Assembly: GCA_951406725.2 (NCBI GenBank)
Contig: OX597827.1
Location: 38,626,001-38,690,000 of the forward strand
DNA: 64,000 bases
DNA from: Octopus vulgaris
Taxonomy: Eukaryota
Reading direction: 5' to 3'
Part shown: positions 1-64,000 of the stretch, piece after piece
Layout: each line of letters opens with the position of its first letter
Numbering within the stretch: position 1 is the first letter of the stretch
Made by a program: the position numbers and the translations under genes
Notes under the pieces: model-generated
Told to the model about the DNA's origin: nothing
The model's database searches: none
Seen by the model: the letters and a program-made list of their open reading frames with translations, nothing else

Positions 1-465
1 GCTCCAGAAACTGAAAGAAGCCCAACGTATATGTATGTTTATTATATATGTGTGTGCTTCTTTTGTCTTGACATCATGTACATGAGCATCACTTGATGTT
101 CGTTTATTGTTTTCCCTGATGAAATATTACCTTGCTTGGAAACGAGTGAGGGTTGGCAACAGGAAGAGTATCCAGCTATAGAACAATATCTATCTCAACA
201 AATTCTGCTAGTTCATGCAAGCATGGAAAAAGGGACATAAAAATGATGATGGTGTGTGTGTGTGTGTATGTGAGCATGCATCTTGCTTAGTTTTGCAAAG
301 GTGGCAGTGATGTTGTCATTTCTCCTATCAACAAATCATCCATTTACTTTGTACCTTCGAAGCCAGGTGAAATAAGAGATCCTTTCTTCGAAAAACAAGT
401 ATGGGTTAGAGAAAGGAAGAGCATCCAGCTGTAAATCAATACCGCAGTAACACATTCGTCTAACT

Positions 466-711
466 CAGTGGCTCTCAACCATTTTTTTGTACCAATGGAC
501 CCCTTTGATTCCTGTTTTACTCAGGTGGATCCCCCACCCCCCATAGCCATCTGATGTTTTAAAAAATCCTATTTTATAATTAACTAATTAACTATTATTA
601 GGAATTGCTTAAAATGATTGAAATATTTTGTGTATTGTAGAAGTATAACCAATTTATTGCACATACATTTTAATGACAAAATTTTATATGGACCCCAGTT
701 GAAAACCACTG
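466..711. mobile_element. hAT-like non-autonomous DNA transposon (MITE) inserted in a SINE remnant
   Basis: Imperfect TIRs cagtggctctcaacc / agttgaaaaccactg; 8-bp flanks gtctaact / atctaacc (6/8 match, TSD-like); related pieces at ~6441-6660 and ~29087-29417. Confidence 0.6.
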
Positions 712-817
712 ATCTAACCCATGTACGCATATAACAAAAAAAAGACATAAATCAAACACTTACATATACAATATAACTGAAAAAATTTGGTGTCAAGCAT
801 AACTAATATATAGATAT

Positions 818-1194
818 ATATTATAGGATCTTTACCTTTTGCCCGACAGATTTAAAAAATAATTTTTGTAACTAAACACTTTCAAAGTTTGTATACTTGT
901 AGAATGTGTCACATAAAACATCTTTTACTCTTCGCATTGTTGAGAAAATTCTGTACTTTGGAAATTATTTTTTGTTTTATTCAGCTGAATACACATGATT
1001 GATTGGTTGAAATTACCAAAATACGATAACTTTAACAAAAAATAACTTCCAAAATACAGAATTTTCTCAACAATGCCAAGAGTAAAAGATGTTTTATGTG
1101 ACACATTCTACCAGTATACAAAATTTGAAAGTGTTTAGTTACAAAAAATTACTTTTTAAATCTGTCAGTCAAAAGGTAAAGATCCATATTATAT
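818..1194. mobile_element. Foldback/MITE with ~150-bp inverted arms
   Basis: ggatctttaccttttg...gagaaaattctgta (826-~970) is the reverse complement of ~1035-1185; embedded in TA-rich flanks. Confidence 0.7.
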
Positions 1195-1521
1195 ATATAG
1201 CATGGGTGGAACGGTGCCACAAGAGCTGGCCAGGCCAAAGCCTGCACCAGACTTCTGTGTCTGTCTTGGCAGGATTTTTACAGCTGGATGCCCTTCCTAA
1301 CACAAATTTATTTATTTATATCTGCTTATATAGTAACTAAAAATTGTCTGCATTTACTAGCTTCTGTAATATCCCCTTTTAATGGGTTATGTCTTTATAA
1401 CCCTTCATTTGCATATCTTCATATTTGAATAATCAGGATTATTCTATTAATGATTGCACTGAGCAATAATTTTTTTCTTTTTTTTTTCTAATCCTAACAA
1501 TGCTTTCCATTTAACAACAAG

Positions 1522-1527
1522 GAACAG
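1522..1527 (+). CDS. Candidate 6-nt microexon (EQ) of SPPL2-like gene
   Basis: Long U tract, ctaac, tgc, then aag|GAACAG|gtaagt; EQ joins in phase 0 to LPLVFRVP, matching EK-LP(V/M)V in vertebrate SPPL2. Confidence 0.55.
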
Positions 1528-3273
1528 GTAAGTGATTAACTCCTCTTCGTCTTTCTATTCACTGCAAAATTATAAAAAGTTTCTGTCCTGCACTTTGGTT
1601 TGTCTTCAAGTGTTTAAAAATTAAATCATAGCAACAATAATATCAAGTGGCTCTAGTTTTGTTGCTTTCTGCTGATATTTTGGCATGCAGTGAAGGCTAC
1701 TTTTATTGGTGGCATTGTTCAAAGCTGATGATTTCTTTCGTCCTTTAAACAAAACAAATGTTTGTCTCAGCAGTGTTAGAGGGAATCATCAGTTTCTGCT
1801 TTTTTCTGTCTGTCTTTCTTTTTTTTTGCGATTGTACAAAAACCACTAGAAATTGACTTTTAACCCATTAGCATTCAAAACAGCTGAAACCTACTACCAT
1901 ACTGTTTCAGGTAATTAGTCTATTGCTCTTTGAAGAAAAACAGGCAAAATAAAAAATCACAATCTCACAGTTAGTTATGCCATTCCCACACACATCTTTA
2001 TTATTTTCATCATCTCACCAGCATGACTACAGCCTCATGGCTGAAGCACACACAAAAATAAAAATAACATGCCTGGTACTCAGGATGTTTGTTATGAATG
2101 CTTTCTGTGTTGTTATCTCTTCTCTAGTTCAGCTTTTAATTTTTCCAATCTGCTGGCTTAACATATTGAACATTATATAGACAATCAGTTACTATATTGT
2201 TTTTTAAAAAAACCTATCCTGCAGCTGCATTGAGTTAGATCAAGCTGATTGGTTAAAAATATGATCCTCACTAGGTGAACATTGAAGGTTATATATTTTT
2301 ATCTAAAATAAATAAGTGATTATGATTAATTATGGGGAATTGACTTGCAGCATGCTAAAAGCTAATGTTTCCCACTTTATCAGTTCAATCCAGGACCCTT
2401 TTGCAAATAACATGTCATATGTCTATATTGTACTATTAATTAAACCCCTGTTTTTAAACAGATGTCCAGCATCTCACCTTGAATGTCTTGTAATTCTGAA
2501 CTTTTTATTACAACTAGCTTTGGTAGAAGCTGGTTCTACTATCAAAATTATCTGCAATTTCATTGATTTTAAAATGTTTTCATTTTTGAAGTGTTTATGT
2601 ACTCTTCTACAAATTTATTTCTTCATTTGCTAAACAGTAACTATTTTACAGCAGTTCATATATGTATATGTGTATAGACGTATATGTGTTATTTTTTAAA
2701 ATGGTCTTGCTTTATTTAACTTAATCAATTACTTTGTATGCCTATTTTAATAATATTACTGTTTTTTCTCGGCTAATCCACCAGTTTTTCTGTATTTTAA
2801 AACCCTGCAACTTTTTCCTTCTTTGTGCGAGGTCTAACATAAGCTTCACAGCACTTCATACATATGTGTTTGTGCATATAAATGAGACAAAAAGTACTCT
2901 GTACATAGGAGTTTCTTTATAGGTATAGCTGAATCTGTGTGCCAGTGAGTGTCTGAGGGACTTTATTAAAACAAAACCTGACAAGTCATCAATGAGCTGT
3001 TAAAAGAAACACAACATTTCATATTGCTTTCTCTTTCCATCAAACAGAATGGGTCTGACTCTTCACTTGAACATTATAGTTGTTATTAAATTCAACATGT
3101 TGCACCCATAATGAAGTTTATTTATATATATATTTTTGGTCAATCAAAATCTATCCCTCACTTCTCAGTAATGGTTCAATTTTCAAGTTTCCTTCTGTTT
3201 TTCTTCCCCCCACCCATTTTCTCCTCAAATAAATGTTTTGGAAGTTAATTTAACATTTTTTCTTAGATGTCCT

Positions 3274-3588
3274 TTAATCCCTTCAGTCACAGATGAAAAA
3301 GTAAAACTATTTTAAAATTTTATTTTTTATTTATATTAAAATACAAGGTATTCAATATGCTTAATTTTTGGCATGGATAAATTAATTTTGCTAACACTAG
3401 GTAAAAAAAATACTAATTTACATCTGCAACCATCCTCTATGACTTGTATGCAAACACTGAGTCAGAATCACGTGGTCTTGATTATATATGCGTTTTAGAG
3501 GTGTCCAATGAATTGGTAACTGTGACTCAATTATAATTTACACTGAAAAATTGTCCAATACATTGGACAAAGTGACTGAAGGGGTTAA
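3274..3588. mobile_element. piggyBac-like MITE
   Basis: TTAA at both ends; TIR cccttcagtcac / gtgactgaaggg; subterminal palindrome ttgtccaatacattggacaa. Confidence 0.6.
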
Positions 3589-6500
3589 TGGCCTTGAGTG
3601 ACCTTGTTTTGTATAGTAATTTTTATGATGGAAGTATAAAGTAATATCTTTCTCCCAAGATTGAATACTTGCCTCTTCGAGTCCAATTCTTCACTATGGT
3701 TAATGATGTATTTTATCTTCCTAATCAAATCTGTTTCTATGATCCACTTTTTTTGTTTTGTTTTTTAGTTTTGTTTTATTACATCATGCAAGAAAAAACA
3801 ACAGTACCTTTGTCTTTCTCTGATATGCCTTACCTTCTTAAATTGCTGAAATTAGTGTTATTGGTGTGTTTTAACTTGGACTTGAGAATTGGGACAGGAG
3901 TGATGCAGGACTTGGGAAGAATGATCAGATAATGTATATAGTGGAACACAATAGGCTGGAGGAAGAGAAATTAAGGCACTATTTGCTCGTTCAGAGGAGT
4001 TAAAATTGTTGTAGTAGTGGTAACAGAGACAGAAGGAGGGGCCACAGCATATTGCTGAGTTAATGATTGCAGCATGCTAATGAATACATGTTTGCTAGGC
4101 AGTTTTGGGAGTGCACCTTTATTCATGTCAGGGATCGATCTGTTGCATCCCAGATATATGCAATTTCCAATTGTTGGGAATTGCACTTGTTCCTTGTAGA
4201 TGGTCAGCACTTTATCAACACCTTTTTTTTTTTAATTATTTGTCTGGATCTGAGGGTGAAGTCCATTTTCTGAAATGGTTTTAGTTAAGATTGGGGTTAT
4301 TAACTGCATCAACTTTGAAAAGAAATTTTTCAAAATAAGTTTGAAATTTGACATAATGATTTATATTGTGTTATTACTGGAATCCCCTGATTATGTTGAT
4401 GATGCTATCGCCTTTTTTTTTTTTTTAAATCTGGTATTCTATCAGTCTCTTTTGCCAAAGCACTAATTTACAGGGATGTAAACAAACCAAAACTTATTGT
4501 CAAGTGGTGGTAGGACACACACATACACAATGGGCTTCCACACAGTTTCCATCTACCAAAATTCACTCACAAGGCACTGGTCAGCCTGGGAGCTACAGCA
4601 GAAGACACTTACCCAAGGTGCCATATAGTGGGACTGAACCCCAAACCACATGATTGCATTAGCAAACTTCTTAACCACACAGTCATTACCTGTGCCTATA
4701 AGAGTTTACTCTCACCCCACCCACCAAAGAAAATATCTAAACAGTTATATATCAGAGGTTCACCAAGCAATCACAAATATAGTGGCTCAATACTGACCTC
4801 GTTTAAAGATCAATTGTTTTCAGATGCAAATAATGACACTTACTGGAATTAGTAAGTTAGTAACAGTTTTAGGTTTGCATGAATTGGATTGGAAATGAAA
4901 ACAGGTGATGTTGCTGTGTTAGGAGATGAAGATGAAATAAGGATGGTTGATTTGGTTAAAACCCGTTATTTGCTATGGAGCTACTCTTCATTACTCTTCC
5001 ATGAAGGCTTGATCTTTTTTCTTATCATCATAATCATCATCATTATTATTAATCTCTTCTTTTGTCCAGTAAGTTCTTGGACCACTACTATAGACTGCCA
5101 AAGATTCTCACTCCATCTTTCTGCTGCTTCATTCCCTTCTGAGAAGAGATTGTCCATATTGATCTATTTGTTTGGTGCTATCTTTTTCCTGTCACTGTCA
5201 TCATCTTCATGGAGACTGTCTCCATGCTTGCTTAGTCGTTTTCAGAAAATTATGTAATCCCTGTCTCTCATTGTCTCTTCTACTTCTATTACAACTGATC
5301 TTCTTCCTCTGTATACCATTTCTATCCAGATCCAACTTCTCTCATTACTCTCAACACCCTCTCCCACTAACTTTGTATTGTATTATTGTGTTGTACACAT
5401 TGCAACTCATCATTACTCCTCTACCTCCTGAGTTGATGATGGGAGGTACAAAGAATGTGGGACCTGCCCCTCTTCCTTGGGATGAAATAATTGAGCGAAA
5501 ACGAAGTTAACCTCTCTTACCTGTTAATGCGATGCTTCTAATACCCAGAAACATCACCTGTTCAAAACACATTGAGGCTATGATTAGACTTTATTAATTA
5601 GCTTTGTGGTTGTTCTTTATTTCTTAACAGTTGGAGAGGCTGATAAAAACTAATCTCCTTAAAGCCACTTCTCTGTTATGGATTAATCAGTAACCTAAGA
5701 TTGATGGAGGTGGAGTGCATCATTCTGAGAAGCCTCTACCACATCAGTATAATAACTCTTTCCATAACTTCAACACATCAGCCTTTCTGTGGATATTTGA
5801 CTAAGTAGCTCACTTCCTCACCAAAAGTTCAGTTCCACTGCTTGACACCTTAGGGAAGTGCCTTCTTCTGTAGACCTGGTCTGACCAAAGCTTTGTGAAT
5901 AGATTTGGTAGATGAAATCTGAAAAGAGTGTGTGTGTCCTTGTATTGACATCATCTGATGGCTGTAACCATTTCCAGTCTGCTGTAGAAACTTGCCTAAC
6001 CAAGGTGGAATTGGGTGGGAAACCTTTCTTGGGAATAGGTGAGGGTTGTTGATAGGTAGAGCATCCAGCTTTAGGAAATCTGCCTCAATGAATTTCATTT
6101 GATACATGCGAGCATGGAAAAGGGGATATTAAAACAATAATAGCAGTGATGATGGCCTCCATTGAATGTTCTCACTGCACTTCATTATATAACATGCATG
6201 TTCAGAGAAAGATATATATCTGTTTCAGTCTTTGGAATACTATCGTAAGCATCTCGTCCCAAAATCAAAAGCATAGAACATCGCAAACACCTTGTTCCAA
6301 ATTCAAAAGCTTTGAGAAAGTCAGTCAGTCAAGATGGGGGTGTAGACAGTTGTCCAAGTTCTCAACCACCAATGTTATTCTCTTATAGAAGAATCCACTG
6401 AAGTCAAAGAAGAAAATGACAATACTGAAGATAATCTGAACTAGGGGTTCTCAACCATTTTTTATTCATGGACCCCTTACTAGTGGGTCCCATAACCATT

Positions 6501-7206
6501 CAATGTTTAAAAACTAGTCTTAAAGAAACTTTTTCCAAAATTCCAGTTTTGTTTTTCACACTTTAACTTGTGTAAGTTGAACTATGTAAAATGTTAGAAA
6601 AAAACAAACAAACCTAGCTGTTTCTAGCAATACATATCAATACATATATCTAAAGTGAAATTTCGATATATGTTGTATGTTGTATGCAAAAGAAAAACTA
6701 AAATGAAGTGTTCTTTACTAATACTTATTTGTCTTGCATCAATCCCAGTTTTGATTTTGTTTTGATTTTTGTTCTGTATTGGTAATGTGGTGGTGGCGGA
6801 GTTGGAATTCATTATATTTTTCTTTATTCCAGATAACAAACTTTTGGATATATTTCGTTTTCCCTTCTGTTTAATTTTTACTTTACAACTTAAATGTCAT
6901 GCAATTTTGTCACTACACAGATCAAGTCACTAGAGAGTATACATACACATATGTATACACATACACACATATATTGCATACTTTTATTAATTTACTGGTT
7001 TTCATCATTGGGCTGTGGCCACGCTGGTGGATACTACCTTGTATAGTTTATTTACATCAATCCGAGTACTGATTTTTTATTCACTGGAAATTATTTTATC
7101 AATCCCAGAACAATATAAGACAAAGTGAACCTGAGTGAGATTTGGACTTGGAATTACATATATATATATAATCAGTGAAGCTAATCCTTTTTGTTTTTAT
7201 TTTCAG

Positions 7207-7306
7207 CTCCCTCTAGTTTTCCGAGTGCCTCCTTTGTTTCCGTCTCATCCCTCAGTGTGTTTTGTACAGGAGTCGCTTCTGGGCTTTGGCGACGTCATAT
7301 TACCAG
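7207..7306 (+). CDS. SPPL2: SPPL2-like intramembrane aspartyl protease, GxGD exon
   Basis: tttcag|LPLVFRVPPLFPSHPSVCFVQESLLGFGDVILP(G)|gtaag; catalytic LGFGD motif; phase 0 to 1. Confidence 0.95.
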
Positions 7307-8194
7307 GTAAGGGTTGCTTCTCTCTCAACGAGGAATAATTCCTATATTCGTTACAACTGTCCTACACACCTCTTGAACTCGAGACATAATTGCTTTCCTA
7401 TCCAAGTTTGAACTTGTCAGGTGACTTCTAAAGAGGAAAATGCAAGCAGTGGTGTTTGGAAGAATTCCAGGAGAGTACAGTCGCACATTCTCTTGGAAAG
7501 GTTACTCAACTAATTGGCATGCTGTCACTTTCTGACAAGCTCCAGCCTTTGGCCCACAAAGGTACTGTGTCTACTCTCTGTTATTTTCCAACTGCTACAA
7601 CAAGGGTCTCTGCTGCTCAAAGCTGGCTGGTCCCATGAAGCACTCGACTGACTCATCTCTCCTTTCATCATCCACATTGTATCCAACCCTGCTACCACAA
7701 GCCCACACTAACCGATATACTCAACTTTTTCTCCTCAGAATGTCAGCCCTCTTGAATTCCTACTCCCATGCATCTGCCTTACCTGCAGTCATCAACTTGC
7801 CTCAGTTCATGCAGACCATTAACAGCATCAGTCTTGCCAGACTCAGAGATTATGGTCACTACTCCTCTCTCCAGACCTAGCTAAAAAACATTGTTTATAA
7901 CTCTGTCTGCCTTGATTGAGTAAATCTGTGATTGACAGCATTCTAGCCATGATAACTCTGTCCTTTTTGGGTATCGGGTTCTCTCATTTAAAAAAAACAA
8001 AACTGCAGAGTATATTTGAGACAATTTGACTGCTGTTTCTAGCAAGTCAAATCATTATGTAATAGTTCCCTAATTGTCTCACAAAGCGTTAAACTGTGAG
8101 TTAGAAATCATTGTTTGAAGATGTAATACAACATAGATGTTAAGCCTTGTTTTGATGTAGAAAATATTTTATATTGATGTTGTTATCGTTACAG

Positions 8195-8272
8195 GTGTAC
8201 TGGTTGTCTACAGTCATATTTTTGATATCTATGTCCGAGCAAAGAAACTTTATCTCGTTATTTCTATTTTTG
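8195..8272 (+). CDS. SPPL2: SPPL2-like exon
   Basis: ttacag|(G)VLVVYSHIFDIYVRAKKLYLVISIF(G)|gtaagc; phase 1 to 1; resembles GLLVAYCxRFD segment of SPPL2. Confidence 0.92.
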
Positions 8273-8706
8273 GTAAGCATTGATGACTTTCTTTTCATTG
8301 AAACTGAATTTTAATTAGTTTGGTGGCTAATTAGTGTTGATGTTGCTTGTGTTTATTCTATCTTCATTATAAGTCATTATGTACCTCATATTTTAAAGAT
8401 TGTATGATGGTTGTTATGATTTAGTTGCCACATTGAACAGATTTAGCAAATCTCCAAATCTAAATCAGATTATGTAGTGATTGTGGCACTGACTCCAGAG
8501 GTCCCTGGTTTAAACACAGTATAGTTAAGTATGATTCTGCTGCTACATTGAACAGGTCAAATGACTGGCAGAATTCATAAAGTGTCAAACAAAATGAATT
8601 TTATGGTCTGAGTTCAAATCTTGCCAAGTACAAATCAAGTACTAGGGATCAGTTTAATATTCCTTTAAAGCATCCTAGATGTGAATAGAATTATAATTGT
8701 AAAGAT

Positions 8707-9137
8707 GCAGGTATGGCTGTGTGGTCAAGATGTTTGCTTCTCAGCCACATTTTCTGGTTCAGTCCCACTGCATGGCACTTTGCACAAGTGTCTTCTATAG
8801 CTCAGGCCCACCAAAGCCTTGTGAGTGGATTTGGTAGATGGAAATTGTAAGAAGCTTGTCGTGTGTGTATTTAAATAAATACATATATATATATAATGTT
8901 TGTGTCTCCTTGTCTTGATATTGCATGGTAGCTGTAAATGAATGTCACTGTTATACATGCTGTGTCATTCAATTCCAATATTCTATGTAAACTTGCCTGG
9001 CCATGGGGAAATATTACCATGTTTAGAAACCGGTGGGGGTTGGTGACAGGAATGGCATCCAGCCATAGAAAATGTTTCAATGTATTCCACCTGACCTATG
9101 CAGGCATGGAAAAATAGACAATAAAACAATGATGATG
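8707..9137 (+). mobile_element. tRNA-head SINE (family A) with RTE-like 3' tail
   Basis: Head gcaggtatggctgtgtggt...gttcagtcccactg; many similar copies (e.g. ~4430-4695 -, ~51040-51380 -, ~52190-52510 +, ~63424-63905 +); ends in (gat)n-like tail. Confidence 0.7.
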
Positions 9138-10114
9138 GTCAACTAAGAAAGCCATAGAAGTAATTTTGCTGGCTGAAGAGGCCTTTGACAGTTTGGTGAT
9201 TTTTAGAAATAATTTAGCTGCCCTCGTTCAAACAGTCACATAACAATATAGTTGTACTTTCACAGAAAAGTCTCTGTTTTAAAGACAATAGTAATTGTTG
9301 AAGATGATTTTTACTGCAAAGAGACTTTCACTATGTTAGTAATTTGCCAGTCTATCTATGGTGACAACCTTGGCATTATTCATGGATTTGAGAATTCAGG
9401 CAGCATGTCCAAGAGTGGATGACAAGTCTAGTATGAATGTAAAACCTCCTATTCACATTGGGCAGACATTTTTCAAACTCTGTGCTATTGCAATGAGAGC
9501 TCTGGAATTTCATAGCTCTTATCTTTCTGCTCAGCTTGTCTTGTGCCAGTTTACTCAGATGCTTTGGAACCTTCCTGATCATGCTGAGCTAGGTATCTCT
9601 CTTGGAAGCAAGGTTCTCCCATGATTCTGGAATGACATTTGTGTACCTTAACTGATCCATAAAGACTACTGTTTTAATGAAGTAATTAAATCAAACTCAT
9701 TACTTGGAAGGATGTAAAACAGTTGCCCTCAGCAGTATTGACGTAACTATCACAAAGTATTTAGTCCACTGCCCTACCAATTCTGGCAATCCACCTTAAT
9801 TTTGCAGTTCAATAATAATAAAATTAAACTACCATATTTTCTAGCATACAAATCAAATTTTTCTGACAAATTTACAGCCAAAACAAGATAGATTGACTTA
9901 TACAATGAAGATGATTTAGGAGGACTAAAAATTTCATGTGAAATACACCAGGGCTTAGCAAGATAATGGCGAGGCTTGAATCTTAACTCTACATACTACA
10001 TTGATTTGTATGCTGGAAAATACTGTAAAAGCTTATTTAGTTATCATTTTTGTCTGTTTCTTAATATGTATATTTATATATTTACTATTCTTTGATTTTT
10101 TTCTTTATTTTTAG

Positions 10115-10272
10115 GTTATTTACTTGGATTGCTTCTTGCCTTTGTTGCTTTAACTCTAATGCAAGCCGGCCAGCCAGCATTGTTGTACCTTGTGCCTACT
10201 GTGCTCTTGTCAGCTGTCATTCCATCTTGTTGTCGAGGAGAATTTAGAGAAATGTGGACTGGAGATTTTTTG
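10115..10272 (+). CDS. SPPL2: SPPL2-like exon with PAL motif
   Basis: ttttag|(G)YLLGLLLAFVALTLMQAGQPALLYLVPTVLLSAVIPSCCRGEFREMWTGDFL|gttagt; QPALLYLVP signature; phase 1 to 0. Confidence 0.96.
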
Positions 10273-10442
10273 GTTAGTTTGTTTTATCAATAAATCTTTG
10301 TGAGATGTGCATGTGTATGCCTTAAGTGTGTTATATAATTTAACAGGCTCCAAAGAGATATGAATTGGTCAGCATGAGCAAGACTAGTACCATTTAATAA
10401 AATTGACAAAAGAAGTAAACTTACACTACCATGTATTTATAT

Positions 10443-15343
<4,901 letters not shown>

Positions 15344-15520
15344 CTACAAAATTAGAAAATGGAGAAACATACTTAAATCAATCAAACATCAACCATCAGA
15401 TGATACCCAATCAATACTTTATTACACCATTACATAACAGCAAAGGCATTATACAAAATATATTGTAAATATAATTAGACAAGGAAATAGAAATATAAAA
15501 TATAATATATAATTATATCA

Positions 15521-15634
15521 TATCTGACAGCTGTTTCGGCCGTAAGGACAAGTATGCCTCATTTAACCTATAAGCCATATAAGGCAGGTATAAATGAGAC
15601 ATTAACAAGGATGTCCCACGGCCTCTTCAGAGAA
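15521..15634 (-). ncRNA. Type I hammerhead ribozyme motif with long stem II, in a Penelope-like/retrozyme-like element (~15345-15700)
   Basis: Minus strand reads ucu-CUGAAGA-ggccguggga...uccuuacggcc-GAAA-cagcug-UC-aga; intact core, G-C closing pair, palindromic stem III, GUC site. Confidence 0.8.
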
Positions 15635-15789
15635 TTTAATTTATTATAAGTGTGAAAAAAATTTTTTTATAAATATAAAAATATAAAATATAAAAACGTG
15701 TGCATAGACACTCATAATACTACACATATATATATTCTCATTAATACAATAATACAAAATAAACAAAACAAAATATATCAATATATATA

Positions 15790-16096
15790 TCTTTATATAT
15801 AAAATTGAAGTTGTGTGTGTGAGACTCTGTCTCTTCCGATTTAGATTCCTAACTACTCCCACATTTTGCGGTGCAGCTTAACCAAAAGCGGGTATTTTAT
15901 AGTCGTCAATCATATCGGGCCCTTCTGTGTATTAGCGCGCGTCTACAATGAGTCTACGATTTAAAAAAAAATTTACCATCATTTTTCCGCATTTTTAATG
16001 ATTTTTGCTCGGGTTATATAAGGGAAGTAACTTTCTAAAAATGCTTATATAGTTATTTCCCTTACAAACCTGAGCAACGCCGGGCGATACTGCTAG
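15790..16096 (+). mobile_element. Non-autonomous Helitron
   Basis: A|TC start, subterminal hairpin cctgagcaacgccggg, CTAG|T end, no TSD; CpG-rich relative to flanks. Confidence 0.75.
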
Positions 16097-16310
16097 TATA
16101 TATATATAAAATTAAGCACTAACAACAAAAATGTATAAAAACAAAGTAAACAGAACACAATTAAAAATTCACTTATCAGTTGTCTGCTGGTACCATTGCA
16201 ATTCTGATGTGTAAGACACAGTTGCTATCACCCAGTGGCATTAGCAACCTCCAGAAAGGGCTGCTTGGGGGTAATGCAGGGGAAACAAGATAAAAGATAT
16301 GCAAATTATA

Positions 16311-17540
16311 TTACATCTTCCCATAAATAATGCGTTTTTTTATACTTCTTTTATTTTTCAAAATTAAGATAAACATACTTCTTTTTTAATCTAAAATATA
16401 CTCTTCTGAAATTCACTTGTATGTGATGAAAAATACTCCTCCATTACTGTTCTGACCTCGTCTACAGAATTCATATTTTTTCTGTCCAAATGATTTTGAA
16501 GACTGCAGAGTAAATGATAATCAGATGGGGCAATATCCGGTGAATATGGTAGGTGGGGCATCAATTCCCATTCAAACTGCTCCATTCTTTGGAATATCAT
16601 TCTCGTTGTATGTGGCTGAACATTATCCTGATGGAAGCATATCTTTTATCTTGAAACCGAAGATGGTTGTTTTTCTTCTAGTGCTGACTTAAGCCGCTCA
16701 AGCTGCTTGCAGTAGATCTCCTTTGTTATCGTTTGGTTGGAGTTTAAAAGTTCAAAGTGGACTAAACCTTTCATATCCCACCAAACAGATAACAACACCT
16801 TATGTGGTTGAAGTCCTTTTTTAGTCTGGGGTGTCAGTGTTTCTCCTTTCCCTACCCACTGTCTTCAGCACTTGACATTTTATAGAGAACCCATTTCTTA
16901 TGAGTCACTATTCCATCCAAAAATACTTAATTTGTGAAATGTGACGGCAAAGAAGAGCACATATTCACTCTCTGCATGTGATCAGACTTGGAAAGTTTGT
17001 GAGGAACCCATTGACCCAATTTACTAACTCTTCTGATGGCACACAGTTGTTGATGAATGGTTCAATGACCAAACCCAAGCTTCTCTGCTTGTTCCTCAAT
17101 AGTTACAATGGGATTTTGTTCCACCAGGGTTTGCAGGATGTCCTCATTGAGCTCTACAGATCTTCCAGGACAAGACTCGTCTTCTTGGCTGTAGTTCCCA
17201 GCTCTGAATTTCTGGAATCACTGCTGACATTGGCTTATGCTTATTGTCTGATCCCCATATACTGCGTTAATATTCCTTGCACTTTCCATTGTGTTGTTGC
17301 CTTTATTGAACTCATAAGGCAAAATATGCCGAATATGCTCCTTTGTCACTTCCTTTATAACTTGGAAAAAATAACTGTTAAAATCGAACTGCACTCTTCA
17401 AAACTTGCACTAAGTAATTTTACCTTGTACTTATTCTATCTGCTTTTATAGCAAGTTGATGGGGTGGTTTATCCTGCCCCGCCCTCCAACTTTTAGTTCA
17501 TGCAATTGAAAAAATCAGCATTATTTATGGGATGACCCAA
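16311..17540 (-). mobile_element. Full-length decayed mariner (Tc1/mariner) transposon
   Basis: TIRs ttacatcttcccataaataatgc / gcattatttatgggatgacccaa flanked by TA; minus-strand WVPHKL and HLPYSPDIAPSDY transposase motifs; frame disrupted. Confidence 0.92.
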
Positions 17541-20249
17541 TATATAATTTGTGTGTATGCATTTATGCTTATATATACATAGTATTTATGATTAAGACAG
17601 CAAACAGGGAAACATTAATGTATTGCAACAAGGATGAAACAAAGCAGCATGGGGCAAATTTTACATTAAGACAATGCTGAAGGCTAAGAAAGAAACTGCA
17701 AAATTAGTTGTTTAAAAAATAGTCTTTGGGAGAAATACAAAAAAATGTGTTCTGGAAGACTGGCTACTGAAAACAGGGAGGAGAAATGTATACTAAGAAA
17801 GAAAGGGGATGGAGTTGAGAGAAAGAGGAAGGAGTGAGAAAAGAGGAAAGGAAAACACTTTAGGGTGAGAGAGAAAAAAGGCATGGTAGAGTATATGAGA
17901 AAGAAAGAGTATTTGAGATGGGGAGGTGACTTTATGCCAGGTTTTGAGAGGTAAAAGTATAACATAGGCTAAAGTATTATTAGAAAAGAAGGCCTGAAGC
18001 AGAATCTCTGAATGCTTGTGTGTATGTATACATTTATAATATATATATATAAAGACAGGGTTGTGAAGTTCACTCCTTAACCAAAAGTGTAGCAATGACC
18101 ATGTGGTGAAGTTTGCTTCCCAACTACATGGTTTCAAGTTCAATCCTATTGCATGGTACCTTGGATAAGTCTCTTGTATTTTAACCTGGGGCCAACCACA
18201 GCTTTGTGAGTGGATTTGATTGACAGAAACTGAAAGATGTTTATCGTTTGTGAGTGTTTGTGTGTATTTGTATATATTTAGCCAACTTCCTCTTTTCTAA
18301 CAGTCCCAACCAGGCCCTAGAAAAAGCCATGGTCACTGCCCTTCCTCTGTTGTTTAAGTTGTGTGAAATAAATACAATGACTTGGAGATTAAAATTCTGA
18401 TTTCAGTGTCATGAGTTCAGATGTTACTGTAATCATTATAGTCAGTGTTGCATCTCACACAAAGCTCTGTCGTTTTACCTGACTGAACAAGAAACAAGCC
18501 CTATAGTCAGTGTCTTAGTTACTTTTGTGTCACAACAGTTCAGGCTGATAAAGCAGACCTGTATGTTTGTCCATCAGAGCAATGAGAACTATCTAGTCAT
18601 CCTCAGTGAAGGATGACTGATGACTTGCACAGTGACCTTGTTTAAAGCGAAGAGTTAGACACCATCAACCTCACTCTCTTGTCCATGACCATCTCCATTC
18701 TGGTGGCAAGACCAGGTCAAGATGACTGGAGATAGACAGACACAGTGGTTGACCAAAATGTCTTGCTTGCCTCCGCTTGCTCTCTGCTCTTAGCAATGCA
18801 TTCCTGCATTCACCTTTCTCTCCATTGAATCATTGAAGTTTCTTCTGCAGAGTCTACCTGTTCCAGTCTTCCTAAGCATAGGTAGGCAAACCCTAGCACA
18901 CCAGGAGTTACATACCTGTTGGCTACCCTAGCCTGGTTTAGACCACCATTCAAAGCAGTTTATCAGAGTGTGACTGCAAACAACTACTTGGTCGCCACCT
19001 GGCACCCAACTCTTACCTGTGGCTCCAAAACAGACAGACCACCCCTAAAAGTGCGTTGTGTTCCCCCATCAAAGGTGCTAACCCTCCCTCACCTCTCAGA
19101 GCAGACCTATAGTAATGTTAAACAATTGAAAAAAAAAATGTGCAATCCAAGTAGTTATTGATTTTTCAAATATATTCTGACACTATTTAACTGGAGACCT
19201 CCCTGCATATTTTAAAATCTAGTGGTTACTCATATCAGGTGCACTGTAGCAGTCTGGACATTTTGTAGCCTCTCTATTGCCCAGTTGCCTTCTGTACACA
19301 TGTAGACACATGTCGTAATTAGGACCAGTGGCAAGCAAAGTGAACCTAATCTGAGCCCAACAATCTCGGTACAATATTTAAAAGTTCCTACTTCAGTGTT
19401 AAGTGGTTAGCTGTAGAAAGGATCATAAAGTTGTAAAATTGTTCCATAGGTAGTAGGAGCACTCCGTCGGTTATGACAATGACTTTCCAGCTGATACGAT
19501 CAATGGAACAGCTTGCTCGTGAAGTTAATGTGCAAGTGGCTGAGCACTCCACAGACGTGTATACCCTTAATGTAGTTCTCAGGGAGAGTCAACGTGACAT
19601 AGAGGCTGGCCCTTTGAAATACAGGTACTACTCATTTTTGCCAGCTGAGTGGGCTGGAGCAACATGAAATAAAGTGTCTTGCTCAAGGACACGGTGTGCC
19701 GCTGGGAATTGAACTTATGATCATGAGCCACATACCCTAACCATAGGTAAGTAAGGAGCCACAAACAGCCACTATATGGTTGCTTGACCTGCAAGAAATA
19801 GCAGCTAAATCTCCTAAGTCATACCTTAATGCCTTAAAATAACTCACATTGAACAGTGGAGTCCTAAATATGCAAAATACTGAAAGGTCACACTAAAGTG
19901 AACGTTTTTGAACCAAGGTCTACTTGGTCGAAGCAAACATTATGCTAGATAGCAGCAGAAACAGTTTTTTATCATCATTTAACATCTGTTTTCCATGCTG
20001 ACATAGGTTGGACTATCTACACACAAAATAAATCATCCAATGCATACTGGTATGGAAAAATAGTTGTAAAGAATGAAAAATAAATGGAAATGGATAAAAA
20101 AAATTTTAGTTAATAAAAAAACTTTTGGTTAATCAATTTGTAATTTCAAATTGCTAAAGGAAGTGGGAGGGGGGGGAATAAAATTTGCCTAGAAATAAAA
20201 AAAATGGAAAATTTGAATTGAAATGAATCAATCAAAATAAAAATCAAAT

Positions 20250-20798
20250 TCGATGACTGGCGCCCATGCTGGCAGGGTGCAAAGAGCACCATACGAGCGT
20301 GATCATTGACAGAGCAGCTAACTGGCTTCCATGCCAGTGGCATTTAAAAGGCACCATTCGAGCGTGATCGTTACCAGCATCACCTTACTGGCACTTGTGC
20401 CCATGCTAGTAGGGTGCCAAGAGCACCATCCGAGTGTGATCGTTGCCAGAGCAGCCAACTGGCTTCCATGCCAGTGGCACGTAAAAGAGCACCATTCAAG
20501 CGTGATCGTTACCAACATCGCCTTACTGGCACCTGTGCTGGTGGCATGTGTAAAAGGATTCGAGCGAGGTCGTTGCCAGTACCGCCTGACTGGCCCCCGT
20601 GCCGGTGGCATGTAAAAAGCACCCACTACACTCTCGGAGTGGTTGACATTAGGAAGGGCATCCAGCTGTAGAAACTCTGCCAAATCAAGATTGGAGACTG
20701 GTGCATCTATCTGGTTCGCCAGCCCTCAGTCAAAATCGTCCAACCCATGCTAGCATGGGAAGCAGACGTTAAACGATGATGATGATGATGATGATGAT
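20250..20798 (+). mobile_element. 3' end fragment of RTE-type LINE with ~122-bp internal tandem repeats
   Basis: Terminal part resembles reverse complement of 58061-58250 (aggaagggcatccagc...caacccatgctagcatgg...cgttaaacgatgatgat); repeated gcaccattcgagcgtgatcgttacca units. Confidence 0.8.
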
Positions 20799-20959
20799 CT
20801 TATGTTTCAGTTAAAACCTGACTTGGTTTTTAAAGATTTTAAAAACTTGTTTTAACAACTTTTAAAAATTGGTGTAGGAAAACTTTAGAAATCAATTTTT
20901 AAAATCTTCAAAAACTAAATTTTTTTTAAAAATCACTAAAAATTAGCATAAAATATTTA

Positions 20960-21221
20960 CTGTTCAATATTTAAGAGATGAGGAATTATGTACATTATTT
21001 ACATTCAATGGATATTTGTCCTCATCTTGTTTGTCGTTAACACAATGTTTTGGCTGATATACCCTCCAGCCTTCATCAGGTATCTTGGGGAAATTTGGAA
21101 CCTGGGTTCTCATTCGAAATTTCCCCAAGACACCTGAAGAAGGCTGGAGGGTATATCAGCTGAAACGTTGTGTTAACAACAAACAAGATGAGGACAAATA
21201 TCCATCGAATGTAAATAATGT
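20960..21221. mobile_element. Inverted (foldback) Penelope-like terminal repeat insertion with TSD
   Basis: Arms 20991-21100 / 21113-21222; 12-bp direct repeat ataaaatattta at 20948-20959 and 21222-21233; ~30-nt unpaired extension; each arm has a hammerhead motif. Confidence 0.75.
21129..21174 (+). ncRNA. Minimal type I hammerhead ribozyme motif (extra A after A9)
   Basis: gacac-CUGAAGA-A-ggcug-gaggguauau-cagcu-GAAA-cg-UU-guguu; stem I GACAC/GUGUU; mutated mirror copy on minus strand at 21039-21084. Confidence 0.7.
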
Positions 21222-22254
21222 ATAAAATATTTAATTTTGTAATGGAAAATATGTTTGCTCTTCCCTATTTTGTATAAATTATCATTCACTACTATTCACA
21301 GGCCAAATCTTAAATGGTATTAAATAAACTTGCTGGTTTAGTATTACTTTCCAAGTATAATGGGTTCAAACTCAGGTCAGAAACAGTACACTACTTCAAT
21401 GTGCCTCTCTCACACAACAGCTCAATGTAACTTTTGCACAAACAGCTTTTTCCTTCCTTCCTTGCTTTCTTTCTTCCATCCTAATGGTTCCCTAGATCAT
21501 TGTAGTGGCATAGAATATTCACTAGGCACAGATATTACTTGTATTTTCCTCTGTAGAGGAAGCTAAAAGCCAACTTGAGTGAATGGATTTATGTTGGTAG
21601 AAGTTATCACAGGGCTTTCTCACTTCACAGATCTTCTGTTCAACTCTAAAGTAGTTCCATTTGGAACCAAAAAATACAATTGGTATTTTCTGCAATTCAC
21701 ATTGCCTCAGTGAACTTGACATAACTCAAGAGAAAATAGTTTCAAATAAGATATTCCTCAACAAAAGATAGATTAGTAAATAAAACTGTTTCCCACTGAT
21801 AAGGGTATTGGAATTTTGAGTTATTCTACTCTTGCTTCAATTTACCTAACTTGGGTGAGTAAGGCTAAAGTAAACAGTCTAAAATGTACTGATGTCCTAT
21901 CTAGGGGAAATTTTAATTTCATCTCATCTGCTTAATGTTATGGATCTTGAACTAATCAAAAGTTCTGATGAGCTCCTTGGTGTTCAGGATACATTTAATC
22001 TGTTTTATTTACTATTGTCAAAGAAGCTAGGTGGTTATGTGGTGATCTTTCAGTCGAGGAGCTGCCTTGAGAAACCGAGTTACAAGTTCAAATTTTGTTC
22101 GAACCATAATGTCACATGATTCGTTAAAAGGTAGTAAAAGGGACCCTCTGTTTTAGGGAGAAAAACTATGAAGTTCATGCTCCTCCTCTTCCTTTTTTCT
22201 TTTTATTAAAAGAAATATATATATATTAGCAACAGAGACAGTATTAATACAGAG

Positions 22255-22503
22255 AGGTAATATTTACCCCCACTTATAACAAACTATACTGCAGCAGATA
22301 CCATGAGAGAAACTCTCATATTGGTTTTTGGTGCAAAATTCACTCTTGTTTACATCACTGGTGGAGATATAAATCCCTGCTGCCTCCAACATTGAGATAA
22401 ACAAGAGTGCATTTTTACACCAAAAGCCAATATGAGAGTTTCTCTCATGGTATCTACCACAGTATAGTTTGTTCCACATTTCAATGGGGATAAATATTAC
22501 CTG
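22255..22503. repeat. Long inverted repeat (~110-bp arms), MITE-like foldback
   Basis: aggtaatatttacccc...cactcttgtttacatca is the imperfect reverse complement of tgagataaacaagagtg...ggggataaatattacct. Confidence 0.85.
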
Positions 22504-24906
22504 TCTCTTGTCTCCCATCCCTTTGAAGATTATTCGTATAAGAGAATTGAAGTGGCTTCAACCAGTTTTGAAATTACATTCTGGTTTTTGGCTTGTTCTC
22601 ATAAGATTCCCTCTTGCTCAGCAGTGCTCATCGGGTGTTGTGATTGTGTATCCCTAATTCAGCATTGATCAACTAGTCCTATGGCAATCAGGTCGTCAAT
22701 CAACAACAAGGAAATCATCCACCACAGAGCTGCTGGTGGTGTTAATGTGTAACCTTTAGTCAACTCTGATCAAGATTTACAACTAAATAGCTGTTGTAAA
22801 GCGGTCTTTTATCACTTCTGTATCTATCTTTTGATGACAGTTGTTTCTCTGACAGATATTGTTATATTCTGAAGTCCTCAACAAGATGGTTCTTTCAGGC
22901 ACTGTACAACCCCACCACCACCATCATACAGAGTTATTATCCTCAAAAGGTTGGATTGTTATAACATCCACTCAGTATCACAGTATGATTGACTATATCA
23001 GCACAGACACGACTATCAACACAGTCTACGCGTACTCTTGACCTTCTTCTGTCGACCAGCTACTGGTCTATTTATTATGGCTGGATACTACCATTTTTAC
23101 CAGGAGTGTACAGTTTCACTATACAACAGTAGCATCAAGAATCCTTTGTTCCAGAAATACCAGAGTGTAAATTCCATCATGCAGTAGGCATACCACACTC
23201 CCTCCACTTTCCAATTTATTTTTGTACACCTGTTGTTGTTGTTGTTGTTTAACCCCAAATAGTGAAGATGCTTGGTGCAGTGGTTAGAGCACCAGGTTTA
23301 CAATTATGAGGTTGTGGGTTCAATTCCTGGTTCAAGTTGTATGTTGTATTCTTGAGGAAAATACTTTCATGTTGCTCCAGTTCACTCAGCTGTAGAAATG
23401 AGTTGCAACATCACTGGGGCCAATTTGTACCGGCCTTTGCCTTTCCCTTGGATAACATCAGTGGTGTGGAGAGGGAATGCTGGAATATATGGGCAACTGC
23501 TGGTCTTCCATAAATGACTTTGCCCAGACTTGAGCCTCAGAGGGGAACTTTCTGTGTGCAATCCCATGGTCATTCTGAGTGAAAGGGGTCTTTATCCTGA
23601 CCTGTTTTTTATATCAAGGACTGAATTATCCAATGCTCCCCCACCTTTTTCTAAATAAAGAAATTCAGTAGGGTGATGTTTGAAGAAAATTTTGCTATTT
23701 TTAGCAGGCTGGTTGACCATATAAAGGCTCCATAGCAATGGCCACAGTGGAAGTGAAAAAAATACACAGAGTATGACACTTGTTGCTCCTCTACATTATT
23801 CATGGTCTGCATCCCAGCACACTGTTTTAAACTGATTGTGTGTGTGTGTGTGAGAGGGAGAGAGAGAGGGGAGAGAGACATGTTCATTTGGACTGTTTGA
23901 GTTGGTGGTTTATTGAGATAGCATTTTAGGTTGCTATTACAGAACTGTTCTGAGGGTGATGAACTCTCTTGCATTCAAATTATTCTGTCAAATGTAATGC
24001 TTATTTATTCACATTGATTTGAATTAGTCATGCATTACTTTGTAGCTTAGATGTGATTATTTCTACAATAATTTTATAGGGTAAGTATGCGAGTTCAGAT
24101 CTGACCAGTTTGAACATAAAGCAGGTAGAATATTTTGGCCAGATGTGGTCAGTTTAAATACTAAGGGTTAAACCTGCTGTGGCAAGGACTGTAAAGGTTA
24201 GAAATTGCTGTGGTAACAAATTGTGTGAATTTTGTATGTCCAAAATAATCTTTCCCAGTCTGTTTGAGTGTTGGCTGTTGAGTACAATGATAGGTTGTAT
24301 TTGATGATGTTTGGTAGGTGCTAATTTAAATCGCTTTATGTTTTGGATGTGGTGGGCAGAGAGATACCCAAGTTTCTAAATGAACGATGGCAGTGTAATT
24401 ACACTTGTGCAGCTACATCTCAAACGTTTGGTTGAAGTAACTATGATAGCAGGTCTATATGAGGCCATTTGTTTTCTCAGGTATGGGAGGGCAAAAAGGG
24501 AGGTTCATGTAGTGATAAGTTAAATTGACTGACATTCTATCTATTACTTTTTCGATTTTTTTTTATGCCAACTGACCAATAGGCATCGTGTAGTTATTTA
24601 ATTTAGGGTGAGGGAAGAAGCAAGTTAGCTGTGAGAAATTTCTAAGTTGAGTTGCAGTTAATAAAATTATAATTTTTCCATACTATTTTTATATACACAC
24701 TAAATACTTTAAAAATAAGGTTTACAAAATTAACTCTATAATATTAACCCCTTCTTTCCTTGATAATCTTCTATTTTATTTTATATCCATTCAGGATATT
24801 TCTTAGCTCTTATTTAACAGCTAGGTGCCTTTTGTAGCTAACAATTCAACCATATGTTAGGGATTGGAATTCTTTTTTTTTCTTTTTTTTTTTTATATTT
24901 GTCAAG

Positions 24907-24924
24907 GAAACTGAAGGAAGCAAG
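24907..24924 (+). CDS. Candidate 18-nt microexon (ETEGSK) of SPPL2-like gene
   Basis: Long U tract, gtcaag|GAAACTGAAGGAAGCAAG|gtaatg; phase 0-0, in frame between the PAL exon and the last exon. Confidence 0.55.
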
Positions 24925-25157
24925 GTAATGCTATACTGTAACACAGCTTTCTAAACCCACATACAAAAAAGAATCCAGCTACTGACACACTAACACAAAA
25001 CCCTCAGGTTGTTAATACTCTGTAACACAAGACGTCTACCAGCTGCTACATTGTAACACGAAATTTCCACTCACTGATACATTGTAACACAAATATTTAG
25101 CCACTGCTGCTGCTTGTATTTTGTGATTTAATTTTTTTTTTCATTTCTCTCTTACAG

Positions 25158-25295
25158 AATTTTCTAAAAGCCTCACCTCCAGTTGAAGATAGATCTCTCT
25201 CCCAGGAGACCCTCCCAGATGATGTTGAAACACCACCCATTTCTACAAAGCCTGACCAGTCTAAAAGAAATGAGAACGACCACTTACTAAATTAG
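25158..25295 (+). CDS. SPPL2: SPPL2-like terminal coding exon (cytosolic tail)
   Basis: Strong acceptor ttctctcttacag|NFLKASPPVEDRSLSQETLPDDVETPPISTKPDQSKRNENDHLLN*; phase 0 fits; low-conservation tail, so homology support is weak. Confidence 0.7.
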   Translation, partial: NFLKASPPVEDRSLSQETLPDDVETPPISTKPDQSKRNENDHLLN

Positions 25296-25495
25296 TTGCC
25301 TAATGAATATTGGGATGCAAGAAAATCACTGACTTTTACACCATCTTTCTGGCATTACATCATGCCAAGCCTTTTGGTTTGTGAATATCCGTGTTTCTCC
25401 CTGTGTGTGAGTGTGTGTGTATGTACACAGATGTGTGTGTGTGTTTAGTGTGTACACTCAATTTGAAATAAGAGTAAATGTATAATGCATAAATT

Positions 25496-25541
<46 letters not shown>

Positions 25542-26479
25542 CAGGAATTGTAACAAATGTTCCATTCCATCTTAGCAAAGTGTGACTGCCAAAACAAAAG
25601 ATAAACCAACTGAGGAGTAGGCTGAGAATGGCAGAGTTGATATCAATTTAGGCTACAGAATCTCAGGTATTAAGTTATCCTTTTTACTAAATATTTTAGG
25701 CAGGAGGCCCTTTATTCTGCCTTGTTTGAGTTCTGTTGCTTCTTGAAGGAAGGGGTACCAGAATCACAAGAATGTCACCTTTATTATAAACTAGCATTCT
25801 ATCCAGGAACAGATTTAGCTCTCATTTCCTTAGTGCCATGAAACTAAAGCTGAGCACTGGCTAAACCTGCGAGATCCTTACATGTTCTACTGGTATCCAT
25901 AGCTCATTGCATTGTCTCTTGACATATTAGCTTCACATATCCCACTCCTCTCTCCATGACATCCCTTATGATAATAAAATCCAAGTTAAGCTTTTAGGTG
26001 GTCATTAAGTGTAGCTACTGTGAGGAAAATATCTGAGTGTGTCTGAGGAGCTCAGTACAAGAGAGAGCTTTCTATGTCTCATGACAACTAAATTTATTAC
26101 CATCTACAAACTCTCTTTAGATTCTTTTACTAGTGTTGTCAGTGCGGTCATTTGACCATTTTCCTCGGATTCCAGATTTTATCCTTATCTCCATGTTAAA
26201 ATTCTACTAATGAATTATTACTTCCTTTTACTAGCTCAGTGGACACCAGATCATTTGAGACTTGACCAGACACAACACAATGCCTGTTGTGCAGGTTATA
26301 AACCATCAACTGTTCAGATAACAGTTTGACATCATATCAGCTGAAACCAGCAAAATAACTTGCCTGTATTTGGTAAAATTTCTTTGCATTCTCTCTGAAT
26401 CCTGTTTTGGTTAACTTTCCCTTTTCCTCCTCCAAGGGCTGATAAAATAATCATTCATTTCGGACTTCATTAAATATAC

Positions 26480-28245
26480 TATGCCTCTCTTCCCACCGGG
26501 GTTACATTTCCCTTTCATCTTTTGGGGTTGGTAACATAAGTACCAGCTGAGCACTGGGGTCAGTGTAATTGACTAAACCCCACTTCCCGTTAAACATTTT
26601 GGGTCATGTGCCTATCATAGAAGGGATTATTATTAGTACTATTTAAAGCAGCAAGCTGGCAGAATAGTTAGCACACTGGACAAAATGCTTGGCAGCATTT
26701 TGTCCATCTTTACATTCTGAGTTCAAATTCTGCCATGGTCGACTTTGCCTTTTGTCCTTTTGGAAAATAAGTACCAGTTGAATACTGGGGTTGATGTCAT
26801 TGACTAATCCACTCCCTCAAAATTCCAGGCCTTGTGCTTTTCGTAAAAAAGGATTAAGGATTATTATTATTATTATTAAAGTGGTGGACTGGCAGAATCA
26901 TGAAAGCATTAGACAAAATGCCATATCGGTATTTGTTCCAGTTCCTCATGGTCTGAATTCAAATTCTGCTGAGGGAGACTTTGCCTTTCATCGTTTTGGG
27001 GTCACTGGAATAAAATATCAGTCAAATACTGGGATCAATGGCATTGACGTATCCCCTACTCTGAAAAATTGCGTGTAAGTTAGAAACCATTATTATTACG
27101 TCAGAATGGTGATTAGAATTGTTGGTGGTAACAATCCTTTATAATCCAAGTTCAGATCTCACTAAACTCAACTTTGCATTTCATTCTTTGAGGATCTGCG
27201 TAATCAACTACCCCTAACCTCAAAAGTGTTGATCTTCTGCCTAAATTTGAAATTAATAGATATCCTGGGTTGGCAGAATCATTAAAACTTTAGTAAAAAT
27301 GCCTTGCAATATTTCTTTGAGTTTTTATATAAGTACCATTTGGGCATTGGGGGTCAAATATATCAACTAACCCTGCCAAAATTTCAGGCCTTGTACCTAT
27401 AGTAGAAAGACTATTATTGTAACTGAATGAAGTGATAATTTTGCATATAAATCAACTTATGACAAGTGTGCACCAAGCTCGTTGGCACCATTTCCTGTCT
27501 TATATTGGTCCTTATAATATCTTACGTCATTTTAGATTATTAATATTATAGAAGGTGGTGATTGGCAGAATTGGTAGAGCACCGAACAAACTACTTTTCG
27601 GTATTTAAATACGTCCTTTAGCTCAAATCCCACCAGAATCAACCTTGCCTTTCATACTAACAGGTTGGGAGAGGTCAATAAAATGAAGCACCAGTCAAGT
27701 GCGAAAGGGCAATACAGTTGCTGGCCTTGTGTGTATGTTAGAAATTTTAACTATTGTTGTTGTCGTTTTTTGCTGTTGTTTACAAACTGAGTGCCATTTT
27801 GTTTTTGTTTTTTTTAAAGATGGAGGAATCTTTAGAAAACCATTTTACAAGTCAATTCTACCCATTTTTTCTTTTACTTTTTCCCTAATTTAAATTTAAT
27901 CTCAATCCTCTAAAAAATTTAAAATGCTACATTTTACTAAGTCAGGCTTTTATATCTCACCTGAGGATGGGCTATTATTAGTGTGATTATTATTATTATT
28001 ATTGTTATTACTACTTAGGCAGTGAGCTGGCAGAATCGTTAGCACGCCAGGCAAAATGCTTAGTAGTATTTTGTCTGTCTTTACGTTCTGAGTTCAAATT
28101 CTGCTACGGTCAACTTCCTTTCATCCTTTCAGGGTCGATAAAATAAGTACCACTGAACAATGGGGACAATGTAATCGACTAGGCCCCTTCCCCCTAAATT
28201 ACTAGCCTTGTGCCAAAATTTGAAGCGATTATTATTACTACTACT
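26480..28245 (+). mobile_element. Head-to-tail cluster of degenerate SINE family B copies
   Basis: Recurrent ...ggcagaat... heads at ~26650, 26880, 27270, 27555, 28018, most with gagttcaaattc...tttgcctttcat cores and (att)n tails. Confidence 0.7.
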
Positions 28246-28591
28246 ACTGTTACTTTGGCAACAAGAAGAATGGTTTCCATTATAACTCTTGTTTTTTTGG
28301 GTTTTTTTTTTTTTACTTTCATAACCTGGTTTACAATATATCAAAAAGTATTGAAACTTGTTTTACTCCTGCATGTATTTTTAAAATATTTCGTTATCAT
28401 ATAAAAGAAGTTTAACAAACTGTACAAACAGAAAATCCCAATTCGTCTGTATAACAAAGACTTATTAAAAATGTTTAATCAAATTGAAGAAAACAAATTG
28501 TTTATTCTCATTGTTATTGTTATCATCATTGTTTGTTTATTATAGCACATTCTTCTTCATACATGGCCATTTCCCTCACTGATAATTGGAT

Positions 28592-28962
28592 GGATGGAAG
28601 CACTCCGTCAGTTACGACGACGAGGGTTCCGGTTGATCTGAATCAACAGAACAGCCTGCTCGTGAAATTATGTGTAAGTGGCTGAGCACTCCACAGACAC
28701 GTGTACCCTTAACGTAGTTCTCGGGGATATTCAGCGTGACATAGAGAGTGACAAGGCTGGCCCTTTGAAATATAGGTACAACAGAAACAGGAAGTAAGAG
28801 TGAGAGAAAGTTGTGGTGAAAGAGTACAGCAGGGATCACCACCATCCCCTGCCGGAGCCTCGTGGTGCTTTAGGTGTTTTCGCTCAATAAACACTCACAA
28901 CGACCGGTCTGGGAATCAAAACCGCGAGTCCGCTGCCCTAACCACTGGGCCATTGCGCCTCC
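28592..28962 (-). mobile_element. tRNA-derived SINE (family C)
   Basis: Minus-strand head ggaggcgcaatggcccagtggttagggcagcggactcgcg (A-box-like); related copies at ~34870-35100 -, ~38930-39226 -, ~37606-37890 +. Confidence 0.75.
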
Positions 28963-30359
28963 TTCACTGATAATTGTTCCAACACTAACACACATCAATG
29001 AGGTAGGTATGTATGTATGTCTGTATGTATCATCATCATCATTCAAATAACATTGGATAATGTAGTTTAAGAGACATTGCCTAGGTCAGGAGTTCTCAAC
29101 CATTTTTTAACTATAGACCCCTTTGATTACTATTTTACTTTTGTGGACCCCCATTGCCATTCAATGTTTCAAAACTAGTTTTATAGGAACCTCTTTCAAA
29201 ATTCCTATACATGAATTTGTGTAGATTCAACCATGTAAAATGTTAGAGAAAGAAACCTCGTTTCTTGTGCAATACATACAAATACATCTAAAGCAAAATT
29301 TTTCAGGGGTCCCTTAAAATACTATCGTGGGTCCCCAGTTTACTATTTTATTGTGTGGGCACCCACTCCATATTTTATATGGACCTTCAGGGGCCATATG
29401 GACCCCGGTTGAGAACTGGCCACAGCTGCAATGTCTATGGCTATAGGTTTGCTTACTCAGGGACAAATTAGAGTTAAATAATAATAATAATAATAATAAT
29501 GTTAAAGCTGGCAGGATCTTTAGTGCATTAGACAACATGCTTAGTAACATTTCTCCTGGCTCTTTATGATATAAGTTCAAATATTGTTGAAGTCATCCTT
29601 TCAGGGTTGATAAAATAAAGTACCAGTCAAATACTGAGGGGTGATGTAAGCTGGCATTGTGCCAAAATAGTGTGTGTGTTTGTTATTTTAATGTCCACTT
29701 CTCCATGCATGCATGGATCAGATAGTTTGAGACAGATTTTCTATACATAGATGCCCTTCTGGTTGTTGCCGACCCTCACCTATTTCCAAGCAAGGTAATA
29801 TTTCCATGGCCAGAGAGGTTTTTACTGAGGACTGAGATGAACAACATCATATGTAATGCCTAGATAAGGGTGCATGCGCATGCACACACACATAAATGAT
29901 GATGATTGTCCACTTGTGACTGAAGAAGACCTTCATTGGCCATTACCCATGCAAAATGCCAAGAATGTGTGTGCATGAGGTTATTGCACCAACAATTGGC
30001 TTCACCAGGGTTCACATCCACACTTTCCAAGCTTGACACGGCACCCTCCAAATCAACTAGTCATTGGATAGTCACCTCACTACACATTGCACAACTTAAC
30101 ATTTTAGGTCCAATAAGGCTTACACAGATCCTTTCCATCTTGCTGACATAAGCCAGGGCAAGATATCCAGTGCCAATATAGGTCAGATTCAGGAATGTGA
30201 AACTGTCATGGTCTTCAGCACAAGCAAAAGATCCCCAAAATGTTTAATGCCATTCCCTGCATTTCTGGTTTTCTGTCAGTGACCTTTCCCTGCAGACATG
30301 CTTTAACAAAAGTTGAGGAGTGCATCACTCTGAGTGGTCTTCCAGCACACAGGACACCA

Positions 30360-30645
30360 ACTCAGAATTTCTGACAAGTCCATGCTATTATTAGATAGTT
30401 GTTGAACCTGCACTCGGTTCAATGTCCTTTTGACAGGTATTGCTTTTAATCCTGCTGGGTTTCTAGCAACACTCCTCACCAAGCAAGCCTAGTGGGACTG
30501 CCACTCAGAATTTCTGACAAGTCCATGCTATTATTAGATAGTTGTTGAACCTGCACTCGGTTCAATGTCCTTTTGACAGGTATTGCTTTTAATCCTGCTG
30601 GGTTTCTAGCAACACTCCTCACCAAGCAAGCCTAGTGGAACTGCC
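30360..30645. repeat. Near-perfect 143-bp tandem duplication
   Basis: actcagaatttctgacaagtcc...cctagtgg(g/a)actgcc repeated at 30360 and 30503; one mismatch seen. Confidence 0.95.
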
Positions 30646-30670
30646 AGTTCAGTTGCTGAAGACCCAACCA

Positions 30671-30701
<31 letters not shown>

Positions 30702-30702
30702 A

Positions 30703-30739
<37 letters not shown>

Positions 30740-31037
30740 TAAATTAAATTAAATTAAATTAGAGATAAAACCACTATTAGGCAAATCAAACAGTGAAAAA
30801 CATAAGCCAATACAAAATTAATTTAAAAATATAAAAGTTAAAAATTAAAAAATTATTAAAATAATTTAAACTTATAAATTTTAAATATATACATACAAAT
30901 ATATATATATATATATGTATGTATATTTTTATATTTATATATTATTTTGTTTAATAATTAATTTATTTTTTATTTATTTATTTTTTTTATATAAATATCA
31001 AAAGTATTAAAAGTTTAATAAAAGATAAAGAGTAAAA

Positions 31038-31130
31038 CACTATGATCGTTTCATGGCTGTACCTATTTGAATAACTAATTTAAATTCAGTTAATAATTTG
31101 AGTTTTGGTTACAGTCAATCTTCAGGTTAA
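31038..31130 (-). ncRNA. Degenerate hammerhead ribozyme motif in AT-rich Penelope-like remnant (~30760-31200)
   Basis: Minus strand: CUGAAGA-uugacugua...uacagccau-GAAA-cgauca-UA; stem II/III mismatches. Confidence 0.45.
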
Positions 31131-34100
31131 TTGAAATATTTTTTAAAATAATCAGAAATATTTAAACAATATTTTTAAGATATAAATAATATAATAATTT
31201 TACTTATAATAAACTCTATTATCAAACTAGAAACTTAAAACTTAATAATTATGATTATATCAAAATCGATTATAATGTTAAATATTAATTTTAATTTTTA
31301 AGGTAAGAAACCCACCGATAATCTAATGTCAGTAATAGTCTATATCTAATTACATAAATATTAAAAAAAAACAAAAAACTATTATATACAAAAAATTATC
31401 AATGGATATATATAAATGTATATGAATATTATAATTAAGATCTAAAATAATCTCTATAAATAAATATATATGCACATATAATAAAGACCTATTAAATTAA
31501 TATTTTATATTTAAAGATGAAATATCTAAATTCAAAAATACAAACAAACGAACTTTCGGAAATCTTATTTAAAATACTTATAGAAATAATCAATTCGTAG
31601 TTATATAGTATCGAATAAATACTATAAATATATTTATCAATGGCAAATATCAATTTAAAAAGACAATAACTAAGTTATGCTATTAAGTTAGACATGGCCT
31701 GGACCAATCTTTGGTCGAAACATATCTAAGTTTATCTAATTTTAATTATAAGAAATTAAAAACTACAATTAATATATGTATATACATAAATCTAACTTTA
31801 GACAACTTGTAATCTTGCTATCAAACAACATATCTATCGCTAAGTGATATCTTACGAATAAACTTAAATTTAATATCTAATAATTATATAGAAAATTACG
31901 ATAATTAGATCATTACATAAACAACAATATTTATCATAAGAAAAATATTATTACACCAAAGACTTATAAATATTAAAATTTACAATTTAAAGATGTTAAA
32001 TATAAATAGATACTTATCTTAGCGAGGTTTTGTAATATATATATATAGATAAAACTTACTTGGAAATGGATGCGTGGCGTTCCATCATATAATAGCAAAA
32101 TAATAAATAAAAAATATGCATATATACATACATATATGTACGTACCTACATCTATATGTATATAGACATGCATATATGGGTACAGGACACCAAAAAAACA
32201 TCGAACACAATGAGAAACAAAACCAAGGAAACAGACATTTTTTTAAACAATGGAAAAACAGAGTAAAAGACATACAACACAAGGAATATTCCCCTTCTTC
32301 AGCCGCCTCTGTTTCATCTACCCCGTGTTTCGAAGGTAAAGGCGAGACACAACTTTGTGGAAACAGTCCTTCCCGCAAAGCAAATTAAATAAAATTTGAG
32401 ATTTTTTGCAGAAGGGTAAAAGTGCCCGACATCACAAAATGCATCTGAATAAACATTGCCGGACAGCAAACAGAGACTCGGACATTGCTTAGAAAATAAT
32501 CTTCATTTTTAACCTCGTATATTGTACACACTAGGGATTTTGACCTTTAAATTTTTGGGGAAAAATGCGGATTATACTCAAGGATTTATGGTAATTTAAA
32601 ATAATATGAATAAATAAGCATTACTTTTGACAGAAAAATCTGAATGCTAGAGGGTTAAAGGGACATCAAAACTGGCCTTATCATAGTTGTTTTGTTCATG
32701 ATTGTATAGTGCCCAAAAGAAATCAGTCTCTTATATAAGGGGACATAAAATCTTGATTACCTTCAAAAAGCAGCACTTATGTACAATCACTACATGAATA
32801 ATTTATAAGTAGACTTTTCACAGTCTCTACAAATTCTAGACTTTACTATCTCTCATTTTACGTCTGCTTATCAATGATGTCATGGGATTCGAAAAATCTT
32901 TTTTTTTAGGCAATGTTTTTTATGGCCAGATACCATCGATGGTACATATCCATTTAGTTGTCTCTTATGTACAAAGATCCAGTATATCTATTCTAAAAAC
33001 TGAGATAATGGAAGGGTCCAGGGGTCAAGAACACCAGAGGTCTCCACTGCCACAAAGTGACCAATACTTTGACAGTTTTCTTTTCTCAGCCTGACAAGCA
33101 GCAGAACCTGGCCAGGCAGCGGAACACACCAAGCTGCCTACTCTTCAACAGGTTTATGGTCAAGTGGAGACCTTTGGCATTCTCAGCCCCCAGACCATGT
33201 CCCTGCTTGGCTGTTCTAGCACATATTCCCCGCTATCCTCATGGAAAATGCCTTTTCTATTTTGTCTGCTGAGACCATGAGGCAGGAAATTGAGAGAATG
33301 TAAGAATTCCGTAGCTTGGGTTGGACCAGAACCTCAAGTCTCTTTGCCCTATACACTGTGCAGTGATAAGGTAATTGATTACAAGTACATGAAAGAGCTA
33401 AGGAAGATTTAACTAATCTTTCACGGTTGAGAAACTTGTATTAAATTCTTTTAGCTTGTATTAAATCCAGATGAGACTAATAATTGTACTGACAAGTAAG
33501 GGAAGTCATAGATATGTGATATTTAGTTTAGGAACTCATTGCCATATTTTTAGAACACAGCTTATATAGATTTTAATGGATGCAAGTATGGCTGTGTAGT
33601 TAAAAAGCTTGACAAATAACCAAGCATTTCTGAGTCTGATTTCACTGCACATCACCTTGAGCCACTATCCTCCACCACAGCTTAAAGCTAATCAATATCC
33701 TGCAATAAAAAAAATCTAAATAATGGAAACTGTGTAGAAGCCCATATTATGGTCATCAAGATTTTGCATATACTGATATTTCTATAACATAACCAAAGTT
33801 GTTCATCAAAGGCTCAGGTTTTCCTTTAGTTTTGAAAAGCTGTTAACATGCAATTTTTTTTATATATTTTGTTTTTGTCTCACACAACAAAACTTAAAAA
33901 CGTATGTATGGTTAAACAGCTGCTACACACCACACACAAGCATTCTTAATCTTATCTGAAAAGAGGTCAACAAACTACCAATCATCACAAGAACATTAAT
34001 GTTTTTTTTTTTTTTCTGTTTATCTTTATTGTTTTTGTTCTTTTGAACAACCAAGCTGTGCGCCACAAAACTCACTCCTTATTCTTACTCAGAAAAATTC

Positions 34101-35097
34101 ACAAGCTAATACGTGAAACTACCTAGTAGCTTGACCTGCTAAGAAACAGAAACTAAACTTCTCTCAACCCATTATTCTACTGGCTTAAGAGAAAAAAACT
34201 CATTTGGATAATATGATCATACATATATTCTATATAATGGAATATATGGCGTAGGAGTGGCTGTGTGGTAAGTAGCTTGCTTACGAACCACATGGTTCCG
34301 GGGACGTAAACACACCAGCATCGGTTGTCAAGTGATGTTGGGGGGACAAACACAGATACACAAACATATATACACACATATACATATATACAACAGGCTT
34401 CTTTCAGTTTCCATCTACCAAATCCATTCACAAGGCTTTGGTTGGCCCGAGGCTATAATAGAAGACACTTGCCCAAGGTGCCATGGTAAAGAGGAAGAAT
34501 GGCTTTGATAGCAGAGCCCTGAGAATCATCAAGAACATCAAATAGTGCCATCCCATTTCCAACAAAGAACTGTGGGCATGCATACATCATCCTGCAGCCT
34601 CCCACCTCATAGCTATCTGCTGCATGTGCTGGTACAGATTGTCTTCCACCTCCTGTAAGATTATCCTACCTGGACCTTACACTCACTCAATGCAGCAACT
34701 GCAGGCTACAAAAGACCCAGTGGCAGTCATTGCACCAGATGACTGGATTCAATTAAGGAAGTTTTCCAGAGGTTCATCCCTTGGGGGATGCAGAGGAGCT
34801 GGCATAAGACCACTAGCGATGGGGAGCAACTCTACGCACAATGATGTCATATATATATATATATATATATCACGTGATCAAGTGACCGACCAGACCATCA
34901 GATGTTGCTACACGTCGCTGGTCACAATGCGTTCACATTGTTTTAGCCTTCGAATGACGCCACCCTGCTGGCTAAGCGAGCAGGCCAACAGAAGAAAGAG
35001 TGGTGAAAGAGTACAGCAGGGATCACCACACCCTGCCAGAGCCTCTGGGAATCGAAACCGCGAGTCCACTGCCCTAACCACTGGGCCATTGCGCCTC

Positions 35098-35153
<56 letters not shown>

Positions 35154-35639
35154 AAAGCAAGTTGTCTGTGTCAAGTTGCTGTCTACACCCGTTAACGAAT
35201 TTTCGTGAAACTTTGCAAACATGCTAAAGTAACATCCAGTTTGTTACTAAGCTCATTGAAGTTTAATAAAAATTTATAATTGATGGTTAGGGATCCACAT
35301 ATATAACCACTATATTTTATTTTAACAGCCAAGGGAAATAACCCATTCATTTTTCTACATCATTTGGTATAAAACACGTTGAGTATGTTTATTTGTTAGT
35401 ATTTGAACTGTTAGAATTATTTTCACAATTTACCCTGTACAACCCTTAAACAAGTAAATATTATTTTCCTAAACAATAGATCCACTTATTTTGGTTAGTG
35501 ATTTATTCACGAATATACCATGAATGACGATGTCTTTCATGTCACTTCAGCCAATTGACAAGCATTGCATGACGAACAGTTCTGCTTTTGGAGAAATGCA
35601 CTGTTATCACAAACGTCACACCCTGTTTACATGTAGGAA

Positions 35640-37440
35640 CACCTTCTTAAAATCTATCTGTACATCTTGAAAATGGCCAGTGTTTATATTTCACAGAAGA
35701 CAATGCTCAGAACATAGTTCTGAATCACCCAGTAACCTCTTTGACAGCTTTCTTCAAATTATGCCAAAGTGATCTGTTTGCCCAAACACTGTTGTATGTA
35801 GAGATCCCCTTGTACTATACCTGGGCACACAATAGATGGAATAGGCACAAGCAAAGAGCACACAGTGAGGGCTAGGAAGAAGATGCTGTTTTCAGAAGTG
35901 GGGCCATCGGGTGGGTGCACACTGTACATCCTAATCAGCAGGAGTGCTTCTTTCTGCATCTACTGCTGCACACTGTCAGAGGTCCTACATCATTCACAGA
36001 CTTTCAAAGACACACAGAGGAAGTCTTCATGGCCTACAGAGAAGCCTGCACTCAACATGGACTACTAGAGGACGATGCTCACTGGGACCAGACACTAGAG
36101 GAGTCATCAGAGCACTAAGTCAACTGTGCCACCTATTTTCTATTATGTTGATGACATGTGGCTTGTGTGAACCTCTCAAGCTTTGGGTGACCCACAAAAC
36201 CAGCATGGCAGAGGACATCCTACAAAGGATTCAAAGGCAAACCTCAGCGGAAATTGCCACGTTCAATAACGCCATTTACAATGGGGCATTACTTGACCTG
36301 GACACCTGAGTGCAAGCTATGGGAAGTCAAGGCAATTCCACATTTGGTCTGCTCAACCAGAGCAGGCAGCAAACAATCTCACAATTGAGCACCTGCAAGA
36401 AATCAGCTATGACATCAAAGAAATGACGGTGTATATAGCTGATAAAGGACACAAAATGATGGAGGACCAACTGGGTGTTTATAACACCATAATTTCAAGC
36501 ATTGAAAATGAAAGAGGTCTTTTCTTTCTGGCTGCTCCAGGTGGAACTGAAAAAACATTTGTCATCAACCTTCTGGCTAAACTGTGCCAAATGAAATACA
36601 CTGCTGTAGCAGTGGTATCAAGTGGAATAGCTGCAACTCTGCTAAGTGGTGGCCACACAGGTCATGTTTCAAACTCCCTTTGGACCTGTCCAAGAAAGAG
36701 AAGGCAAACTGCAACATTAGTTGTGGTTCTATAAAAAGCAAACTTCTGGGTGAATGCAGGTTGATCATCTGGGATGAAGCAACAATGAGACATAGGGTTT
36801 CCTTTGAAGCTCTTGACATGACCCTTCAGGGTCTGAGACACAACACTGGGCTCATGGGAGGTGCCACAGTCTTGCTTGCAAGAGACTTTCGACAACCCTT
36901 CCCATGGTTCCAAAGAGGACAAGAGCTGATGAAGTAAATGCCAACATAAAGTCGTCCTACTTATGGAGCAGTGTGCAAAAGCTAAGACTCACAACCAACA
37001 TGAGAGTGCAGAACCTTTTCAAAGCAACTGTTGGACATCGGTAATGGCACTTCAGATGGTGAGAAGGATGGCTGGGTAAGCTTGCCTTTTGGACATATGG
37101 TATCTGATTTAAAGGAACTAATGAATAAAGTGTTTCCTAACCCAAGGAATCAGTTTACAGACCACAACTGGCTGAAAACTCATGCCATTTTAGCTCCAGA
37201 GAATGTGGTAGTTAATGATTTGAACTTTAAATTTCTAGAACAGTTGCCAGTTGAGCATCACATCTACAATTCCATTAATGATGTACTCAACATTGATGAA
37301 GCTGTGAATTATCCAGTTGAATTCTTGAATAGTCTAACACAACCTGGCCTCCCGCTTCACAACTTGCACCTCAAGATTGGGGCACCAGTTATGTTGCTTC
37401 AAAACTTCGATCCACCAAAGGTTTGCAATGACTTGAGGCT
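35640..37440 (+). pseudogene. Decayed Helitron RepHel PIF1-like helicase region
   Basis: Frameshifted segments FFLAAPGGTEKTF (Walker A), VSSGIAATLLSGG, LIIWDEATM (Walker B), YPVEFLNSLTQPGLPLHNLHLKIGAPVMLLQNFDPP. Confidence 0.9.
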
Positions 37441-38271
37441 GAGCCACACGTTGCACACAATATTTGCTGGATCAGTAGGTGCAGGAGTTATTCAATTCTA
37501 AAAATTGGAACAACAACAACCACAACAAGAACAAAAAAAGATACTGGCTAAATATCTTATTGTTATGCTTTCACATGTATTAACTTGATAATATATCTAT
37601 TTTAGGTGGAGGCACATGGCCCAGTGGTTAGAGCAGCAGACTCACGGTCGAGGGATCTCAGACTGGGCGATGTGTGTGTTTATGAGTGAAACACCTAAGC
37701 TCCAAGTGGCTCTGGCAGAAGGTAATGGTGAACTTTTGCTGACTCTTTTGCCACAACTTTCTCTCACTCTTCCCTCCTGCATTTTGCAGCTCACCTGCAA
37801 CGGACTGGTGTCCCGTCCAGGTGGGGAGCCTATATGCTAAGGAAACTGGAAAACCAGCCTTTATGAGACAGGCATGGCTCGAGAAGGAACAAATATATCT
37901 ATTTCAGACTATATTTGGTTTGGCAGAAGCAGCTACTGCTGAGGAGAATATCCAGCCTGAAATGTATTACCTTTCATATTATTCTGATGGTATTGTTATA
38001 CCAAACTTTGGGAAGCAGCTGACAGGTAAATCACTTATACCTTTAAAGAAGTAATTTTTTTGTTTATATAAATAATTTGTTCTAATTTCTAGTTGTGTAA
38101 ACTAAATCAGGTCAACCACTGCTGACTTAGACTAAACAAGTATTGAAGCCTTGACCTTCCATTTTTGCATATTTCTGACTACAATGTTTATATTTGTGTT
38201 ATAAAATATAAATTGTTGGGTTTGATGATTGTTGTTAAAAGTCAATGAACTGTCCTCTTTCTTGTTACCTT

Positions 38272-38450
38272 TCTCTCTCTCTTGTCTCTCCCCTCTCTCT
38301 CTCATCTCTCCCCTCTCTTTCTCTCATCTCTCCCCTCACTCTCTCTCGTCTCTCCCCTCTCTCTCTCACTCTCCCCTCTCTCTCTCTCGTCTCCCCTCTC
38401 TCTTTCACTATTCTCCCTCTCTTGCTTCCTCTACCTCTTTCTCTTTCTCT
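38272..38450. repeat. CT-rich low-complexity tract
   Basis: Degenerate (ct)n / tctcccctctc units. Confidence 0.9.
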
Positions 38451-39228
38451 GGCCAGGTAACCATGTACCTCCTCTGTAGCAAGACACCTGTTTCTGCCTC
38501 TCTGTCTCTCTCTCACACTCTAACTTTTCCTCATCTGGCACAAGATCACCTCCTCCATTGCCCCCCCTCTTCTCTCAAAATTCTTTGTCTTATAAGTTAC
38601 TTGTTGACCCTGCTGGTGCTGGTGCTGCATAAAAAGATCTAATCCACACTGTGAAGTGGTTGGCATTTGAAAGGGCATCCAGCTGTAAAAACCATGCCAA
38701 AACTGACCTTGCTTGTGCTGGTGCCTTGTAAAAAGCCAATCTATGAAGTGTCCACTTTATAGGGTGGTTGGTGTTAAGAAGGGCATCCAACCATAAAAAC
38801 CATGTTGAAACAGACACAGCAGCCTGGTGTAGTCTTCTACATGGCTGGCTCCTGTCAAACCATCCAACCCATGCCAGCAGGGAAGGTGGACATTAAATGA
38901 TGATGATGAGTACATGCATATGCACATATATTACGTGATCACGTGACTGACCAGGCTATCAGATGTTGCTACACATCACTGGTCACAATGTGCTTCACAT
39001 TGTTTTAGCCTTCAAATGACGTCACCCCGCTGGCTAAGCGAGCAGGCCAATAGAAGAAAGAGTGAGAGAAAGTTGCGACGAAAGAGTATAGCAGGGATCG
39101 CCACCACCTCATGGAACTTTAGATGTTTACGCTCAATAATCACTCACAATGCCTGGTCTGGGAATCGAAACCACAATCCTACATCTATGAGTCCGCTGCC
39201 CTAACCACTGGGCCATTGTGCCTCCATA

Positions 39229-39302
<74 letters not shown>

Positions 39303-39394
39303 AACACACACACACATTCAAAATGTGACCGCGTGTGTACTGTTGGTGATTTTATTCCTCTGTCTTCCCTTCTTTGGATCTTTCCTTCTCCTAT

Positions 39395-39429
39395 GTTTCT
39401 GACGTAGAGCTCCGCTCGAAACGTTAAAC
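39395..39429 (+). ncRNA. Minimal hammerhead ribozyme motif in short element (~39315-39525) between (TA)n arrays
   Basis: guuu-CUGACG(U)A-gagc-ucc-gcuc-GAAA-cg-UU-aaac; stems I and II perfect, one core deviation. Confidence 0.6.
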
Positions 39430-39520
39430 CCTCCTTCTTTCCTGAGCGTCCAATAATACTATATTTGTTCCACGTCCTCGCGTTGTTGTGTTTTCTCTTT
39501 GTGTTTTCATGTTTGGATTA

Positions 39521-39571
<51 letters not shown>

Positions 39572-40554
39572 ATTTATGAATATATATTTAGATCCATTGA
39601 AATTTGTTTGGGATATATTTTACCTGTACAAAGGTCAAATTTACTTCAAACTTGCCATGGAGATCCTTTCTTGCTTGAGGGAACAGATGATCAAAAAATA
39701 CCAACCGTCATTTCAAGGTACCATCTGGCAGAAGTAACGAATGCAGTTTGAGTGTTTTGCCTATCATCAGCACCATGTACTACAAGAGATATCACCCTTA
39801 AATGACTTCAGAAACCATTTTTTTGCCTTATAGTAATTCAGTATCCAAACGTGAACTGATTATGTGCAATGCCACCCTTGGCATGAACAAAATATTGCAG
39901 TAGCCATGCAAAAGCAGTGTTGTTAATAAATAAACATTTAGATCAGGAAAAGACTTTTTACCAAAGTCATTTCAGGATTGTCTCTCTTGCCTGTGAATGT
40001 CATGGGCACTGTCCCTGTATATCGACTTCTTTTTTTACTAACATCTATCTCACTTCACTATAGAGTCCACTTGTTTCACTGATTTATCACTATGTACTCC
40101 AACTGATACGTTACTTCGCCCATCATTGGAGCTCAACTATATAATGGAGATTTCGGTAGCATAGCTGATTTGAGAGAGAGAGAGAAGAAGAAGAACCAAA
40201 AATAGTACATGATGATTGGAACTTTATTGAATTCCCAAAAATTTTTTTTACTTGAAATCTCAAAACTATGACATAAATGCATGGTTAATTCAAATACTGA
40301 CTAAATAATCAGTACATATGACATAATATTCTGAATACTGAAGGTATATTAACTTTATGAAATATGTTCATGCTATTAACCCAATTGAGTTATTTCCCTT
40401 AGCTCAGGTTTTTTTCCATATTTTTTAATGGTATATTTAAGACTGCATTAACTCATATGAGTTGAGAGAGAGAGAGAGAGGGAGATGTAACTGCAATTTC
40501 TAGCCAGTATAACCCACCCAGTCGTTATAACATAGAAGATATTTTGTTTATTTC

Positions 40555-40620
40555 GAATGAATTCGAACGTGGAGCAAGCGCTATGATTAGAAACTAGCCA
40601 CCGGAAGTCAGTCGTTTAAG
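40555..40620 (+). promoter_or_regulatory. Putative core promoter of ARMH3
   Basis: ETS site CCGGAAGT (40601-40608) abutting Inr-like TCAGTC (40608-40613) at the start of a CpG-retaining region (~40.5-43.4 kb). Confidence 0.55.
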
Positions 40621-40835
40621 CCGTAGTTACGTAAAGTCTGGGGGTGACTGAATCACATTGATTTGTTGTTCTCTCTTGTCATGTCTTACGCCCTTTGATC
40701 TTCTTGTCGGTTAAACTGACTTATTTCCACTATTCAGTTGTTTTTTTCCCCCACTTTCTCTATTTTTTTTCGCAATCTTTCAAATTCTATATATTACTAT
40801 GACTATTCTGTCGTAGAAGTAACTACAACGAAAAG
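40610..40835 (+). other. Putative non-coding first exon of ARMH3
   Basis: Ends at strong donor aaag|gtaaga (40835/40836); downstream of Inr-like motif; start uncertain. Confidence 0.5.
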
Positions 40836-41355
40836 GTAAGATTATTAGATTTTTTTTTCTTTTTCTTCGTTGTCCAAAGTTCAGTTTTATTGAATATGGA
40901 TCTTTCACTGCCTCGAAAATGATGAGAAATAAGAATATATATATATAATATTGTTCAGAACAATGTTATTATTTCATATTAAGCATGAAACAATAATGAC
41001 TAGATTAAAATAAAATCTACGAACAACAAGTACCAACTAGAACTAGAAACCTCATCTCCTGCGTAGCATCTTGTAATATGGTTTTCCCTATTGAACAACG
41101 AAAACAATCCAGATTATTAAAACAACAAAAACAGTGCAGCATTTTAAATTAGTTTTATTGTTGCTTGCTTGTTTTGATTTTTCAATTAAGAAAGTTTGGT
41201 GAATCAATAATTAATTTCACGCTTTGTTTGTGACTTGTTTTCTGTTCAACTATTTAATAATGCGAGAATTGCAGATTTTGTTACCTTCTGGTTTTGTGTC
41301 AAAATCAGAGATCTCGAAAGTTAGAAAGGCTGTGCGCTTTTTTCGAATTTACGTA

Positions 41356-41390
<35 letters not shown>

Positions 41391-43036
41391 AACGAGACGT
41401 ACATATCTACGTGTGATGTGTGTATAAACACGTACTCACTATTGTTTTCTAATGACGAGGCATGGTGGGAGAGCGGTTGTAATCGGTTGATTTAGTCAGT
41501 CTTCGTATATCGATGATACCTGTTGTATCGGTCCATTAGAACGGTAAGGCAAGTGGAGGGGCGAAAGAAAATAATGCAAGGTATATTTAGTCCTGCTCTC
41601 TACTGTATCGACTAAATAACCACCATATATATACATATCGAGAGAGTTCTTGGGGAAAATCGATGTAAGACCTACTTGAAAAATAATAGTTCATGTAGTT
41701 CCTGGTTTGATCGGCTATCGTTGGGGAACTATGACAGTCAATCACACAAGTTTCGAACTGTCGTTATTGTTACTGCTAAATTGTGTTACTGTTTGTTAAA
41801 TTATATGTTGTTGTGTCCCTCCCCCTCCCTGTTATATCTGATCAAGCAGGCATAAGTTCAAAGGAGGTTCCAGCCGTGACCATTCTGTCTTTCGGGAAAA
41901 GTGTACCCTGGACTACTTTACTCAACGTGTCCTTTTCTAAAAACTGACGGGTGCGATTTAAAGGAGATTTAGCTTTAATTCTAGCATGTTGAGTGGACAC
42001 GGTCTTCCTTGATGGCTCGATTATATTTTATTTGTTATTACCTACATTGAAATAAAATTTGCGTAAATCTTGCCTTTAGTGTTCCGAAATAAGGATGAGG
42101 GGACCGCCAAGTTTAGATATCTTTTGTAATCCCTTGTTTATTTCGCCCTATTTTATAGCTTCTGTTACTTTTACTTCTCCCCATGGAATTTGTATGTGAC
42201 AACTTTGATTTCATATCACGAGTGAGGAGGGGTGAGAATTAAAGAAAACATAACTCATGTTGGAAAACTTATTACGCTTGATCTTTTCTTCTTTCACTGT
42301 CCATCTAACTCGAACTTGTAGTTGTCATGTTTACATCAACTGGACCAGGCAGGTAATTTGTCTGTCTATCGTGTGCTAGCATGAAACATCTCCTCCCCCG
42401 ATAACTTTTGCGGGACATTCTAGTCTGATATTAGCCATCGTAAACATTTCTTTTTTTTTTTTTAATTTAAGAGAGAAGGCAGTGCCCATGACTTATTATA
42501 GGACGTACGAGTCCACTCACTCCGCTGTAAGCATTCGGGAAACTTGACACGAATGCTTGCAACAGAATGGACTCCGTTAAAGGCACCAAGTGCCAGCTGG
42601 TGGTGTTAAATCTGGCGACGAGTTAAATCTATCACCCAACTTGACCATGGTTGGATTTGCAGAACAACTAACGCAAGACGTGCGGTCCGATATTCTTACA
42701 GTTACGCCAGTTCACTGCTTTGGATTTGTGATACATTTTTTTTATTGATCTCGATGGACGGAAGGCAGAGTTAACCTCGACAAGATTTCAACTTCATTTA
42801 ATACGATGTTGTTGTTGTTTAGACCCAGGTCAGCCCCGATTAAGATATACGTGTGATCAAAGATATTCTTGTGATGACCATCCCATATTTTTTTCAGATA
42901 TGCACTATTATTAAATGTGTCCTTACATTTGAAAACAATATAGTTCGATCTAAGGATGATTCAGCGAATATTCCCAGCAGGATGAAGGTCTGCGTAAAGG
43001 CGACCTCTTTCGTTTGTCAGTAATATTGTTGATTAA

Positions 43037-43392
43037 GGCGGCGAGCTGGCAGAAACGTTAGCACGCCGGGCGAAATGCGTAGCCGTATTTCGTCTGCCGT
43101 TACGTTCTGAGTTCAAATTCCGCTGAAAAGCATCTCCTGATTTTGCCTTTCATCCTTTCGGGGTCGATAAATTAAGTACCAGTTACGCACTAGGGTCGAT
43201 ATAATCGATTTAATCCGTTTGTTTGTCCTCTCAGTGTTTAGCCCCTTGTGGGTAGTAAAGAAATTTCGCCGAGGTCGACTTTTCCTTTCATCCTTTTGGG
43301 GTCAATAAATTAAGTATCAGTTGCTTACTGGAGTCGATGTAATCGACTAGTCCCCTCCCCCAAAATTTCGAGCCTTGTACCGAGAGTAGAAA
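43037..43392 (+). mobile_element. Young SINE family B copy fused to or nested in a related SINE
   Basis: ggcggcgagctggcagaaacgttagcacgccgggcgaaatgc head; CpGs intact; second core begins ~43264. Confidence 0.75.
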
Positions 43393-44584
43393 AATATAAT
43401 ATTGTTGATTGCCAGTATATCTTTACAATGAACAGCTTTTTATTGTTGCTCATATTTGCAGTTACGATTTATACATTTTTAACATTAAGACACTCAACTT
43501 GCTAGAACTGGCAACTAAATCTTCAATCCACATACTGTTTAAAAAAAAAAACAAGAACAAATTACGGAGATGTACTTGCATAGCAAGTGACCTGATCTGA
43601 GATCATGTACTGGAACGATATCATGAACTAACTGTTACTTTCTCAGATGCAGCACAAAGTTTTGTCAGTGAATCGGTCGCGGTCTCAAAGCGACGAAAAT
43701 ATCTTGACAAATTAAATTTAAATGTTGAAGTGAATCTAACGGTTTTTGTGTGTTTCTTAAATGGCTTATAAACACCTTCCACACTGCAAGAACAAATTGG
43801 ATTGACTGAAAAAAAAAATCAGGAGATGGTCTTGGCTAAAATGCTTTTCATTATAGATCTGCTTGGTATCAGAGTTAACTTGAAACTAAACAACAATAAT
43901 AAACAATACACACACATACATACATACATACAATGGGTTTCCATCTACTAAGCCCACTCACTTGGCTTCAGTTGGCATGGAGGTTATAGCAGAAGATACT
44001 AGCTCAAAGTTGCATGCTGTGGGATTGGGAAGCAAATTCTTAACCACACAGTGGCTCCAACACCTACACATGTATGTATATGGTGTTAGCATAGCCTTGT
44101 GCTTCATAAGTTTGCTTCACAAAACCATAGTCTGGGGATCAAATGTAAGTATATACTTATATGTGCCTGGAGATGTTATTTCTTTAAAAAGATGAGCTAA
44201 AATAATCATGTGGTGTTTACATTGCCTGTAAACATTATACCCTATAGCTCTGTGCACTTGTACTGTTGGAACTAAAAACAAAGATCTATTACATGTATAA
44301 CAGATCCAGGATGGCAACAGGTAAAGCATCCGACCATAGAAAACTGCCTCAAATAAGTACCTGTCTGCTTGCATGGAAAATAGACAGAAAATGAACAAAT
44401 ATATATATGTGTGTGTGTGCATATGTATGTTTCATCATCATCATCGTTTAACGTCCGCTTTCCATGCTAGCATGGGTTGGACGGTTCAACTGGGGTCTGG
44501 GGAGCCCGAAGGCTGCACCAGGCCAGTCAGATCTGGCAGTGTTTCTACAGCTGGATGCCCTTCCTAACGCCAACCACTCCGAGA

Positions 44585-44630
<46 letters not shown>

Positions 44631-45445
44631 GTGTGTGAGTGTGTAGGCCATCTAAGACTTCACAAGTCAGGAAAAAATGCACTCATGTATCTGTCAGTAA
44701 AGTGGGTATATTAATTGAAGTGTACAGTATTATACATCCATTACAGTTTATCTTACCAATCAGTTTTGCACCTCCGCTCTCTTCTGTTTCCCTCTACCTT
44801 CATTGGTCGTCCCCTACTCCTTACCCCCCACTTCCTACATCCACCTTTCAATCTTACCCAGCCTGTACAATTGTTGCCTACCTTCCCTTTGCCATTCCTC
44901 CATATCTTTCACCCCCATACACTCTTTCTACCTTCCTCGTTCACACACACATTCCTAGTTTCTCTGCTCACACTCACTTCTTCTCACCTTGTACCTTGAG
45001 AGGTCACCTCATCAGCGCTATTTATTTTTTTGCATCTCATCTACAACAACGACCTGTTTTCTCCCTTCCTTTCTCTCATATTTTAGCCCCACATCTCCCA
45101 GTTTAAAGCTACCTACCTCCCCAAATCAGGGTTCATAGTCTTGCAAGCTACATGATAACCCCACTGGGGTCAGTAGCTCAGAAAAAGCACCCAGTACACA
45201 CTGTAAAGTGGTTGATGTTAGGAAGGGCATCCATCTGTAGAAACCATGTCAAAGCAGTCACTGGAGCATGATGCAGTCTTTGGATCCAGTGGATCCTGTC
45301 AAACTGCCATGACACTGCATCCTTTAAGGATCCTGCCATGACACTGCATCCTTTAAGGCCCTCATGCTTTCCGAAATCCGCCGAAACTACACCTGATTAT
45401 ATATACACTTTAGATGAGTTGTAGTGCACCTGAGCACTGTACACA

Positions 45446-45493
<48 letters not shown>

Positions 45494-47395
45494 AACTGCC
45501 CAGCCCATGCCAACATGAAACATGGATGTTAAATGATGATAATGATCATGACATATGCAACATGGCTGTGAGGGTAAGACATTTACTTCAGAAGTACATG
45601 GTTAGATTTCAGTCCCTCTGCAGAGAGAGAGAGTTGTCTAGGCTAACACACTACCATTTCTGAACACCAACCACTTGTCCTACAAAATAGTGAAGTACAG
45701 TGTATAATAGTTGTAATACTTAAAATATGTAACCAGGAAATACTTATTTATTTAGAACAATGATCTAGCACAGGATTGGGGAACTTTTTTTAACCAATTA
45801 CCCTAAAATGTATCTATTTACGCTTATGTTACCCACTTGATTTGAAAGGAAGAAAATCATAGATTCTTTGAATTCAAAAGGTTTATTGAATCTGTTTATA
45901 TGAATCTATTTACACATCCATTACATTGGACAGATGCAGTGTTGCCAAAAGAAAATTTTCTGTCGCAACAAGGAACACGATTTTCATGTAATTTTACTTA
46001 TATCCAATGAGTCCTCATTACTCCCAAGAATTTCGTTTTTACTCCACTTAATACAAATTTACCCTGGTTCGCCAACCCCTTACTTAGCAGAATAGGTAGA
46101 ATGAATATTGTTCTTCCTTCAGCTTTTGAAATCTGTATTTGTTACATTTCAACCTGTCAAGGTATTATTTTAGGTAACTTCTACTTGAGGTGAATTTGGC
46201 CTTTCAAAAATAAAGTACCTGTTACATACTAGGATCGATATATTTGACTATATTTCTTAATCATGTGCCTTTGTTTTAAAAAGTCAGTATGATGAACAAC
46301 TTCACCATCAAGAGTTATCTCTCTTCACTCTGTATTGATTTATCAGTAGTTTTGTGTGTGTGTGTACAAATTTCTACACACATAAATATGCAAAAAAAGA
46401 ACATCCATCTCACACACATACACTCATAAACAAATAAATACTGCTGGTTTGTGAAAGCAGTTAAAGTGAAATTAACTACTTACTAGTAGTGTCTTGAAAA
46501 GTTTTCCTTTCATCTGTGTCCAGATCCATCCTTTTGATACCAACCCACTTGAGAGTGCCCCTTGTTCTGTGATACAAATTCCCTGTTTTAAAGAGTTCTA
46601 AATTGCATGTAAATTTAAGTTCAAAACACCCCAGTTTTGTAATCTATAATGACAATTTTAAATTAAATTCTTCGTTATTTTCAAAATTAACTGAAACAAA
46701 CCCACTGTATTTTAACAGTGTTATGGTAACAAAAGGATTAAATAAATACCTGTAATATATCAAGATTTATTCAATCAACCATAACTTCATCTCTCTTTCT
46801 AAAGAAGTAACCTTTTGTTACATAGTTTTTAAATTTGCAAGAATTTTTTTTTAGACATATGAGTTTTGCAGATCCTCCCAGTTTGAAGAAAATCAATGCA
46901 AACAAGGAAGGAATTCAGTAGGGCTGTATTTTTGAAAAGAAAGGAAAGAATTGGAAAAATCTTTAGTTTCAAATCCAAGTAGTGAGACATGTTAAGGAGA
47001 ATGAGAGAGAGATGAGTTAGTCGAGTGTATCTGGATGGATGTGGTGTACAGATTTGTAGTTCAAAGTAGCAGGGGTAGACAAGCCAAAAAGAGAAAACAA
47101 TGCCTCTGTCAACTCATGGTTATTATATGTTGGTAAAGGAATTATGTATAAGACCCTGTGTAATGTCTATATTTCAGTTAGTGACCATAAGATTCACTTT
47201 CCCTGTCTTCTTTATTTCAGCTGAGAACCATAAGACTAGCTCTATTGACTTTAACTGTCCAGTCTATCATAACCTATATTATGATAGACCAGAATATTAT
47301 AATCTATATTCACTGATCCTTCTGTTACGTCCTCCCTTACATTCAGTTATGTCTTCTATATTTCAGCTAGTGATCATAACACTGACTGCTCTGTC

Positions 47396-47518
47396 ATGTC
47401 ACAAGACGCACTAACAATGAAAGAACAGAGTTCATCATCTGTGCTACTACGCAGAGGTTCTACCAACAAGATCCCTCTCAAAGAGAAATTTGTCCAGATA
47501 TATGAAGCTTTCTTTCAG
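47396..47518 (+). CDS. ARMH3: ARMH3 (C10orf76) coding exon 1
   Basis: (MSQDALT)MKEQSSSSVLLRRGSTNKIPLKEKFVQIYEAFFQ|gtgagt; resembles human [24 protein letters not shown]; the true start may be the second ATG (47417). Confidence 0.9.
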
Positions 47519-47936
47519 GTGAGTTCATTACCATCATCACCTGTTGACTTCCACTTTCCATACATGCATGAATCAAGCATAGTTGAATAGCCTGTACCTA
47601 TGCCTTATATAATTCTTTCACTGAGTTGTGCTTTATAATGTTATTGATATTGTTGTTTTAAATGTTATTAGTGGGTTAGGTTTCAACCACAATATCACCA
47701 ATCTAGGAAGGCCTGTAAATGTCATGGACTCTGGCCCTTCTTCCCTGATTAACCTATATTTTGGTAAATGCTGTAACTTCAAAATCACTGTCACCCCTCT
47801 TGTAAAAATTCAATAAATATCCATGCTGCAAAAAGTATTGAGTAATCCTTTAGTTTAAGGTTAAATTGCTTTTATATAAAACTTGATATAAAAATACAAA
47901 CATCAATATATATTTCTTCTTTATTTATTTATTTAG

Positions 47937-47993
47937 CTTGAAGACCCTTCAACAGGCAACCCTAACTTTTGGGATGAATTATTTTTGTTAAAA
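47937..47993 (+). CDS. ARMH3: ARMH3 coding exon 2
   Basis: atttag|LEDPSTGNPNFWDELFLLK|gtaagt (human EDPSKCSPRFWEELFLMK). Confidence 0.95.
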
Positions 47994-50900
47994 GTAAGTC
48001 GTGTTTAATCTCTGACTTGTTGAGTTAGTAGGCACTTCTCTTTTGCATCAATCTTTCTTATATTTTTGCAGCAAGAGAGAGAGAAAATTATTTAACCAGG
48101 AGGAAGACATTGAGTGAATTGCTTTCTGTCAATCTCATCATCATTGTGTTAATATGTTAGTACAAGTTTGGATGTGTTTGCAGCATGGTATGTTAGCAAA
48201 CCTTTCAATCCTGTCATCATTGTGTTTGTGAGATCCGAAACCATAAAACCTAACCTTACTATATCTTCCTCTGAAATAAATACCTTCCACTATCAGTACA
48301 TCGTACCTTTTCACCCAGCTATTTCAGCACAACACAACATCTTCTCTTGCATGCATGAGTTGATCATAGGCTTAGGAAAACGGAGATGTACAAGCATATC
48401 CCCTAAAGTTGGAGACAGAGATGCAATGAAAAGGCTTTGAACATCCTCCTGAAAAACTTCATCTCCAAATTGAACATGCATAGAAAAATTTGGGGACTGA
48501 TTTGAAACATTACTTTTCCATTATTGGATTTATCTGATTTGATTGATGTACAAATATAATAATAATATTTATTATTATTATTATTATTATTGAGTGAGAG
48601 AGCAGCGCATGCTATCAAAGTGGCACTAGAGTACAAATATATGAAACCCAATATACCCATCATGACTACCCATCTGATAAGGGTACACCAGACACATGCA
48701 TCACAACCATATGTGCGCAACATGGTGATTTAATATGGCGATAAACAGCACATGACCTTGCAGGTGGGGCCCAGTTAGAATTTTCTTTGGGTTGAGTAGC
48801 CCATCCTGCTCAAGAGGTCCCTAAATAAGGTTTGTTTAAGGATGATGGACAAAACACCTATGTTTCCAGAGGTGAATTATTCAAACAGCAAAGAATTCCC
48901 TTCAACACATGGCTATGATGCTCCCTTGCTACTTCTGCTCATGATCAGTCATGCACATATCGTTAGCCACTCAGGGACATGCTCCACTGACAAGCAAATC
49001 TGTAGTTTTGAGCAGAATATTTGCTGTAGCCCATCATTTCCCATGCTGGCAAAGGTTGGATGGAACATGCTAAGGCAGATTTTATACAGCTGGATTCTTT
49101 TCATGCCACAACTCTTATTTGTTTATTTTCCAATTAAGGTATTTTCATTTCACTGACCCTCGCACATCAAAACCAACAGGCCACTAAAATTACAGGACTT
49201 TTATTTACAAGAAAACACAATGTTACCATTTTTTTGCTTAAATAGTCTTATTGAAGACACACAGATAAATCATGAAATCTCTCTCTTCCTCACACAACAA
49301 ACACATGTAAACACATACATACACACACAATGATTTTCCTTACATTTTCTGTCTACATAGTCCTCTAACAGGGCATCACCAGTCAGCCTAAGGCTGCAGT
49401 AGAAGATTCTTACCCAAAGTGCCTCATTCAGTGGTGCTGAAACCACCTGCTTGCAAAGCATCTTCTACTATAATAATACTCTTGTGTTTTTCTCCGTTGC
49501 AACATAGGAATTCGAAAGGAAGGGGTGATAGATGAATAAGTAAGAAAAGGCTGATAGCAAACTGGTAGTGGAAGCGTTTCAACTCTGTGTGAGTATATGT
49601 GTGTATGTAAAAGGGAGGTATGTTATGTGAATGTTTGTGTGTGTGTGTAATGGAAGTGGGATGGTGAACATTCAATGCTGAAAAGAAAAATCAAACAGCA
49701 TTTCAACTCTGTGTGAGTGTATGTGTGTGCGTGTACAAGGGAAGTATGTGAATGTTTGTATGTGTGAATTAGCGTTCTTTCAGTAACAAACAATGATTGA
49801 TGTCACATCTCAGACAACCACTAGATAACATTGATAACTGTATTAATTTAATTTACCGTCCATATTGATAAATAAAATACTACAATTAACCGTCATTTTT
49901 GATGGCATGAGGCCAGCTAGTACTTCATAATCATAGAGACATGACTGCACCTAGTCATATGTTTATATCTCTTATCTTTTATTTGTTTCAGTCATTAGAC
50001 TGCAGCCATGCACTGCCTTGAAGAATTTTTCTTTTTTTTTAAAATCTGGTACTTAATCTATTAATCTCTTAGGCTGAGCTGCTAAGTTATGGTGACATAA
50101 ATACACCAACACCAGTTGTCAAGCAGTGGTGGAGGACAAACACAAACTGAAGCACACACACACATATGACAGGCTTCTTTGAGTTTCTGTATACCAAATC
50201 CACTCGCAAGACTTTGGTCAGTCTGAGGCTATAGTAGAAGACATTTTCCCAAGGTGCCACACAGTGTGACTGAACCCAGAACCACATGGTTGGGAATCTT
50301 GCTTCTTGTTTCTTTATTACCCACAAGGGGCTAAACATAGAGGGGACAAACAAGGACAGACAAAGGGATTAAGTCGATTACATTGACCCCAGTGTGTACC
50401 TTGTACTTAATTTATCGACCCCAAAAGGATGAAAGGCAAAGTCGACCTCGGCGAAATTTGAACTCTGAATGTAACAGTAGACCAAATTAACACTAAGCAT
50501 TTTGCCCGGCATGCTAACGTTTCTGCCAGCTTACCTAGAATATATCTAAATATCATCATAATCATCATTTAACAATCATATTCTGTGGATTAGACAGTTT
50601 GACAGGGCCAAATGTGTCCAAAGACTGTATTGTGATCCAGTGTCTGCTTTGGCATGGTTTCTATGGCTGGCTGCCCTTCTTAACACCAACTTTACAGGTG
50701 TACTGGGAGCTTTTTTTTTTTTGTGTGTCACCAGTTGTATTGAAGTCACCATGTAGCTCCACAAATCAACAGACCCAAGGAAGGAGGGTGCTGCATCTAT
50801 ATGTTAGATGGGGATTAAGGTATGAGGGAAGAGTTTGGGGTTGAGCAAGTTCTTTTTGTAGAGGAGCTACATAGCTACTCAAATTTAGTAGAGAGAGAAC

Positions 50901-53900
50901 GACTTACAATGGTGATTAGGTGTCCAGGTGGCATCTCAGGTAGAAGGAACAGTAGTGGATGTGAGTGAGTGGAGGTTTGCACGAGTGTGTGGTGGAGGAG
51001 ATAAGGGAAGGGTTGAGGAGGGGTGGGTTAAAATTGTATACTCTTTTACTTGTTTCAGTCATTTGACTGTGGCCATGCTGGAGCACTGCCTTTAGTCAAG
51101 CAAATCGACCCCAGGGCTTATTCTATCAGGTCTCTTTTACTAAGTTACAGTGACATAAACACACCAGCATCGGTTGTCAAGCAATGTGGGGAGACAAATA
51201 CAAACACACAAACATATACACACACATATACGACGGGCTTCTTTCAGTTTCCGTCTACTAAATCCACTCACAAGGCTTTGGTCAGCCCAAGGCTATAGTA
51301 GAAGACACTTACCCAAGGTGCCACGCAGTGGGACTGAACCCAGAACCATGTGGTTGGTAAGCAAGCTACTTACCACACAACCACTCCTGTATGGTGTGAT
51401 ACAAATGTAAATTCAGTAAGTAAACTGCTGCACATTATTGTCTCAAGTCTTGGGACTCATAGAGCCAGTGACCCAGTTTTTTTCCATAGTATACGAGTAA
51501 CTGAGATCACAACAGCACTCCTAAACAGGATGTCAGTCCGTTGCATGGTTATTCATTTACAGTGGACTGGAGCAACATGTAATGAAATGTTCTACTCAAG
51601 GACACAACTCACTGCCCAGTCCAGGAATCAAAACCATGACCTTGCTACACATACACACAGTTTAGTATGAAGGACATTGACACTGTCCCTCCACCCCTTC
51701 ACTTATAAAATAATCTAAGCAAAGTGCCAACATTCAAGTATGTCTGTCAACTTGAATGTTGAGGATTTTTTTTTTTTAACTTTCAAATCTGAGTTATTTT
51801 TGGCCAGCTCTTTTCTTAAATTTGCTGTCAATGACTGAAGAGAGCCATTTCAGAATTGTCTGTGAAGCATTGTGTCACCAATGTGTATACATCGCTTGAC
51901 AATTGATGCTGATGTGTTTACGTCCCCGTAACTTAGTGGTTCGGCAAAAGAGTATACAATTTTAACAGGTGTGGGTATGTGGTTAAGAAACTTGCTTACC
52001 AAACCATGTAGTTTTGGGTTCAGTCCCAATGTGTGGCACTTTGGGAAAGTATGTTGTCCCAGTCTATTAAAGCTTTATGAGTGGATTTGGTAGACGGAAG
52101 CTGGTAGAAGCCCATCATGCATGTGTGTGTTTTTGCGCACACCTTTATTGGCATCTTGCGATTGTTGTAAATGAGGATCACTGTCCAGGTTCCAGGTTCA
52201 GTCCCACTGCGTGGCACCTGGGTATGTATCTTCTACTATAGCCTCGGGCTGACCAAAGCCTTGTGAGTGGATTTAGTAGATAGAAACTGAAAAAAAGCCA
52301 GACATATATATATATATATATATGTGTGTGTATATATATGTTTGTGTTTGTCCCCCCACCATCGCTTGACAACCGATGCTGGTGTGTTTAGCAAAAGAGA
52401 CCGATAGAATAAGTACTAGGCTTACAAAGAATAAGTCCTGGGGTCGATTTGCTCGACTAAAGGCAGTGCTCCAGCATGGCCACAGTCAAATGACTGAAAC
52501 AAGTAAGTAAAGAGAGAGTGTGTATATATATATAGAATATTGACACTGTACCCCCTTCCCTCATTAACTTTGTAGTGTTTCAACACTCAAGTGTGTCTGT
52601 CTGCTTTAATGATTTCAAGTAATTTTTTGAGATGTAAACTAAATTTTTGGCCAACCCATTCATAAATTTGAAAGCACTGACAAATCTGACCTACATTCTT
52701 GACTACTTTCCTCTTAGCAGAATTTGACAACTTTCAGCATGGTACTTAGTAATGTATTTTCCTTGCTCTTTCTTTGTAATATGAGCCTAGCCATGTAGGT
52801 CAGTCATTATATTTTATATTCAATGGTTGTTGTTGGCATTTCATCTCTATTTAATGGACTTTGAATTTTTGTAGTGATACACATTATTACTTACTATTAT
52901 TTTCGTATATAAGAAATTTCTTTATAAGAAATTCAGTGTTAACACTTCTAAATTAATTGTTATTGATTTGTATCTGAAGTACAAGGCTACAATTGATTTT
53001 ACCAGACATAGTATTTAACTGATACATACCTATAAAGGAGTCTCTGTGTGGTTGCTCAGTGTGCCAGAAAAAGCAGCCAAATTTCTTTACCCAACCTTGA
53101 ATCATACTCATCTATCTTAACCCATGTATACCCCTGGTTGCATTGTTGCAATGCATAACCTGCACCTACTTGTTTAGACATGAACTCGCCAAGAAGCACC
53201 TGACTGAACATACAAAATGTTCGGTAGGGAGTCGACATCTGTAGCCAAAAGTTGCATACTGTCCTTCTCTCCCAGATTGTGAAAGCTTACTGTAACGTTT
53301 TATCTAAATTTTTAAGAAATTTATGAAATTTTAAGACTTCATTTTTTTATGGGCATATATGGGTTAAAGAAAGGAAGGATGCATTGAACAAGCAGTAGTC
53401 ATATATATAAAGATGGGATGGTCATCGTTTGGATGCCTTTGATCATAGGTCTGTTCAGTAAGCAATCAATTTGGGATAAACAGCAATAACTATTCTTTTA
53501 TCCTTTTCCATGTTTTTTAGTCAAATAAATCAACCCCAGTACTTTTTTTTTAAGCCTGGTACTTATTATGTTTGTCTCTTTTGTTGAACTGTTAAGTTAT
53601 TGTCAAGTGGTGATAGAAGACAAACACAAATACACATATATATGCATTCACACACACACGACAGGCTTCTTTCAGTTTCCTCCTACCAAATCCACTCACA
53701 ATGATTTGGTTGACCCTAGGCAACTTACACAACCTAGAACCATGTTGTTGGGAAGCAAACTTCTAACCACACAGCCAAGCCTGCTGATTAGTATATACAT
53801 TTTACATTGATCCTTGGGCAGGATCCTCATCAGGATTTGAACTCAGAATATATAGCAACATATCTAAATATTGCAATGTGTTTTGTCAAGTGCTGATCTG

Positions 53901-54882
53901 AATGTGACACTTCACTACTGTCACACATAATTCCTAACATGGTACAAGACCAGAAATTGAAGGAAAATTTTGTTGATTTAAGTGACCTCAGTATTTGATT
54001 GATATTTTAATAACAATGATAGTAATAATAACAACCCATCCTACTATAGGCACAAGACTTGAAATTTTACATTGACACCCACACACACACACAGTGCGTA
54101 ACTGGTGCTTATTTTATCAATCCTGAAAGGATGAAAGGCAAAGTCAACATCAACAAAATTTGAACTTAGAACATAAGGACAGACAAAATACTACTAAGCA
54201 TTTCGCCTGGTGTGCTGATGATTCAGCAAGCTCACCACCTTAATAATAATAATAATGCTTGTATTGGGTGGACAGAATTTGTCGAGACAGATTTTCCTGT
54301 GGCCAGATGCTCTTCCTGTTGCCAACCCTTACCTGTTTCCAAGCAAGGTTATATTTCACCATTGTTTGGACATTTTCACAGAAAACAGGAGACAAATAAC
54401 ACTGTTTGTATGATGGTCATATAACACATATTTGCAACTATCATGATATCAAGATAAGGTTAAATAGACACACATGCATGGATATATACTTACTTACTAA
54501 CTTACTTGTTACGGGCTTCTTTCAGTTTCTGTCTACCACATCCACTCATAAAGTCCAGAATTATAGTAGAAGACACTTGCCCAAGATGCCATGCAATGGG
54601 ACTGAACCTGAAACTATGTGGTCGAGAAACAAACTACCTAACCACACAACCATGCCTGCACCTATCATCATAATTATGTCACCATATTGACCACAAATAT
54701 TCATACATTGATGACGATCATTATCAACATTACCACAATATTGCTATAACAACTGCAATTATTCATGCCATCATCACTACAAAATTCTTACAGCAACCAC
54801 AACCAAACACATCATCATCATCATCATCAACACCACACCAGTACTGCTACATCACCTGTAATACTTTGTATTTTTTTTCCAG

Positions 54883-54948
54883 GTCAAGTCTTCCTATATT
54901 GAGGCAGAATTTGACAAGTTGAATGAAGATGCTTTGGTTTCACTGAAG
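54883..54948 (+). CDS. ARMH3: ARMH3 coding exon 3
   Basis: ttccag|VKSSYIEAEFDKLNEDALVSLK|gtatag; phase 0-0. Confidence 0.9.
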
Positions 54949-56855
54949 GTATAGTATATTATTACTGAGCTGTTGTACTTAATTATCATTGAGATAATAT
55001 GGATGCACTGCTTTATTTAATTATCATTGACATAATGGATGACAATCTCAGATTTGGGCAATTCTGAAATATGCTCGATTTGATGGGTCCTCTTATGTTG
55101 TGCTTGAGAAGAAGACCCATCAAGCCGAGTGAAATCGCTGTCTTGGCAGATACCGGTGTCATGGAAATGGCACCTGTGCCAGTGGCATGTAAAAGCACCT
55201 GTTACACTCTCAGTGGTTGGCATTAGGAAGGGCATCCAGCCATAGAAAACCACACCAAATCAGACTGGAGTCTGGTGCAGCCTTCCAGCATACCAGCCCA
55301 GTCAAACCATCCAACCCATGCAGGCATGGACAACGGATGTTAAATGGTGGTGGTGAAGAACAATGGCAGAACCAATATAGACTGGTAAACAAATACTTTA
55401 CAGAATTTAATTACATAGTGAAGGCTAGTAAGTGGTTAGGATATTAAGCTCATGATCATAGGGTCATGAGTTCAATTCCTGGTGCTGCAGTGTGCCTTTG
55501 AGCATGACGTTTTATTTCATGTTGCTTCAGTTCACTCAGCTGGCAAAAATGGGTTGTGCCTGTATTTCAAAGGGCCAGCCTTATCACACTCTGTGTCATG
55601 CTGAATCTCCCTGAGAACTACGTTCAGGGTACATGTGCCTGTGGAGTTCTCAGCCACTTACATATTAATTTCATAAGCATGCTGTTCCATTGTTCAGGTC
55701 AGCTGGAAGCCTTCTCATTGTAACTGATGGCGAGCCAGTAGCTAGTAATTCTGTCTTTAACTCTTGGATTCATCAGTACCTGGCATATAAGTGATCAAGG
55801 CTGCAGCATTCTCCCTGAAAGAAACTCCTGTCTGTTGCAGAGTGACTCAGTTACTGCAGAGTGGAGTGGAGCAATATGAAATGAAATGTGTTACTCAAGA
55901 ACATAATGTACTACCCAGTCTAGTAATCAAAACCTCAATCTAGTGATCATAAATGCTACATTCTGACCATTAGGCCAGGTGCTTTCACAGTTAATTATGT
56001 TGTGGATTTCAGTTTTGTAAACCTTCACACCAAAACTCCTGTTCCCTCTTTATAATTTTTCTGTACATATTGATATTTAACTATCATTCACATTAGTCTT
56101 GATAATATTCTGGGAGCAGAGCTTGTAACAGGCATGGACACTGTCCCTTTCTCCCCTGATTAGTCTGTATTCTTTCTCTAGCTTCAGTCAATGGATTATG
56201 GACCTGCTGGGATACTGCCTCAAGGATCTTTATTCAATAATATCAACTCCAGTAATTTTCTGTCTGGTTCTCATTTTATTGGACTCCATTTATTGAATGG
56301 TTAAGTTACCCTTTGACATGAAAAGGATGCATTTTAATACACCAGTATTCATAGAGGCACATACACTTGTTGTTGACATCCATGCAGTTTCTGTCCACTA
56401 AATTCTAAGCATTGGTCAACCCAAAGCTATAGTAAAAGACACTTAAAGTGTCATGCAATAGGACTGAACCTAGAACCACATGTATGTGAAATGAACTTCT
56501 TAACCACATAGCCATGTGTATGTGTGTGTGTGCATACATGTGTGGTGTTGATGAATTTTGGGAAGCAAGGAATGTTTGAATGTTCAGCATCAGACCTGAT
56601 TCTACATCTGAATTTCTCATCTTTGCATTGGACCCACATTCCAGTTCAAATTAAATAAGGGTGTGTGTGTGTGTGTGTTTTATTAGTCCATTTCCTATTA
56701 AACACACCATTAAGCAGTCCATCCAACCTCAGCTGTGTATGAATCCTATATCATATACCTAAGCAGTAATTTTTAAAAACTTTTAATGTTTAAGATTAGT
56801 TATTTGCAGAAGAGGGAGACAAAAAAATGTGTTAATCTGTCTATTTTTATTGCAG

Positions 56856-56939
56856 GACAATATCAATCTCTGGTTTTATAAATGTGTGGAGACATTAAAA
56901 CAGCAGACTGCACCATTTCGAGTGGTGAATGCAATCCAT
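56856..56939 (+). CDS. ARMH3: ARMH3 coding exon 4
   Basis: ttgcag|DNINLWFYKCVETLKQQTAPFRVVNAIH|gtaagt. Confidence 0.95.
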
Positions 56940-57794
56940 GTAAGTTTTTTTTTGTTTAGTTCTAGATTGACCCTGATTGAGCAGTTTCTGTGGTCAAAGA
57001 CATTCCATCTGTGATCATCACATTTTCATTTAAGAAAGTTAATGTGAAACTACTGTGTCTAATGTATCTACTTTCTCTTGAAGACAATAGGGTGTTTTCT
57101 GTGGGTGATTCATCTGCTATTTTTAGCTAGTACATGGACCATGTATAAAGCTCTCCCTTTGGTTAGCAATTACTTGAAAGACTTACTTTCAGGAGGTTTT
57201 TGAACCTACTCTCATGTAATTAAGGGAGATACAAGTGCATTTAGAGTTAAATTAATTGCCAGGCACTTATGTCATATATGATGCCCAAAGGACTATCTAA
57301 ATTCAGCAATGTAAGTTAATGAAACTCTCTGCAGTTTTCATAGTGCTACCACTGTTTGTAGTAATGAGTCTTTCCACTCTGTGGTATCTACTAACTACTA
57401 GATAGCCTGACCCATTGACAGTTATATGCTTGGACCATATATATCATCATCATCATGTAACATCCATTATCCATACTAGCATGTGTTGGACAGTTTAACA
57501 GGAGGTGGCAAGCCAGAGAACTGCACCAGGTTTCATTGTCTGTTTTGGCATGGTTCCTGCACCTAGATGTCCTTCCTAATACCAACCACTTTACAGAATG
57601 TACTGGGTGCTTTTTACATGGGACCAGTACTGGCAGGATGGACCATATATATATATATCCAGCCGTAGAAACCATGCCAAACGAGATTGGAACCTGGTGC
57701 AGCTCTCCAGCTTGCTATAGCTGGTCAAAAACCATCCAACCCATACCAGCATGGACAACAGACATTAAATGATGATATATATATATATATATAT

Positions 57795-57927
57795 ATAAAA
57801 TACAGTGTACATTTAAACACATAAGGAATCCACTTGTGGGAATTCAACACGCTAGAAAGAACAGCTAGGTTATAGAACTGTCCCATGAGTGGATTCCTTA
57901 TGTGTTTAAATGTACACTGTATTTTAT
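57795..57927. repeat. Near-perfect hairpin / tiny Tc1-like MITE
   Basis: ataaaatacagtgtacatttaaacacataaggaatccact paired with agtggattccttatgtgtttaaatgtacactgtattttat; TA-CAGTG ends. Confidence 0.85.
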
Positions 57928-58015
57928 GAGTAATACATAGTCTTTGGACTAAATTTTTACACGCTAGGCCACTGGAAGTGAAAATTTCTATTAATTTCCA
58001 TCTCCCTTTGATATG

Positions 58016-58060
<45 letters not shown>

Positions 58061-58062
<2 letters not shown>

Positions 58063-60555
58063 TCATCATCATCATCATCGTTTAGCGTCCGTTTTCCATG
58101 CTAGCATGGGTTGGACGGTTCTACTGGGGTCTGTGAAGCCAGAAGGCTTCATCAGGCCCAGTCAAATCTGGCAGTGTTTCTACGGCTGGATGCCCTTCCT
58201 AACGCCAACCACTCCGTGAGTGTAGTGGGTGCTTTTTACGTGCCACCCGCACTGGTGCCAGACAGAGCTGGCAAACGGCCACGAACGGATGGTGCTTTTT
58301 ATGTGCCACCGGCACGAGGGCCAGGCGAGGCTGGCGACGGACACGAAACGGGGCGGTGCTGGCAACGGTCGCGAAACGGAAAGTTCTCTTACATGCCACC
58401 GGCACTGGTAACACATCTGCAATTTCCATTGATCGATTTCGATTCTGATCCTCACTTGCCTCAACGGGTCTTCACAAGCAGAGTTTTGACATGCCACCGG
58501 CACTGGTAGCACATCCGCAATTTCCATTGATCGATTTCGATTCTGATCCTCACTTGCCTCAACACGTCTTCACAAGTAGAGTTTTGTGTCCCAAGAAGGG
58601 AAGGTATGCATACGTAGGCCGGCTCCATCCCATGTAGAAGGCCACGGGTTATGGACTCACTTGTCCTGCCGGGTCTTCTCGCGCACAGCACACTTCCAGA
58701 GGTCTCGGTCTCTAGTCATTTCCTCAGTGAGACCTAAAGTTCGAAGGTCGTGCTTCACCACCTCGTCTCAGGTTTTCCTGGGTCTGCCTCTTCCACAGGT
58801 TCCCTCAACCGCTAGGGTGTGGCACTTTTTCACACAACTATCTTCATCCATTCTCGCCACATGACCATACCAGCGCAAACGTCTCTCTTGCACACCACAA
58901 CTGATGCTTCTTAGGTCCAGCTTTTCTCTCAAGGTACTTACACTCTGCCGAGTGTGAGTACCGGCATTACACATCCATCGGAGCATACTGGCTTCATTTC
59001 TAGCGAGCTTACGCATATCCTCAGCAGTCACGGCCCATGTTTCACTGCCATGTAGCATGGCTGTTCGTACACACGCATCATACAGTCTGCCTTTCACTCT
59101 GTGTGAGAGGCCTTTTGTCACCAGCAGAGGTAAGAGCTCTCTGAACTTTGCCCAAGCTATTCTTACTCTAGCAGTTACACTTTCAGCACACCCGCCCCCG
59201 CTGCTGACTTGGTCACCTAGGTAACGGAAACTATCAACTATTTCTAGTTTTTCTCCCTGGAAAGTGACGGAAGTTGGTCTCAGAGCATTTTCAGTGTTTA
59301 TTGTTCCTGAGCATCTGCCACATACAAAAACCATCTTCCTAGTTAGCCTTCCTTTGACATTGCTGCATCTCTTATGTGTCCATAGCTTACACTTGGTGCA
59401 TCTTATAGAGTTTCTACCTACACCTTTTCTACAGATCGAGCAGGGCCATCTACCTGAAGGTGTTTGTGATTTGTCTACCTTCCTACTGATTACGACTTTG
59501 GTTTTAGCTAGATTGACTCTGAGGCCCTTCGATTCTAATCCTTGTTTCCACACCTGAAACTTCTCCTCCAGTTCTGATAGCGACTCAGCAATTAGAGCAA
59601 GGTCATCAGCATAGAGGAGCTCCCAAGGGCATCCTGTCTTGAATTCCTCCGTTATTGCCTGGAGGACTATGATAAATAGGAGGGGGCTGAGTACTGAGCC
59701 TTGGTGGACTCCTACCTCTACCCGGAATTCTTCACTGTACACATTTCCAACCCTCACCCTACTAGCGGCGTCCCTATACATGGCCCGCACAGCTCTCACT
59801 AACCATTCATCTATCCCTAGTTTCCTCATTGCCCACCAGATAAGGGATCGGGGGACCCTGTCGAAGGCTTTCTCCATGTCAACAAAAGCCAGGTACAGGG
59901 GCTTATCTTTGGCTAGGTATTTCTCCTGCAGCTGCCTTACCAGGAATATAGCATCAGTAGTACTTTTCCCTGGCACAAACCCAAACTGCATCTCATCTAA
60001 ACTAACTCTCTCTCTAATTAGTTGGGCTATGACCCTCTCCGTAACCTTCATCACCTGGTCCAACAGCTTGATACCTCTGTAGTTATTTGTATCTAGGGCA
60101 TCACCTTTACCTTTGTAGCAGTTGACTATTATACTGCTACACCAGTCATTGGGTATGACCCCTTTGTGTATCACCTGATTAACTATACGGGTGACTAGGC
60201 TATAGCCGACACTACCAGACATTTTGAGCATCTCTGCAGTGATTCCTGATGGGCCTGGGGCTTTCCCTGTCTTCATGCTTCTAATTGCCTTAGCTACCAC
60301 GGAACTATCAACTCGGATAGCTGGTCCCTCTGTTGGGTCAACATTCGGCAGACTCTCTTTATCCCATTCATTTTCTTCATTCAGCAACCTTTCATAGTGG
60401 CATCTCCAAACCTCTCTCTTTGCATCCTCATTTAGCGCAAGTGAACCATCTTCCATGCGAACACACTTCTCTCCTACCACATCACGATTCTCTCTCACAC
60501 ACTGTCTTGCAACACGAAACACCTCCAGTCTTTGGTCCTCACGGCGCAGAACATT
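58061..60555 (-). mobile_element. 5'-truncated RTE-clade LINE in ARMH3 intron (antisense)
   Basis: RT motifs (KAPGPSG, QFGF, DMEKAFD, GVHQGSVLSP, LLYADD, FRYLG, RRLRWYGHV, GRPRKT); ~600-bp 3' UTR ending in (GAT)n; no endonuclease domain. Confidence 0.95.
58657..60555 (-). pseudogene. RTE ORF2 (RT plus PHD-like finger), 5'-truncated, one TGG>TGA nonsense
   Basis: Frame open to RPRKT*(58768-58770), then continues DEVVKHDLRTLGLTEEMTRDRDLWKCAVREKTRQDK* to 58657. Confidence 0.9.
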
Positions 60556-61071
60556 AAAATCACACACACTCTTTCTTTCTCTCACTCTCTCTCTCTTTCT
60601 CTCTCCCTCAGTATTGATGACAGGAAGTAAAACACTGGCACAGTTCTTGAAACATACTCTGGTATCCTCTATATTCCAACAGATTTTACAAGCTATCTGG
60701 CTACTCACAAAATGACTGTATAATTTTTATATAAATTTGAAGTAAAAAAAACCCTCACTAATCAGTGTAAATCACTGTAAATGTTAGACAGACACAATTT
60801 AGACTTTGTAGATTTATTTCTGAACTATCACTAAATACCAATAAAAATGTATGTATGTAACATATATTGAGTACTATCATTATATTTCTTTTCCAAGTTG
60901 TAACATTTGTGTGTGTATGTGTTTGTGTGTAAACAACTGAAGTTATGATCTGTTGATTGAACCTGTTCTGGTTGCAGTTGCAGTGAACACAAACGGTTTT
61001 TAAGGTAGAGCAAGGATAAAATATGTATGTTATCTTATTCAGTTCTCAGAATGCTGTTTTTGTTATTGTAG

Positions 61072-61179
61072 ACATTATGTGCATTGATACGCGGAGTATT
61101 CCGGAAGACTCGCAATAATTATGGATTCGATATCATTAACATTCTAATTGGCTTTGATATGGCCGAAACGTTGATGCAA
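61072..61179 (+). CDS. ARMH3: ARMH3 coding exon 5
   Basis: ttgtag|[36 protein letters not shown]|gtaagt (human TLCALIRGV...GFDIINMLMGFD). Confidence 0.97.
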
Positions 61180-61882
61180 GTAAGTTTTCTTCTTCCCTGC
61201 TACCTCTCTCTTTCTGTTATATGTATATTTGTCTATGTATATGAGAAAAGGGAAAGTGTTCACATCAATCATCGTCGTTGTCATCATCATCATCATCATT
61301 TAATGTCCCCTTGTCCATGCTGCTCTGGGCTGGATGGTTCAGCAAGAACAGACAAGTCAGAGGGCTCCACCAAATTCTATGTCTGCTTTGATATAGTTTA
61401 TACAGCTGGATGCCCTTCCTGACACCAACCACTTAATAGTGTATTGGGTGCTTTTTACAATTTATTGTAATGTCCCTCCCTCTTTCCCTCTCACTTTTTC
61501 TATCTGTATGTATATATTTCTACAAGTAGATGTGTGTGTGTTTGTTTACCTCCAGTACCAAAAAACACTGTCACCAAAACAGGTTGAATGTCCAGTCAGC
61601 TGTGCCAAATTGTCTTGTTCCAAGAAAATGCTGTTAAAATTCTTGTTGTTAAGTTCTGATCTAAATCCTGTAGAGGTCAACTTTATCTTTCACACTTCTG
61701 TGTTAATAAATTATGAGCCAATCAAATACTGGGTCGATGTAATCAGCTATATTTCCATCCCCTAAATTTGTATCCTCGTACCTGTCTATTAAAATGTTGT
61801 TTGTGTGTGTGTTCTCATGCTTGTATTTCTGTTCATCTATAATAAACTCAAAAATGTATCATTTCCTGTATCATCTTTACAG

Positions 61883-61975
61883 TCATTGGTAGAAAGCTTA
61901 AACAAGTTTCTCACTGGAGACTTTTCCATGAGTCTCAAACAATTATCCTTGAAGCTGCTTCTTGTTCTTGCCACA
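61883..61975 (+). CDS. ARMH3: ARMH3 coding exon 6
   Basis: ttacag|SLVESLNKFLTGDFSMSLKQLSLKLLLVLAT|gtaagt. Confidence 0.95.
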
Positions 61976-62547
61976 GTAAGTCTGTCTTAACAGATTGTTT
62001 TTCTTTCTTTCATTGCTTAATATTTGTCTATCACATAAAGTCGTATATAATCACTACAGCACATGGGGGCAGGAGGGGGTTGACTCAAACTGAAGCAGGA
62101 ATTTTCTACATAGTTACTTCACCTGCTCAACATAACAGTGAGGTCTTTATAAATAGGATCGCAAAAATGAAAGCAGGATTTTTTTAAAATTTGTTTTTTG
62201 TTTTTATTTATATTGCTTGATCTTCTTGAGGCATAAGTAATAAACTAAGAGCAATAGAAAAGGCTGGAAAGGACAGAAATGAGAATGGTTTGGTGGATGA
62301 GCAGAGTATCACTGGGAGAGAGGACAGCAGAGAATGATAGGAATAGTCAGTGATGGGTGCTGTGAAGAGAAATGGGATGATATGGCTGGGTCATGTGCTG
62401 AGGAAGGATGACTGTGACTGGGTGAGAGGTAATGGAAGAGTTCATATAGCAAAATATTTGAAAAAGAACAAATGATGAGATAAAACATGCTTCAGTGTAT
62501 TCTTTCTGTGTAATGGTGTAAAATGACTTACCGTTATATTATTTCAG

Positions 62548-62622
62548 GCTACCGATAACATTTCCCAGAACACCATGCTAGAATATATTCTCATCAATTG
62601 TGTCTTTGAATCCCTTATTTTG
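62548..62622 (+). CDS. ARMH3: ARMH3 coding exon 7
   Basis: tttcag|[25 protein letters not shown]|gtaagt (human [20 protein letters not shown]). Confidence 0.97.
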
Positions 62623-62977
62623 GTAAGTTACTGACTACTACTACTACTACAACCATTAATGACTATTATAACTGTTTTATAATTAGTGAATTTCCTGGAT
62701 TATATTCTGGAAGACACCAGAAGACAGAACTGCAATTTGACCAAAAAGAGAACAAGCATTTTCAGACATCCAAGACATGACGAATATGGAATGTCCTATT
62801 GTTAATCATTGATTGGCATTATTCTTACTCTTTGCAGAAGGGCACTTCTCTACAGTGTGTGGATTCCCACCTCTGGATTAGTACATTAAGATATTTAGCA
62901 GCATTAATTTTGTTAATTTTGAATTGTTTAATGAAATTTTACTCAGACTTTTCTTTTTTAAATGTCTAACATTACAG

Positions 62978-63064
62978 ATTTTGGGCAATTCCATTTATCG
63001 ACCAACCCTTGGCTATGATGCTGTTTTGCTGCTAACGTTATTGGTGCAATACAGAAAATACGAG
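62978..63064 (+). CDS. ARMH3: ARMH3 coding exon 8 (gene continues beyond window)
   Basis: ttacag|ILGNSIYRPTLGYDAVLLLTLLVQYRKYE|gtaagt (human GYDAVVLLALLVNYRKYE). Confidence 0.96.
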
Positions 63065-63456
63065 GTAAGTTAGACCAGCATCTAGCTATACTCCTATTTA
63101 TGTGACTAAGTGGACATCAAATATAATCATGCTGGCAGATTTCACTTATTTGTTATTTGTCCCCCACATTCCACCAATTGCTTTTCCCCTCAATCTATTT
63201 CTCTAGTTTGTTATTTTGTTATTTGTTTAATCACTCTTTACTAAATATTTTCTCCTCTTCCTTCAATTCATTGTCTTTCCCAAACTTTATCCCTTTGGAA
63301 CTCTCTCTCTCTCCCTCCCTCTCTCATATTCAAAGTGAACATGAATTTTTAAACATTTTCTTTGCACTAAACATTAATGACATACCAATGTATGTGTATG
63401 TACATGCTCAAAAACCTATATATGCAGGCATGGCTATGTGTTAAGAAGTTTGCTTC

Positions 63457-63693
63457 TTAACACACGAGGCGAGCTGGCAGAAATTTTAGCACGCCGGGCG
63501 AAATGCTTAGCAGTATATCGTCTGCCGCTACGTTCTGAGTTCAAATTCTGCCGAGGTCGACTTTGCCTTTCATCCTTTCAGAGTTGATTAAATAAGTACC
63601 AGTTATGCACTGGGGTCGATATAATCGACTTAATTCGTTTGTCTGTCCTTGTTTGTCCCCTCTGTGTGTAGCCCCTTGTGGGCAGTAAAGAAA
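63457..63693 (+). mobile_element. SINE family B nested in SINE family A head with 15-bp TSD
   Basis: taagaagtttgcttc at 63442-63456 and 63694-63708 flanks ggcgagctggcagaaa...gtaaagaaa. Confidence 0.85.
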
Positions 63694-64000
63694 TAAGAAG
63701 TTTGCTTCCCAACCACATAGTTTCAAGTTCAGTACCACTGCATGGCACCTTAGGCAAGTGTCTTCTACTATAGCCTCCGGGTGACCAAAGCCTTATGAAT
63801 GGATTTGTCAGATGGAAACTGGAAGAAGCTCATTATATATACATGTGTGTTTGTCTTCAACCATTTTGACAACTGGTGTTGGTTTGTTTATGTTCTTGTA
63901 ACTTGAGTTCAAATTCTGCCAACACCTACTTTGCCTTTCATCCTTTTGGGGGTCAAGAAATAAAGAGTCAGTCAAATATTGAGGTTGATGATATCAACTT

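Follow-up and report, generated by a model that had tools for sequence, protein, structure and literature searches.

Four hammerhead motifs, three of them beside (TA)n arrays, in the Octopus vulgaris genome as probable 3′ ends of four families of Penelope-related elements

A window of 64,000 nucleotides from the genome of Octopus vulgaris (contig OX597827.1, positions 38,626,001 to 38,690,000; "the window" always means this whole stretch) raises the question of what kind of element carries four dissimilar hammerhead motifs lying within 25 kb, three of them attached to (TA)n arrays. The host genome measures 2.8 Gb, and in a repeat annotation of the species the Penelope-related retroelements (PLEs) make up 6.83% of the genome, in 190 families. 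An earlier note on this DNA regarded the four sites as non-coding elements of a dense and diverse PLE/retrozyme system that targets or seeds TA microsatellites and may explain some of their expansions. The four motifs are found at the positions which that note had given (Table 1), and they very probably belong, as hammerheads, to the 3′ terminal repeats of four families of autonomous PLEs—two of the Hydra clade, one Neptune-like and one Penelope/Poseidon-like, the clades being assigned from diagnostic motifs—left as 5′-truncated insertions that were likely made by the families' own RT-endonucleases. The elements and their families are designated A to D in the order of their positions.

Table 1 Features of the window, with clade names as assigned from diagnostic motifs
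Feature	Position	Strand	Remark
(TA)n/(TG)n array, 4.9 kb	10481..15343	.	probable insertion target of element A; length outlier among family-A junctions
Element A, 5′-truncated 3′ end (3′ UTR/pseudo-LTR) of a Hydra-clade PLE	15345..15788	-	94% to the 3′ end of ORF-bearing locus L143
Element A hammerhead, type I, intact	15523..15633	-	descriptor match 15526-15630(-); fold z=-5.2
Element B target-site duplication, 12 bp, left copy	20948..20959	+	
Element B inverted arm, with optional ~34-nt tail	20960..21115	-	hammerhead 21039-21084, GAAA>AAAA
Element B forward arm, without tail	21113..21221	+	intact minimal hammerhead 21129-21174; descriptor match 21134-21169
Element B target-site duplication, right copy	21222..21233	+	
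Element C, 5′-truncated 3′ UTR/pseudo-LTR of a second Hydra-clade PLE	30740..32020	-	87% over 1360 nt to full-length locus L121
Element C hammerhead, ~65-nt stem II domain	31033..31130	-	23/30 family copies intact
Element D, 5′-truncated 3′ end of a Neptune-like PLE	39315..39525	+	88% to the 3′ end of ORF-bearing locus L390
Element D minimal hammerhead	39394..39430	+	descriptor match 39399-39425 with relaxed core only

The descriptor used for the hammerheads consisted of CUGANGA, a stem II of at least 4 bp enclosing at most 110 nt, GAAA, a short stem III, UH and a stem I of at least 3 bp. Within the window it matched with an intact core only the hammerhead of A and that in the forward arm of B, recognized D only once the core was relaxed, and gave no match at the hammerhead of C. 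This behaviour is explained by substitutions relative to the family majorities, i.e. G>A in stem III of C (+ strand, 31043), A9>U in the core of D (39405) and GAAA>AAAA in the left arm of the 21-kb element (21051). At the level of the families, an intact core is present in 26 of 30 A copies (for C, see Table 1), in 14 of 30 copies of D by the strict pattern or 23 of 30 if C3-C4 (a C at position 4) is allowed, and in 8 of 30 copies of B by the strict pattern. The hammerhead of A has an 86-nt rod-like stem II domain, which forms a long rod in the predicted fold, the palindromic stem III CAGCUG and a GUC site, with the cut predicted between 15526 and 15525; the family form of C has stem III CGAUCG and a GUA site, and in both B and D stem III is ACGU and the site GUU.

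It should be pointed out that the window is by no means unusual. A sample of 60 evenly spaced 10-kb stretches (600 kb) yielded 16 hammerhead motifs, compared with 0.27 in 150 local shuffles, and the 2 intact motifs of the window compare with 0.03 in 600 local shuffles; the genome-wide density thus lies above chance, as the earlier note had anticipated. The sample corresponds to one motif per 37 kb or, by extrapolation, ~75,000 intact motifs genome-wide, which bears out the "dense, diverse" system on the scale of the genome but leaves nothing special to the window, where 1.7 intact motifs are expected per 64 kb and P(≥2)=0.51. The same 600 kb contains 10 matches to the arm of B and 9 to D, so that 64 kb would ordinarily hold about one of each. 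The idea that AT-rich sequence produced the motifs by chance might draw on Rfam, where the window has no match to a hammerhead family at E≤5 and a search with the window, 12 loci and one B unit returned neither a hammerhead nor a tRNA family, as well as on the folding of two window copies, which is no better than that of shuffles; the excess over shuffled sequence and the fact that each motif is the conserved part of a repeat family make it, however, hardly credible.

The DNA searches were based on the best-scoring 30 loci per family, a sampling biased towards long and young copies. In all four families a single ORF with a PLE-type RT and a GIY-YIG endonuclease is situated upstream of the motif, and the copies are characterized by 5′ truncation against a fixed 3′ end, by inverted pieces at the 5′ side and by an optional tail. 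The search for partner autonomous PLEs, proposed in the earlier note, was therefore successful in each family, and the description of the elements as non-coding proved wrong at the family level, all four being 3′ ends of coding elements; what survives of the suggested PLE/retrozyme system is the Penelope-related ribozyme retroelements, present as truncated ends of autonomous PLEs and not as retrozymes or separate mini-elements. Most copies are admittedly short and non-coding, and retrozymes derive from PLE repeats, so that non-autonomous retrozymes or mini-elements, with tandem units giving circular RNA and with enzymes borrowed from PLEs, might be envisaged; such an origin is nevertheless very unlikely, given that the four window sites show no head-to-tail arrays and that the 5′ ends form a continuous ladder into the RT/EN ORFs. 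The animal non-LTR retrozymes (bioRxiv 10.64898/2026.07.22.740005) resemble the present elements in having type I hammerheads related to PLE repeats, but by definition they consist of non-coding units in tandem that each bear a hammerhead, an arrangement absent from the four window elements. The minimal PLE hammerheads described by Cervera and de la Pena (2014, PMC4209133)—mostly single and from truncated PLEs, with opposite-strand pairs 100-700 bp apart also reported—likewise agree with the four motifs in type I and palindromic stem III, whereas stem II is much longer in A and C as well as in roughly 12 of the 16 random motifs, in which it encloses 42-79 nt.

Families A and C (best-scoring 30 copies each) have a fixed 3′ end and 5′ ends arranged as a ladder with short inversions, the longer copies extending over a 2.6-kb AT-rich UTR into the upstream ORF for RT and GIY-YIG. 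The hammerhead end, ~2.6 kb past the stop codon, is carried by 10 of 11 loci selected by the endonuclease of A; ORFs of C are present in L120-L122, two of which (L121 and L122) possess direct terminal repeats (pseudo-LTRs), a full-length arrangement that was not seen among the copies of A and D. The protein of A contains SDKT (L143), YRDD and VYIGAT, the CxCX5C linker as CNCRNRNKC in L142—with Cys replaced by Phe or Tyr in most A copies—and the Cys/His motifs CSLCINE and CIH, while that of C contains RIKWK (L120, L122), SDKT (L122), YRDD, IYIGST, the linker CTCRNKTK and the further motifs CYLC and CRH; CCHH is absent from both. The two RTs are 51% identical over 176 residues. Pfam gave no match with either protein; by eye, both match the printed alignment of Hydra-1_Obim, the Hydra family from Octopus bimaculoides included in the study by Craig et al. 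(2021, PMC8557442), who reported hammerheads in Hydra and other PLEs.

In the same study Hydra is defined by DKG modified to DKT, an RWK motif, the CxCX5C linker, the lack of CCHH, and conserved E and N with CxxC and CxH around them; insertion into (TA)n is given for 26 of 27 Hydra families, and their hammerheads are canonical with a short stem II. Families A and C are assigned to this clade on account of DKT, RxxWK (known here from C, the A sample covering other regions), the CxCX5C linker, the absence of CCHH, and CxxC and CxH around E and N near the end of the protein, and they share with it the C-terminal GIY-YIG, the 3′ hammerhead and (TA)n. They differ in being ~5.5 kb long with the 2.6-kb 3′ UTR, compared with a tendency of the clade to stay below 3 kb, which is not a diagnostic trait, and in having Asn-rich ORF insertions. 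Their 3′ tails are ~170 nt (A) and ~75 nt (C) long, as opposed to the 30-40 bp that, together with inversions, are among the published PLE traits (PMC8557442), and their stem II of 65-86 nt contrasts with the short hairpins in File S2 of that paper. The aaattaga noted previously in the elements at ~15.35 and ~30.76 kb is indeed common to both, but it represents their 3′ end (TCTAATTT in element sense) and not their start.

As far as family D is concerned, its copies reach through a ~1.9-kb (CA)-rich 3′ UTR into RT and GIY-YIG ORFs (L390-L392), and RT, linker and GIY-YIG are together in three of four long loci. The linker reads CSRSRCNTC (CX4CxxC) in L390 and L391, and GIY-YIG was matched in Pfam with E=6e-4, below the cut-off. 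Neptune-clade PLEs (PMC8557442) have in common with D a CX2-5CxxC linker, GIY-YIG with a Cys/His motif and a bias towards microsatellites, the long (CA)-rich 3′ UTR being the difference; judged from motifs alone, D is probably Neptune-like, Nematis being possible too. A 210-nt SINE was also considered for D and rejected, since the copies extend upstream into the UTR and the RT/GIY-YIG ORF.

The association with TA repeats was evaluated as (TA)3 within 25 nt of the 3′ end, for which the background is 7.3%. It is found in 27 of 30 copies of A, the other three having a 170-nt tail that ends in TA; in C it is found directly in 10 of 30 copies and in 24 of 30 once the 75-nt tail is allowed for (within 140 nt), in D in 26/30 and 27/28 (53/58), and in B in 0/26 and 0/15 (0/41). 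The attachment to (TA)n put forward in the earlier note thus applies to A, C and D and not to the 21-kb family. In the window itself, C ends at a (TA)n/(TG)n run and D lies inside a (TA)n run, 39232-39302 preceding and 39526-39587 following it. Around the 16 random motifs, (TA)5 within 250 nt is present downstream in 10 (background 17.6%, P=8e-5) and upstream in 4 (P=0.31), so that the expected enrichment at the termini was confirmed for the 3′ side only. With regard to targeting or seeding, TA is also present at the 5′ junction, where the element is truncated, in 22 of 30 copies of D, and three D copies are inserted in (TATG)n or (TACA)n on both sides, which indicates that the repeat precedes the insertion; TA on both sides argues for targeting and not for seeding. 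A seeding of (TA)n during insertion, driving expansions such as the 4.9-kb array, could appeal to the TA-rich finish of the element 3′ ends and to the position of the window's longest array next to A. It is quite improbable in view of these 5′ junctions, of the insertion of B without TA, and of the TA/TG/CA runs that follow the 27 TA-junction copies of A: their median is 64 nt and only that of the window reaches the 1.5-kb flank limit, so that the 4.9-kb array is not a family trait and the suggested explanation of TA expansions by the elements finds no support in it. Targeting of existing TA microsatellites by A, C and D would be steered by the zinc finger of the linker, CxCX5C in Hydra and CX4CxxC in D, as hypothesized for the TA bias in PMC8557442; this finger is absent from B, the family without TA junctions.

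The 21-kb element of family B is a palindrome of two truncated arms with the 3′ ends outward, a one-sided tail and a 12-bp target duplication. The tail is restricted to one side in 19 of 22 B palindromes (the duplicate L039 dropped), and target duplications of 7-13 bp (threshold at least 7 bp, the three loci with two tails or none dropped) accompany 14 of 19 palindromes but only 5% of mismatched pairs. Insertion would take place by target-primed reverse transcription with the RT-endonuclease that each family encodes. What has been published on PLE biochemistry suggests that the endonuclease cuts both strands and that the RT starts at one of two internal sites, which is proposed to account for the optional tail; two cDNAs would then join into palindromes such as 20960-21221. 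The short palindromic stem III, for its part, predicts dimer cleavage in tandem transcripts.

The forward arm of the window represents the 3′ part of the B pseudo-LTR, its tRNA-like head having been lost. The whole unit, ~270 nt, consists of a 72-nt tRNA-like head, (AAT)n, an ATG-led frame through the minimal hammerhead, and the tail. Of 30 loci selected by the endonuclease, 27 carry this unit past the stop codon of that ORF, always at the same junction; RVT_1 was recognized upstream (Pfam E=3e-11). A full-length B with a 5′ repeat was absent from the 27 loci, the longest of which extends 1.63 kb upstream. The lack of a linker zinc finger and the target duplications at non-microsatellite sites suggest a Penelope/Poseidon placement of B. 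Like these PLEs and Poseidon_Ac from green anole (Frangieh et al. 2024, PMC11167929)—the hammerhead of which overlaps the ORF start and the tail of which lies between two RT start sites—it has a minimal hammerhead over the ORF start, an optional tail and inversions. It differs from Poseidon_Ac in that its repeat is headed by a tRNA-derived A/B-box module with (AAT)n and that the 3′ 1.7 kb of its ORF is nearly devoid of TTTT; the word tRNA is absent from PMC11167929. The schistosome Sm-alpha and Sj-alpha, tRNA-related hammerhead SINEs (PMC2770079, PMC6765202), similarly have a tRNA-derived Pol III-type promoter—putative in B—followed by a hammerhead; Sm-alpha is non-coding and tandem, whereas the B unit serves as terminal repeat to a PLE with coding capacity. 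Two further candidates were set aside: a fixed MITE-like palindrome was rejected because the junctions vary and the unit runs into the ORF, and the octopus SINE OR2 is unlikely, being listed as CORE-SINE while in B the (AAT)n follows the head with no body in between, a comparison made by class listing and not by the letters of OK, OR1 and OR2.

Compared with 35 tRNAs of the host genome, all four B heads tested score 58-61, the best of 200 shuffles reaching 46-52, and the closest are tRNA-Arg(TCG) or Cys; the A and B boxes fit the consensus and stand at tRNA spacing. This tRNA-like box is a candidate Pol III promoter as judged from its sequence, and the module, heading the terminal repeat upstream of the ATG, would act as such, for which reason most copies might begin there. 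Of 30 position-ordered B copies with a head start, among which L367 and L368 are apparent duplicates, 10 run on into the ORF and the remaining 20 start within ~2 nt of -7; a fold-back of 2-23 nt around the 12-nt palindrome TGCCC-AC-GGGCA is seen in 17 of the latter. Over the 3′ 1.7 kb of the ORF, the sense strand contains 4 TTTT runs, each private to one copy, versus 31.8 expected, a count over 15.8 kb from 25 non-independent copies against a base-composition null that amounts to P ~0.02 for one element; a codon-tile shuffle keeps TTT triplets and is thus uninformative for T runs. AAAA is in excess on the same strand. Such a depletion of TTTT would be compatible with Pol III transcription of B. 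In RNA-seq data (three runs from one study), B is covered deeply and to equal depth on both strands, the depth rising twofold at the head without a pile-up of starts, and the libraries being of fragmented cDNA; this pattern fits read-through of genomic copies and does not decide for or against Pol III. None of the listed indexed runs holding B is recorded as RNA.

Whether a Pol III promoter or cDNA snap-back alone produces the start hot spot of B appears about evenly balanced. Taken as a whole, the account in which cDNA folds back on TGCCC-AC-GGGCA, the box is the relic of a captured SINE and transcription is by Pol II has just under an even chance: it agrees with the frequent fold-backs, with the RNA-seq profile of equal strands and no start pile-up, and with the failure of ARAGORN (16 B loci) and Rfam to call the head a tRNA, but it must contend with the well-spaced A and B boxes, with the scarcity of TTTT in B as against 6-26 runs in the ORFs of A, C and D, and with the consideration that a Pol III start at -7 would itself give a fold-back end. 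That B might be a separate tRNA SINE of the Sm-alpha type, mobilized in trans by a PLE, is improbable; the ~270-nt copies with head, (AAT)n and hammerhead do outnumber those linked to the ORF by 2 to 1 (1015 and 359 in counts of exact patterns), yet the single fixed junction past the endonuclease stop and the ATG-led frame across hammerhead and tail, as in the anole Poseidon repeat, tie the unit to the PLE. We tentatively propose, at somewhat less than even probability, a combined picture in which B would be a coding Penelope with a captured tRNA gene as terminal-repeat promoter, transcribed by Pol III through a terminator-free ORF and releasing SINE-like solo repeats by the tens of thousands—a still-living intermediate from PLE to Sm-alpha-type hammerhead SINE—and in which cephalopod Hydra PLEs would carry hammerheads with a 50-86-nt stem II that Rfam misses. 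A literature search (Repbase, Dfam and subscription papers lying outside its scope) returned reviews and the schistosome elements, and no PLE bearing a promoter of tRNA or Pol III type, nor any tRNA SINE mobilized by a PLE; Ohshima and Okada (1994), Repbase, Dfam or the bioRxiv supplements may already hold these families.

The combination of hammerheads with TA targeting in PLEs is already published (PMC8557442), and the finding is accordingly real but mostly known, its interest lying in the long variants of stem II and in the Pol III promoter that B may have. The window offers a side-by-side confirmation, families with a linker zinc finger being inserted in (TA)n and the family without it not. 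To this are added the variants seen here, namely the stem II domains of 50-86 nt, the 2.6-kb 3′ UTRs and the tRNA-derived A/B-box module at the head of the B repeat. As hammerheads with a long stem II are missed by Rfam, ribozyme counts in such genomes would be far too low. A coding retrotransposon transcribed by Pol III would, if true, be unusual, and it would provide a route from PLEs to hammerhead SINEs.

Besides the four hammerhead-bearing elements that the earlier note had pointed out, the window contains a fifth repeat end terminating at a TA run, the two sequence blocks of which, CCUUC-GAAA and CUGAAGA-AGGG, are both kept in 6 other copies (75-83% identity). This end may represent a reversed-order hammerhead. 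Concerning the long-stem-II hammerheads, many of them have in common the motif CTCCATT, located 40-170 nt 3' of the hammerhead and often directly ahead of a TA run; it is carried by element A (one of the two truncated Penelope-like elements of the Hydra clade) and by the loci L303, L313, L331, L332, L338, L345, L346 and L355.

Coordinates of the fifth repeat end and of additional features in the window
Feature	Position	Strand	Remark
Fifth repeat end	32050-32510	-	
Motif of this end	about 32280-32335	-	CCUUC-GAAA, then CUGAAGA-AGGG
Helicase-like motifs	36000-37450	+	disrupted coding sequence, by eye
Coding-like stretches	16400-17400		degenerate, by eye
Fold-back element	22278-22473		60-nt arms, 92% complementary
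Fold-back element	57803-57919		60-nt arms
Tandem duplication	30360-30646		143 bp, near-perfect, just past TA run at element C 3' end

The helicase-like motifs resemble Helitron/PIF1 helicases, and the degenerate stretches look like mariner/Tc1 transposase remnants. At locus L245, seven tRNA-Cys-like genes, two of them with an altered anticodon, are clustered within 3 kb.

In the family of element A, the second cysteine of the CxCX5C linker is replaced by Phe or Tyr in most copies (ORFs of L139-L149), being kept, among the copies displayed, only in L142; the family nevertheless still has (TA)n at its end. As for family B, its tails at L182, L187, L196 and L202 are joined within the terminal (AAT)n stretches of other SINE/LINE families, which suggests microhomology joining at (AAT)n.

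Follow-up and report, generated by a model that had tools for sequence, protein, structure and literature searches.

The analysed window, a stretch of 64,000 nucleotides from Octopus vulgaris, contains part of an SPPL2-like gene and, within one of its introns, a short foldback insertion. The relevant features are listed below with window coordinates and strand. Family and pLTR positions refer to the 280-nt unit of the element, which is described further below.

10115..10272, + strand: SPPL2-like exon (Peptidase_A22B), upstream of the intron holding the insertion
20948..20959, + strand: left TSD, core 20949-20957, outer letters common to the element ends
20958..21115, - strand: left arm, pLTR positions 123-280, 5'-truncated
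20958..20990, - strand: PLE tail, family positions 248-280, on the left arm only, continuing the ORF start
21039..21084, - strand: minimal type I hammerhead, dead copy (G12>A, G16.2>A, helix I C>U)
21113..21115, no strand: head-to-head junction, arms overlapping by 3 nt (microhomology); unpaired loop 21101-21112
21113..21222, + strand: right arm, pLTR positions 138-246/247, without tail
21129..21174, + strand: minimal type I hammerhead, core intact, G10.1-U11.1, extra A, loopless palindromic helix III
21222..21233, + strand: right TSD, core 21223-21231
25158..25295, + strand: next and last coding host exon, ending approximately at the stop codon; the intron is 10273-25157

The exon at 10115-10272 matches human SPPL2A (E 4.7e-10), which is its only PDB match. 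In the contigs of all four of the four runs guessed to be RNA, the exon end at 10272 is joined to 25158, and the string at 25158 is unique in the window. The intron has GT..AG ends, and an in-frame stop follows shortly after 25158. This joining places the insertion within the last coding intron with the + motif in sense and, together with the SPPL2A match, supports the intronic position sense to SPPL2 that had been claimed in a first-pass annotation of this DNA. The same intron contains a second, MITE-like hairpin of about 126 bp at 22313-22438, which gives miRNA model matches below the gathering score, and several kb of nearly pure A/T at 10001-16000 (GC content of 4.6% in 12001-14000). A different repeat, consisting of three degenerate 64-66-nt units with an ATG microsatellite at its end, occupies 20400-20800 and lies 150 bp upstream of the insertion.

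The inverted arms pair between 20985-21100 and 21113-21228, that is, over 116 nt each with 10 mismatches (91% complementarity) and a loop of 12 nt, in agreement with the annotated length of about 110 bp. The predicted fold of the whole insertion has an energy of -177.7 kcal/mol. The insertion is bounded by the direct repeat ATAAAATATTTA at 20948-20959 and 21222-21233. The annotated 12-bp TSD is correct with respect to this repeat; the TSD itself has a minimum of 9 bp and a maximum of 12 bp, because the outer letters of the repeat match the element ends too. The asymmetric extension at 20958-20990, annotated as about 30 nt, is present on one side only and measures 33 nt relative to the end of the + arm and 27 nt relative to the commoner end point. 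Compared to the family majority, the left arm differs at 10 of 158 positions, five of them at CpG, and the right arm at two of 109, both CpG. A subfamily site, N7, is discordant between the arms (21138 and 21075: A vs T); this reflects either mutation after the insertion or the use of two template RNAs. The contigs of X16 and X17, two large runs whose kind is not recorded, link each unique flank with the element, and the ends of the insertion are therefore not an assembly artefact. No contig bridging the centre was among the pieces listed, and none of the 15 of 88 contig joints listed for 20805-21700, where matches are swamped by other copies, corresponds to an empty site. X16 and X17 share the PLE insertion, yet carry a 20-nt insertion at window position 21300 relative to the assembly.

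The + motif at 21129-21174 comprises helix I (GACAC/GUGUU), CUGAAGA, an extra A, a helix II closed by G10.1-U11.1, GAAA, CG and UU, with a predicted cut at 21169/21170. The extra A is a feature that we take to be linked with the CChMVd hammerhead. Minimal hammerheads of PLEs are recognized by CUGANGA/GAAA/UH, an extra nucleotide between 9 and 10.1, and a palindromic, loopless helix III. All of these are found in the + copy and in the family majority; the - copy deviates in the core at G12. Both G12>A and G16.2>A of the - motif lie at family CpG sites, and C11.1>U of the + arm affects the same CpG as G12>A of the - arm. In the + copy the G10.1-C11.1 pair is replaced by G-U; the family majority has G-C, and the C is kept in 66/85 arms. 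The first-pass annotation had thus correctly read one hammerhead with an extra-A core in each polarity, an intact + core with a G-U closing pair, and a - copy decayed at CpG positions. Its emphasis on the extra A as a special feature is not upheld, since this nucleotide is present in 80/83 family arms and is given as conserved among the minimal hammerheads of PLEs (PMC4209133; articles cited here by PMC or bioRxiv number were available to us in part). The same paper cites the extra nucleotide only as seen in some canonical hammerheads. An Rfam scan of 18000-24000 detected no hammerhead at E<=1, as a minimal motif would lead one to expect; its matches were restricted to miRNA hairpin models that score below the gathering threshold. 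The folding energy of the 46-nt motif is not beyond that of shuffled sequences (z -0.96).

The motif closely resembles the minimal hammerheads of metazoan PLEs (Cervera and de la Pena 2014, PMC4209133), with which it shares a long helix II, a 5-bp helix I, the extra nucleotide between 9 and 10.1, a palindromic 15.2-16.2 and the occurrence as opposite-strand pairs. The published pairs are 100-700 bp apart, whereas the starts of the two motifs in the window are separated by about 90 bp; in the + copy, CpG decay has led to the G10.1-U11.1 pair. The main text of that article mentions neither octopus nor molluscs.

The insertion belongs to an abundant family. Exact matches to a 27-nt core number 6,086 in the 2.8-Gb genome, compared to 0 for a control, and a copy of the body was found in four of 40 arbitrarily placed 10-kb regions, which corresponds to about one per 100 kb. 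The 280-nt unit consists of a tRNA-like head (1-76), an AAT linker, a body, the hammerhead (C3 at position 159) and two 3' end points. The family majority was deduced from 11 of 30 full-length matches, the other 19 having been excluded as copies of one amplified composite. These 19 (L100-L111, L113, L116, L118, L120, L121, L125 and L126) share a flank on one or both sides; we read them as a 280-nt unit inserted into LINE-like sequence and then amplified as a composite. A family consensus without the core had been named as an observation that would speak against the ribozyme; the family majority retains the core. The copies decay near background rates. Among 87 arms selected without regard to the core, 3.4% of the non-CpG core positions are changed (28/823), compared to 4.7% elsewhere (324/6,899; p=0.11), and the core is thus slightly, but not significantly, better preserved than the rest. 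All 11 core positions are kept in 37/87 family arms, and G12 is changed in 16/85.

The 280-nt unit terminates 19 of 20 long ORF loci, and a 23-nt string linking its head to the upstream DNA occurs in 368 exact copies. This upstream DNA encodes the end of an ORF with an endonuclease-type motif, which we take to be of the GIY-YIG type; a Pfam search with the ORF of locus L255 yielded no GIY-YIG match at E<=0.01. Longer copies encode a reverse transcriptase (RT; Pfam RVT_1, E 2.4e-10). At locus L280 the hammerhead and the tail are in frame with the N-terminus of the ORF, and the tail-to-ORF junction is identical in L277. The likely start codon is at unit position 125, and the hammerhead overlaps the first ORF codons. 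As in PLEs, the repeat serves an RT-encoding ORF as its 3' pLTR and extends over the ORF start. The arms are therefore copies of the terminal repeat of an RT-encoding PLE, and the PLE origin that had been claimed for them is confirmed. The parent is known from partial copies, none of those assembled being intact and full-length. A cysteine (Zn-finger-like) linker is absent from the parent ORFs and present in the L091 and L094 PLEs of the same genome. By the criterion of PMC8557442, this absence points to the Penelope/Poseidon clade.

The other PLEs of the genome that were found by a Pfam GIY-YIG search were considered as partner of the insertion and rejected; their hammerhead is of another kind (U3-A8), and they lack homology to the arm. 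The PLE with the cysteine linker (L091:1245-3587, L092, L098 and others) has many uninterrupted frames of 781 codons, and its 3' end contains the U3-A8 hammerhead variant without the extra nucleotide.

A genomic survey for the same inverted architecture had been proposed. It was performed on a position sample, namely the first 30 core matches on contig C1, which represent 27 insertions after removal of three second arms; the sample covers the first 4 Mb of C1, where copies are about three times denser than the genome mean. Head-to-head pairs account for 17/27 of these insertions; the remaining 10 were scored as single, and three of those have an interrupted inverted partner. The head-to-head pair is the usual product of the family, and the architecture, which had been singled out as special, is its default. 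No selective explanation of the inverted pair is thus needed. The arms end 3' at positions 241-257 or 270-280 in 101/102 cases. Over 51 pairs, 47 have one tail, three have none and one has two. Outside the set retrieved with the foldback as query, 52 of 58 pairs have one tail, six have none and no pair has two, which would occur with a P of 2e-6 if tails were independent. A TSD score of at least 8 was reached by 36/51 pairs, compared to 20/200 random spans. The junction differs in every copy. N7 agrees between the arms in 44/46 unbiased pairs, which indicates that the arms stem mostly from one RNA or one master; it is discordant in two of the 46, as in the window insertion.

We consider it highly probable that the foldback consists of head-to-head, 5'-truncated terminal-repeat copies of a protein-coding PLE. 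A single abortive insertion event likely produced them, and they are now likely functionless and decaying. The element endonuclease would nick both target strands 9-12 bp apart, which would create the TSD. Each nick would then serve as primer for reverse transcription, which would begin at either of two internal sites of the element RNA, separated by about 30 nt; with one start site per arm, one arm would receive a tail and the other would not. Synthesis of the two cDNAs would be cut short at family positions 123 and 138, and the products would be joined via the 3-nt microhomology. The hammerhead would be present in both arms only because the copied stretch, overlapping the first ORF codons, contains it. 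Pairing of the arms in the host pre-mRNA would yield a duplex of about 110 bp, and incidentally this duplex would preclude the hammerhead fold.

The components of this scheme have precedents. Head-to-head pLTRs with an optional 30-40-bp tail at one end, a TSD near 9-10 bp, and first ORF codons carried by pLTR and tail are found in insertions of endonuclease-bearing PLEs such as Pen2a from Adineta (PMC3846280, PMC8557442). An inverted pLTR with a 31-bp tail and a 9-bp TSD is described in PMC3846280, and PMC8557442 notes that the PLE tail is often at a single end. Compared to these insertions, the arms in the window are cut to 110-158 nt, with no ORF body along, and the parent pLTR starts with a tRNA-like head instead of TATA/Inr-type or intron-overlapping promoters. 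Another close system is Poseidon_Ac (PAc) from green anole (Frangieh et al. 2024, PMC11167929), in which the hammerhead likewise lies over the ORF start, two internal RT start sites bound the tail, both strands of an AT-rich target are cut and extended, and a dimer is predicted. The likely start codon of the octopus family is 34 nt upstream of the core, whereas that of PAc is at stem II. The available part of PMC11167929 neither derives a rule of one tail per pair nor mentions a tRNA-type promoter. In a literature search covering few subscription journals, and neither Repbase, Dfam nor supplements, nothing was found on twin priming in PLEs. The single insertion is of little weight, being one among many thousands, and publications on PLEs already describe the extra A, the paired hammerheads on opposite strands and the tail. 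The two-primer reading ties the long-noted inverted PLE structure to RT start sites mapped in vitro.

The same element could also have produced the foldback from a single cDNA that snaps back through the 3-nt microhomology and is copied by self-priming, a kind of model put forward in PMC3846280. The junction in the window suits a 12-nt snap-back loop, junction overlaps of 1-5 nt are common in the family, and the N7 concordance in 44/46 unbiased pairs is compatible with one template. However, snap-back demands that the arm with the tail be the longer one. Among 46 clean pairs it is longer in 19 and shorter in 27; outside the foldback-query set the respective numbers are 14/26 and 12/26. Furthermore, N7 is discordant between the arms in the window. 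The arm-length data weaken snap-back as a general route, and we consider it unlikely for the window insertion. One tail per pair, unlinked to arm length, favours two target-primed events; priming probably took place twice, at the two RT start sites, and gave one arm each time.

Of similarly low probability is a tRNA-derived SINE as the origin: the 280-nt unit would be independent and would borrow only the PLE enzyme, and the foldback would be a truncated SINE pair. The unit does have a tRNA-like head, a six-unit tandem array exists at locus L099, and most intact heads are unlinked to an ORF; among the first 100, about 17 are estimated to be ORF-linked and 11 were seen directly to be so. [quoted passage not shown] A SINE should be non-autonomous and separate from its driver, and here the unit belongs to the driver as its pLTR. 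The smallest template used by PAc had to include 172 nt of the ORF, which is well beyond the RT start mapped at 111-118 (PMC11167929). Solo units of the octopus family stop at ORF position ~156 and may therefore be dead ends. Three tRNA-derived SINE families of octopus have reportedly been described by Ohshima and Okada in 1994. They resemble the unit in having a tRNA-derived head on a short high-copy repeat, a likeness by description and not by sequence comparison. One octopus family, OR2, is named as a CORE SINE (PMC4758252).

What is unusual is the parent, whose pLTR begins with the tRNA-like head. A and B boxes are located in this 5' part of the parent unit, which begins at tRNA +1; the head is absent from the window insertion. 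In comparison with seven distinct tRNA-Arg(ACG) genes of the genome, the only tRNA genes with which the head was compared, 45-53 of 77-79 columns match (z 6.1-8.7). The head was not called a tRNA by ARAGORN (14 loci; also at a lowered threshold) or by Rfam (4 loci). Where arms reach the start of the head, 42/43 stop no more than 8 nt upstream, some of these rows being non-independent; in the position sample the ratio is 17/17. Genome-wide, 2,862 exact head motifs compare to 899 for a motif 19-41 nt upstream, which is a smaller drop. The sense strand of the ORF contains only 33 runs of at least four T in 79,247 nt from 60 loci, corresponding to 0.42 per kb; expected are 169 by base shuffles and 85 by a first-order model, and two other PLE families of similar T content have 3.2 per kb. 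At the majority level, the ORF is free of T4 runs over about 2.5 kb. Synonymous-codon shuffles did not render the absence of T4 significant on its own (P 0.05-0.49 per ORF piece; 0.09 and 0.40). Given a codon-shuffle P of ~0.09 and the shared ancestry of the copies, the scarcity of T4 is suggestive, not proof. At G000:C2:211887730-211907118, 23 same-strand matches of the tRNA-Arg(ACG) motif within 20 kb constitute a tandem tRNA cluster, one of them confirmed by ARAGORN.

The tRNA-like head, the copies mostly starting there and the avoidance of T4 suggest that the parent is transcribed by Pol III. A more comprehensive scenario, which we put forward tentatively and as somewhat more doubtful than plausible, is that the parent is read end to end by Pol III from a captured tRNA-Arg promoter. 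Its ORF strand would have been purged of T4 terminators, and its uncapped RNA would perhaps be translated via the hammerhead region. Transcripts starting at +1 would give rise to the mass of short SINE-like copies, and insertions like that in the window would record one RNP using each RT start site once. If the parent is indeed read by Pol III, it would be an autonomous retroelement with a captured tRNA promoter that blurs the line between SINE and driver, and translation of an uncapped RNA becomes a question. Cap-independent translation after ribozyme cleavage in RNA viruses (PMC13725137) is a possible parallel only. The literature search, limited as stated above, found nothing on a PLE with a tRNA promoter.

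It had been proposed that the antisense arm would mask the sense ribozyme within the pre-mRNA and so neutralise an intronic self-cleaver; on this reading, the insertion in SPPL2 would be tolerated because its active ribozyme is sequestered. The insertion is sense and intronic, its + core is intact and its - core dead, the antisense arm is transcribed first, and Xenopus retrozymes are reported to be depleted from introns (bioRxiv 10.64898/2026.07.22.740005). In the prediction the duplex wins completely: with the upstream arm, the pair probability of helix II is ~1e-27 and that of the hammerhead helices ~1e-27 or less. This part of the proposal, the exclusion of the hammerhead by the duplex, is thus supported; a working cleaver that would have to be neutralised is not. 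The G10.1-C11.1 pair is lost. Even when the upstream arm is left out, the helices have a low probability of forming (0.003 for helix I and 0.02-0.04 for helix II), and the loopless helix III requires a second copy, its 4-nt self-duplex contributing -1.7 kcal/mol. For PLE minimal hammerheads, no monomer cleavage was reported in vitro (PMC4209133), and cleavage by the PAc hammerhead required the element's protein (PMC11167929). Moreover, the paired architecture is the default of the family. The self-cutting motif is likely inactive with or without its mirror copy, and sequestration, as predicted by the folding model, is probably redundant. We therefore regard tolerance through neutralisation as very unlikely.

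A palindromic, MITE-like unit transposing as a fixed foldback can be dismissed: although 40/40 scored candidates of the whole-element search matched across both arms, that search selects for the shape of its query, and a fixed interior, symmetric ends and a fixed TSD length all fail, since junctions vary copy by copy, TSD lengths vary and the tail is at one end.

Non-LTR retrozymes of metazoans (PMC7229834; bioRxiv 10.64898/2026.07.22.740005) are likewise short units with hammerheads and are related to pLTRs. They form head-to-tail, same-sense tandems, whereas the insertion in the window is head-to-head and cannot release a monomer; with its arms inverted, it was rejected as a retrozyme. Six same-sense tandem hammerhead units plus a short inverted arm are present at L099:786-2274 (G000:C30, about 17291285-17292773), one of them a full 291-nt unit with tRNA head and five measuring 186-203 nt. 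This array is a retrozyme-like derivative of the pLTR, in which cleavage as a dimer may occur.
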